In this document: piece after piece, positions 1-64,000 of the stretch
How the letters are laid out: each line of letters starts with the position of its first letter
How positions within the stretch are numbered: position 1 is the first letter of the stretch
Source: Eledone cirrhosa
Lineage: Eukaryota
Direction of reading: 5' to 3'
NCBI GenBank assembly: GCA_964016885.1
Contig: OZ024747.1
Coordinates: 1,674,001-1,738,000, forward strand
Length of the DNA stretch: 64,000 bases
The notes under the pieces: generated by a model
Database searches by the model: none
Told to the model about the DNA's origin: nothing
What the model saw: only the letters and a program-made list of their open reading frames with translations
Program-made: the position numbers and the translations under genes

Positions 1-210
1 ATCAAAGGTACCATTAGTACCTCAGGTACCTCCTCTATCTACAACAGTAAACCAGCACTACCAGCTGTACCTAACAACACTATCAAAGGTACCATTAGTA
101 CCTCAGGTACCTCCTCTATCTACAACAGTAAACTAACTCTACCAGATGTACCTAACAACACTATCAAAGGTACCATTAGAATCTCAGGTACCTCCTATAT
201 CTACAACTAA
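1..210 (+). repeat. End of the 81-bp minisatellite (at least 2.5 units) of an upstream protocadherin copy cut off by the window edge; the open frame ends ...SGTSYIYN-TAA at 208-210
   Basis: ATCAAAGGTACC recurs at 1, 82 and 163; the same unit and downstream flank follow G1-G5. Confidence 0.9.
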
Positions 211-930
211 CACTAAAATATTATAAAACTAACAGTAGGAAGAATGCCACATTAAATACCATGTGGTATTCTGTTATATATCTTTGTGGACTGAGATCAA
301 ATCCTACCCCAGTTCACCTTTGTTATATTCTCCCAGGGGTCTTCTACAACCCTCACCAAATACAGTTTAATTGTCTTAATTACAATATCAAACATAACTT
401 TACCTTATATAATGGTAAACTATATATAGTACAACAAATATTTGATATGAAAATATATATAGAGGGATAAATTATTCAAATATTAACATTTTATCAAGAA
501 ATATCTGAGAGAATATTTTATAGAATTTATATAACATCTCTATAACATTTCTTAAAGATATATTTATTTAGAGCCACAGTTTCGTATTTTCAAATGAGTT
601 CAATTATTCTATAATATAATTAATTACTTAAAATATTGTTTTAATAACATTTTATTATAGATTTGTTAAGTAAAGAAGTTTGTAAACACAACAGGAAAAG
701 TTGAAACTATTGACTTGAAAAAGTTTTCAAAGTCTTACTAAAGTCATAAAATAAGGTTCCTTCATTGAAATTATAATTTAATTAATTTAATAATTAATAT
801 CTATTATATATTTCATTGTTTTAAATATTTTAGATATTAAATATTTCCACCTATTGAATTATAAATGTTCTAGTCACACACATGTATATGTATCTCTATA
901 TATATATGTGTGTGTAAGTAAATATAATAG

Positions 931-1141
931 TGTGTGAGTCAGCCCATCATTAACTGCAAGAACTGGAGGCTGTACTTCCGTTTCCTTACTTGGGAACAAC
1001 AGACAGCTTGTCATTGGCTACAACACATATTACATACTACATAACTTGATAGAACTATATAACAGTATACCAAACTACTCACAACTACTATATCTTACCA
1101 GAATATTGAAACAGTAACAATATAAACAACTGTTGGTAAGT
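931..1141 (+). promoter_or_regulatory. Putative promoter and short non-coding exon 1 of G1 (donor GTAAGT at 1136)
   Basis: Block is near-identical upstream of all 7 genes. It has TGAGTCA (AP-1-like, 935), ACTTCCG (ETS-like, 974), ATTGG (inverted CCAAT, 1013), TATATAA (1056) and TG|GTAAGT, with no ATG in the putative exon. Confidence 0.7.
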
Positions 1142-2034
1142 ATTTCTATAAAGTTATTCTCTGTTTTATAAATTAGTTATTTAGATATTTGGTAAAGTCT
1201 CTCTATGTCTCTAAGTTACCATCTTGGTAAAACTACATCACTATAATAGTAAAATACTTCCAGTATAACAATATCATTTTAATAAGTTATTTTATTAAGA
1301 TTTCATAATATATTTTTCTACAATTATTTTAAGATTGTTGCTTTTAAAAAAACACAAATATAATTTAATATTTACAAAATTATTTAATTTATTATAATGT
1401 TTAAAATATATTTTCTAATATTCCTAAACTAGTTATAATATAAATCAGTGAAACGTTATATTAATAATAATATAAATCAGTGAAAGGTTATATTAATAAT
1501 AATAATATATTTGTTTATTATTTCTAATGATAAGATATTGTTTAGTTTTGTTGGTTTATTATTGTTATAGTGTTAAATATATTGTATGTTATCCTAGAAT
1601 GTGAGATGTAACCAGGATGTAGCATTGATTGTAAGGGAAGTTACTCTTAATGACTTTAATGAGGGGGCCTTTATGTGATGGTTTAACTTGCTGGAAATAG
1701 TAGCTACATATTCCTCAAATAACATCTTTATAAAGAGAACAACATATTGGATAAAGTATTTTTAGATATATATAGAATATATGGGGTGTTCCTACCTTGC
1801 ATATGTTTAATCAGTAGTCTGCCCTTCAATGTTGACCAGGTGCTAATCAAGAACAGCAACAACCCTTAATACAAGGGTCTCAACCATACAGCCCACAAAC
1901 TACTTCTCTATGGCCCTTGATAGAAGAAAGGAAAATTTGTCCCCTAAATTTTGAACTGATTCATATATCCCACCTACTTCTATCTAGGTCACTTTATTAG
2001 CGGAGGAGGGTGTGCTGAGAGTATAATAACTAGT

Positions 2035-2234
2035 ATAACCCTTTAGCATTCAAACCGGCTGTATCCGGCCAGAATTCTCTAACCTCTTCATACCAATCTT
2101 AAAGTATTGTTCTCAAAATAAATATCATCAAATTCTCATAGATTCAATATTATGTGAGATAATTATGTAAGATAAAGTCTTTACCATGAAAATACCATAG
2201 TATATAGAGAGAAATGTAAATGCTAAAGGGTTAA
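2035..2234. mobile_element. piggyBac-like MITE (~190 bp) in G1 intron 1
   Basis: Terminal inverted repeats TAACCCTTTAGCATT (2036-2050) and AATGCTAAAGGGTTA (2219-2233); CCC...GGG ends with TTAA on the right and ATAA on the left. Confidence 0.7.
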
Positions 2235-2259
2235 GGATAGGATAGAAAAAAAGTTAGTG

Positions 2260-2750
2260 AACAACACCCACTGTTGACCGCAAAAGGTTTCTCCCTATGC
2301 ACAAAAGGACGACTGTATGCGAAATGCAATGCCTCATGATAGTGAAACATAGACTGTAGCTGTTGAAGCTGTGTGTATACTTGAGAGAAATTAAGCAACT
2401 ATGCTCTGTTGGATGTGCAATGTAAGTGTGAGAAAAAGCAATGCATGGATGAGCTGAGGGAGAAGCTGGGCTTAAGAGGAATCCAAGGTGGTGTGCAAGA
2501 GTGAAGACTGTATTGGTATGGACATGTGATGCACATGGATGATGAATGCTAGAATATCCCAGTTGAAGGAAACCACAATAGAGGTAGACCAAGAAAGACC
2601 TTGGTAGAGGTTGTGAAAGCTGAACTCAATTGCTGAGACTCAGTGGAGATAATGAAGGAACGCAATGATTGGAGAGATGGCATGCTGAAAAGGATTCGTC
2701 CAACCCATACATGCATGGAGAAACAGAGGTATAAATGATGAGGATGATAC
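2260..2750 (+). mobile_element. Degenerate 3' fragment of an RTE-clade LINE in G1 intron 1
   Basis: Interrupted translation PLLTAKGFSL..KGRLY..SET..LERN..MLCWMCN..RLYWYGHV; ATGATGAGGATGAT tail. Boundaries approximate. Confidence 0.75.
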
Positions 2751-3272
2751 ATAAACGATGCTGGATCTCACTTTAGTTTTGATAAGGTGGCCGAGTATTC
2801 CATAGTTATATGTATCTTTAATGTGATAAAGGTGGAACTTTGAATTTCAAATTTAATTCATTAGACAGGCTTTCACATAGTCTCTGCCTTCTGATTTTTA
2901 CTCACAACATTCAAGTACAACCACACTATTGTAAAAGGGACTTTCCTGAGATGTAATACATTGTAATCAAGACTAGAACATTATGATTGGGAAGGAATCT
3001 CCAAGACATTTGAGGAAATGTCTTTAAATAATTATAGCCATGTTACTAGGTGTATGTTTGTTGTTGTTTATGACTAATTGTTACTGCTGAGTCAATTATA
3101 TCTACAATGAACAAGATGACAATAATACACACATTTCAATATTGATAGAAATATATCAACATTTAGAGATAAATTTCATGGGAATATATGTTAAGTATTA
3201 TTTTCATAGATTTATGAACTCTACATTTGTGAATATCAATTGTTTACTATAAACTTCTATTTCAGATTAACA

Positions 3273-6200
3273 ATGTCTCCATTGATATTGTTGTTGTTGT
3301 TGTTAATGGCTGACAACTGCTGGTGTCTGGATCATATCTATCATGTGAAAGAGAACAATGATATACACAGCTATATTGGAGATATTGTTACTGATACACA
3401 CTTACTGGATAATATAACATCTGGGGATGATAGAAAGAAACTGAGATTTAATGTACTCCAGGATAGTACTGATGAAACTGTTCAGTTATTTAATGTTACA
3501 TCTGGAGGACAACTGTACACAGCTGCCATATTAGATGCTGAAACTCTGTGTCAATATAATGCGGAATGTTTCAGGATATTGGAAATAGCAGTTCAATATA
3601 GTCATTCTTATATGAAGATATTAGAAATCAAAGTTATGATAGAAGATGTCAATGATAATTATCCTGTGTTTCCAATCGAGGAATTTCATCTACAATTTCA
3701 TGAAAATGTGCCAAAGGGCATAAAAGAAATAATTCCAAATGCTTTTGATAAAGATGTCAACATTCAGAATTCACAAATTAATTATGAAATCAAAGATAAT
3801 TTAGATATCCCTTTCAAATTAGTTTTATCACATAAATCTGGAGAAGCTGATTTACTTGAATTGGTTTTAGAAGAGAATTTAGATCGAGAAAGAAAATCTG
3901 ATTATCATTTCCAACTAGCTGCTATAGATGGAGGATCTCCACCTAAAGAAGGTATACTGGATATAAAAATATTAGTGGAAGATAAAAATGATAATTCACC
4001 ATTATTCTCTCAAAGTATTTATAATATCTCAATAAACGATAAACACCGGTTGAAGAAACCTGTATTTATATTTTCTGCTACAGACTTGGATGAAGGAGAA
4101 AATGGGAGAATTTCTTACTTAATTAATTCTAAAACAACAGAAAAGTCAAAACTTGTTTTTAAATTAGATGAAGATACGGGAGAATTGTTTCTAACAAAAG
4201 AATTTGAGTTTGGAAGAATCTATGAATTATTTGTTGAAGCCAGAGATAATGGTAAACCTCCAAGATATTCAAGGGCAGCAAATGTTCTTATAAATGGTAT
4301 CAGCCACTTTAACAATCCACCAAACATTGATGTCAAGTTTGTCTTAAAGTCAACTGGAAACACAGCTGTCATCTCAGAAGCAACTCTAATTCACAGCTTT
4401 GTTGCTTATGTCAAAGTTACTGACAATGATAATGAAGTTAATGGACAAGTGAAGTGTTATTTAGAAAATAAATACCTTCAGTTAATCTCAATATCTCAGA
4501 AGAAATATAAAGTTGTTGTAAAGAGTAAAATAGATAGAGAGAGTGAGAAGAGTTTTAATTTCACGATTAAATGTCAAGATAAAGGTTTACCTCCATTGAG
4601 AGTAGAGAAAGAGTTTTCTATGTTAGTTACTGATATAAATGATGTGAAACCTAAGTTTAGTGAGGATATATTTAAATTTCTCACCTATGAAAATGAAGAT
4701 AAAGACTTCCCTGTTGGATATATCAATGCTACAGACCCAGATCTTGGAGATGGAGGACAATTGATCTATTCTCTTTTAAATAATGGAAAAGATATTCTAC
4801 CATTTCAGATATCAAATCTAGGATTTATTTCTACAACTCAGTCACTAGATAGAGAAGAAAAGAAGATGTATGAGTTTAAAGTTTTAGTAAAAGATAAAGG
4901 AAGACCATCACTAGAGAACACAGCAAATGTTATTGTTGAAGTTATGGATTTAAATGATAATGTTCCATATTTCAGTTTCCCTAATGTTAACCCTTTTAGT
5001 CTTGATGTTCACTACCATCCTCACAGTGAACATGATATCACAGTTATAAGGGCCTCTGATAGAGATAGTCAACATAATGCCTTCCTTACATATGAAATAG
5101 TAAGAGGTAATAAGAAAGAGTTATTTAGAATTAATCCTCACTCTGGTGTCTTATCTTTCTCTCGGTCAGTTTACCAAAATGATGCTGGACTCTATCAACT
5201 AGAATTAAGTGTAAAAGATAATGGTAGTCCAGTTCTGTCATCAACAACAACTTTATCTTTGACTTTAACAGTTAGTAACAACACATCAAAGATATTTAAG
5301 ACATCTTTAAAGACAACAACATTAAGTAAAGGTCTTCCTTTTAATGTGATAATTATTATTGTTATAGCAACTGTGGTTGTATCAGTTGTTATAGTGATCT
5401 CTATATCAATCTGTATAGTTCATAGACTAAAGCAGACAGATAGTAACTATAGTAGTGGTAGTAGTAGTAGTGGTGGTGGTGGTAGTGTTGATATGTACCA
5501 CAAGGTTACACCTACATTAAATATACAGTCAAAATATATCTTTGATCCAACTTGTGTTGATCCTGGAGTACATTATACCATGGGGAGAAATGTGAAGAAA
5601 TCTCAACCAATGATAGACAGAGAAGATATTCACTGCAGAACTCTACCAGGTGACAGATGGGGTAATCCAGCTTTCAGACCTCATCAACAGGTAAGATAAC
5701 TTTAGAATAATATCTTATAACTTGGAAACATGTCCATCACTTTTCAAATCATTTATGACATCATCATTGTTGTTTTACTTCCACTTTTACCTGCTTGCAA
5801 GGGTGGGATCGGTCCTTTCCAGCACAGCATCCCTCCTTTCTCCTTTCGTCACAGTTCTCGTCATCTCCTCTGTCAGCTTCAGCGATCTGAAGTCAGCTCT
5901 CACCACCTTTGCACAAGATTTTCATTGTTTTCCTCTACTACAGCTTCCTTCCACTGGGATTTCTTGGCACTTCTTTACCCAGCAGTCATCTTCATTGCGT
6001 ATCGCATATCCATATCAATGCAGTCTTCTAACCCGCACACTACAGCCTATCCCTCTTATATACAGTTTCCCTCTCAACTCATCTATGCTTGGTTGTTCAC
6101 GCATATTGATGTTACACTTCCAATGGAGCATACTTGCTTCATTTCTCTCCAGACGTCGCATATCCTCCACAGTTGCTGCCCATGTCTCACTACCATGCAG

Positions 6201-7502
6201 CATGGCGCAACTCACACAGGCATCATATAACCAGCCTTTTGTTCGTAGGGAGAAACTCTTCTTTGTCAACAGAGGAAGCAGCTCCCTAAACTTCTTCCAA
6301 CCTGTTCTTATATAGATACTATGGCCTTGGTGCACCCTCCTTCCTTGCTAATCTGGTCACCTAGGTATAGGAAGCTATCAACTACCTCCATAGAACTTAC
6401 CTACATTTTAAAAATACGTCTATCACTGCCACTTCTATTATCAAATTTATAGTTGTATATTTAATATAACCCTATATCATGACAAGGAGAATTAAACATA
6501 ATTTGTCATGTATCTTACAGTTTTATATTAAATTATTCAGTGTTGAATTACTAAATATTTATCGCAAAATATATTCAAAATATATCGATAATTGTAAATT
6601 TTCTCCCAACATATATTTTGGGATTTATTTTGAAATTAATAATTAAATGAATGGAATATTTCAAGTGCTAGTTAAGTTTTCTGCCATGTCAAGAAGCAAT
6701 TTCTTGAAATGTATTTCTAACTGGAATCACAAGAAGAATGTTTTGTTCTGTGACTCTCAAATCTATGTTGTACATGTATCTCATTAACTTTAGATGTTTG
6801 TTCCAAGAGAAGAAAGTATGTCTCCAGGTTACAGAGAACTAAACAATACTGACCAATTCAGTGAGATGTCAACATTATCATCTCACACTGATAGTGGTCA
6901 TGGTTGGAGTGTTGGTAGTGCTGGACATTATGAGGAACTGCCAGGTAAGTGTGAAATACTCAATATTTCTACAAAAATCTCTTATCCATACAATGTTAAG
7001 CATATTTTAATATTTCTAATTATTAAAACATCATTTTATACCAATGTAGTTTGTTAATTAGTAAAATTCTTTCCAAGACCAGAATTATGTATTTTTAGAA
7101 TTTACTTTCACTTTATTTTGTACAAAATTTGATTCTGTCCCCTAAATCAACCTATTTCCAGATCTGTGCCGTTACCAAAGTGACAATACATGGAACAGGA
7201 GAAATCAACTTCCACACACACTGACAAGATCAAGGGGAGATAACAACATTGGATATCATTATCAACCTAATATTAACACTTCCTGTGATCAGCAGCAAAT
7301 ACCTTTCACTATAACTGGTACCACATCTAACATAACTGAACAACCATCTACAATGACAAGTGACTTTACTTCAAAGAGTAAACCACCTCTACCAGCTGTA
7401 CCTAAAGTAACAACAGTACCAAAGGTACCATCAATACCTCAGGTACCTTCTCTGACTATAGTAAAAAACTTACATAGCAGCTCTATGGAAACCCTGAATT
7501 AA
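3273..7502 (+). CDS. Protocadherin G1, ~969 aa; coding exons 3273-5690, 6794-6944, 7162-7502
   Basis: TTTCAG acceptor then ATG and a Leu-rich signal peptide; six cadherin repeats (DxNDNxP, LDRE, AxDxD), EC1 C-x5-C, hydrophobic TM. Junctions are CAG|GTAAGA (phase 0), TTTAG|ATG, CCAG|GTAAGT (phase 1) and TTTCCAG|AT, and the spliced frame is open to TAA. Confidence 0.92.
5757..6405 (-). mobile_element. 5'-truncated RTE-clade LINE in G1 intron 2
   Basis: Minus-strand ORF WKKFRELLPLLTKKSFSLRTKGWLYDACV..MLHGSETWA..LERNEASML; (ATG)n-type tail; the empty site is seen in G6/G7 intron 2. Confidence 0.85.
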
Positions 7503-7601
7503 TATTACCATCTCTCAAGCAATCATTAATCCATACATATTGATATATATAATCATTAATAAACTATTCCTCTAGATATATATTATAACAACCTTCTACA
7601 G

Positions 7602-7837
7602 TTGCAATGACAAGTGACTTTACTTCAAACAGTAAACTAACTCTACCAGCTGTACCTAACAACACTGTCAAAGGTACCATTAGTACCTCAGGTACCTCTT
7701 CTATCTACAATAGTAAACTAGCTCTACCAGCTGTACCTAACAACACTATCAAAGGTACCATTAGTACCTCAGGTACCTCCTCTATCTACAATAGTAAACT
7801 AGCTATACCAGTTGTATCTAACACTAAAATATTATAA
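7602..7837 (+). repeat. 81-bp minisatellite, ~2.4 units (from 7628); candidate alternative terminal exon of G1
   Basis: Unit encodes NSKLTLPAVPNNTIKGTISTSGTSSIY; preceded by CTTCTACAG|TT. Confidence 0.85.
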
Positions 7838-8540
7838 AACTAACAGTAGGAAGAATGCCACACTAAATACCATGTAGTATTTTGTTATATATCTTTGTGG
7901 ACTGAGTTGAAATCCTACCCCAGATCACCTTTGTTATATTTTCCCAGGGGTCTTCTACAACCCTCACCAAATACAGTTTAATTATCTGAATAACAATATC
8001 AAACATAACTTTACCTTATATAATGGTAAACAATATATAGTACAACAAATATTTGATATGAAAATATAGATAGAGTGATAAATTATTCAAATATTAACAT
8101 TTTATCAAGAAATATTTGAGAGAATATTTTATAGAATTTGTAAAACATCTCTATAACATTTCTCAAATATATATTTATTTAGAGCCACAGTTTCGTATTT
8201 TCAAATGAGTTCAATTATTCTATAATATAATTAATTACTTAAAATATTGTTTTAATAACATTTTATTATAGATTTGTTAAGTAAAGAAGTTTGTAAACAC
8301 AACAGGAAAAGTTGAAACTATTGACTTGAAAAAGTTTTCAAAGTCTTCTAAAGTCATAAAATAATATTCCTTCCTTGAAATTACAATTTAATTAATTTAA
8401 TAATTAATATCTATTATATATTTCATTGTTTTAAACATTTTAGATATTAAATATTTCCACCTATTGAATTATAAATGTTCTAGTCATACACATGTATATG
8501 TATCTCTATATATATATGTTTGTGTAAGTAAATATAATAG

Positions 8541-8751
8541 TGTGTGAGTCAGCCCATCATTAACTGCAAGAACTGGAGGCTGTACTTCCGTTTCCTTACT
8601 TGGGAACAACAGACAGCTTGTCATTGGCTACAACACATATTACATACTACATAACTTGATAGAACTATATAACAGTATACCAAACTACTCACAACTACTA
8701 TATCTTACCAGAATATTGAAACAGTATCAATATAAACAACTGTTGGTAAGT
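8541..8751 (+). promoter_or_regulatory. Putative promoter and non-coding exon 1 of G2 (donor at 8746)
   Basis: Near-identical to 931-1141. Confidence 0.7.
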
Positions 8752-9687
8752 ATTTCTATAAAGTTATTCTCTGTTTTATAAATTAGTTATTTAGATATTT
8801 GGTAAAGTCTCTCTATGTCTCTAAGTAACCATCTTGGTAAAACAACATCACTAAAACAGTGAAATACTTCCAGTATAACAATATCATTTTAATCAGTTAT
8901 TTTATTAAGATTTCATAATATATTTTTCTACAATTATTTTAAGATTGTTGCTTTTAAAAGAACACAAATATAATTTAATATTTACAAAATTATTTAATTT
9001 ATTATAATGTTTAAAATATATTTTCTAATATTCCTAAACTAGTTATAATATAAATCAGTGAAACGTTATATTAATAATAATATAAATCAGTGAAAGGTTA
9101 TATTAATAATAATAATATATTTGTTTATTATTTCTAATAAGATATTGTTTAGTTTTGTTGGTTTATTATTGTTATAGTGTTAAATATATTGTATGTTATC
9201 CTAGAATGTGAGATGTAACCAGGATGTAGCCTTGATTGTAAGGGAGGTTACTCTTAATGACTTTAATGAGGGAGCCTTTATGTGATGGTTTAACTTGCTG
9301 GAAATAGTAGCTACCTATTCCTCAAATAACATCTTATCGTCTTTATAAAGAGAAGAGCATATTGGATAACATATTCCTACATATTTCTAGATATATATAA
9401 TAAGATGGGGTTCTTTTTGGCTTGGATATGTTGAATCATTAGTCTGCCCTTCAATGTTGACCAGGTGCTAATCAAGAACAGCAACAACCCTTAATACAGG
9501 GGTCTCAACCATACAGCCCACAAACTACTTCTCTATGGCCGTTGGTAGAACAAAGGGAAATTTGTCCCCTAAATTTTCTGCTAATTCATATATCCCACTT
9601 ACTATCATATATATAATTATTTTCATAAATTAAATAACTTGCTAATTTGCTGTTTCAAGATACCCCAAAACAGAGAATCTTTTATCA

Positions 9688-10045
9688 TATCATCATCATG
9701 TGTACACCTTTCCGTACTTGCATGGGTTTGACTGGTCTTTGTAGCACAGTATCTCTCTACAATTTACTTTCCCTCATCATCTCCTCTGTGAACTTCATCA
9801 ATTTGAGATCAGCTCTCACCATCTCCACCCAGGTGTTCCCTAGGTTTCATTTATTGTGGCTACCCTTCACTGGGATTTCCAGTCTCTTATTCACCCAACA
9901 ATCATCATCCATGTGCATCACATGTCCATACCAGTGCAGTCTCCTCTCCACCATGCTATTTCAGATTTCTCTTACACCCAGTTTTTCTCTCAGTTCAACC
10001 ATTCTTTGTCATTCATACACATTAACACTGCACATCCATCAAAAC
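9688..10045 (-). mobile_element. Degenerate RTE LINE 3' fragment in G2 intron 1; paralogous copies at ~17410-17710, ~24710-25050, ~32573-32930 and ~41418-41775
   Basis: Minus-strand translation RRLHWYGHV..MDDDCWVNKRLEIPVKG; CATCATCAT at the left end; duplicated together with the gene unit. Confidence 0.7.
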
Positions 10046-10175
10046 ATTGATAAATATATCAACATTTAGAGATACATTTCATGGGAATATATGTTAAGTA
10101 TTATTTTCATAGATTTATGAACTCTACATTTGTGAATATCAATTGTTTACTATAAACTTCTATTTCAGATTAACA

Positions 10176-13100
10176 ATGTCTCCATTGATATTGTTGTTGT
10201 TGTTAATGGCTGACAACTGCTGGTGTCTGGATCATATCTATCATGTGAAAGAGAACAATGATATACACAGCTATATTGGAGATATTGTTACTGATACACA
10301 CTTACTGGATAATATAACATCTGGGGATGATAGAAAGAAACTGAGATTTAATGTACTCCAGGATAGTACTGATGAAACTGTTCAGTTATTTAATGTTACA
10401 TCTGGAGGACAACTGTACACAGCTGCCATATTGGATGCTGAAACTCTGTGTCAATATAATGTGGAATGTTTCAGGATATTGGAAATAGCAGTTCAATATA
10501 GCCATTCTTATATGAAGATATTAGAAATCAAAGTTATGATAGAAGATGTCAATGATAATTATCCTGTGTTTCCAAACAAGAAATTTATTCTGCAATTTGA
10601 TGAAAATGTATTGATAGGAACAAGAGAAATAATTCCAAATGCCATTGACAAAGATGTCAGCATTCAGAATTCAAAGATTTCTTATCAACTGAGGAATACC
10701 AGTGAAGATATTTTCCAATTGTCAGTCACAGATATTTCTGCTAAGCAAAGTAATATTGAATTAATTTTGGAAGGAAAGTTAGACAGAGAAAGAAAACAAA
10801 CCCATGTTTTCCAGCTAATTGCCACAGATGGAAGAACTCCACCAATGGAAGGTATAATGGATATAAAAATATTAGTGCGAGATAAAAATGATAATTCTCC
10901 AGTATTCTTACAAAACATCTACAATGTAACTATAGAAGATACACAAAATATGAACAAACCCATTATCACATTATCAGCAAAAGATTTAGATGCAGGGGAT
11001 AATGGAAGGGTTGTATATAGATTTAGTCCTGATATCTCAGAAAAAGTAAAGAAATTCTTTGTTTTAAACCAAACCTCTGGAGAATTGTATATAAAGGATG
11101 AATTTCAGTTTGGAAAAATCTACAAATTGTTTATCGAAGCCAGAGATAATGGTAATCCTTCGAAATTTTCTACTGTCACTGTTCTTATAAATGGTATCAG
11201 CCACTTTAACAATCCACCAAACATTGATGTCACATTTGTCTTAAAGTCAACTGGAAACACAGCTGTCATCTCAGAAGCAACTCTAATTCACAGCTTTGTT
11301 GCTTATGTCAAAGTTACTGACAATGATAATGAAGTTAATGGACAAGTGAAGTGTTATTTAGAAAATAAATACCTTCAGTTAATCTCAATATCTCAGAAGA
11401 AATATAAAGTTGTTGTAAAGAGTAAAATAGATAGAGAGAGTGAGAAGAGTTTTAATTTCACGATTAAATGTCAAGATAAAGGTTTACCTCCATTGAGAGT
11501 AGAGAAAGAGTTTTCTATGTTAGTTACTGATATAAATGATGTGAAACCTAAGTTTAGTGAGGATATATTTAAATTTCTCACCTATGAAAATGAAGATAAA
11601 GACTTCCCTGTTGGATATATCAATGCTACAGACCCAGATCTTGGAGATGGAGGACAATTGATCTATTCTCTTTTAAATAATGGAAAAGATATTCTACCAT
11701 TTCAGATATCAAATCTAGGATTTATTTCTACAACTCAGTCACTAGATAGAGAAGAAAAGAAGATGTATGATTTTAAAGTTTTAGTAAAAGATAAAGGAAG
11801 ACCATCACTAGAGAACACAGCAAATGTTATTGTTGAAGTTATGGATTTAAATGATAATGTTCCATATTTCAGTTTCCCTAATGTTAACCCTTTTAGTCTT
11901 GATGTTCACTACCATCCTCACAGTGAACATGATATCACAGTTATAAGAGCCTCTGATAGAGATAGTCAACATAATGCCTTCCTTACATATGAAATAGTAA
12001 GAGGTAATAAGAAAGAGTTATTTAGAATTAATCCTCACTCTGGTGTCTTATCTTTCTCTCGGTCAGTTTACCAAAATGATGCTGGACTCTATCAACTAGA
12101 ATTAAGTGTAAAAGATAATGGTAGTCCAGTTCTGTCATCAACAACAACTTTATCTTTGACTTTAACAGTTAGTAACAACACATCAAAGATATTTAAGACA
12201 TCTTTAAAGACAACAACATTAAGTAAAGGTCTTCCTTTTAATGTGATAATTATTATTGTTATAGCAACTGTGGTAGTATCAGTTGTTATAGTGATCTCTA
12301 TATCAATCTGTATAGTTCATAGACTAAAGCAGACAGATAGTAACTATAGTAGTGGTAGTAGTGGTGGTGGTGGTAGTGTTGATATGTACCACAAGGTTAC
12401 ACCTACATTAAATATACAGTCAAAATATATCTTTGATCCAACTTGTGTTGATCCTGGAGTACATTATACCATGGGGAGAAATGTGAAGAAATCTCAACCA
12501 ATGATAGACAGAGAAGATATTCACTGCAGAACTCTACCATGTGACAGATGGGGTAATCCAGCTTTCAGACCTCATCAACAGGTAAGATAACTTTAGAATA
12601 ATATCTTATAACTTTGAAACAATTCCATCTATTTCAAGATATTTTAATGATAATTAAATATATTGTTATATAATTTATATAAACCTCATGACAAGGAGCT
12701 GCCACATATGTTCTCATACAACATACTCTTTTATATATATACTCTAAATTTCTCTCATTTAATATTGAAGTAAATACTTTATTGTTAAACTATTGAAAAT
12801 GCATTGGAAAATATATTCAATGATATATCAACCATTGTTTATTTTCTGTCATAACAAATATTTTATGTTAGGACTTTTTTGAAAGTTATAATTATTTCTT
12901 ATAAACAGTGAAAGTGATAATTTCTGTCTTGTAGAGAAGAAAATTCTTCAAATATTTCCTATAAAATAAAGACTATCTATGTAACATTGATTTATCACTT
13001 GAGGTATATTTATACATATTCTAAATAGAGAGATCGTAATGTTTAATTATCTGTAATAAATATTTTCACTGATCCTCAAATCTTCTAAACCACATGCTAT

Positions 13101-13697
13101 TATGTAATCTGGTGTTGATGTCTGTTAGATGAGAAAATATTTTGTAAGAATTAAAATAGTGTTGAGACAATTTATACCAATATTTCTAACTGGAGTCACA
13201 AGAAGAATGTTTTGTTCTGTGACTCTCAATTCTATGTTGTACATGTATCTCATTAACTTTAGATGTTTGTTCCAAGAGAAGAAAGTATGTCTCCAGGTTA
13301 CAGAGAAGTAAACAATACTGACCAATTCAGTGAGATGTCAACATTATCATCTCACACTGATAGTGGTCATGGTTGGAGTGTTGGTAGTGCTGGACATTAT
13401 GAGGAACTGCCAGGTAAGTCTGAAATCTACTATATAAATGTATAACCAGTTGGCACCTACACCAGTGTAGGATATCTTTACAATGGAGGAGGAAAGGGAC
13501 GTTTCAGTGAGAGAGGGGGAAGAGGAGATACTACTACTGTATGTTAAACCCTCCCTCCCACTACTCTCCTTCCTCCTCCCACAACTCAGTCTTCCAAAAC
13601 GAGGCAACAACTTATTAGAAATATACATAAAGAAATTTCAAACAAAGCAGACGACAATCTAATTTTGGTTGACAACTGAACAGATGTCTCTGTATAA

Positions 13698-13754
<57 letters not shown>

Positions 13755-15236
13755 AGCCACTGATATGGATTCTGAACACGTGCACACTCTTAGATCCCAT
13801 TAAGGTCAACTGCAGTAATTGGTGATAAGTTACAAAAAAATGTGATCATCAATGATCTGAAAGTTGGCTTACATTGAGACTTGTCCGAAGAATGAAACCC
13901 AAATTGTATGTTGACGAATATTCGTACTCCCGGCATGTTAATTGTAACATGCCATCTTTGAGAGTAGAATTTATTTTGTTGATATTTCGAGGTGTTGTAT
14001 CATGGGAAGATTAACACGAATTAAGAAGGTGTAACTTCTCCTCCATTATTGACACTTTGCAACAGTGAATGTTACAAGGCCCTCTTTAGAGACAACACTT
14101 CTGATGGTTTATCTGACTTATTATGGTGTGTTTTCTTGGGTTATGTCTACTATAGAGGGAAAACAGGATGGTTTTATTGAATTGCTTCAGTCATTCAAAG
14201 GGCTTTTCAAACGGTGATATACAGGGTGCTTGAACAGTACCTGAATATGTTCACTTGGTTATAATTTCTTCAATAATTGCGATGACTTCCTCAATTGTTC
14301 TGTGTTTGTTCTTGAGTGCTAAGGCAATAAGTTTGATATTCTTATACATAAGTTTGATACTCTTCGAGCTCAAACTTCCCTGGATAATTCACTCTGAATG
14401 AAGAAAGCTGGATGGAAGAAGGACTTATGACTTAAACAGCTATTGATAGATCCACACAAAAATATTGATCTGCCAAAAACACACCTAGCAAAGGCTGCTA
14501 TTCAATCCAGTGTGGGCACCCAGGGTCGCTAGCATTTTGAGGCGCACTCTGGGAACTGCACCTTTTGCGGGTATTACCGGGTACTGCAACTAGTACTCAA
14601 TATTTCTACCAAATGTGGATTTTAATGTATTTTAATATTTCTATTTGTTAAAACATCATTTTACTCCAGTGTAGTTTGTTAGTTGATAACATTCTTTCCA
14701 AGACAAAACATATTCTCTGAAACACATTTTTGATTTTGAAGATTGGCAAAACATTCAGGAAAATTCCTCTCTTTTTCTTATTTATTCTGTTGTTGAGATA
14801 TCGAACCTTTTAACCAGAATGATGTATTTTAAAATTTACTTTCATTTTATTTTGTACAAAATTTGATTCTGTCCCCTAAATCAACCTATTTCCAGATCTG
14901 TGTCGTTATCAAAGTGACAATACATGGAACAGGAGAAATCAACTTCCACACACACTGACAAGATCAAGAGGAGATAACAACATAGGATATCATTATCAAC
15001 CTAATGTTAACACTTCCTGTGATCAGCAGCAAATTCCTTTCACTATAACTGGTACCACATCTAACATAACTGAACAACCATCTACAATGACAAGTGACTT
15101 TACTTCAAAGAGTAAACCACCTCTACCAGCTGTACCTAAAGTAACAACAGTACCAAAGGTACCATCAATACCTCAGGTACCTTCTCTGACTATAGTAAAA
15201 AACTTACATAGCAGCTCTATGGAAACCCTGAATTAA
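10176..15236 (+). CDS. Protocadherin G2, ~965 aa; coding exons 10176-12581, 13263-13413, 14896-15236
   Basis: Same architecture and splice junctions as G1; open spliced frame. Confidence 0.92.
13426..14593 (+). mobile_element. Non-autonomous Helitron (~1.17 kb) in G2 intron 3
   Basis: Starts TCTACTATATAAA, ends CAACTAG, has an imperfect subterminal GGT-ATT-ACC hairpin, and sits between A and T without a TSD. The empty site GAAA|TACTCAAT is present in G1, G3 and G7. Confidence 0.85.
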
Positions 15237-15335
15237 TATTACCATCTCTCAAGCAATCATTAATCCATACATATTGATATATATAATCACTAATAAACTA
15301 TTCCTCTAGATATATATTATAACAACCTTCTACAG

Positions 15336-15691
15336 TTGCAATGACAAGTGACTTTACTTCAAACAGTAAACTAACTCTACCAGCTGTACCTAACAACACT
15401 ATCAAAGGTACCATTAGTACCACAGGTACCTCCTCTATCTACAACAGTAAACTAACTCTACCAGCTGTACCTAACAACACTATCAAAGGTACCATTAGTA
15501 CCTCAGGTACCTCCTCTATCTACAACAGTAAACTAACTCTACCAGCTGTACCTAACAACACTATCAAAGGTACCATTAGTACCTCAGGTACCTCCTCTAT
15601 CTACAACAGTAAACTAACTCTACCAGATGTACCTAACAACACTATCAAAGGTACTATTAGAATCTCAGGTACCTACTATATCTACAACTAA
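15336..15691 (+). repeat. 81-bp minisatellite, 4 units (15362-15685); candidate alternative terminal exon of G2
   Basis: 324 bp = 4 x 81; matches ORF 15341-15691. Confidence 0.88.
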
Positions 15692-16395
15692 CACTAAAAT
15701 ATTATAAAACTAACAGTAGGAAGAATGCCACATTAAATACCATGTAGTATTTTGTTATATATCTTTGTGGACTGAGTTCAAATCCTACCCCTGTTCACCT
15801 TTGTTATATTCTCCCAGGGGTCTTCTACAACCCTCACCAAATACAGTTTAATTACCTGAATAACAATATCAAACATAACTTTACCTTATATAATGGTAAA
15901 CTATATATAGTATAACAAATATTTGATATGAAAATATATATAGTGATAAATTATTCAAATATTAACATTTTATCAAGAAATATTTGAGAGAATATTTTAT
16001 AGAATTTATATAACATCTCTATAACATTTCTTAAAGACATATTTATTTAGAGCCACAGTTTCGTATTTTCAAATGAGTTCAAATATTCTATAATATAATT
16101 AATTACTTAAAGTACTGTTTTAATAAATTTTTATTATAGATTTGTTAATTAAAGAAGTTTGTAAACTAAACCAGAAAAGTTGAAACTATTGACTTGAAAA
16201 AGTTTTCAAAGTCTTACTAAAGTCATAAAATAAGATTCCTTCAATGAAATTATAATTTAATTAATTTAATAATTAATATCTATTATATATTTCATTGTTT
16301 TAAATATTTCCACCTATTGAATTATAAATGTTCTAGTCACACACATGTATATGTATCTCTATATATATGTGTGTGTGTGTAAGTAAATATAATAG

Positions 16396-16606
16396 TGTGT
16401 GAGTCAGCCCATCATTAACTGCAAGAACTGGAGGCTGTACTTCCGTTTCCTTACTTGGGAACAACAGACAGCTTGTCATTGGCTACAACACATATTACAT
16501 ACTACATAACTTGATAGAACTATATAACAGTATACCAAACTACTCACAACTACTATATCTTACCAGAATATTGAAACAGTAACAATATAAACAACTGTTG
16601 GTAAGT
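16396..16606 (+). promoter_or_regulatory. Putative promoter and non-coding exon 1 of G3 (donor at 16601)
   Basis: Near-identical to 931-1141. Confidence 0.7.
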
Positions 16607-17841
16607 ATTTCTATAAAGTTATTCTCTGTTTTATAAATTAGTTATTTAGATATTTGGTAAAGTCTCTCTATGTCTCTAAGTTACCATCTTGGTAAAACAA
16701 CATCACTATAACAGTGAAATACTTCCAGTATAACAATATCATTTTAATAAGTTATTTTATTAAGTTTTCATAATATATTTTTCTACAATTATTTTAAGAT
16801 TGTTGCTTTTAAAAGAACACAAATATAATTTAATATTTACAAAATTATTTAATTTATTATAATGTTTAAAATATATTTTCTAATATTCCTAAGCTAGTTA
16901 TAATATAAATCAGTGAAACGTTATATTAATAATAATATATTTGTTTATTATTTCTGATAAGATATTGTTTAGTTTTGTTGGTTTATTATTGTTATAGTGT
17001 TAAATATATTGTATGTTATCCTAGAATGTGAGATGTAACCAGGATGTAGCATTGATTGTAAGGGAGGTTACTCTTAATGACTTTAATGAGGGAGCCTTTA
17101 TGTGATGGTTTAACTTGCTGGAAATAGTAGCTACATATTCCTCAAATAACATCTTATCCTCTTTATAAAGAGAACATATTGGATAACATATTCCTGGATA
17201 TATATAGAAAGATGGGGTTTTCCTAACTTGGATATGTTTAATCATTAGTCTGCCCTTCAATGTTGACCAGGTGCTAATCAAGAACAGTAACAACCCTTAA
17301 TACAGAGGTCTCAGCCATACAGCCCACAAACTACTTCTCTATGGCCCTTGATAGAACAAAGGAAACTTGTCCCCTAAATTTTGTACTGCTTCATATATCT
17401 CACTTACTATCACAGTATCTCTCTACAATTTACTTTCCCTCATCATCTCCTCTGTGAACTTCATCAATTTGAGATCAACTCTCTCCATCTCCACCCAGGT
17501 GTTCCCTAGGTTTCATGTATTGTGGCTTCCCTTCACTGGGATTTCCAGTCTCTTATTCACCCAGCAATCATCATCCATGTGCATCACATGTCCATACCAG
17601 TGCAGTCTCCTCTCCACCATGCTATTTCAGATTTCTCTTACACCTAGTTTTTCTCTCAGTTCAACCATTCTTTGTCATTTATACACATTAACACTGCACA
17701 TCCATCAAAACATTGATAAATATATCAACATTTAGAGATAAATTTCATGGGAATATATATTAAGTATTATTTTCATAGATTTATGAACTCTACATTTGTG
17801 AATATCAATTGTTTACTATAAACTTCTATTTCAGATTAACA

Positions 17842-20800
17842 ATGTCTCCATTGATATTGTTGTTGTTGTTGTTAATGGCTGACAACTGCTGGTGTCTGGA
17901 TCATATCTATCATGTGAAAGAGAACAATGATATACACAGCTATATTGGAGATATTGTTACTGATACACACTTACTGGATAATATAACATCTGGGGATGAT
18001 AGAAAGAAACTGAAATTTAATGTACTCCAGGATAGTACTGATGAAACTGTTCAGTTATTTAATGTTACATCTGGAGGACAACTGTACACAGCTGCCATAT
18101 TGGATGCTGAAACTCTGTGTCAATATAATGTGGAATGTTTCAGGATATTGGAAATAGCAGTTCAATATAGCCATTCTTATATGAAGATATTAGAAATCAA
18201 AGTTATGATAGAAGATGTCAATGATAATTATCCTGTGTTTCCAAACAAGGAATTTACCCTACAATTTGATGAAAATGTATTCACAGGAACAAAGGGGGCT
18301 ATTCCAAATGCTTTTGATAAAGATGTCAGTATTGAGAATTCTGATCTGTCTTATCAACTCAACAAAGATGTCGATATTCCTTTTAAAATCTTTGTTTCTA
18401 ATAAACCAGATGGAACTGATTTTCTACAACTTGTTTTAGAAGATAACTTAGATCGAGAGAAGAAAGATATTTATAATATCCAGTTAATAGCTACAGATGG
18501 AGGATCTCCACCAAAGGATGGTGTACTGGATATAAAAATATTGGTGGAGGACAAAAATGATAATTCCCCTGTATTCTCCCAGGATATCTACAATGTAACT
18601 GTAAATGATAAACACCAGATAAACAAACCTGTTGTAAGGTTGTCAGCTACAGATTTAGATGAAGGAGAAAATGGAAGAATTTCTTATGTCTTTAATAAAG
18701 CTAAAACAACAAATAAGATAAAAGAATCTTTTAAACTGGATGAAATAACTGGAGAATTGTTTCTGAAGGACAACTTTAGTTATGGAAAACTCTATGAGCT
18801 ATTTATTGAAGCCAGAGATAATGGTAAACCACCGATGTCTTCAACAGTTACAGTTCTTATAAATGGTATCAGTCACTTTAACAATCCACCAAACATTGAT
18901 GTCAAGTTTCTCTTAAAGTCAACTGGAAACACAGCTGTCATCTCAGAAGCAATTCTAATTCACAGCTTTGTTGCTTATGTCAAAGTTACTGACAATGATA
19001 GTGAAGTTAATGGACAAGTGAAGTGTTATTTAGAAAATAAATACCTTCAGTTAATCTCAATATCTCAGAAGAAATATAAAGTTGTTGTAAAGAGTAAAAT
19101 AGATAGAGAGAGTGAGAAGAGTTTTAGTTTCACGATTAAATGTCAAGATAAAGGTTTACCTCCATTGAGAGTAGAGAAAGAGTTTTCTATGTTAGTTACT
19201 GATATAAATGATGTGAAACCTAAGTTTAGTGAGGATATATTTAAATTTCTCACCTATGAAAATGAAGATAAAGACTTCCCTGTTGGATATATCAATGCTA
19301 CAGACCCAGATCTTGGAGATGGAGGACAATTGATCTATTCTCTTTTAAATAATGGAAAAGATATTCTACCATTTCAGATATCAAATCTAGGATTTATTTC
19401 TACAACTCAGTCACTAGATAGAGAAGAAAAGAAGATGTATGAGTTTAAAGTTTTAGTAAAAGATAAAGGAAGACCATCACTAGAGAACACAGCAAATGTT
19501 ATTGTTGAAGTTATGGATTTAAATGATAATGTTCCATATTTCAGTTTCCCTAATGTTAACCCTTTTAGTCTTGATGTTCACTACCATCCTCACAGTGAAC
19601 ATGATATCACAGTTATAAGGGCCTCTGATAGAGATAGTCAACATAATGCCTTCCTTACATATGAAATAGTAAGAGGTAATAAGAAAGAGTTATTTAGAAT
19701 TAATCCTCACTCTGGTGTCTTATCTTTCTCTCGGTCAGTTTACCAAAATGATGCTGGACTCTATCAACTAGAATTAAGTGTAAAAGATAATGGTAGTCCA
19801 GTTCTGTCATCAACAACAACTTTATCTTTGACTTTAACAGTTAGTAACAACACATCAAAGATATTTAAGACATCTTTAAAGACAACAACGTTAAGTAAAG
19901 GTCTTCCTTTTAAAGTGATAATTATTATTGTTATAGCAACTGTGGTTGTATCAGTTGTTATAGTGATCTCTATATCAATCTGTATAGTTCATAGACTAAA
20001 GCAGACAGATAGTAACTATAGTAGTGGTAGTAGTAGTGGTGGTGGTAGTGTTGATATGTACCACAAGGTTACACCTACATTAAATATACAGTCAAAATAT
20101 ATCTTTGATCCAACTTGTGTTGATCCCGGAGTACATTATACCATGGGGAGAAATGTGAAGAAATCTCAACCAATGATAGACAGAGAAGATATTCACTGCA
20201 GAACTCTACCAGGTGACAGATGGGGTAATCCAGCTTTCAGACCTCATCAACAGGTAAGATAACTTTAGAATAATATCTTATAACTTGGAAACATGTCTGT
20301 CACTTTTCAAATCATTTATGACATCATCATCATTGTTTTACGTCCACTTTTACCTGTTTGCAAGGGTGGGATCGGTCCTTTCCAGCACAGCATCCCTCCT
20401 TTCTCCTTTCGTCATGGTTCTCGTCAACTCCTCTGTAAGCTTTAGTGATCTGAAGTCAGCTCTCACCACCTTTAGCACACGATTTTCATTGTTTTCCTCT
20501 ACTGCAGCTTCTTTCCTCTGTGATTTCTTGGCATTTCTTTACCCAGCAGTCATCTTCATTGCGTATCGCATTTCCATATCAATGAAGTCTTCTAACCCAC
20601 ACACTACAGCCTATCCCTCTTATACAGTTTCCCTCTCAACTCATCTATGCTTGGTTGTTCACGCATATTGATGTTACACTTCCAATGGAGCATACTTGCT
20701 TCATTTCTCTCCAGACGTTGCATATCCTCCACAGTTGCTGCCCATGTCTCACTACCATGCAGCATGGCGCAGCTCACACAGGCATCATATAACCAGCCTT

Positions 20801-22064
20801 TTGTTCGTAGGGAGAAACTCTTCTTTGTCAACAGAGGAAGCAGCTACCTAAACTTCTTTCAACCTGTTCTTATTTAGATACTATGGCCTTGGTGCACCCT
20901 CCTTCCTTGCTAATCTGGTCACCTAGGTATAGGAAGCTATCAACCACCTCCATAGAACCTACCTATATTTGAAAAATACGTCTATCACTGCCACTTCTAT
21001 TATCAAATTTATAGTTGTATATTTTATATAACCCTATATCATGACAAGGAGAATTAAACATAATTTGTCATGTATCTTACAGTTTTATACTAAATTATTC
21101 AGTGTTGAATTACTAAATATTTATCGCAAAATATATTCAAAATATATCGATAATTGTAAATTTTCTCCCAACATATATTTTGGGATTTATTTTGAAATTA
21201 ATAATTAAATGAATGGAATATTTCAAATGATAGTTAAGTTTTCTGCCATGTCAAGAAGCAATTTCTTGAAATGTATTTCTAACTGGAATCACAAGAAGAA
21301 TGTTTTGTTCTGTGACTCTCAATTCTATGTTGTACATGTCTCTCATTAACTTTAGATGTTTGTTCCAAGAGAAGAAAGTATGTCTCCAGGTTATAGAGAA
21401 GTAAACAATACTGACCAATTCAGTGAGATGTCAACATTATCATCTCACACTGATAGTGGTCATGGTTGGAGTGTTGGTAGTGCTGGACATTATGAGGAAC
21501 TGCCAGGTAAGTGTGAAATACTCAATATTTCTACAAAAATCTCTTATCCATACAATGTTAAGCATATTTTAATATTTCTAATTATTAAAACATCATTTTA
21601 TACCAATGTAGTTTGTTAATTAGTAAAATTCTTTCCAAGACCAGAATTATGTATTTTTAGAATTTACTTTCACTTTATTTTGTACAAAATTTGATTCTGT
21701 CCCCTAAATCAACCTATTTCCAGATCTGTGCCGTTACCAAAGTGACAATACATGGAACAGGAGAAATCAACTTCCACACACACTGACAAGATCAAGGGGA
21801 GATAACAACATTGGATATCATTATCAACCTAATATTAACACTTCCTGTGATCAGCAGCAAATACCTTTCACTATAACTGGTACCACATCTAACATAACTG
21901 AACAACCATCTACAATGACAAGTGACTTTACTTCAAAGAGTAAACCACCTCTACCAGCTGTACCTAAAGTAACAACAGTACCAAAGGTACCATCAATACC
22001 TCAGGTACCTTCTCTGACTATAGTAAAAAACTTACATAGCAGCTCTATGGAAGCCCTGAATTAA
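17842..22064 (+). CDS. Protocadherin G3, ~967 aa; coding exons 17842-20253, 21356-21506, 21724-22064
   Basis: Same architecture and splice junctions as G1; open spliced frame. Confidence 0.92.
20320..20965 (-). mobile_element. RTE LINE fragment in G3 intron 2 (same insertion as in G1)
   Basis: Minus-strand ORF KKSFSLRTKGWLYDACVSCAMLHGSETWA; same position as 5757-6405. Confidence 0.85.
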
Positions 22065-22163
22065 TATTACCATCTCTCAAGCAATCATTAATCCATACAT
22101 ATTGATATATATAATCACTAATAAACTATTCCTCTAGATATATATTATAACAACCTTCTACAG

Positions 22164-22843
22164 TTGCAAGGACAAGTGACTTTACTTCAAACAGTAAACT
22201 AACTCTACCAGCTGTACCTAACAACACTATCAAAGGTACCATTAGTACCTCAGGTACCTCCTCTATCTACAACAGTAAACTAACTCTACCAACTGTACCT
22301 AACAACACTATCAAAGGTACCATTAGTACCTCAGGTACCTCCTCTATCTACAACAGTAAACTAGCTCTACCAGCTGTACCTAACAACACTATCAAAGGTA
22401 CCATTAGTACCTCAGGTACCTCCTCTATCTACAACAGTAAACTAACTCTACCAACTGTACCTAACAACACTATCAAAGGTACCATTAGTACCTCAGGTAC
22501 CTCCTCTATCTACAACAGTAAACCAGCACTACCAGCTGTACCTAACAACACTATCAAAGGTACCATTAGTACCTCAGGTACCTCCTCTATCTACAACAGT
22601 AAACTAACTCTACCAGCTGTACCTAACAACACTATCAAAGGTACCATTAGTACCTCAGGTACCTCCTCTATCTACAACAGTAAACTATCTCTACCAGCTG
22701 TACCTAACAACACTATCAAAGGTACCATTAGTACCTCAGGTACCTCCTCTATCTACAACAGTAAACTAACTCTACCAGTTGTACCTAACAACACTATTAA
22801 AGGTACCATTAGAATCTCAGGTACCTCCTCTATCTACATCTAA
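22164..22843 (+). repeat. 81-bp minisatellite, 8 units (22190-22837); candidate alternative terminal exon of G3
   Basis: 648 bp = 8 x 81; frame open from CTACAG|TT GCA AGG to TAA at 22841-22843. Confidence 0.88.
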
Positions 22844-23563
22844 CACTAAAATATTATAAAACTAACAGTAGGAAGAATGCCACACTAAATACCATGTAGT
22901 ATTTTGTTATATATCTTTGTGGACTGAGATCAAATCCTACCCCAGATCACCTTTGTTATATTTTCCCAGGGGTCTTCTACAACCCTCACCAAATACAGTT
23001 TAATTATCTTAATTACAATATCAAACATAACTTTACCTTATATAATGGTAAACTATATATAGTACAACAAATATTTGATATGAAAATATAGATAGAGTGA
23101 TAAATTATTCAAATATTAACATTTTATCAAGAAATATTTGAGAGAATATTTTATAGAATTTGTATAACATCTCTATAACATTTCTCAAATATATATTTAT
23201 TTAGAGCCACAGTTTCGTATTTTCAAATGAGTTAAATTATTCTATAATATAATTAATTACTTAAAATATTGTTTTAATAACATTTTATTATAGATTTGTT
23301 AAGTAAAGAAGTTTGTAAACACAACAGGAAAAGTTGAAACTATTGACTTGAAAAAGTTTTCAAAGTCTTACTAAAGTCATAAAATAAGGTTCCTTCATTG
23401 AAATTATAATTTAATTAATTTAATAATTAATATCTATTATATATTTCATCGTTTTAAACATTTTAGATATTAAATATTTCCTCCTATTGAATTATAAATG
23501 TTCTAGTCATACACATGTATATGTATCTCTATATATATATGTGTGTGTAAGTAAATATAATAG

Positions 23564-23774
23564 TGTGTGAGTCAGCCCATCATTAACTGCAAGAACTGGA
23601 GGCTGTACTTCCGTTTCCTTACTTGGGAACAACAGACAGCTTGTCATTGGCTACAACACATATTACATACTACATAACTTGATAGAACTATATAACAGTA
23701 TACCAAACTACTCACAACTACTATATCTTACCAGAATATTGAAACAGTAACAATATAAACAACTGTTGGTAAGT
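23564..23774 (+). promoter_or_regulatory. Putative promoter and non-coding exon 1 of G4 (donor at 23769)
   Basis: Near-identical to 931-1141. Confidence 0.7.
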
Positions 23775-25183
23775 ATTTCTATAAAGTTATTCTCTGTTTT
23801 ATAAATTAGTTATTTAGATATTTGGTAAAGTCTCTTTATGTCTCTAAGTTACCATCTTGGTAAAACTACATCACTATAACAGTGAAATACTTCCAGTATA
23901 ACAATATCATTTGAATAAGTTATTTTATTAAGTTTTCATAATATATTTTTCTACAATTATTTTAAGATTGTTGCTTTTAAAAGAACACAAATATAATTTA
24001 ATATTTACAAAATTATTTAATTTATTATAATGTTTAAAATATATTTTCTAATATTCCTAAACTAGTTATAATATAAATCAGTGAAACGTTATATTATTAA
24101 TAATATAAATCAGTGAAAGGTTATATTAATAATAAAATTATATTTGTTTATTATTTCTAATAAGATATTGTTTAGTTTTGTTGGTTTATTATTGTTATAG
24201 TGTTAAATATATTGTATGTTATCCTAGAATGTGAGATGTAACCAGGATGTAGCCTTGATTGTAAGGGAAGTTACTCTTAATGACTTTAATGAGGGAGCCT
24301 TTATGTGATGGTTTAATTTGCTGGAAATAGTAGCTACATATTCCTCAAATAACATCTTATCGTCTTTATAAAGAGAAGAGCATATTAGATAACATATTCC
24401 TACATATTTCTAGATATATATAAAAAGATGGGGTTCTTTTGGGCTTGGATATGTTTAATCATTAGTCTGCCCTTCAATGTTGACCAGGTGCTAATCAAGA
24501 ACAGCAACAACCCTTAATACAGGGGTCTCAACCATACAGTCTACAAACTACTTCTCTATGGCCGTTGGTAGAACAAAGGAAAATTTGTCCCCTAAATTTT
24601 CTACTAATTCATATATCCCACTTACTATCATATATATAATTATTTTCATAAATTAAATAACTTGCTAATTTGCTGTTTCAAGATACCACAAAACAGAGAA
24701 TCCTTTATCATATCATCATCATATGTACACCTTTCCGCACTTGCATGGGTTTGACTGGTCTTTGTAGCACAGTATCTCTCTACAATTTACTTTCCCACAT
24801 CATCTCCTCTGTGAACTTCATCAATTTGAGATCAACTCTCACCGTCTCCACCCAGGTGTTCCTTAGGTTTCCCTTCACTGGGATTTCCAGTCTCTTATTC
24901 ACCCAGCAATCATCATCCATGTGCAGCACATGTCCATACCAGTGCAGTCTCCTCTCCACCATGCTATTTCAGATTTCTCTTACACTCAGTTTTTCTCTCA
25001 GTTCAACCATTCTTTGTCATTTATACACATTAACACTGCACATCCATCAAAACATTGATAAATATATCAACATTTAGAGATACATTTCATGGGAATATAT
25101 GTTAAGTATTATTTTCATAGATTTATGAACTCTACATTTGTGAATATCAATTGTTTACTATAAACTTCTATTTCAGATTAACA

Positions 25184-28100
25184 ATGTCTCCATTGATATT
25201 GTTGTTGTTGTTAATGGCTGACAACTGCTGGTGTCTGGATCATATCTATCATGTGAAAGAGAACAATGATATACACAGCTATATTGGAGATATTGTTACT
25301 GATACACACTTACTGGATAATATAACATCTGGGGATGATAGAAAGAAACTGAAATTTAATGTACTCCAGGATAGTACTGATGAAACTGTTCAGTTATTTA
25401 ATGTTACATCTGGAGGACAACTGTACACAGCTGCCATATTGGATGCTGAAACTCTGTGTCAATATAATGTGGAATGTTTCAGGATATTGGAAATAGCAGT
25501 TCAATATAGCCATTCTTATATGAAGATATTAGAAATCAAAGTTATGATAGAAGATGTCAATGATAATTACCCTGTGTTTCCAAACAAGGAATTTCATCTA
25601 CAATTTCATGAAAGTGTGGCAAAAGGCAGAAAAGAAATAATTCCAAATGCTTTTGATAAAGATGTTAGTATTCAGAATTCTAAACTGTCAATATACCTTT
25701 TCAGTTGACTTCTCAGCAATCAGAAGGAAGTGATTTATTACTTGTTTTAAAAGATAACTTAGATCGAGAGAAGAAAGACATTTATAATATCCAGTTAATA
25801 GCTACAGATGGAGGATCTCCACCAAAGGAAGGTGTACTGGATATAGAAATAACAGTCCGAGACATAAATGATAATTCCCCTGTATTTTCCCAGGATATAT
25901 ACAATGTAACTGTAAATGATAAACACCAGATAAACAAACCTGTTGTAAGATTGTCAGCTACAGATTTAGATGAAGGAGAAAATGGAAGAATTTCTTACTT
26001 ATTTAGCGATAAAACACAAAATAAGATAAAAGAATCCTTTAAACTGGATGAAATAACTGGAGAATTGTTTCTGAAGGACAAATTTAGTTTTAGTAAAATC
26101 TATACATTGTTTATTGAAGCCAGAGATAATGGTAATCCCTCAAAAACATCAACAGTCACAGTTCTTATAAATGGTATCAGCCACTTTAACAATCCACCAA
26201 ACATTGATGTCAAGTTTGTCTTAAAGTCAACTGGAAACACAGCTGTCATCTCAGAAGCAACTCTAATTCACAGCTTTGTTGCTTATGTCAAAGTTACTGA
26301 CAATGATAATGAAGTTAATGGACAAGTGAAGTGTTATTTAGAAAATAAATACCTTCAGTTAATCTCAATATCTCAGAAGAAATATAAAGTTGTTGTAAAG
26401 AGTAAAATAGATAGAGAGAGTGAGAAGAGTTTTAATTTCACGATTAAATGTCAAGATAAAGGTTTACCTCCATTGAGAGTAGAGAAAGAGTTTTCTATGT
26501 TAGTTACTGATATAAATGATGTGAAACCTAAGTTTAGTGAGGATATATTTAAATTTCTCACCTATGAAAATGAAGATAAAGACTTCCCTGTTGGATATAT
26601 CAATGCTACAGACCCAGATCTTGGAGATGGAGGACAATTGATCTATTCTCTTTTAAATAATGGAAAAGACATTCTACCATTTCAGATATCAAATCTAGGA
26701 TTTATTTCTACAACTCAGTCACTAGATAGAGAAGAAAAGAAGATGTATGAGTTTAAAGTTTTAGTAAAAGATAAAGGAAGACCATCACTAGAGAACACAG
26801 CAAATGTTATTGTTGAAGTTATGGATTTAAATGATAATGTTCCATATTTCAGTTTCCCTAATGTTAACCCTTTTAATCTTGATGTTCACTACCATCCTCA
26901 CAGTGAACATGATATCACAGTTATAAGAGCCTCTGATAGAGATGGTCAACATAATGCCTTCCTTACATATGAAATAGTAAGAGGTAATAAGAAAGAGTTA
27001 TTTAGAATTAATCCTCACTCTGGTGTCTTATCTTTCTCTCGGTCAGTTTACCAAAATGATGCTGGACTCTATCAACTAGAATTAAGTGTAAAAGATAATG
27101 GTAGTCCAGTTCTGTCATCAACAACAACTTTATCTTTGACTTTAACAGTTAGTAACAACACATCAAAGATATTTAAGACATCTTTAAAGACAACAACGTT
27201 AAGTAAAGGTCTTCCTTTTAATGTGATAATTATTATTGTTATAGCAACTGTGGTAGTATCAGTTGTTATAGTGATCTCTATATCAATCTGTATAGTTCAT
27301 AGACTAAAGCAGACAGATAGTAACTATAGTAGTGGTGGTGGTGGTGGTGGTAGTGTTGATATGTACCACAAGGTTACACCTACATTAAATATACAGTCAC
27401 AATATATCTTTGATCCAACTTGTGTTGATCCTGGAGTACATTATACCATGGGGAGAAATGTGAAGAAATCTCAACCAATGATAGACAGAGAAGATATTCA
27501 CTGCAGAACTCTGCCATGTGACAGATGGGGTAATCCAGCTTTCAGACCTCATCAACAGGTAAGATAACTTTAGAATAATATCTTATACCTTTGAAACATC
27601 TCTGTCTATTTTCACATGATTTAGTAATTTCTTTCAAATATATTGTTTTTAATTTTATATAAAACTATCTAATGACAAGGAGATATCAAATATGTTGCCA
27701 TACTTCATGATGTTTTATGTATATAATCTAAACTTTATCATTCAATATTATAGGAACTGTTTTATTGTGATAAATTATTTCAGGGTTTCTTTTGAAGTTT
27801 ATAATTTATCTAAAAGAACCATCCATTTAAGTGATAATGTTTTCTGTCATCTAGAGAAGCACATTCTTGAAATGTTTGCAATAACGTAAAAATTAATGTA
27901 ACACATAGCTGGGTGTGTATCTATCTATATTTTAAATAATCAGATTGTATATTGATTAAATTATAATATGATTTGTAATAAATATTTTCACTGATCCTCA
28001 AATCTTCCAAACCACATGCTATTATGTAATCTGGTGTTGATGTCTGTTAGATGAGAAAATATTTTGTAAGAATTAAAATAGTGTTGAGACAATTTATACC

Positions 28101-28630
28101 AATATTTCTAACTGGAGTCACAAGAAGAATGTTTTGTTCTGTGACTCTCAATTCTATGTTGTACATGTATCTCATTAACTTTAGATGTTTGTTCCAAGAG
28201 AAGAAAGTATGTCTCCAGGTTACAGAGAACTAAACAATACTGACCAATTCAGTGAGATGTCAACATTATCATCTCACACTGATAGTGGTCATGGTTGGAG
28301 TGTTGGTAGTGCTGGACATTATGAAGAACTGCCAGGTAAGTCTGAAATCTACTATATAAATGTATAACCAGTTGGCACCTACACCAGTGTAGGATATCTT
28401 TACAATGGAGGAAGAAAGGGTCGTTTCAGTGAGAGAGCGGGAAGAGGAGATACTACTACCATATGTTAAACCCTCCCTTCCACTACTCCCCTTCCTCCTC
28501 CCACAACTCAGTCTTCCAAAACGAGGCCACAACTTATTAGAAATATACATAAAGAAATTTCAAACAAAGCAGACGACAATCTAATTTTGGTTGACAACTG
28601 AACAGATGTCTCTGTATAAATATATATATG

Positions 28631-28712
<82 letters not shown>

Positions 28713-30183
28713 AGCCACTGATATGGATTCTGAACACGTGCACATGCTTAGGTCCCATTAAGGTCAACTGCAGTAATCGGTGATAAGTTACAAAAAAATG
28801 TGATCATCAATGATCTGGAAGTTGGCTTACCTTGAGACTAGTCCGAAAAATAAAACCCAAATTGTATCATTGACGAATATTCGTACTCTCGGCATGTTAA
28901 TTGTAACATGCCATCTTTGAGAGTAGAGTTCATTTTGTCGATATTTCGAGGTGTTGTATCGTGGGAAGATTAACACGAATTAAGAAGATGTAATTTCCCC
29001 CATTATTGACACTTTACAACAGTGAACATTACAAGGCCCTCTTTAGAGCCAACACTTCTGATGGTTTATCTGACTTATTATGGTGTGTTTTCTTGGGTTA
29101 TGTCTACTATAGAGGGAAAACAGGATGGTTTTATTGAATTGCTTCAGTCATTCAAAGGGCTTTTCAAACGGTGATATACAGAGTGCTTGAACAGTACCTG
29201 AATATGTTCACTTGGTTATAATTTCTTCGATAATTGCGATGACTTCCTCAATTGTTCTGTGTTTGTTCTTGAGTGCTAAGGCAATAAGTTTGCTATTCTT
29301 ATACATAAGTTTGATACTCTTCGAGCTCAAACTTCCCTGGATAATTCACTCTGGATGAAGAAAGCTGGATGGAAGAAGGACTTATGACTTAAATAGCTAT
29401 TGATAGTTCCACACAAAAAAATTGATCTGCCATAAACACACCTAGCAAAGGCTGCTATTCAATCCAGTAGGGTCGCTAGCATTTTGAGGCGCACTCTGGG
29501 AACTGCACCTTTTGCGGGTATTACCGGGTACTGCAACTAGTACTCAATATTTCTACCAAATGTGGATTTTAATGTATTTTAATATTTCTAATTGTTAAAA
29601 CATCATTTTACTCCAGTGTAGTTTGTTAGTTGATAAAATTCTTTCCAAGACAAAACATATTCTCTGAAACACATTTTTGATTTTGAAGATTGGCAAAACA
29701 TTCAGGAAAATTCCTCTCTTTTTCTTATTTATTCTGTTGTTGAGATATCGAACCTTTTAACCAGAATGATGTATTTTAAAATTTACTTTCATTTTATTTT
29801 GTACAAAATTTGATTCTGTCCCCTAAATCAACCTATTTCCAGATCTGTGTCGTTATCAAAGTGACAATACATGGAACAGGAGAAATCAACTTCCACATAC
29901 TCTTACAAGATCAAGGGGAGATAACAACATTGGATATCATATTCAACCTAATGTTAACACTTCCTGTGATCAGCACCAAATACCTTTCACTATAACTGGT
30001 ACCACATCTAACATAACTGAACAACCATCTACAATGACAAGTGACTTTACTTCAAAGAGTAAACCACCTCTACCAGCTGTACCTAAAGTAACAACAGTAC
30101 CAAAGGTACCATCAATACCTCAGGTACCTTCTCTGACTATAGTAAAAAACTTACATAGCAGCTCTATGGAAACCCTGAATTAA
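25184..30183 (+). pseudogene. Protocadherin G4 with a frameshift in EC2 (~25689); exons 25184-27558, 28185-28335, 29843-30183
   Basis: ORF splits into 25151-25708 and 25705-27567. Relative to G3, 22 bp between two TGTC motifs are missing; the rest is intact. Confidence 0.75.
28348..29540 (+). mobile_element. Non-autonomous Helitron in G4 intron 3
   Basis: A|TCTACTATATAAA...CAACTAG|T at the same site as in G2. Confidence 0.85.
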
Positions 30184-30282
30184 TATTACCATCTCTCAAG
30201 CAATCATTAATCCATACATATTGATATATATAATCATTAATAAACTATTCCTCTAGATATATATTATAACAACCTTCTACAG

Positions 30283-30719
30283 TTGCAAGGACAAGTGACT
30301 TTACTTCAAACAGTAAACTAGCTCTACCAGCTGTACCTAACAACACTATCAAAGGTACCATTAGTACCTCAGGTACCTCCTCTATCTACAACAGTAAACT
30401 AACTCTACCAACTGTACCTAACAACACTAACAAAGGTACCATTAGTACCTCAGGTACCTCCTCTATCTACAACAGTAAACCAGCACTACCAGCTGTACCT
30501 AACAACACTATCAAAGGTACCATTAGTACCTCAGGTACCTCCTCTATCTACAACAGTAAACCAGCACTACCAGCTGTACCTAACAACACTATCAAAGGTA
30601 CCATTAGTACCTCAGGTACCTCCTCTATCTACAACAGTAAACTAACTCTACCAGCTGTACCTAACAACACTATCAAAGGTACCATTAGAATGTCAGGTAC
30701 CTCCTCTATCTACAACTAA
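30283..30719 (+). repeat. 81-bp minisatellite, 5 units (30309-30713); candidate alternative terminal exon of G4
   Basis: 405 bp = 5 x 81; frame open to TAA at 30717-30719. Confidence 0.88.
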
Positions 30720-31439
30720 CACTAAAATATTATAAAACTAACAGTAGGAAGAATGCCACACTAAATACCATGTAGTATTCTGTTATATATCTTTGTGGAC
30801 TGAGATCAAATCCTACCCCAGTTCACCTTTGTTATATTCTCCCAGGGGTCTTCTACAACCCTCACCAAATACAGTTTAATTATCTGAATAACAATATCAA
30901 ACATAACTTTACCTTATATAATGGTAAACTATATATAGTACAACAAATATTTGATATGAAAATATATATAGAATGATAAATTATTCAAATATTAACATTT
31001 TATCATGAAATATTTGAGGCAATATTTTATAGAATTTATATAACATCTCTATAACATTTCTTAAAGATATACTTATTTAGAGCCACAGTTTCGTATTTTC
31101 AAATGAGTTCAATTATTTTATAATATAATTAATAACTTAAAATATTATTTTAATAAATTTTTATTATAGATTTGTTAAGTAAAGAAGTTTGTAAGCACAA
31201 CAGGAAAAGTTGAAACTATTGACTTGAAAAAGTTTTCAAAGTCTTATTAAAGTCATAAAATAAGATTCCTTCATTGAAATTATAATATAATTAATTTAAT
31301 AATTAATATTTATTATATATTTCATTGTTTTAAACATTCTAGATATTAAATATTTCCACCTATTGAATTATAAATGTTCTAGTCACACACATGTATATGT
31401 ATCTCTATATATATATGTGTGTGTAAGTAAATATAATAG

Positions 31440-31650
31440 TGTGTGAGTCAGCCCATCATTAACTGCAAGAACTGGAGGCTGTACTTCCGTTTCCTTACTT
31501 GGGAACAACAGACAGCTTGTCATTGGCTACAACACATATTACATACTACATAACTTGATAGAACTATATAACAGTATACCAAACTACTCACAACTACTAT
31601 ATCTTACCAGAATATTGAAACAGTAACAATATAAACAACTGTTGGTAAGT
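31440..31650 (+). promoter_or_regulatory. Putative promoter and non-coding exon 1 of G5 (donor at 31645)
   Basis: Near-identical to 931-1141. Confidence 0.7.
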
Positions 31651-33061
31651 ATTTCTATAAAGTTATTCTCTGTTTTATGAATTAGTTATTTAGATATTTG
31701 GTAAAGTCTCTTTATGTCTCTAAGTTACCATCTTGGTAAAACTACATCACTATAATAGTAAAATACTTCCAGTATAACAATATCATTTGAATAAGTTATT
31801 TTATTAAGCTTTCATAATATATTTTTCTACAATTATTTTAAGATTGTTGTTTTTAAAAGAACACAAATATAATTTAATATTTACAAAATTATTTAATTTA
31901 TTATAATGTTTAAAATATATTTTCTAATATTCCTAAACTAGTTATAATATAAATCAGTGAAACGTTATATTAATAATAATATAAATCAGTGAAAGGTTAT
32001 ATTATTAATAATAATAATATATTTGTTTATTATTTCTAATGATAAGATATTGTTTAGTTTTGTTGGTTTATTATTGTTATAGTGTTAAATATATTGTATG
32101 TTATCCTAGAATGTGAGATGTAACCAGGATGTAGCCTTGATTGTAAGGGAGGTTACTCTTAATGACTTTAATGAGGGAGCCTTTATGCTGGAAATAATAG
32201 TTTTTCCTCAAATAACATCTTATCGTCTTTATAAAGAGAAGAGCATATTGGATAACATATTCCTACATATTTCTAGATATATATAAAAAGATGGGGTTCT
32301 TTTTGGCTTGGATATGTTTAATCATTAGTCTGCCCTTCAATGTTGACCAGGTGCTAATCAAGAACAGCAACAACCCTTAATACAGGGGTCTCAACCATAC
32401 AGTCTACGAACTACTTCTCTATGGCCCTTGGTAGAACAAAGGAAAATCTGTCCCCTAAATTTTGTGCTACTTCATATATCCCACTTACTATCATATATAT
32501 AATTATTTTCATAAATTAAATAACTTGCTAATTTGCTGTTTCAAGATACCCCAAAACAGAGAATCTTTTATCATATCATCATCATGTGTACACCTTTCCG
32601 CACTTGCATGGGTTTGACTGGTCTTTGTAGCACAGTATCTCTCTACAATTTACTTTCCCTCATCATCTCATCTGTGAACTTCATCAATTTGGGATCAACT
32701 CTCACCATCTCCACCCAGGTGTTCCTTAGGTTTCATGTATTGTGGCTTTTGTTCACTGGGATTTTCAGTCTCTTATTCACCCAGCAATCATCATCCATGT
32801 GCATCACATGTCCATACCAGTGCAGTCTCCTCTCCACCATGCTATTTCAGATTTCTCTTACACCCAGTTTTTCTCTCAGTTCAACCATTCTTTGTCATTT
32901 ATACACATTAACACTGCACATCCATCAAAACATTGATAAATATATCAACATTTAGAGATAAATTTCATGGGAATATATGTTAAGTATTATTTTCATAGAT
33001 TTATGAACTCTACATTTGTGAATATCAATTGTTTACTATAAACTTCTATTTCAGATTAACA

Positions 33062-36000
33062 ATGTCTCCATTGATATTGTTGTTGTTGTTAATGGCTGAC
33101 AACTGCTGGTGTCTGGATCATATCTATCATGTGAAAGAGAACAATGATATACACAGCTATATTGGAGATATTGTTACTGATACACACTTACTGGATAATA
33201 TAACATCTGGGGATGATAGAAAGAAACTGAGATTTAATGTACTCCAGGATAGTACTGATGAAACTGTTCAGTTATTTAATGTTACATCTGGAGGACAACT
33301 GTACACAGCTGCCATATTGGATGCTGAAACTCTGTGTCAATATAATGTGGAATGTTTCAGGATATTGGAAATAGCAGTTCAATATAGCCATTCTTATATG
33401 AAGATATTAGAAATCAAAGTTATGATAGAAGATGTCAATGATAATTATCCTGTGTTTCCAAACAAGGAATTTCATCTACAATTTCATGAAAGTGTGGCAA
33501 AAGGCAGAAAAGAAATAATTCCAAATGCCTTTGACAAAGATGTCAGTACTGAGAATTCAAAGATTTCTTATTATCTAGAAAATTCAAATATTCCTTTTAA
33601 AATCTTTGTTTCCAATAAACCTGATGGAACTGATTTTCTCCAACTTGTTTTAGAAGATAACTTAGATCGAGAGAAGAAAGACATTTATAATATCCAGTTA
33701 ATAGCTACAGATGGAGGATCTCCACCAAAGGAAGGTGTACTGGATATAGAAATATTGGTGGAGGACATAAATGATAATTCCCCTGTATTTTCCCAGGATA
33801 TCTACAATGTAACTGTAAATGATAAACACCAGATAAACAAACCTGTTGTAAGATTGTCAGCTACAGATTTAGATGAAGGAGAAAATGGAAGAATTTTTTA
33901 CATATTTAGTGATAAAACACCAAATAAGGTAAAACAGTGTTATAAATTGCATGAAACCACTGGAGAATTGTTTGTGAAGGACAAATTTGAATTTGGAAAA
34001 ATCTATACATTGTTTGTTGAAGCCAGAGATAATGGTAAACCACCGATGTCTTCAACAGTCACAGTTCTTATAAATGGTATCAGTCACTTTAACAATCCAC
34101 CAAATATTGATGTCAAGTTTCTCTTAAAGTCAACTGGAAACACAGCTGTCATTTCAGAAGCAACTCTAATTCACAGCTTTGTTGCTTATGTCAAAGTTAC
34201 TGACAATGATAATGAAGTTAATGGACAAGTGAAGTGTTATTTAGAAAATAAATACCTTCAGTTAATCTCAATATCTCAGAAGAAATATAAAGTTGTTGTA
34301 AAGAGTAAAATAGATAGAGAGAGTGAGAAGAGTTTTAATTTCACGATTAAATGTCAAGATAAAGGTTTACCTCCATTGAGAGTAGAGAAAGAGTTTTCTA
34401 TGTTAGTTACTGATATAAATGATGTGAAACCTAAGTTTAGTGAGGATATATTTAAATTTCTCACCTATGAAAATGAAGATAAAGACTTCCCTGTTGGATA
34501 TATCAATGCTACAGACCCAGATCTTGGAGATGGAGGACAATTGAGCTATTCTCTTTTAAATAATGGAAAAGATATTCTACCATTTCAGATATCAAATCTA
34601 GGATTTATTTCTACAACTCAGTCACTAGATAGAGAAGAAAAGAAGATGTATGAGTTTAAAGTTTTAGTAAAAGATAAAGGAAGACCATCACTAGAGAACA
34701 CAGCAAATGTTATTGTTGAAGTTATGGATTTAAATGATAATGTTCCATATTTCAGTTTCCCTAATGTTAACCCTTTTAGTTTTGATGTTCACTACCATCC
34801 TAACAGTGAACATGATATCACAGTTATAAGGGCCTCTGATAGAGATAGTCAACATAATGCCTTCCTTACATATGAAATAGTAAGAGGTAATAAGAAAGAG
34901 TTATTTAGAATTAATCCTCACTCTGGTGTCTTATCTTTCTCTCGGTCAGTTTACCAAAATGATGCTGGACTCTATCAACTAGAATTAAGTGTAAAAGATA
35001 ATGGTAGTCCAGTTCTGTCATCAACAACAACTTTATCTTTGACTTTAACAGTTAGTAACAACACATCAAAGATATTTAAGACATCTTTAAAGACAACAAC
35101 ATTAAGTAAAGGTCTTCCTTTTAATGTGATAATTATTATTGTTATAGCAACTGTGGTAGTATCAGTTGTTATAGTGATCTCTATATCAATCTGTATAGTT
35201 CATAGACTAAAGCAGACAGATAGTAACTATAGTAGTGGTAGTAGTAGTAGTGGTGGTGGTAGTGTTGATATGTACCACAAGGTTACACCTACATTAAATA
35301 TACAGTCAAAATATATCTTTGATCCAACTTGTGTTGATCCTGGAGTACATTATACCATGGGGAGAAATGTGAAGAAATCTCAACCAATGATAGACAGAGA
35401 AGATATTCACTGCAGAACTCTACCAGGTAACAGATGGGGTAATCCAGCTTTCAGACCTCATCAACAGGTAAGATAACTTTAGAATAATATCTTATAACTT
35501 TGAAACAATTCCATCTATTTCAAGATATTTTAATGACAATTAAATATATTGTTATATAATTTATATAAACCTCATGACAAGGAGCTGCCACATATGTTCT
35601 CATACAACATACTCTTTTATATATATACTCTAAATTTCTCTCATTTAATATTGAAGTAAATACTTTATTGTTAAACTATTGAAAATGCATTGGAAAATAT
35701 ATTCAATGATATATCAACCATTGTTTATTTTCTGTCATAACAAATATTGTATGTTAGGGCTTTTTTGAAAGTTATAATTATTTCTTATAAACAGTGAAAG
35801 TGATGATTTCTGTCTTGTAGAGAAGAAAATTCTTCAAATATTTCCTATAAAATAAAGACTATCTATGTAACATTGATTTATCACTTGAGGTATATTTATA
35901 CATATTCTAAATAGAGAGATCGTAATGTTTAATTATCTGTAATAAATATTTTCACTGATCCTCAAATCTTCTAAACCACATGCTATTATGTAATCTGGTG

Positions 36001-36593
36001 TTGATGTCTGTTAGATGAGAAAATATTTTGTAAGAATTAAAATAGTGTTGAGACAATTTATACCAATATTTCTAACTGGAGTCACAAGAAGAATGTTTTG
36101 TTCTGTGACTCTCAATTCTATGGTGTACATGTATCTCATTAACTTTAGATGTTTGTTCCAAGAGAAGAAAGTATGTCTCCAGGTTACAGAGAAGTAAACA
36201 ATACTGACCAATTCAGTGAGATGTCAACATTATCATCTCACACTGATAGTGGTCATGGTTGGAGTGTTGGTAGTGCTGGACATTATGAAGAACTGCCAGG
36301 TAAGTCTGAAATCTACTATATAAATGTATAACCAGTTGGCACCTACACCAGTGTAGGATATCTTTACAATGGAGGAGGAAAGGGACGTTTCAGTGAGAGA
36401 GGGGAAGAGGAGATACTACTACTGTATGTTAAACCCTCCCTCCCACTACTCTCCTTCCTCCTCCCACAACTCAGTCCTCCAAAACGAGGCAACAACTTAT
36501 TAGAAATATACATAAAGAAATTTCAAACAAAGCAGACGACAATCTAATTTTGGTTGACAACTGAACAGATGTCTCTGTATAAATATATATATG

Positions 36594-36659
<66 letters not shown>

Positions 36660-38142
36660 AGCCACTGATATGGATTCTGAACACGTGCACACTCTTAGAT
36701 CCCATTAAGGTCAACTGCAGTAATCGGTGATAAGTTACATAAAAATGTGATCATCAATGATCTGAAAGTTGGCTTACCTTGAGACTAGTCCGAAGAATGA
36801 AACCCAAATTGTATGTTGACGAATATTCGTACTCCCGGCATGTTAGTTGTAACATGCCATCTTTGAGAGTAGAGTTCATTTTGTCGATATTTCGAGGTGT
36901 TGTATCATGGGAAGATTAACACAAATTAAGAAGGTGTAATTTCTCCCCCATTATTGACACTTTGCAACAGTGAACGTTACAAGGCCCTCTTTAGAGCCAA
37001 CACTTCTGATGGTTTATCTGACTTATTATGGTGTGTTTTCTTGGGTTATGTCTACTATAGAGGGAAAACAGGATGGTTTTATTGAATTGCTTCAGTCATT
37101 CAAAGTGCTTTTCAAACGGTGATATACAGAGTGCTTGAACAGTACCTGAATATGTTCACTTGGTTATAATTTCTTCGATAATTGCGATGACTTCCTCAAT
37201 TGTTCTGTGTTTGTTCTTGAGTGCTAAGGCAATAAGTTTGCTATTCTTATACATAAGTTTGATACTCTTCGAGCTCAAACTTCCCTGGATAATTCACTCT
37301 GGATGAAGAAAGCTGGATGGAAGAAGGACTTATGACTTAATATAGCTATTGATAGATCCACACAAAAAAATTGATCTGCCAAAAACACACCTAGCAAAGG
37401 CTGCTATTCAATCCAGTGTGGGCACCCAGGGTCGCTAGCATTTTGAGGCGCACTCTGGGAACTGCACCTTTTGCGGGTATTACCGGGTACTGCAACTAGT
37501 ACTCAATATTTCTACCAAATGTGGATTTTAATGTATTTTAATATTTCTAATTGTTAAAACATCATTTTACTCCAGTATAGTTTGTTAGTTGATAACATTC
37601 TTTCCAAGACAAAACATATTCTCTGAAACACATTTTTGATTTTGGAGATTGGCAAAACATTCAGGAAAATTCCTCTCTTTTTCTTATTTATTCTGCTGTT
37701 GAGATATCGAACCTTTTAACCAGAATGATGTATTTTAAAATTTACTTTCATTTTATTTTGTACAAAACTTGATTCTGTCCCCTAAATCAACCTATTTCCA
37801 GATCTGTGTCGTTACCAAAGTGACAATACATGGAACAGGAGAAATCAACTGCCACACACACTGACAAGATCAAGAGGAGATAACAACATTGGATATCATT
37901 ATCAACCTAATGTTAACACTTCCTGTGATCAGCAGCAAATACCTTTCACTATAACTGGTACCACATCTAACATAACTGAACAACCATCTACAATGACAAG
38001 TGACTTTACTTCAAAGAGTAAACCACCTCTACCAGCTGTACCTAAAGTAACAACAGTACCAAAGGTACCATCAATACCTCAGGTACCTTCTCTGACTATA
38101 GTAAAAAACTTACATAGCAGCTCTATGGAAGCCCTGAATTAA
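33062..38142 (+). CDS. Protocadherin G5, ~965 aa; coding exons 33062-35467, 36149-36299, 37802-38142
   Basis: Same architecture and splice junctions as G1; open spliced frame. Confidence 0.92.
36312..37499 (+). mobile_element. Non-autonomous Helitron in G5 intron 3
   Basis: A|TCTACTATATAAA...CAACTAG|T at the same site as in G2 and G4. Confidence 0.85.
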
Positions 38143-38241
38143 TATTACCATCTCTCAAGCAATCATTAATCCATACATATTGATATATATAATCATTAAT
38201 AAACTATTCCTCTAGATATATATTATAACAACCTTCTACAG

Positions 38242-39568
38242 TTGCAAGGACAAGTGACTTTACTTCAAACAGTAAACTATCTCTACCAACTGTACCTAAC
38301 AACACTGTCAAAGGTACCATTAGTACCTCAGGTACCTCCTCTATCTACAACAGTAAACCAGCACTACCAGCTGTACCTAACAACACTATCAAAGGTACCA
38401 TTAGTACCTCAGGTACCTCCTCTATCTACAACAGTAAACTAACTCTACCAACTGTACCTAACAACACTATCAAAGGTACCATTAGTACCTCAGGTACCTC
38501 CTCTATCTACAACAGTAAACCAGCACTACCAGCTGTACCTAACAACACTATCAAAGGTACCATTAGTACCTCAGGTACCTCCTCTATCTACAACAGTAAA
38601 CTAGCTCTACCAACTGTACCTAACAACACTATCAAAGGTACCATTAGTACCACAGGTACGTCCTCTATCTACAACAGTAAACTATCTCTACCAACTGTAC
38701 CTAACAACACTATCAAAGGTACCATTAGTACCACAGGTACCTCCTCCATCTACAACAGTAAACTAACTCTACCAGTTGTACCTAACAACACTATCAAAGG
38801 TACCATTAGTACCACAGGTACCTCCTCTATCTACAACAGTAAACTAGCTCTACCAGCTGTACCTAACAACACTATCAAAGGTACCATTAGAATCTCAGGT
38901 ACCTCCTCTATCTACAACAGTAAACTAACTCTACCAGCTGTACCTAACAACACTATCAAAGGTACCATTAGTACCACAGGTACCTCCTCTATCTACAACA
39001 GTAAACTAGCTCTACCAGCTGTACCTAACAACACTATCAAAGGTACCATTAGAATCTCAGGTACCTCCTCTATCTACAACAGTAAACTAACTCTACCAGC
39101 TGTACCTAACAACACTATCAAAGGTACCATTAGTACCTCAGGTAACCTCCTATCTACAACAGTAAACTAGCTCTACCAGCTGTACCTAACAACACTATCA
39201 AAGGTACCATTAGAATCTCAGGTACCTCCTCTATCTACAACAGTAAACTAGCTCTACCAGCTGTACCTAACAACACTATCAAAGGTACCATTAGTACCTC
39301 AGGTACCTCCTCTATCTACAACAGTAAACTAGCTCTACCAACTGTACCTAACAACACTAACAAAGGTACCATTAGTACCTCAGGTACCTCCTCTATCTAC
39401 AACAGTAAACTAGCTCTACCAGCTGTACCTAACAACACTATCAAAGGTACCATTAGAATCTCAGGTACCTCCTCTATCTACAACAGTAAACTAGCTCTAC
39501 CAGATGTACCTAACAACACTATCAAAGGTACCATTAGAATCTCAGGTACCTACTATATCTACAAATAA
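38242..39568 (+). repeat. 81-bp minisatellite, 16 units (38268-39562), unit 11 one base short; candidate alternative terminal exon of G5
   Basis: 1295 bp = 16 x 81 - 1; GGTAACCTCCTATC at 39141 replaces GGTACCTCCTCTATC. Confidence 0.88.
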
Positions 39569-40287
39569 CACTAAAATATTATAAAACTAATAGTAGGAAG
39601 AATGCCACACTAAACACCATGTAGTATTTTGTTATATATCTTTGTGGACTGAGTTCAAATCCTACCCCAGTTCACCTTTGTTATATTCTCCCAGGGGTCT
39701 TCTACAACCCTCACCAAATACAGTTTAATTATCTTAATTACAATATCAAACATAACTTTACCTTATATAATGGTAAACTATATATAGTACAACAAATATT
39801 TGATATGAAAATATATATAGAGGGATAAATTATTCAAATATTAACATTTTATCAAGAAATATGAGAGAATATTTTATAGAATTTGTATAACATCTCTATA
39901 ACATTTCTTAAAGATATATTTATTTTGAACCACAGTTTCGTATATTCAAATGAGTTCAATTATTTTATAATATAATTAATTACTTAAAATATTATTTTAA
40001 TAAATTTTTTATGATAGATTTGTTAAGTAAAGAAGTTTGTTAACTCAACCAGAAAAGTTGAAACTATAGAATTGAAAAAGTTTTCGAAGTCTTACTAAAG
40101 TCATAAAATAAGATTTCATCATTGAAATTATAATATAATTAATTTAATAATTAATATTTCTTATATATTTCATTGTTTTAAACATTTTAGATATTAAATA
40201 TTTCCACCCATTGAATTATAAATGTTCTAGTCACACACATCTATATGTATCTCTATATATATATGTGTGTGTAAGTAAATATAATAG

Positions 40288-40498
40288 TGTGTGAGTCAGC
40301 CCATCATTAACTGCAAGAACTGGAGGCTGTACTTCCGTTTCCTTACTTGGGAACAACAGACAGCTTGTCATTGGCTACAACACATATTACATACTACATA
40401 ACTTGATAGAACTATATAACAGTATACCAAACTACTCACAACTACTATATCTTACCAGAATATTGAAACAGTAACAATATAAACAACTGTTGGTAAGT
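40288..40498 (+). promoter_or_regulatory. Putative promoter and non-coding exon 1 of G6 (donor at 40493)
   Basis: Near-identical to 931-1141. Confidence 0.7.
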
Positions 40499-41906
40499 AT
40501 TTCTATAAAGTTATTGTTTTATAAATTAGTTATTTAGATATTTGGTAAAGTCTCTCTATGTCTCTAAGTTACCATCTTGGTAAAACTACATCACTATAAT
40601 AGTGAAATACTTCCAGTATAACAATATCATTTGAATAAGTTATTTTATTAAGCTTTCATAATATATTTTTCTACAATTATTTTAAGATTGTTGTTTTTAA
40701 AAGAACACAAATATAATTTAATATTTACAAAATTATTTAATTTATTATAATGTTTAAAATATATTTTCTAATATTCCTAAACTAGTTATAATATAAATCA
40801 GTGAAACGTTATATTAATAATAATATAAATCAGTGAAAGGTTATATTAATAATAATAATATATTTGTTTGTTATTTCTAATGATAAGATATTGTTTAGTT
40901 TTGTTGGTTTATTATTGTTATAGTGTTAAATATATTGTATGTTATCCTAGAATGTGAGATGTAACCAGGATGTAGCCTTGATTGTAAGGGAGGTTACTCT
41001 TAATGACTTTAATGAGGGAGCCTTTATGCTGGAAATAGTAGTTACATATTCCTCAAATAACATCTTATCGTCTTTATAAAGAGAAGAGCATATTGGATAA
41101 CATATTCCTACATATTTCTAGATATATATAAAAAGATGGGGTTCTTTTTGGCTTGGATATGTTGAATCATTAGTCTGCCCTTCAATGTTGACCAGGTGCT
41201 AATCAAGAACAGCAACAACCCTTAATACAGGGGTCTCAACCATACAGTCTACGAACTACTTCTCTATGGCCCTTGGTAGAACAAAGGAAAATTTGTCCCC
41301 TAAATTTTGTGCTAATTCATATATCCCACTTACTATCATATATATAATTATTTTCATAAATTAAATAACTTGCTAATTTGCTGTTTCAAGATACCCCAAA
41401 ACAGAGAATCTTTTATCATATCATCATCATGTGTACACCTTTCCGCACTTGCATGGGTTTGACTGGTCTTTGTAGCACAGTATCTCTCTACAATTTACTT
41501 TCCCTCATCATCTCATCTGTGAACTTCATCAATTTGAGATCAACTCTCACCATCTCCACCAAGGTGTTCCTTAGGTTTCATCTATTCTGGCTTTTGTTCA
41601 CTGGGATTTTCAGTCTCTTATTCACCCAGCAATCATCATCCATGTGCATCACATGTCCATACCAGTGCAGTCTCCTCTCCACCATGCTATTTCAGATTTC
41701 TCTTACACCCAGTTTTTCTCTCAGTTCAACCATTCTTTGTCATTTATACACATTAACACTGCACATCCATCAAAACATTGATAAATATATCAACATTTAG
41801 AGATACATTTCATGGGAATATATGTTAAGTATTATTTTCATAGATTTATGAACTCTACATTTGTGAATATCAATTGTTTACTATAAACTTCTATTTCAGA
41901 TTAACA

Positions 41907-44900
41907 ATGTCTCCATTGATATTGTTGTTGTTGTTAATGGCTGACAACTGCTGGTGTCTGGATCATATCTATCATGTGAAAGAGAACAATGATATACACA
42001 GCTATATTGGAGATATTGTTACTGATACACACTTACTGGATAATATAACATCTGGGGATGATAGAAAGAAACTGAGATTTAATGTACTCCAGGATAGTAC
42101 TGATGAAACTGTTCAGTTATTTAATGTTACATCTGGAGGACAACTGTACACAGCTGCCATATTGGATGCTGAAACTCTGTGTCAATATAATGTGGAATGT
42201 TTCAGGATATTGGAAATAGCAGTTCAATATAGCCATTCTTATATGAAGATATTAGAAATCAAAGTTATGATAGAAGATGTCAATGATAATTACCCTGTGT
42301 TTCCAAACAAGGAGTTTATTCTGCAATTTGATGAAAGTGATTCCAAAGGTTCCAAAGAAATAATTCCAAATGCCATTGACAAAGATGTCAGCATTCAGAA
42401 TTCAAAGATTTCTTATCAACTGAGGAATACCAGTGAAGATATTTTCCAATTGTCAGTCACAGATATTTCTGCTAAGCAAAGTAATATTGAATTAATTTTG
42501 GAAGGAAAGTTAGACAGAGAGAGAAAACAAACTCATGTTTTCCAGCTAATTGCCACAGATGGAAGAACTCCACCAATGGAAGGTATAATGGATATAAAAA
42601 TATTAGTGCGAGATAAAAATGATAATTCTCCAGTATTCTTACAAAACAACTACAATGTAACTATAGAAGATACACAAAATATGAACAAACCCATTATCAT
42701 ATTATCAGCAACAGATTTAGATGCAGGGGATAATGGAAGGGTTGTATATAGTTTTAGTCCTGATATCTCAGGAAAAGTAAAGAAATTCTTTGTTTTAAAC
42801 CAAACCTCTGGAGAATTGTATATAAAGGATGAATTTCAGTTTGGAAAAATCTATACATTGTTTATCGAAGCCAGAGATAATGGTAATCCTTCGAAATTTT
42901 CTACTGTCACTGTTCTTATAAATGGTATCAGCCACTTTAACAATCCACCAAACATTGATGTCAAGTTTCTCTTAAAGTCAACTGGAAACACAGCTGTCAT
43001 CTCAGAAGCAACTCTAATTCACAGCTTTGTTGCTTATGTCAAAGTTACTGACAATGATAATGAAGTTAATGGACAAGTGAAGTGTTATTTAGAAAATAAA
43101 TACCTTCAGTTAATCTCAATATCTCAGAAGAAATATAAAGTTGTTGTAAAGAGTAAAATAGATAGAGAGAGTGAGAAGAGTTTTAATTTCACGATTAAAT
43201 GTCAAGATAAAGGTTTACCTCCATTGAGAGTAGAGAAAGAGTTTTCTATGTTAGTTACTGATATAAATGATGTGAAACCTAAGTTTAGTGAGGATATATT
43301 TAAATTTCTCACCTATGAAAATGAAGATAAAGACTTCCCTGTTGGATATATCAATGCTACAGACCCAGATCTTGGAGATGGAGGACAATTGATCTATTCT
43401 CTTTTAAATAATGGAAAAGATATTCTACCATTTCAGATATCAAATCTGGGATTTATTTCTACAACTCAGTCACTAGATAGAGAAGAAAAGAAGATGTATG
43501 AGTTTAAAGTTTTAGTAAAAGATAAAGGAAGACCACCACTAGAGAACACAGCAAATGTTATTGTTGAAGTTATGGATTTAAATGATAATGTTCCATATTT
43601 CAGTTTCCCTAATGTTAACCCTTTTAGTTTTGATGTTCACTACCATCCTCACAGTGAACATGATATCACAGTTATAAGGGCCTCTGATAGAGATAGTCAA
43701 CATAATGCCTTCCTTACATATGAAATAGTAAGAGGTAATAAGAAAGAGTTATTTAGAATTAATCCTCACTCTGGTGTCTTATCTTTCTCTCGGTCAGTTT
43801 ACCAAAATGATGCTGGACTCTATCAACTAGAATTAAGTGTAAAAGATAATGGTAGTCCAGTTCTGTCATCAACAACAACTTTATCTTTGACTTTAACAGT
43901 TAGTAACAACACATCAAAGATATTTAAGACATCTTTAAAGACAACAACATTAAGTAAAGGTCTTCCTTTTAAAGTGATAATTATTATTGTTATAGCAACT
44001 GTGGTAGTATCAGTTGTTATAGTGATCTCTATATCAATCTGTATAGTTCATAGACTAAAGCAGACAGATAGTAACTATAGTAGTGGTAGTAGTAGTAGTG
44101 GTGGTGGTAGTGTTGATATGTACCACAAGGTTACACCTACATTAAATATACAGTCAAAATATATCTTTGATCCAAGTTGTGTTGATCCTGGAGTACATTA
44201 TACCATGGGGAGAAATGTGAAGAAATCTCAACCAATGATAGACAGAGAAGATATTCACTGCAGAACTCTACCAGGTGACAGATGGGGTAATCCAGCTTTC
44301 AGACCTCATCAACAGGTAAGATAACTTTAGAATAATATCTTATAACTTTGAAACATGTCTGTCACTTTTCAAATCATTTCTAATATATAGTTGTATATTT
44401 TGTATAACCCTATATCACAACAAGGAGAGTTAAACATAATTTGTCATATATTTTACAGTTTTATACTAAATATTTATTGCAAAATATATCAATAATTGTA
44501 AATTTTCTCCCAACAGATATTTTTGGATTTATTTTGAAATTAATAATTAAATGAATGGAATATTTCAAGTGCTAGTTAAGTTTTCTGCCATGTTAAGAAG
44601 CAATTTCTTGAAATGTATTTCTAACTAGAGTCACAAGAAGAATGTTTTGTTCTGTGACTCTCAATTCTATGTTGTACATGTATCTCATTAACTTTAGATG
44701 TTTGTTCCAAGAGAAGAAAGTATGTCTCCAGGTTACAGAGAACTAAACAATACTGACCAATTCAGTGAGATGTCAACATTATCATCTCACACTGATAGTG
44801 GTCATGGTTGGAGTGTTGGTAGTGCTGGACATTATGAGGAACTGCCAGGTAAGTCTGAATTACCATATATCTCCTATCCATATAATTATTAGTGTATTTT

Positions 44901-45549
44901 AGTACTTTTAATTGTTAAATTAATTTTTTATCCGAATATTAATTAGTAAATTTCTTATAAAGCCAAAATATATTTTGTGGAAGATTTTAAATTCTGGTCA
45001 TTAATGAAAATAGGAAAAACATTAAAATATATTTTATTTCTGTCTCTTCCTCACTCTCTCTCTCTTACCCTCATATTCTGTCTCTCTCTCTCTCCAGTTC
45101 TGATATTGAGATATCGAATCTTTTAACCAGAATGATGTATTTTAAAATTTACTTTCAATTTATTTTGTACAAAATTTGATTCTGTCCCCTAAATCAACCT
45201 ATTTCCAGATCTGTGTCGTTACCAAAGTGACAATACATGGAACAGGAGAAATCAACTTCCACACACACTGACAAGATCAAGAGGAGATAACAACATTGGA
45301 TATCATTATCAACCTAATGTTAACACTTCCTGTGATCAGCAGCAAATACCTTTCACTATAACTGGTACCACATCTAACATAACTGAACAACCATCTACAA
45401 TGACAAGTGACTTTACTTCAAAGAGTAAACCACCTCTACCAGCTGTACCTAAAGTAACAACAGTACCAAAGGTACCATCAATACCTCAGGTACCTTCTCT
45501 GACTATAGTAAAAAATTTACATAGCAGCTCTATGGAAACCCTGAATTAA
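41907..45549 (+). CDS. Protocadherin G6, ~966 aa; coding exons 41907-44315, 44698-44848, 45209-45549
   Basis: Same architecture; short introns 2 and 3 lacking the RTE and Helitron insertions; no downstream minisatellite. Confidence 0.92.
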
Positions 45550-46727
45550 TATCTATGAAATCATCATTAATCCATTATATTAACATAAATATTATTGTCA
45601 TAAGCCAGTCATTATCTAAACAGTGTAGAAAATATTAATGATATTATATTTTAGTATTAAAGAAAATTAGTTGGTGAGAATCAATGTTAGGCTTCATACA
45701 GAACTGACATACTTTAAATTTAGTATAGAGGTAGATTGATATAGATATATATTAGTAGATATTGATATTTACCTCTAATTTAGTGAGAATCAATGTTAGA
45801 CTACATACAGAACTGACATATTTTAAAATTTAGTATAGAGGTAGAGTGATATAGACATAGGTAGATACTAATGTTAAACTCTACAGTTATATAAAAATAT
45901 ATTTATGAAATATAACTCAGTAACATTGTAATATTTCATATATATTAACCCTGAATAGTTTCTAACAGTTGTCTCCCTTGGTTATAATAGTAATTCTAAC
46001 GGACATTGTTTTGAAAATTAGTTTTTTATTAATAAATTATCTAAAATAAATATAATCGCTAAATTTTCTATGATAGATATATAAATTGACTTTATTTATA
46101 TTTTCCTCCCTGTTAGGTATATATTTGATATAAATACTGTTGGAGCAATGTAATCCTTTTAATATCTCACAACAACTTCATATATTTTCTCATTAATATA
46201 TTATTTATGTTACAAAAAGTAATTCTTCACTAAATTTTATAATTGTCCCTTTATTAAGGCTCAAAGCACTTGTTTGATGATAGGTTTCTTAGAAGGTTTC
46301 TGCCCAGCTCTCCTGAGAGATCCTTACTACTGTTTTTATTGTAATTAGTGTCACTTTAATATTTGTTTATTCATAACTGTAGTTTCGTATTTATCAAAAG
46401 TTTACATATTAACTTTTGTGGCTAATATATATATTTATGATATTATATATTTGTATAATTTTTCATAGCAATATATTTTAGTTTTACTTTCTAACATGAT
46501 TTTTTAAAGATCATGAGTAGCTTTTCATTCTTGAAACCAGACTTACTAAAAATAGTTTTTTCTTCTTACTTTCTTACTAAATATCTTACCAATAATATTT
46601 TCCACACTGATTTTATTTCCCATCGTTAACATTGTAAACATAAAATATTTCAACCATTTAATTATATCTACACACCATACACATGTATATAGATATATGT
46701 GTCTATGTGTGGGGTTAAATATAATAG

Positions 46728-46938
46728 TGTCTGAGTCAGCCCATCATTAACTGCAAGAACTGGAGGCTGTACTTCCGTTTCCTTACTTGGGAACAACAGA
46801 CAGCTTGACATTGGCTACAACACATATTACATACTAAATAACTTGATAGAACTATATAACAGTATACCAAACTACTCACAACTACTATATCTTACCAGAA
46901 TATTGAAACAGTAACAATATAAACAACTGTTGGTAAGT
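46728..46938 (+). promoter_or_regulatory. Putative promoter and non-coding exon 1 of G7 (donor at 46933)
   Basis: About 3 differences from the G1-G6 block, although the flanks are diverged or unrelated. Confidence 0.72.
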
Positions 46939-47150
46939 ATTTCTTTAAAGTTATTCTCTGTTAAGTATAAATTAGTTATTTAGATATTTAGTAATCCTAA
47001 CAGTTAATATATAACAGAATATTATCACTAACAAAGACATTGTACTACCTTAAATATTATTATATCACTTTATTGAGACCTTAAGTTATCCTATGATATA
47101 GGTTCTGTTGTTTATTGTGAAAGTAATATATATTCAATTGAAACTGAAAG

Positions 47151-47322
47151 ATGACATAGTTAATTCTAGGTAGGTACAAACTTGGTTGTATGACATAGTT
47201 AATTCTAGGTCGGTACAAACATGGTTGAAGGTACAGACATGGTTGTATGACAGTTAATTCTAGATAGGTACAAACATGGTTATATGACATAGTTAATTCT
47301 AGGTAGGTACAGACATGGTTGT
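47151..47322 (+). repeat. ~39-bp tandem repeat, ~4 copies (ATGACATAGTTAATTCTAGGTAGGTACAAACATGGTTGT)
   Basis: Direct repetition seen in sequence. Confidence 0.85.
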
Positions 47323-47488
47323 GTGGTTAAGAATTTTGGTTTACAAACTTGACCAGCATGAGATAATCACTGGATTATCTTTGAGCATAAGTTTGTTGAA
47401 TCTGAGTTAACTTTAATTTAAATAACATTGCCAGCTATTATATCAAGAACAATCTGCTGTAGTTTGTTGTTGTTCTCTAGCTCTAAAT

Positions 47489-47632
47489 CAGGCGTGGACA
47501 ATTTGTGGCCTGTGAGCCACATGTGGTCCGTCGGTATATCTGAATGGCACACCTAATTTCTAAATTGTATTGAATTCTTTAGTAGAGCAGCCTCCCATGT
47601 GGCTCACTGCTCCAAAAAGGTTCAGATCCCTG
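47489..47632. mobile_element. Degenerate hAT/Charlie-like MITE
   Basis: CAGG...GGCC..GCCACATGTGGTCC...AAAAAGGTT...CCCTG end pattern; TSD not preserved. Confidence 0.4.
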
Positions 47633-47799
47633 TTTATTGTCTACCAGTAATCTTGTGACATCCTCTTTGTCTCTTTCCAGGGGGGTACTAATGTAAAACC
47701 TGGTTAGCCTGTCTCTCACTTCAGAGTCATGTGACATGTCCCAACCAGACAAGCCAACACTTGTAGAGGACGTTAGACAAATTGTTGTTGGTGGAATTC

Positions 47800-48870
47800 T
47801 TTGTTGAAGTCATCTCACTTGATGACAAGAATTTTCTGTAGACATTTGGTGTCAAAATCATCTTTTGTCTGGTCTTCACACTCTACATTTCACACCCATA
47901 TAGGAGTGTTGAAAGTACATTGCTGTTGTAAATCTTATCTTGGTTCCAAGTGAAAGTGTTTTGCTTCTCCAGATCTTGTTGAGTTGCTTAAAGATAGCCA
48001 AAGCCTTTTCTATTTTGTTGATAGATCTTCTGAGGTAGGTGAAGTCATACATCAGCCCCACATCCTCCTAGTTGATGAAGACATTTGGTCTTGATGGAAA
48101 TATACCAGCTAGTATGTTCTTGGTCTTTTTGACATTGATGTGGGGACTGGCATTAGCTGCAGATGACCTTATCCCATCTATCAAACACTGCAAGTCAGAT
48201 GTATGGCCACAATATCATCTGCAAAGTCAAGGTCTGAGAGCTTCTGTACCTCTAACCAGTCAATTCTTCTTACCTTCTGTTGCCGTTTTGAGAATCTAGT
48301 CGATGACCAAATCAAAGAGAGTCAGAGACGGTCGGCATCCTTGGCAAAACTCCTGTGATGACATCAAACCACTCATTATAACCATCCTCAGTTCTTATGC
48401 AACATTTTGAACCAGTATTTAAATCCTTGATGGCTGAAGCAACCTTAGATGGTATGTCTTATAAGCTCACATGTTCCCCCCTAAGGATGGTCTGTGTAGG
48501 CTTTAGTAAAGACAATGAATGGTTTGGCAAATGGTACTTGGAATTCATTTTATTTCTTGATGTGTTGTAGAGTAGATATTTGATCAGCCCAGGTGTGTTT
48601 GGGTTGGAACTTGTTGCTCACACAAGACATGATTGCCTGCCTCATTCATTAGATTCAGGATAACTTGGCAGTACACCTTTCCTAATATGGATAGAAGTGT
48701 TGCTCCCGTCAAGTTGTCACATTCTGTAAGATTACCTCTTTGGGAGATGCAGGCAACTGCTCTAATTTTCTGGTACCTCACCTGTATTCCATGCCTGGTT
48801 ATATAACTGTCATATCCATCTGTTGACACATTCCTCTCTGCCTTTGAGCATCTCTGTAGTGATGACATTC
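47800..48870 (-). mobile_element. Decayed LINE (RTE-like) reverse-transcriptase region in G7 intron 1
   Basis: Minus strand shows LDFADDI (~48210-48232), GC...LFDLVID, FKQLNKIWRSKTLSLGTKIR and TLLSILGKVY, with stops and frameshifts. Boundaries approximate. Confidence 0.75.
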
Positions 48871-49714
48871 CTACCTAGTGACATATTGTTATGCTGGAAA
48901 CTAAATCAGAGTTGGCAAGTTTGGATGACTAGAAACTGCCTACTCCAAGATGTTTCAATGTTCTGTAGTTGAAGTAGTGGAAACTACCAAAATTATTGAT
49001 ATTGACCAACAAAGAAACAAGTCTGTTAATTTATATGGTGATTACTTGCCATGGAATGAGATAACAGGAATATACAAAAGTTAAAAATAACAATGTTTAC
49101 TTTATATATTAGTACAATACAGAGTTTAAAGAATAGAATATTTTTGTTGATATACTGTTATTTAGTGGAAGTAGAAGGAAGATATATTATTGAGAGACTG
49201 AATAAAAGAGTAAAAGAGTTAATGCAGAGATTCACTGGAGAAAAAATATAGTTTTGATGTCTGGCTTTATTAGCCTGTGATATTTTAGTGTTGAAGTTAA
49301 AATATGGTAAAAAGGGAATGGTGTATGATAGAAATGAGGTTCTAAGTATTTGTAACTGAAGAAGGTATATATACTAACAAAATGTTGGTAATTGATGAAA
49401 GACCAGCTACATCTATAAAAGAACCACCATATGTTTTTATCTGTTGAAATTTATGATTAATAGACAGATGAGAGGAACTTAGAAAGTTATCCTCAGATAC
49501 AAAACCTTGGCTAAATGTTGGGAATAGATTGCATTCAACTAAAGCCACCCAGGTACACTGTAGTGGTCTGTATTTTATTATATGCCAGATCTTACACTAG
49601 AGGTCTACTGGTAAAACAAACCTTGAACAATACCAGATTTAAAACAAGCGTGACTGAAGGAGTTGAAATTTTAAGACAGACCAAATGAATAAAATGGTGG
49701 TATTTTCCATTAAA

Positions 49715-50055
49715 GACGTCATAATTATCATTTTACGTCCACCTTTTCCTGCTTGCAAGGGTGGGACGGGTCCTATTCAGCACAGCATCTCTCCACTCAT
49801 CACGGTCCTTTGTCATCTCCGTGATCTGAGGTCTGCTCTCACCCCCTACACCCATGTTTCTCCTGGTCTTCCTCTACTGTGTCTTCCTTCTACTGGGATT
49901 TCTTGGCACTTTTCCCAGCGACATCCTCCAATCACATCACATATCCATACCATCGCAGTCTTCTCTCCCGCACACTACAAGTTATCCCTCTTAAACACAG
50001 TTTCTCTCTCAACACATCTATGCTTGGTCGTTCATGGACATCCAATGGAGCATGC
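49715..50055 (-). mobile_element. RTE LINE 3' fragment in G7 intron 1
   Basis: CCTGCTTGCAAGGGTGGGA and downstream sequence match the RTE 3' end at 5757-6130. Confidence 0.75.
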
Positions 50056-50223
50056 ATACAAATATATATTTCAGATAATAAGATATACACTCTCTACTGT
50101 TCTGCTTATTTTACAACTATCTGAAACTTCCAGTGTATTGGGAGAAATTGGAGGCAGTTTTACATATATCTTTTTTTTTTTTTTTTCAGATAACTTGACT
50201 AAATACCAAGGAAGACCGTAGAC

Positions 50224-53200
50224 ATGTTGTCCATTGTTTTGTTATTGTTAATGGCTGACAACTGCTGGTGTCTGGATCATATCTATCATGTGAAAGAGAA
50301 CAATGATATACACAGCTATATTGGAGATATTGTTACTGATACACACTTACTGGATAATATAACATCTGGGGATGATAGAAAGAAACTGAGATTTAATGTA
50401 CTCCAGGATAGTACTGATGAAACTGTTCAGTTATTTAATGTTACATCTGGAGGACAACTGTACACAGCTGCCATATTGGATGCTGAAACTCTGTGTCAAT
50501 ATAATGTGGAATGTTTCAGGATATTGGAAATAGCAGTTCAATATAGCCATTCTTATATGAAGATATTAGAAATCAAAGTTATGATAGAAGATGTCAATGA
50601 TAATTATCCTGTGTTTCCAAACATGGAATTTCATTTACAATTTGATGAAGATGATTTAATAGGAACAAAGGGGGCTATTTCAAATGCTTTTGATAAAGAT
50701 GTCAGTATTAAAAACTCAAAGATTTCTTATCAACTAAAAAATAACAGTGAAAATTCTTTCAAATTATCTGTTCAAAGAATTTCTGACAGGCAAAGTAATA
50801 TTGAATTACTATTAGAAAGAAATTTAGACAGAGAGACAAAGGAATCCCATATTCTTCAAATAATAGCAACAGATGAGGGATCTCCACCAAAAGAGACTGA
50901 ATTAATTATTCTTATTACAGTCAAGGATCTAAATGATAATTCTCCAGTATTCTCACCAAATATCTACAATGTAACTGTAGAAGATACACAAAATAAGAAC
51001 AAACCCATTATCACATTATCAGCAACAGATTTAGATGCAGGGGATAATGGAAGGGTTGTATATAGTTTTAGTCCTGACATCTCAGAAAAAGTAAAGAAAT
51101 TCTTTGTTTTAAACCAAACCTCTGGAGAATTGTATATAAAGGATGAATTTCAGTTTGGAAAAATCTACAGATTGTTTATCGAAGCCAGAGATAATGGTAA
51201 TCCTTCGAAATTTTCTACTGTCACTGTTCTTATAAATGGTATCAGCCACTTTAACAATCCACCAAACATTGATGTCAAGTTTCTCTTAAAGTCAACTGGA
51301 AACACAGCTGTCATCTCAGAAGCAACTCTAAGTCACAGCTTTGTTGCTTATGTCAAAGTTACTGACAATGATAATGAAGTTAATGGACAAGTGAAGTGTT
51401 ATTTAGAAAATAAATACCTTCAGTTAATCTCAATATCTCAGAAGAAATATAAAGTTGTTGTAAAGAGTAAAATAGATAGAGAGAGTGAGAAGAGTTTTAA
51501 TTTCACGATTAAATGTCAAGATAAAGGTTTACCTCCATTGAGAGTAGAGAAAGAGTTTTCTATGTTAGTTACTGATATAAATGATGTGAAACCTAAGTTT
51601 AGTGAGGATATATTTAAATTTCTCACCTATGAAAATGAAGATAAAGACTTCCCTGTTGGATATATCAATGCTACAGACCCAGATATTGGAGATGGAGGAC
51701 AATTGATCTATTCTCTTTTAAATAATGGAAAAGATATTCTACCATTTCAGATATCAAATCTGGGATTTATTTCTACAACTCAGTCACTAGATAGAGAAGA
51801 AAAGAAGATGTATGAGTTTAAAGTTTTAGTAAAAGATAAAGGAAGACCACCACTAGAGAACACAGCAAATGTTATTGTTGAAGTTATGGATTTAAATGAT
51901 AATGTTCCATATTTCAGTTTCCCTAATGTTAACCCTTTTAGTTTTGATGTTCACTACCATCCTCACAGTGAACATGATATCACAGTTATAAGGGCCTCTG
52001 ATAGAGATAGTCAACATAATGCCTTCCTTACATATGAAATAGTAAGAGGTAATAAGAAAGAGTTATTTAGAATTAATCCTCACTCTGGTGTCTTATCTTT
52101 CTCTCGGTCAGTTTACCAAAATGATGCTGGACTCTATCAACTAGAATTAAGTGTAAAAGATAATGGTAGTCCAGTTCTGTCATCAACAACAACTTTATCT
52201 TTGACTTTAACAGTTAGTAACAACACATCAAAGATATTTAAGACATCTTTAAAGACAACAACATTAAGTAAAGGTCTTCCTTTTAAAGTGATAATTATTA
52301 TTGTTATAGCAACTGTGGTAGTATCAGTTGTTATAGTGATCTCTATATCAATCTGTATAGTTCATAGACTAAAGCAGACAGATAGTAACTATAGTAGTGG
52401 TAGTAGTAGTAGTGGTGGTGGTAGTGTTGATATGTACCACAAGGTTACACCTACATTAAATATACAGTCACAATATATCTTTGATCCAACTTGTGTTGAT
52501 CCTGGAGTACATTATACCATGGGGAGAAATGTGAAGAAATCTCAACCAATGATAGACAGAGAAGATATTCACTGCAGAACTCTACCAGGTGACAGATGGG
52601 GTAATCCAGCTTTCAGACCTCATCAACAGGTAAGATAACTTTAAAATAATATCTTATAACTTTGAAACATGTCTGTCACTTTTCAAATCATTTCTAATAT
52701 ATAGTTGTATATTTTATATAACCCTATATCATGACAAGGAGAGTTAAACATAATTTGTCATGTATTTTACAGTTTTATACTAAAATATTCAGTGTTGAAT
52801 TACTAAATATTTATTGCAAATTATATTCAAAATATATCAATAATTGTAAATTTTCTGCCAACAGATATTTTTGGATTTATTTTGAAATTAATAATTAAAT
52901 GAATGGAATATTTCAACTGCTAGTTAAGAAGCAATTTCTTGAAATGTATTTCTAACTAGAGTCACAAGAAGAATGTTTTGTTCTGTGACTCTCAAATCTA
53001 TGTTGTACATGTCTCTCATTAACTTTAGATGTTTGTTCCAAGAGAAGAAAGTATGTCTCCAGGTTACAGAGAACTAAACAATACTGACCAATTCAGTGAG
53101 ATGTCAACATTATCATCTCACACTGATAGTGGTCATGGTTGGAGTGTTGGTAGTGCTGGACATTATGAGGAACTGCCAGGTAAGTCTGAAATACTCAATA

Positions 53201-53887
53201 TTTCTACCAAATATCTCCTATCCATATAATTATTAGTGTATTTTAGTACTTTTAATTGTTAAATTAATTTTTTATCTGAATATTAATTAGTAAATTTCTT
53301 ATAAAGCCAAAATATATTTTGTGAAAGATTTTAAATTCTGGTCATTAATGAAAATAGGAAAAACATTAAAATATATTTTACTTCTGTCTCTTTCTCACTC
53401 TCTCTCTTACTCTCATACCCTCTCTCTCTCTCCAGTTCTGCTGTTGAGATATCGAACCTTTTAACCAGAATGATGTATTTTAAAATTTACTTTCAATTTA
53501 TTTTGTACAAAATTTGATTCTGTCCCCTAAATCAACCTATTTCCAGATCTGTGTCGTTACCAAAGTGACAATACATGGAACAGGAGAAATCAACTTCCAC
53601 ACACACTGACAAGATCAAGAGGAGATAACAACATTGGATATCATTATCAACCTAATGTTAACACTTCCTGTGATCAGCAGCAAATACCTTTCACTATAAC
53701 TGGTACCACATCTAACATAACTGAACAACCATCTACAATTAAAAGTGACTTTACTTCAAAGAGTAAACCACCTCTACCAGCTGTACCTAAAGTAACAACA
53801 GTACCAAAGGTACCATCAATACCTCAGGTACCTTCTCTGACTATAGTAAAAAACTTACATAGCAGCTCTATGGAAACCCTGAATTAA
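50224..53887 (+). CDS. Protocadherin G7, ~965 aa; coding exons 50224-52629, 53029-53179, 53547-53887; last complete gene in the window
   Basis: Poly-T CAG acceptor at 50189, distinct signal-peptide start MLSIVLLLL, then the same architecture as G1-G6. Confidence 0.92.
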
Positions 53888-54961
53888 TATCTATGAAATC
53901 CTCATTAATCCATTATATTAACAAATATTATTGTCATAAGCCAGTCATTATCTAAACAGTGTAGAAAATATTAATGATATTATATTTTAGTATTAAAGAA
54001 AATTATTTAGTGAGAATCAATGTTAGGCTTCATACAGAACTGACATATTTTAAAATTTAGTATAGAGGTAGAGTGATATAGACATAGGTAGATACTAATG
54101 TTAAACTCTACAGTTATATAAAAATATATTTATGAAATATAACTCAGTAACATTGTAATATTTCATATATATTAACCCTGAATAGTTTCTAACAGTTGTC
54201 TCCCTTGGTTATAATAGTAATTCTAACGGATATTGTTTTGAAAATTAGTTTTTTTTTTTATTAATAAATTATCTAACATAAATATAACCACTAAATTTTC
54301 TATGATAGATATATAAATTGACTTTATTTATATTTTCCTCCATGTTAGGTATATATTTGATATAAATACTATTGGAGCAATGTAATATTTCACAATATTA
54401 CTGACATTTTAAACAATATTCAAAATATGTATATCCCGGTTTTAAAATAGGTACATATCCGTGTGTTATAAGTGGTTACTAAAGGTGTTAGGCCTGTATG
54501 GTGTTCTCATCCATAAAACACTACCTAAAAAATGGGATTAAAGGTGAGTATGATTAAAAGAATGTCATGGAAGCAACAAAGCTATCCAACACTTTAATAT
54601 GTTTGTCATTGCTCTAGAGTAATTATATTGTAGTAATTATATTTTAATAGATAAATATATTGTAGTTAATATTATTCCCAATCTGAAATTTAAGGAGCGA
54701 GACACACACAGACAAGACAAAACCTTTTTGTTTATATTTCAAATAATATGAAATTATATTAACATTACTAAACTTATATTTTTCCCACCAAATGTGCCTT
54801 AATACATAAATGTGTAAAAATATAATAATACGCAAACACGTGTATGTACACACACACATATGCATGTGTGTATTACTATAAACATCTTACCCAGATTTGT
54901 GCCTTAGGAAGTAATATTCTAGCTGCAAATTACTGGTCATTCGTGGCCAAAGGTGTCTTTA

Positions 54962-55008
<47 letters not shown>

Positions 55009-55349
55009 GTTATCAGGCATTTTTAGTATTATGTTTTTGTTTATTATGCTAATCTATTCACATAGTTTTAATCAGTTATTATCATTACCATACTGCTCGC
55101 ATTCTCAGACACCACTTCAACAATATCTTATAACTTTGATATTGTAAGTATTTGGCTGAGTCTCATAGAATGAGCTTTGTAAAATCCCTTGACATCATAT
55201 AAAATACTGGCATTCTTAAGCTCCTTATGAACAGTCAGATTTTTTTCAATATTTTCAGTAATTTTGTTATGATATTATTTATAAGCTGTTATATCTGGCA
55301 CTGACAAGTTAATATTTTTCTGTTTTGTGTATAATTACATATATTCCTG

Positions 55350-55400
55350 GACTGGGCGATAAATTATGTCCTGAGCAAGACACTTTATTTCAAGGTGCTC
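55350..55400 (+). mobile_element. SINE core fragment (duplicated at ~63698-63748)
   Basis: TCCTGAGCAAGACACTTTATTTCA matches the core of the SINE at 58701. Confidence 0.55.
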
Positions 55401-57913
55401 ATTCTGCTTGGATTTGCTACCGATAGATAGTTTTAGCAATTAGAAAGACCAGTGGAAACATTGTTTCTTTGGTTCGATTTGACAAGCTCCACCCTACTTA
55501 AGCGAATAATGCCTAGGATCTTGTTGATCAACTGTTTTACATATATGTGACTGTTCTATTTTTCCTGTGATTCTGTTATTTCAATATTTTTCTAGTTTGA
55601 AGCTGTTTACAACTGTTTTATTTCAGGTTATATTTGTTTTATGACCAACTATATTTCTTTTATCCTCAGCATTTACTTCCATTATTGTTCCATGACTGGC
55701 TCATCAAAACCAGAGCTTTATCTGCATTGTTTTCATGATGTTTAAGGACCAGATATGTTTCTTTATTAGCCACAGGGGCACAAAAGAAGGGGACAAATAC
55801 AAAGGGGGGAAGTTTACATACAATAAGTTGGGCGTTTTGTCCTTTCACATATATTGAGTCAAGTGTTGCTCATGGTATTTTATATTTTTAATTATATCTA
55901 AAGGGTTTACATCTTTAATCCATACAGAAAAGTTGTAAAGGTTGCTGTTGCCTTATAGAAATGAGTACTCAGCCCCATAGTAGAGATTAACAGTTTATTA
56001 AGACTGATCCAGTAGCCTGTTACTCTCAACTTTTCACTGTGTGCTACATCTACACATATATTGTAGTTCGAGACCAGGATATTTTTATGGCTCATTACTC
56101 TTGTCATATGGATTATATATATATAACTTATATACACCCACAAGTGGAGTATAATTTTATTTATTTTTTATTGATTGAAATGAATGAAAGTCAAATATGT
56201 AAATGTGTTTACATTTTTTTAAAAACTGTTTTTGAGCGGAAATTCAAAGCAAAAGTAAATAAAATGTTTAAAGGGAACTGAGCCCACATATTTTTTTATC
56301 AGTTTTCATGTGACTTTCTATGTGATAAAAAAAAAGAAAGAAAATTTCACTCTCTTCATAAAGTTTAAAATTCAAATCGACGCAAACTCATAAGTATTTG
56401 TGCCAACATTTTGGAACATTTTGCATGTTATTGTTATTTTTATATTTACAATTTTTTGCTTTTGTATGAAGATGAAAATAAAATCTAGCCATTATTGTTT
56501 GAACATTTAAGTATTTATAATCAAAATTATATAAGTTTTCAATATTTTACAACCATTTAAATATTTATAATCCAAATTATATAGCACTTTACAATATTTT
56601 AATCAAATATATATTAAGTTTTATATTATTGTTATTTTTGATAAACTATTAAATTGTAATATTAAAAAAGAAAATTACAATTTCAGAAAAGTTTTGTTTT
56701 ATCAACTAAATGTTAACCACTGCATATTTGATGTTTTATATTTTAACATTTACCACTTGTATGAAGAAAATACATATGCTCATACATGTATATATTTATG
56801 TATGAGTAACTAGGATTCATATATCCAGTTTTATTTTGGTTGGATGTACATTTAGGTTTGATATGTTTTACTTTGCATGTTCATAAACTATATTATATAT
56901 ACTTCGATCACAGAACATTCTTGTGATTCTGCATGACAAACTAAATATGGGTGTCTGTATATATGTACATATCTTTTTATAAATATGTATATTTGCGCGC
57001 ATGCATGTGTATATGTATGTGCCTATGATTGTATACATGTATGTGTGGAATTATATGCATACATTAATACATATATATCATTTTTGTATTTGTTTCACAA
57101 TATTCTTGTAATTTGGAGAGTCATTCTGGCTGTAATATTACATCATGTAACCAGGAAAACTGTAAACACCTTCCAAACCAGCACCAACAGTAACAAGAAG
57201 ATGCCTGCATTATATGTACTTTAGAAGGATCATAAATCCACCAATGATTCCATTTTTGGAACTAACTTTACTTTTCTGAGGCAATATCAACTATAGGCTG
57301 TCATTTCATCTCAATGATCATAGGCTTATTAGTTGAGGTGTCTCCAGCTGTTTGCAAGCAATGAAACCTCCTCTGCAGAATGAATTAATGTAACCTTACA
57401 GACGATCAGAAGCATCAATGTCATATCTGTCAATATTGATTTAGTCATAGAGAAGTGCATGGAGATGATTTGTGTGAGTAATATTGTATTTCACAATGCT
57501 GATACCAATGAACTGCAAAATCTCATGACCTCTTACACAAATACAACTCTGAGTCCTCCCCAGTAGGGAGCTGTGTACTCTGTCGCTTCACACCACAGGC
57601 CTGATGAGTCTTCAAGCACGGGACAGACTTTAGACAGATATACATATAAAGAAAACCAGTTGCATGTTGCTACTGAGATGTCCAATGTTGTCTGGAAATA
57701 AACATTGACAAACCAAAGAAGAATTAATCAACAAAAAAGCAATGAACTATAACCAGTGCCTGTGTTTTAATTGACAGAATGACTCTCCCAAAGTACATGT
57801 ATCAACATGATATATATTCATCATAAATACCACAAACATCTGCATACAACAGATAATTAAACAATCCATCACATATTTGATGTTATACAATTTAGTTTCA
57901 AATATATAGACAT

Positions 57914-58159
57914 TTCATATAAAAATGAGAAAACTCATCACTAGAACTGCCAAATGCTGTTCAAAGATAGCAATGGGTAAAAAAGGTCTGAGAGGACAGA
58001 GACCAGTGGTCAACAGAGAAACAATGCACGACACAGATGAAATATAGAAAAGATTGAAAGAGGAGGAAAATGAGAACTGTGACTAGAAGAAATATCAGTC
58101 TTGGATATCATTTGGCAGTTCTAATGTTATAGTGAAGAGTTTTCTCATTTTTATATGAA
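57914..58159. mobile_element. Inverted-repeat element (MITE-like) with ~50-60-bp arms
   Basis: TTCATATAAAAATGAGAAAACTCATCACTAGAACTGCCAAATG pairs with CATTTGGCAGTTCTA...AGTGAAGAGTTTTCTCATTTTTATATGAA. Confidence 0.6.
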
Positions 58160-58358
58160 TTAAATCTGACTTCATCTCAATCAGAGATAAGGTTTATTCA
58201 TTTTAACTGTTATTTTATTATTGTTGTCATTTTGTTTTATGTTGATATATTCTTATACAAATGAATAAATATCTAATTTGAATATTTTGATACTGTCTTC
58301 AGTCTTATCTTTGAAATATGTATTTTTATGTATGTACATATATGATATATATATATAT

Positions 58359-58477
58359 AGGTGGTGCTATTAAGTTAGACATGGCCTGGGCCAATACTGG
58401 CCGAAACCTATCAAAGTTATATATAACTTTCATAACTTTGATAGGTTTCGGCCATGTCTAAATTAATAGCACTACCT
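58359..58477. repeat. Long near-perfect palindrome (~120 nt)
   Basis: AGGTGGTGCTATTAAGTTAGACATGGCC pairs with GGCCATGTCTAAATTAATAGCACTACCT; inner TGGCCGAAACCTATCAAAGTTAT pairs with ATAACTTTGATAGGTTTCGGCCA. Confidence 0.85.
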
Positions 58478-58700
58478 GGCAAAGTCTTTCAAATCAGGAT
58501 TTGGGCACCATGGCCCATTCAAGTAGAGCTATTGTTTATGGAGGCATATCCAGGTGTGGGCGGTTTATCCGGGATTTCTTGAAGGAATTTGTCCAAAGAA
58601 TTCTTGAACTTGATGGGGTTTGTTTTGGTGTAATGTTAAAGAGAGCAGGGCCAATTGAATTGAAATTATTGTGCCATGTATGTATATAATATATATATAA

Positions 58701-59034
58701 AATGGCTTAGTGGTTAAAGCATTGGCCTTGCAATCGAAAGGTTGTGAGTTCAATTCTCAGACCGGGTGATGTGTTGTTTCCTTGAGCAAGACACTTTATT
58801 TCACATCGCTCCAGTTTACTCAGCTGTAGAAATGAGATGATAGGGACTGGGGTCCCTATCATTCCACTGCAAAGTGGTCGTAGAGATGCCACGGCAAAAA
58901 GCACCCAGCACTCACTGTAAATGAGGTTGGTGTTAGGAAGGGCATCCAGCTGTAGAAATCAAGCCAGCATCAGTTCCCGTCCCACCCTTGCAAGCAGGGA
59001 AAAAGCGGACGTAAAAATGAAATGATGATGATGA

Positions 59035-59037
<3 letters not shown>
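58701..59037 (+). mobile_element. tRNA-derived SINE with an RTE-like 3' tail
   Basis: A box TGGCTTAGTGG, B box GAGTTCAATTC, core TCCTTGAGCAAGACACTT, tail CCCACCCTTGCAAGCAGG...(ATG)n. Confidence 0.85.
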
Positions 59038-61706
<2,669 letters not shown>

Positions 61707-61709
61707 ATT

Positions 61710-63309
61710 AACATTAAAATATATTTTACTTCTGTCTCTTTCTCACTCTCTCTCTTACTCTCATACCCTCTCTCTCTCTCCAGTTCTGCTGTTGAGATAT
61801 CGAACCTTTTAACCAGAATGATGTATTTTAAAATTTACTTTCAATTTATTTTGTACAAAATTTGATTCTGTCCCCTAAATCAACCTATTTCCAGATCTGT
61901 GTCGTTACCAAAGTGACAATACATGGAACAGGAGAAATCAACTTCCACACACACTGACAAGATCAAGAGGAGATAACAACATTGGATATCATTATCAACC
62001 TAATGTTAACACTTCCTGTGATCAGCAGCAAATACCTTTCACTATAACTGGTACCACATCTAACATAACTGAACAACCATCTACAATTAAAAGTGACTTT
62101 ACTTCAAAGAGTAAACCACCTCTACCAGCTGTACCTAAAGTAACAACAGTACCAAAGGTACCATCAATACCTCAGGTACCTTCTCTGACTATAGTAAAAA
62201 ACTTACATAGCAGCTCTATGGAAACCCTGAATTAATATCTATGAAATCCTCATTAATCCATTATATTAACAAATATTATTGTCATAAGCCAGTCATTATC
62301 TAAACAGTGTAGAAAATATTAATGATATTATATTTTAGTATTAAAGAAAATTATTTAGTGAGAATCAATGTTAGGCTTCATACAGAACTGACATATTTTA
62401 AAATTTAGTATAGAGGTAGAGTGATATAGACATAGGTAGATACTAATGTTAAACTCTACAGTTATATAAAAATATATTTATGAAATATAACTCAGTAACA
62501 TTGTAATATTTCATATATATTAACCCTGAATAGTTTCTAACAGTTGTCTCCCTTGGTTATAATAGTAATTCTAACGGATATTGTTTTGAAAATTAGTTTT
62601 TTTTTTTATTAATAAATTATCTAACATAAATATAACCACTAAATTTTCTATGATAGATATATAAATTGACTTTATTTATATTTTCCTCCATGTTAGGTAT
62701 ATATTTGATATAAATACTATTGGAGCAATGTAATATTTCACAATATTACTGACATTTTAAACAATATTCAAAATATGTATATCCCGGTTTTAAAATAGGT
62801 ACATATCCGTGTGTTATAAGTGGTTACTAAAGGTGTTAGGCCTGTATGGTGTTCTCATCCATAAAACACTACCTAAAAAATGGGATTAAAGGTGAGTATG
62901 ATTAAAAGAATGTCATGGAAGCAACAAAGCTATCCAACACTTTAATATGTTTGTCATTGCTCTAGAGTAATTATATTGTAGTAATTATATTTTAATAGAT
63001 AAATATATTGTAGTTAATATTATTCCCAATCTGAAATTTAAGGAGCGAGACACACACAGACAAGACAAAACCTTTTTGTTTATATTTCAAATAATATGAA
63101 ATTATATTAACATTACTAAACTTATATTTTTCCCACCAAATGTGCCTTAATACATAAATGTGTAAAAATATAATAATACGCAAACACGTGTATGTACACA
63201 CACACATATGCATGTGTGTATTACTATAAACATCTTACCCAGATTTGTGCCTTAGGAAGTAATATTCTAGCTGCAAATTACTGGTCATTCGTGGCCAAAG
63301 GTGTCTTTA

Positions 63310-63356
<47 letters not shown>

Positions 63357-64000
63357 GTTATCAGGCATTTTTAGTATTATGTTTTTGTTTATTATGCTAA
63401 TCTATTCACATAGTTTTAATCAGTTATTATCATTACCATACTGCTCGCATTCTCAGACACCACTTCAACAATATCTTATAACTTTGATATTGTAAGTATT
63501 TGGCTGAGTCTCATAGAATGAGCTTTGTAAAATCCCTTGACATCATATAAAATACTGGCATTCTTAAGCTCCTTATGAACAGTCAGATTTTTTTCAATAT
63601 TTTCAGTAATTTTGTTATGATATTATTTATAAGCTGTTATATCTGGCACTGACAAGTTAATATTTTTCTGTTTTGTGTATAATTACATATATTCCTGGAC
63701 TGGGCGATAAATTATGTCCTGAGCAAGACACTTTATTTCAAGGTGCTCATTCTGCTTGGATTTGCTACCGATAGATAGTTTTAGCAATTAGAAAGACCAG
63801 TGGAAACATTGTTTCTTTGGTTCGATTTGACAAGCTCCACCCTACTTAAGCGAATAATGCCTAGGATCTTGTTGATCAACTGTTTTACATATATGTGACT
63901 GTTCTATTTTTCCTGTGATTCTGTTATTTCAATATTTTTCTAGTTTGAAGCTGTTTACAACTGTTTTATTTCAGGTTATATTTGTTTTATGACCAACTAT
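61710..64000 (+). repeat. Apparently identical duplicate of 53362-55652 (offset 8348), including an orphan copy of the G7 terminal exon at 61895-62235
   Basis: Identical ORF-track peptides at +8348; carries the G7-specific ACAATTAAAAGT variant; no upstream exons. Confidence 0.92.

Follow-up and report, generated by a model that had tools for sequence, protein, structure and literature searches.

The question raised by this locus is why neighbouring genes that are nearly identical over most of their length, silent sites included, differ strongly within a single stretch of about 600 bases. We analysed a window of 64,000 nucleotides from the octopod Eledone cirrhosa, in which an earlier note had described an array of seven protocadherin genes with variable EC2-EC3 domains. 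Seven genes (G1 to G7, all on the same strand; Table 1) do lie inside the window, but the full tandem array comprises ten, three of which (U1 to U3) are located upstream, and one of the seven is damaged: G4 is frameshifted in EC2, its variable segment being 31 bases shorter than that of G3 and its frame stopping at position 25708. G4 is likely a pseudogene and was excluded from all codon and protein analyses. The proteins are protocadherins of the six-EC type, exhibiting a Pfam Cadherin_2 match and five Cadherin stretches, a transmembrane segment and a non-catenin tail; for a model, the closest solved structures are EC1-4 of delta and clustered protocadherins, at ∼30% identity to the vertebrate chains. 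The best 17 protein matches are 70–76% identical and the next at most 57%, and the named matches among the best 120 listed are all octopod.

Architecture of the array

All ten units comprise exons 1 to 3 and an upstream donor, so that each gene possesses three coding exons of its own, preceded by an upstream exon and by a promoter-like element that is near-identical between units; whole units are 92–96% identical across many kilobases. The expectation of separate constant parts for every gene is borne out. Constant exons common to all genes, as in the vertebrate clustered protocadherins, were considered and rejected, since every unit carries its own exons 2 and 3. As these exons are near-identical between units, splicing across units may be possible. 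A 5,260-bp exact duplication lies next to a gap just downstream.

The 221-bp core of the promoter-like element precedes every gene with a mean of 2.4 differences among the ten units, and genome-wide it is found only at these units and at one weak site. It is absent from ∼1.2 kb upstream of 40 genes on contig C2 of the same genome, a stretch too short for a fair test. Promoters of vertebrate clustered protocadherins contain a CTCF-bound CGCT box, whereas no CGCT is present in the core as printed (both strands checked by eye); zebrafish alpha protocadherin promoters likewise have no CGCT box (PMC4978886, excerpt). Near-identical promoters are equally compatible with co-expression of all copies.

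Table 1. Features of the seven protocadherin units, with positions counted from the first base of the window
Feature	Positions	Strand	Remarks
G1 promoter-like element and predicted non-coding first exon	921..1135	+	donor at 1136; 221-bp core
G1 exon 1 (signal, EC1-6, TM, first tail part)	3273..5690	+	
G1 EC2 A-to-B cassette	3672..3737	+	
G1 EC2-EC3 variable segment	3675..4283	+	lineage common to U3 and Octopus P0004/P0003
G1 exon 2 (151 bp)	6794..6944	+	
G1 exon 3, coding part (341 bp)	7162..7502	+	
G2 promoter-like element and predicted first exon	8531..8745	+	
G2 exon 1	10176..12581	+	cassette 10572-10637; variable segment 10575-11180; lineage of G6/G7 and Octopus P0131/P0006
G2 exon 2	13263..13413	+	
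G2 exon 3, coding part	14896..15236	+	
G3 promoter-like element and predicted first exon	16386..16600	+	
G3 exon 1	17842..20253	+	cassette 18241-18306; variable segment 18244-18852; lineage of U1/U2/G5
G3 exon 2	21356..21506	+	
G3 exon 3, coding part	21724..22064	+	
G4 promoter-like element and predicted first exon	23554..23768	+	
G4 exon 1, frameshifted in EC2	25184..27558	+	cassette 25580-25645; variable segment 25583-26160
G4 exon 2	28185..28335	+	
G4 exon 3, coding part	29843..30183	+	
G5 promoter-like element and first exon	31430..31644	+	run X3 contig ends exactly at donor (31644)
G5 exon 1	33062..35467	+	cassette 33458-33523; variable segment 33461-34063
G5 exon 2	36149..36299	+	
G5 exon 3, coding part	37802..38142	+	
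G6 promoter-like element and predicted first exon	40278..40492	+	
G6 exon 1	41907..44315	+	cassette 42303-42368; variable segment 42306-42911
G6 exon 2	44698..44848	+	
G6 exon 3, coding part	45209..45549	+	
G7 promoter-like element and predicted first exon	46718..46932	+	
G7 exon 1	50224..52629	+	cassette 50617-50682; variable segment 50620-51225; chimera: own EC2, EC3 of G2/G6
G7 exon 2	53029..53179	+	
G7 exon 3, coding part	53547..53887	+	

Age and origin of the variable segment

Mean pairwise identity in 60-bp windows is 0.95–1.00 before the EC1/EC2 linker, 0.60–0.84 in the segment that follows, and 0.97–1.00 past the VLING motif. Each of the seven variable segments begins 27 bases after the linker motif and stops one base before VLING, in agreement with the limits first drawn. 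Silent differences per site (36 pairs of the nine intact genes) amount to 0.41 in EC2 and 0.37 in EC3, and to only 0.009, 0.010, 0.014 and 0.003 in EC1, EC4, EC5 and EC6, respectively, so that the near-identity outside EC2-EC3 indeed extends to silent sites. It does not, as had been claimed, begin at the gene start: the signal peptide exhibits an amino acid identity of 0.88 across the array, U1 and G7 having a different leader. With a median mismatch of 3.7% in the upstream non-coding DNA (42 of 45 pairs alignable), silent divergence in EC2-EC3 is ∼10 times the non-coding level, while dN/dS is below 1 everywhere and 0.37–0.40 in EC2-EC3.

Trees place the nine intact genes in one group for EC1 (99), EC4 (98) and EC5-6 (100). 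In the EC2-3 tree, which is a quick tree, they fall instead into three lineages, namely U3/G1 (with Octopus P0004/P0003), G2/G6/G7 (with Octopus P0131/P0006) and U1/U2/G3/G5, the first two joining Octopus genes at SH-aLRT values of 99 and 95–100; a single EC2-3 clade is rejected (p-AU 0.0012, on 26 rows with those of O. sinensis and O. bimaculoides omitted). The EC2-EC3 lineages, two of them shared with Octopus genes, are older than the split from Octopus. Recombination is detected inside the segment (PHI p = 0.0005, 0.0005 and 0.013), and G7 is a chimera that combines the EC3 of G2/G6 with an EC2 of its own. What had been taken for seven independent variable sequences are thus three lineages with mosaics, and what had been taken for a diversifying specificity module is an old segment reshuffled by recombination: EC2-EC3 represents old divergence that escapes homogenisation and not fast point mutation.

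The same EC2-EC3 dip is present in two further arrays on contig C2 (27 and 9 genes; arrays B and C) and in their relatives in Argonauta and O. sinensis, although the three arrays of this genome are only 44–68% alike in most domains. At the protein level, on which all cross-species comparisons were made, EC5/EC6 are 98–100% identical within Eledone cirrhosa, O. vulgaris, O. sinensis and Argonauta, and 78–83% between Eledone and the others (60 units, with partial or duplicate proteins dropped). Near-identity within a species together with grouping by species in trees upholds the view that the constant parts are homogenised by concerted evolution. The freezing of EC1 and EC4 holds for this array but is lineage-specific, these domains being only 78–87% identical within species in the orthologous Octopus arrays. 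In array B, edge genes follow a plain gradient in which EC4-6 but not EC1 is common, and two genes have identical EC2-3.

The EC2 cassette and the trans interface

A new observation is an independently assorting cassette of 22 residues (66 bp), which opens EC2, spans the A strand to the B strand, and assorts independently of the remainder of EC2-EC3. Among pairs with EC2-3 backbones at least 90% alike, the cassette is less than 90% alike in 57 of 59 (5/5, 21/23 and 31/31), and cassette and backbone are uncorrelated in five sets and in the Argonauta set. The limits of the cassette were drawn after seeing the data; in a sliding scan no other part is more weakly coupled in this array or in the Octopus sets, whereas array B has other windows coupled just as weakly. 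For 8 of 13 genes, the cassette types of Eledone cirrhosa and Argonauta are 82–91% alike. In arrays B and C the piece of highest divergence (0.52–0.57 at silent sites) directly adjoins the homogenised EC1. Recent transfer of a cassette between arrays B and C was sought and none was found (best 76–82% in the region). Part of EC4 is common to these two arrays.

Within EC2, the vertebrate trans interface takes in the A-B loop and the B strand (PMC5115871, excerpt), and five residues of the interface are enough to keep mouse beta6 and beta8 apart (PMC8901172, excerpt); in vertebrate gamma isoforms specificity is encoded in EC1:EC4 as well (PMC5106212). By alignment offset (±1 residue), residues named for their role in the interface or in specificity, namely Pcdh19 116, 123 and 126 and gamma-B 111 and 125, fall in the cassette. 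Over the full set of vertebrate interface elements, however, amino acid diversity in this array is not enriched (0.36 vs 0.32, p = 0.22), the same holds for array C, O. vulgaris and Argonauta (p = 0.17–0.33), and dN/dS is no higher on these elements (0.40 vs 0.40). For array B a permutation test yields p = 0.013, but the circular-shift test fails (p = 0.12). A predicted homodimer of G5 EC1-4 scored 0.00 in a run without control folds and carries no weight in either direction.

Competing explanations and relation to known systems

An assembly artefact of the kind named in the earlier note, with the constant parts collapsed or over-polished into a consensus, is scarcely credible. The exact duplication by the downstream gap does point to assembly trouble in the region, and read run X1 may come from the assembly's own sample. 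Yet short-read contigs of X1 recover the constant parts as single long pieces (0 differences over 486 bp; 5 over 666 bp) at depths of 112–120, compared with 17–32 for pieces specific to the variable segment or to introns (depth here does not equal copy number), and this contrast is seen again in a second sample (X3) and in a different organism (X5), whose constant pieces differ by ∼4%. Moreover, array copies carry private variants, and independent Argonauta and Octopus assemblies show the same pattern. Recent duplication of whole units followed by very rapid positive selection on EC2-EC3 would fit the kilobases of 92–96% identity, but is highly improbable given the tenfold excess of silent over non-coding divergence and a dN/dS of 0.4; the trans-species EC2-3 tree refutes it unless the groupings reflect convergence.

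We consider it probable that concerted evolution acts on this whole-gene, ten-copy array everywhere but in EC2-EC3, where selection likely keeps the copies distinct. Gene conversion and unequal crossing-over would provide the homogenising force, and selection would act against two copies with the same EC2-EC3 surface; promoter, EC1, EC4-6 and tail are then near-identical because exchange between copies likely homogenises all but the presumed specificity surface. Neutral lock-in, in which EC2-EC3 accumulated mismatches beyond the limit for conversion and thereafter stayed outside the homogenised pool without ongoing selection, appears improbable. It would account for dN/dS below 1, for silent divergence as high as replacement sites allow, for the lack of interface enrichment in this array and for the gradient at the edges of array B. 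On the other hand, the limits are the same in three dissimilar arrays and four other species, exchange does occur within the segment (the EC3 of G7), and neutral tracts should erode a piece as diverged as that beside the homogenised EC1 of arrays B and C.

On this reading the proteins would form an antiparallel EC1-4 trans dimer like those of vertebrates, in which uniform EC1 and EC4 would supply generic affinity; uniform EC5-6 and tail would render cis partners and signalling interchangeable, and combinations of cassette and backbone would confer isoform-specific homophilic recognition. With near-identical promoters, cells could conceivably differ only through stochastic or epigenetic choice of a copy. 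The array would then be a cell-identity code, as proposed from the sequence. We offer only tentatively the more specific reading of an independently evolved octopod neuronal self-recognition code, generated by germ-line shuffling of an ancient EC2 cassette and EC3 module among interchangeable genes with identical promoters and read out by stochastic copy choice, a mechanism unlike the vertebrate CTCF/constant-exon system. Selection might instead maintain EC2-EC3 diversity for other ends, such as heterophilic partners, sorting at the level of cell types, or evasion of ligands or pathogens, which we regard as rather unlikely. Any diversifying pressure that acts on an exposed surface would be compatible with all evolutionary results, and near-identical promoters permit co-expression; furthermore, octopus adhesion specificity is reported as wholly unknown (PMC6339937, excerpt), and non-clustered delta protocadherins, which have the same interface, bind heterophilically (PMC8901172, excerpt). 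However, the limits of the protected region are those in vertebrate clustered protocadherins, where this region sets homophilic specificity, and an arms race is at odds with a dN/dS of 0.4 and with orthologous lineages kept across genera without turnover.

An independent expansion of coleoid protocadherins is reported in published work, where gene conversion was proposed in general terms (PMC9068888, excerpt; Albertin et al. 2022). Like the present array, coleoid sub-arrays with orthologues P0001–P0017 (O. vulgaris, O. sinensis, O. bimaculoides, Argonauta hians) consist of whole multi-exon genes in one orientation, without a shared constant exon, and the proteins are 70–76% identical. Beyond that excerpt, the present analysis resolves conversion by domain and adds the old EC2-3 lineages, the cassette and the homogenised promoters. 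As in mouse Pcdh-alpha 1-12 and zebrafish Pcdh2ab1-12, six EC repeats and the transmembrane segment are encoded in one exon, and the likeness to vertebrate clustered protocadherins holds in that EC2/EC3 escape conversion in both (mouse alpha identities: EC1 96, EC2 69, EC3 59, EC5 98%); the ratio of highest to lowest dS is 231 in zebrafish and ∼200 here (0.59/0.003), but here EC1 and EC4 are both frozen, zebrafish EC1 having a dS of 1.67 and mouse alpha EC4 of 1.71 (PMC4978886, excerpt). Vertebrate genes splice to shared constant exons, whereas tail exons and promoter are here homogenised as separate copies. Our best reading is that the pattern is convergent with, and evolved separately from, that of vertebrate clustered protocadherins.

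In arthropod Dscam1 and chelicerate sDscam, combinatorial variable segments sit in an otherwise constant self-recognition receptor, and the mix arises per cell, by splicing or by promoter choice among cassettes; here recombination inside a single exon produces it in the germ line. Patchwork motifs from short conversion tracts, old, common to species and shuffled among backgrounds, are likewise known from MHC class II, which concerns alleles of immune receptors, in contrast to the paralogues of adhesion molecules found here.

As regards a possible self/non-self code in cephalopod protocadherins, the excerpt of PMC9068888 makes no functional claim, and that of PMC6339937 gives the adhesion specificity as unknown. 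A footprint of selection on exactly those domains which determine specificity in vertebrates offers evidence, at the level of sequence, of a convergence that exceeds gene number. The array also shows single-cell studies which 600 bases distinguish the copies, and because natural chimeras (same backbone with different cassettes; G7 versus G2/G6) exist on an identical chassis, a few constructs would suffice to test the code. The barcode idea thereby becomes testable in cephalopods.

Divergence along the gene and its age

The window (G000:C7:1674001-1738000 in the 3.0-Gb genome) holds seven same-strand protocadherin genes recognised by Pfam (G1-G7), and three more (U1-U3) lie upstream; no further array genes were found in 90 kb downstream or in the remainder of 100 kb upstream. 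Exon 1 of each unit (2.4 kb) runs from the signal peptide through EC1-6 and TM into the tail, and is followed in every unit by its own 151-bp and 341-bp exons, while a 221-bp element upstream, ending in a splice donor, differs by a mean of 2.4 bases among the ten units. G4 has a frameshift in EC2. For the nine intact genes (36 pairs), protein identity is 98-99% in EC1, EC4, EC5, EC6 and TM and 97-98% in the tail, and falls to 65% in EC2 and 70% in EC3, with 0.41 and 0.37 silent differences per site, respectively, versus 0.003-0.014 in EC1 and EC4-6. The divergent stretch was recovered where the earlier note had placed it, and both measures agree with the contrast drawn there between frozen EC1/EC4-6/TM/tail and EC2-EC3. 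Its description of EC2-EC3 as hypervariable holds for the strong divergence, but not for fast evolution: since silent divergence is ~10x that of the neutral flanks and dN/dS within EC2-EC3 is 0.37-0.40, the divergence is old, not fast. In the alignable parts, median mismatch is 3.7% for upstream non-coding DNA and 6-8% for introns.

Comparison of 60 units from this species, O. vulgaris, O. sinensis, O. bimaculoides and Argonauta yielded EC5/EC6 identities of 98-100% within species (91-93% in O. bimaculoides) versus 78-83% when this species is compared with the other four. For EC1/EC4, identity is 97-99% within this species and Argonauta and 78-87% within the Octopus species; for EC2/EC3 it is 58-70% within each. 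As expected if the constant parts are homogenised, which had been proposed, the genes of this array form one group in the trees for EC1 (support 99), EC4 (98) and EC5-6 (100), but three lineages in the EC2-3 tree (quick tree, SH-aLRT only; Table), and forcing the latter into one group is rejected (p-AU 0.0012, 26 rows).

Lineages and coordinates of features in and around the array (handles beginning with P are public proteins)
Feature	Window position	Remark
EC2-3 lineage U3/G1		with Octopus P0004/P0003, support 99 (quick tree, SH-aLRT)
EC2-3 lineage G2/G6/G7		with P0131/P0006, support 95, inside a clade of 100 (quick tree, SH-aLRT)
EC2-3 lineage U1/U2/G3/G5		quick tree
81-bp minisatellite	7631-7823, 15362-15688, 22190-22838, 30309-30716, 38268-39564	3' of exon 3
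Leader and upstream region of G7, array end gene	46932-50260	
Upstream splice donor of G5	31644	end of one X3 contig
Exact duplication, 5,260 bp (G000:C7)	53362-58621, 61710-66969	ends at a 200-base gap
Orphan exon 3 copy	near 61895	within the duplication

The same EC2-EC3 dip occurs on contig C2, from which 40 genes were taken. Identities are 97% (EC1), 78% (EC2), 79% (EC3) and 98% (EC4-6) in array B (27 core genes), and 94, 86, 92, 97, 99 and 97% for EC1 to EC6 in array C (9 genes). Relatives of array B show the dip as well, both in Argonauta (13 core genes among 24) and in O. sinensis (5 among 7); these are 90%-cluster representatives, biased towards diverged pairs. The array-B edge genes L021, L022 and L050 share EC4-6 with the core (96-99%) and have a distinct EC1, as is also observed for the Argonauta edge genes P0161-P0168; homogenisation is therefore polar along gene and array. 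Arrays B and C are mostly 51-68% alike by domain, and an EC4 stretch of 94-98% nucleotide identity (L023-L059, residues ~345-400) points to conversion between them in the domain facing EC1.

The EC2 cassette and the binding surface

PHI tests indicate recombination inside the EC2-EC3 window in all three arrays, and G7 combines its own EC2 with the EC3 of G2/G6. A cassette that behaves separately spans residues 116-137 of mature G5, where the AlphaFold model (pLDDT 88) has the A strand of EC2, the A-B loop and the beginning of strand B; it is flanked by identical EC1 on one side and a conserved calcium-site motif on the other. Its limits were set after inspection; a sliding scan backs them in this array and in the Octopus sets, and the support from array B is less clear. 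Distances between cassettes are uncoupled from those of the remaining EC2-3 sequence (Mantel r -0.15 to 0.33, significant in none of five sets). Where backbones are at least 90% alike, the cassette is below 90% in 57 of 59 pairs. Between G2 and G6, 7 of the 22 cassette residues and 6 of the 182 backbone residues are different; for U3 and G1 the counts are 8 and 6. Cassette types of array B have counterparts up to 91% alike in Argonauta and O. sinensis, while types of one and the same species go down to 41%.

Intron length classes of G1-G7 do not match the EC2-3 lineages (both introns are common to G1 and G3, and likewise to G2 and G5, and neither pair has the EC2-EC3 window in common), which is further evidence of recombination between the EC2-EC3 window and the 3' part. 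The minisatellite, resembling the last stretch of coding sequence in exon 3, has 0 to 19 motifs across the ten units, a sign of ongoing unequal exchange. In U1 and G7, the first and last genes of the array, leader and acceptor context are alike but differ from those of the eight inner genes, whose common upstream intron sequence is missing from both.

In vertebrates, specificity has been assigned to EC2/EC3 and mostly affinity to EC1/EC4 (PMC5001838), EC1:EC4 specificity has also been described (PMC5106212), and the common interface reportedly includes, from EC2, the A-B loop, B strand and D-E loop and, from EC3, the C-D loop and F-G hairpin (PMC5115871). Five named vertebrate EC2 interface positions fall in the cassette, approximately, by alignment offset. 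However, when all these vertebrate interface elements were scored against the remaining EC2-3 positions, no enrichment of diversity was seen for this array, array C, O. vulgaris or Argonauta, and the enrichment in array B is fragile; localisation of the variable residues on the trans interface is hence suggestive.

Assembly and expression

The earlier note had named collapsed or over-polished consensus as the refuting explanation, and this is not borne out by short-read contigs from runs X1, X3 and X5 compared against the G5 unit. X1 has single constant pieces of 486 bp (0 differences) and 666 bp (5 differences) at depth 112-118, whereas a variable-window piece is at 17 and an intron common to two units at 32; depths are 23-45 versus 3-6 in X3 (another sample) and 149-195 versus 19 in X5 (another organism), whose constant pieces are ~4% different. 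Contig depth does not measure copy number, and X1 could be the sample that was assembled; this evidence is therefore supporting only. X3, of unrecorded library type, contains G5's own EC2-EC3 window with 0 differences; it fits spliced RNA, since depth is zero in two intron bins past exon 1, one contig stops at the upstream donor and another departs at the end of exon 1. The 5,260-bp duplication is likely false; array-B L028 and L030 (G000:C2:239.44 and 239.46 Mb), identical in EC2-3 and 1.2 kb of upstream DNA, represent a very recent or a false duplication.

As the promoters are near-identical, their sequence cannot distinguish copies, so that these would be either all co-expressed or stochastically chosen. 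Part of the promoter core has an 81% counterpart at G000:C7:3294749-3294819, between protocadherin matches at 3.27 and 3.37 Mb, which may indicate a motif common to other C7 protocadherin genes.

Placement among protocadherin systems

Among named proteins, the closest belong to Octopus and Argonauta (70-76%), which makes the source an octopod; all 115 scored of 670 candidates in the genome protein search are matches; the family is therefore large here. It occupies two large contigs, C2 and C7, versus one chromosome reported for three coleoids (PMC9068888), a difference that a lineage-specific fission or fusion, or else the assembly, may explain. In the public Octopus models P0125, P0127, P0138 and P0146, with lengths of 3,900-6,650 residues, annotation has joined several array genes into one, and gene counts or expression values in the literature may therefore be inaccurate for these arrays.

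Lacking shared constant exons, the array is part of the coleoid protocadherin expansion and not of the vertebrate cluster, although the two evolve alike; the variable-plus-constant pattern previously put forward is a real feature, and each unit keeps its own exons 2-3. We suggest that exchange among adjacent copies would homogenise the unit, that events giving two copies one EC2-3 surface would be removed, and that crossovers in the conserved anchors would create new cassette-backbone pairs, yielding, by vertebrate analogy, isoform-specific homophilic adhesion on a common chassis. Per-domain conversion is already described in vertebrates (PMC4978886; PMC7811963). For cephalopods, the text available of PMC9068888 and PMC6339937 mentions conversion in general, that of PMC6962438 and PMC10084454 adds nothing further, and no paper with domain-level resolution was found in open-access text; the domain-resolved pattern is apparently undescribed so far, and the shuffled, trans-species cassette offers a direct experimental handle.

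Follow-up and report, generated by a model that had tools for sequence, protein, structure and literature searches.

How can neighbouring genes be nearly identical along most of their coding length and still differ sharply in two adjacent domains? A protocadherin array of the octopod Eledone cirrhosa raises this question. We analysed a window of 64,000 nucleotides (GCA_964016885.1, OZ024747.1, 1,674,001 to 1,738,000, forward strand), in which the original prediction, covering 10575..51225, had described EC2-EC3 as a patchwork of short blocks swapped among paralogs. The array comprises ten head-to-tail genes, all on the same strand, and spans about 73 kb; the window holds seven of them (G1-G7) and three more lie upstream (Ua, Ub and Uc). 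Frames are intact in 9 of the 10 copies, the exception being G4, and six of the seven window genes have a single open frame of 811-829 amino acids. One large exon encodes a protocadherin-type EC1, more cadherin repeats, a membrane segment and the start of the tail, and a Pfam scan of two proteins returned Cadherin_2, Cadherin (five stretches) and a sixth cadherin-like match in both. The seven best matches over EC2-3 were Octopus proteins at 63-69% identity. By domain architecture, tandem layout and octopod closest relatives, these genes belong to the coleoid clustered protocadherins.

EC1 and the region from EC4 to the tail are about 99% identical among array genes (98-100%), and array units are 92-98% identical across kilobases of non-coding DNA. 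Synonymous divergence (dS) is 0.012-0.014 in the flanks vs 0.8-0.95 between types of EC2-3 core, a roughly 70-fold difference. Three core types are present, with all window genes on the + strand. Type A, whose members are mutually 87-95% identical, includes G3 (17875..20259, variable island 18235-18861), G4 (25214..27564, with a frameshift in EC2), G5 (33092..35473, with EC2 and EC3 blocks of its own) and the core of Ub; type B includes G1, whose large coding exon runs from a MADNCWC motif over 3306..5696, outside the range first described; type C is found in G2 (10206..12587) and G6 (41937..44321). G7 (50251..52635) has its own EC2 core, followed from about 50950 by an EC3 of the G2/G6 type. 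In cross-species trees built with 18 and 14 of 120 listed homologs and with G4 omitted, monophyly of the array in EC2-3 was rejected (p-AU 1e-61): O. vulgaris P0003 and O. bimaculoides P0006 clustered with Uc and G1 (100/99), O. sinensis P0018 and O. bimaculoides P0019 with G2, G6 and G7 (100/99). All array members formed a single group, separate from every outside sequence, in EC1 and EC4-6 (support 100). Three old lineages make up the EC2-3 core, and two of these cluster with genes from other octopus species. Downstream non-coding DNA falls into the types (Uc, G1, G3), (G2, G5, partly G4 and Ua) and (Ub, G6, G7), which cut across the core types.

Within EC2-3, block sharing was exactly as described: each of six peptide blocks and an 18-nt motif occurred in the named window genes and in no other window gene. 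The FHESV.. block is common to G4 and G5; GTKGAI, with its DNA motif, to G3 and G7; IPFKIF.. and NGKPPM.. to G3 and G5; DNLDRE.. to G3, G4 and G5; and NKIKES.. to G3 and G4. Shared blocks of 18-75 nt differ by 0-4 nt and contain private substitutions. The near-identity of G2 and G6 past the start of EC2 also held (12 of 60 nt differ at the start, followed by 2 of 270 and 7 of 294), as did the combination in G7 of a G2/G6-type EC3 with a unique EC2 (compared with G2, 77 of 270 nt differ across the remainder of EC2 and 9 of 294 across EC3). Scrambling is strongest in a 21-residue cassette that opens EC2, located at 10572..10634 in G2, 18241..18303 in G3 (residues 123-143), 33458-33520 in G5 and 42303-42365 in G6, where it is unlike that of G2.

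Genes that are otherwise 65-71% identical share tracts of 19-66 nt, synonymous codons included. Tracts with 0-2 differences between paralogs comprise 19 nt identical between G3 (18285-18303) and G7 (50661-50679), 36 of 36 nt between G2 (10587-10622) and Ub, 60 of 60 nt between G4 (25574..25633) and G5 (33452-33511), and 64 of 66 nt between the leader and cassette of G7 (50638-50703) and Ua. The EC3 F-G loop block of G3 (18808..18852) is common to G5 (one difference in 48 columns) and absent from G4. Discordantly shared tracts range from 19 nt up to whole domains. Shared synonymous variants accompany the shared blocks, with at least one such codon in 12 of 13 tract comparisons.

Recombination in EC2-EC3 was significant using our own implementations of PHI and of a GENECONV-like run test. 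PHI gave z = -15.9 for the ten genes (258 sites), z = -10.8 for the seven window genes, z = -6.6 at third positions and p = 0.026 for codons with an invariant amino acid (synonymous-only, 40 sites), and the run test flagged 11 among 45 pairs (Bonferroni <0.05); the EC4-to-end region gave no PHI signal (15 sites, p = 0.64). The expectation that no single tree would fit applied clearly to one segment. With segments delimited after the alignment had been inspected, the opening 75 nt of EC2 rejected the overall tree (AU p = 4e-6); the other five segments gave p = 0.13, 0.076, 0.048, 0.21 and 0.072 for that tree, and all of them rejected the tree of the first segment (p <= 8e-7). Lineages were crossed at 24 of 26 informative sites over the initial 90 bases of EC2 vs 46 of 230 in the core (Fisher p = 2e-13, with sites non-independent). 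Smaller clusters beside the EC2/EC3 linker (7 of 10 sites) and towards the EC3 end, around the F strand (8 of 19 sites), are suggestive only. Tested for motif anchoring, lineage-crossing sites lay 39.5 nt from an invariant run vs 47.2 nt (p = 0.069). Conversion or unequal exchange among paralogs, as originally proposed, is supported by the tests and the discordant tracts; its chief effect is the homogenised EC1 and EC4-tail. The patchwork is uneven, with scrambling mostly at the 5' edge of EC2-3. That edge position could come from tract mechanics alone.

We consider it highly probable that germline conversion and unequal exchange between neighbours, with an EC2-3 core that resists overwriting, produced this tandem array of about 99% identical flanks, three old EC2-3 lineages and a scrambled 5' edge; with one assembly, conversion and double crossover are inseparable. 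Exchanges would begin in the near-identical flanks, enter the island and stop at varying points, and successive nested tracts could yield the fine mosaic with which EC2 begins. Exchanges may also begin inside the island among the A-type genes. Divergence of the island is probably kept by selection against losing distinct binding surfaces, with low homology helping.

In vertebrate clustered protocadherins, homophilic specificity arises through antiparallel EC2:EC3 contacts. The cassette is predicted to form the first EC2 strand, a loop and the next strand, and, placed by sequence mapping to gammaB2 only, it would lie on the surface by which the vertebrate counterparts choose their partners. By analogy with the vertebrate EC2:EC3 contacts, new combinations of cassette and core might change binding partners. 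A homodimer prediction for EC1-4 of G3 scored 0.00 in both of two runs, with the alignment unused, and carries no weight either way.

Three other sub-arrays (K1-K3, 60 genes) share this organization: identity is lowest in EC2-3, PHI gives z = -10.8, -6.3 and -6.8, and the cassette is again weakly linked to the rest of EC2-3, although in K2 it is not the least-linked bin (rho 0.38; other bins 0.09-0.48). No cassette 20-mers are shared between this array and the other three (0 of 180 pairs per comparison) or among those three (0 of 400 pairs per comparison). In an alignment, other octopods have protein-level versions of the same cassette motifs beside different cores.

What the cassette mosaic does is a separate matter. 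We put slightly less than even credence in the reading that exchange is real and the mosaic neutral, with tracts leaking from EC1 and stopping at random in residues that have no effect on binding. This reading invokes the same mechanism as the germline exchange favoured above and differs on function. The cassette does adjoin homogenised EC1, and the weaker mixed zone at the EC3 end fits such leakage. Cassette pN/pS is 0.44-0.64 in the four arrays, exceeding the rest of EC2 in three of four and always below 1, although pS is high, synonymous sites are partly saturated and these are averages without a site model. The EC3 F-G loop is the expected partner of the cassette. A lock-and-key linkage between the two was absent in all four arrays (Mantel r = 0.04, 0.03, 0.14 and -0.05, none significant; near-duplicate or outlier rows, numbering 3, 3 and 2, had been removed from K1-K3), as neutrality would have it. 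Against it, cassette pS in K1-K3 (0.56, 0.36 and 0.63) is above that of the rest of EC2 (0.36, 0.25 and 0.28) even though the flank adjoins, and therefore the cassette resists homogenisation; moreover, 9 of 9, 18 of 20, 17 of 20 and 19 of 20 genes have distinct cassette proteins. A bolder proposal, which we regard as doubtful, is that octopods have a 21-codon hypervariable cassette, bounded by two calcium-binding motifs, with its diversity kept by selection and swapped in the germline among paralogs independently of the ancient EC2-3 cores; each swap would create a new recognition identity, and MHC-like recombination would renew a neuronal identity code and leave individuals with different repertoires.

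The mosaics are very unlikely to be assembly chimeras from merged reads of 99%-identical units. Flanks this similar invite such errors, and just downstream the assembly is imperfect, where a 4969-nt stretch recurs at 100% identity ahead of a 200-N gap. G4 is the gene for which public reads were checked, at its 22-nt deletion junction (25689..25690). There, a 145-nt public contig matches 25636-25780 without differences, with 54 and 91 letters flanking the deletion, and an 80-nt contig over 25571-25650 was found in three of four public runs; the deletion was bridged in one of the four, all from one study that may represent the source animal. Contig cover over G4 has holes, to which we gave no weight. 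Chimeras also fit poorly with the private substitutions in shared blocks, with tracts of 19-36 nt that are much shorter than a read, and with the recurrence of the cassette motifs beside different cores in other octopods. Nor did a search of the assembly find a donor for the block that follows the G4 junction (best matches 81-84%) or for the G7 EC2 core (best other match 79%). The frameshifted G4 is likely a pseudogene or a null allele.

Still less probable is that recent duplicates diverged fast in EC2-3 under positive selection and that shared blocks reflect convergence at a few tolerant surface sites. The unit identity across non-coding DNA is what recent duplication would leave, PHI turns borderline (p = 0.051) when restricted to the five A-type genes, and some scattered lineage-crossing core sites may be homoplasy. 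Synonymous divergence equals or exceeds replacement divergence, however, and averaged dN/dS in EC2-3 (0.30-0.45) gave no sign of positive selection; cores cluster across species, identical runs of 36 and 60 nt carry shared synonymous codons, and non-coding DNA is reassorted too. The least probable reading, programmed somatic conversion in neurons in the style of chicken immunoglobulins, found no support beyond the frameshifted G4 as a possible donor, and it faces intact frames in nearly every copy, and therefore no single recipient with pseudogene donors, as well as old cross-species cores and private substitutions that need germline time; nothing points to somatic shuffling, on which the original prediction rightly withheld judgement.

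Regional conversion in clustered protocadherins is described in the available text of studies on fugu (PMC1852091) and on Xenopus and mouse (PMC4978886), both citing Noonan 2004. These two studies hold that EC2-3 seldom or never undergoes conversion. As in those vertebrate genes, octopod paralogs are homogenised outside EC2-EC3 with a dS peak in EC2 or EC3, phylogenetic signal lies in EC2-3, and converted regions group by species. Unlike them, the octopod genes arose when whole genes expanded independently in cephalopods, homogenisation of EC1 is as complete as that of EC4-6, and EC2-3 recombines internally, chiefly in the cassette and at the EC2/EC3 switch of G7; the core is largely spared across lineages, as is vertebrate EC2-3, and the cassette is not. 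GC3 is raised in converted regions of fugu (PMC1852091), whereas this array has no such rise in EC4-6 (0.229, vs 0.218-0.235 in EC2-3; EC1, 0.291).

Coleoid sub-arrays of closely related head-to-tail genes, like those here, were described by Albertin 2022 (PMC9068888), Styfhals 2019 (PMC6339937) and the gold-ringed octopus genome (PMC9795677). The first two suggest duplication plus conversion homogenising protocadherin arrays; the third dates a burst to 8-14 Ma from paralog distances, and the word 'conversion' is absent from its available text. Domain-level analysis, cross-species EC2-3 lineages and an intra-domain mosaic are absent from the available text of these accounts. We found no domain-level conversion account for cephalopod protocadherins in the literature as available; other papers or supplements may already cover some of what is seen here. 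Regional conversion as such is established for vertebrate protocadherins and has been proposed for those of cephalopods. A review (PMC3924837), in its available text, treats divergence peaks under conversion, as in red/green opsins and RHD/RHCE, together with haplotypes that conversion has built in MHC, self-incompatibility and R genes. The array resembles these systems in having, within converted duplicates, a divergent island whose grouping follows paralogs across species, in short tracts that make new combinations and in a broken copy that has tracts in common with intact copies; unlike in those systems, the octopod variants are paralogs in one assembly. Of the MHC likeness originally drawn, short tracts copied between paralogs are seen here, and averaged dN/dS shows no sign of selection for new combinations.

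If this account is true, octopods and vertebrates independently reached a homogenised scaffold with diverse EC2-3, and the pattern would be indirect evidence for EC2-3 recognition in cephalopod protocadherins. Flanks look about 99% young and cores predate the split from other octopus species; whole-gene distances can therefore mistake conversion for recent duplication when cephalopod protocadherin expansions are dated. The array also provides natural swap pairs: G2 and G6 have the same core and different cassettes, G4 and G5 the same cassette and different EC3 F-G loops, and G7 and G6 the same EC3 and different EC2.

The window carries seven protocadherin exons (G1–G7), head-to-tail on the + strand. 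A search of the same genome added three further genes just upstream of the window (Ua, Ub and Uc) and found no array gene in the 38 kb retrieved on the downstream side, a stretch that includes a 200-N gap. Among public sequences, the best relatives are protocadherins from octopods, with 63–69% identity over EC2-3. Among the ten array genes, identity is 98.1–100% in EC1 and 98.7–99.7% from EC4 to the end, but just 65–97% in the 630-nt stretch coding for EC2 and EC3. By its EC2-3 core, each gene belongs to one of three lineages: A (Ua, Ub, G3, G4 and G5), B (Uc and G1) or C (G2, G6 and G7).

The original prediction held that short blocks in EC2-EC3 had been swapped among paralogs. All of its blocks were found in the genes named, with 0–4 nucleotide differences, and one of them, GTKGAI, was extended to the upstream gene Ua. 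Using our own scripts rather than the published programs, we detected recombination in EC2-EC3 by PHI in all ten genes (z −15.9), in the seven window genes (z −10.8), at third positions (z −6.6) and at purely synonymous sites (p 0.026, n=40 sites); the five A-type genes alone gave p 0.051, and EC4 to the end gave no PHI signal. In a GENECONV-style run test, 11 of 45 pairs fell below 0.05 after Bonferroni correction. The EC2-EC3 mosaic is a real and statistically solid feature. The predicted patchwork of discordant blocks is thus present, but it is uneven and concentrated within the opening 90 nt of EC2. There, within-lineage divergence equals between-lineage divergence, and 24 of 26 informative sites cross lineages, compared with 46 of 230 core sites. 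The first 75 nt of EC2 reject the overall tree (AU p 4e-6) and the remaining five segments give p 0.048–0.21, with segments chosen once the alignment had been viewed. Tracts are identical between Ub and G2 (36/36 nt), G4 and G5 (60/60 nt) and G3 and G7 (19/19 nt), and nearly so between Ua and G7 (64/66 nt). Exchange within the core involves mostly A-type genes, plus a switch in G7, which has its own EC2 (77/270 differences from G2) followed by a C-type EC3 (9/294).

Between lineages, the EC2 core has a dS of 0.95 and EC3 one of 0.82, compared with 0.014 in EC1 and 0.012 in EC4-6; dN/dS is ~0.33. We built protein trees with 18 of the 120 homologs listed, excluding G4 and removing two rows from the EC1 tree and one from the EC4-6 tree for short cover. 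The array forms one group in the EC1 and EC4-6 trees, and in the latter the closer outside genes likewise group by species. In the EC2-3 tree, lineage B joins O. vulgaris P0003 and O. bimaculoides P0006, lineage C joins O. sinensis P0018 and O. bimaculoides P0019, and a single array clade is rejected (p-AU 1e-61, 14 outside rows). Old cores lie between overwritten flanks. Downstream non-coding DNA is of three types that are discordant with the core lineages, a reassortment that protein selection cannot produce. Given this discordance and the contrast between flank and core, exchange spans ~20 nt up to whole islands (the divergent EC2-EC3 stretches) or units, and homogenisation is its main effect. 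Mosaics created by chimeric assembly are unlikely, because the shared blocks contain private substitutions, some blocks have no donor in the assembly and the same pattern recurs in further arrays.

These further arrays are three sub-arrays on another contig of the same genome (K1–K3), from each of which 20 matches were taken, 60 in all out of the 150 listed. In all three, median identity is lowest in EC2 and EC3 and PHI is significant. In K1 and K3, divergence is highest in the bin made up of the first 30 residues of EC2, which ties for highest in K2. This bin also shows the weakest linkage to the remainder in the window array, K1 and K3 (rho 0.10, 0.03 and 0.18), but not in K2 (rho 0.38). The 21-codon cassette that starts EC2 (G3 residues 123–143) has high synonymous divergence and almost one protein variant per gene, and therefore resists homogenisation despite adjoining EC1. 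This resistance hints at, short of proving, selection for difference; pN/pS in the cassette is 0.44–0.64. Elsewhere in the genome, the neighbouring gene pairs L018/L020 and L019/L021 (contig C2, 239.44–239.48 Mb) are near-identical throughout EC2-3, which suggests a very recent two-gene duplication. The EC2 of two K3 genes (L063 and L070) resembles that of the K1 outlier genes L011 and L012, a likeness that hints at an old lineage common to both sub-arrays.

In a confident predicted structure of G3 EC1-4 (mean pLDDT 90.6), the cassette comprises the first two strands of EC2 and the loop that joins them. Aligned by sequence to the mouse gammaB2 chain, it corresponds to residues 104–124, and the NGKPPM block to 293–298. 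EC2/EC3 is described as the seat of specificity (Nicoludis 2016, PMC5001838), with an EC2:EC3 specificity pair at residues 111 and 294 (Goodman 2016, PMC5106212); the pair is given in gammaB7 numbering, from which gammaB2 positions may differ by one or two residues. In a dimer of the vertebrate type, the two edges with the most exchange would thus lie opposite one another; that octopod proteins bind in this way is our inference. In none of the four arrays examined does the cassette co-vary with the NGKPPM block, which argues against a simple lock-and-key fit between the two.

In vertebrate clustered protocadherins, regional conversion that spares EC2-3 is established (PMC1852091, PMC4978886), general theory covers both divergence peaks under conversion and haplotypes made by conversion (PMC3924837), and conversion has been suggested for coleoid arrays, in one sentence apiece (PMC9068888, PMC6339937). 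Full-text searches of the literature, covering accessible main texts, returned no account for cephalopods at the domain or intra-domain level. The mechanism itself is known, and in this lineage it was previously just suggested; the decoupled EC2 cassette is the sharper element and gives ready-made swap experiments.

Units also differ outside the coding islands. An 81-bp tandem repeat lies in each unit upstream of G1–G6 (1–207, 7631–7823, 15362–15688, 22190–22838, 30309–30716 and 38268–39564) in 2.4 to 16 copies, differences that unequal exchange would give; in two units the 27-codon frame of the repeat is open. Ua and G7, which begin and end the array, share a leader absent from the other eight, with a splice-acceptor-like site and signal-peptide start unlike those of the inner genes (50190–50250 in G7; locus L004, 1900–1971, in Ua), and the upstream DNA of each is its own. 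Upstream of its MADNCWC codon, G1 has only ~165 nt in common with other genes within the proximal kilobase; similarity picks up again further up. The stretch concerned (1006–3140) was probably inserted or replaced.

A 22-nt deletion at 25689/25690 shifts the reading frame of G4. Judged against G3, two copies of a 4-nt word flank the deleted piece, which suggests a microhomology deletion. A public contig spanning the deletion matches 25636–25780 with 0 differences; it occurs in one of four runs, all from a single study and possibly from the source animal. The ~5.3 kb following G7 (53362–58621) recurs at 100% identity past a 2.7-kb AT repeat (59037–61705), at 61710–64000 and on into the adjoining locus (L007:1–4969). 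This second copy stops at a 200-N gap (C7:1740970–1741169), and the repeat may be a false duplication introduced during assembly.
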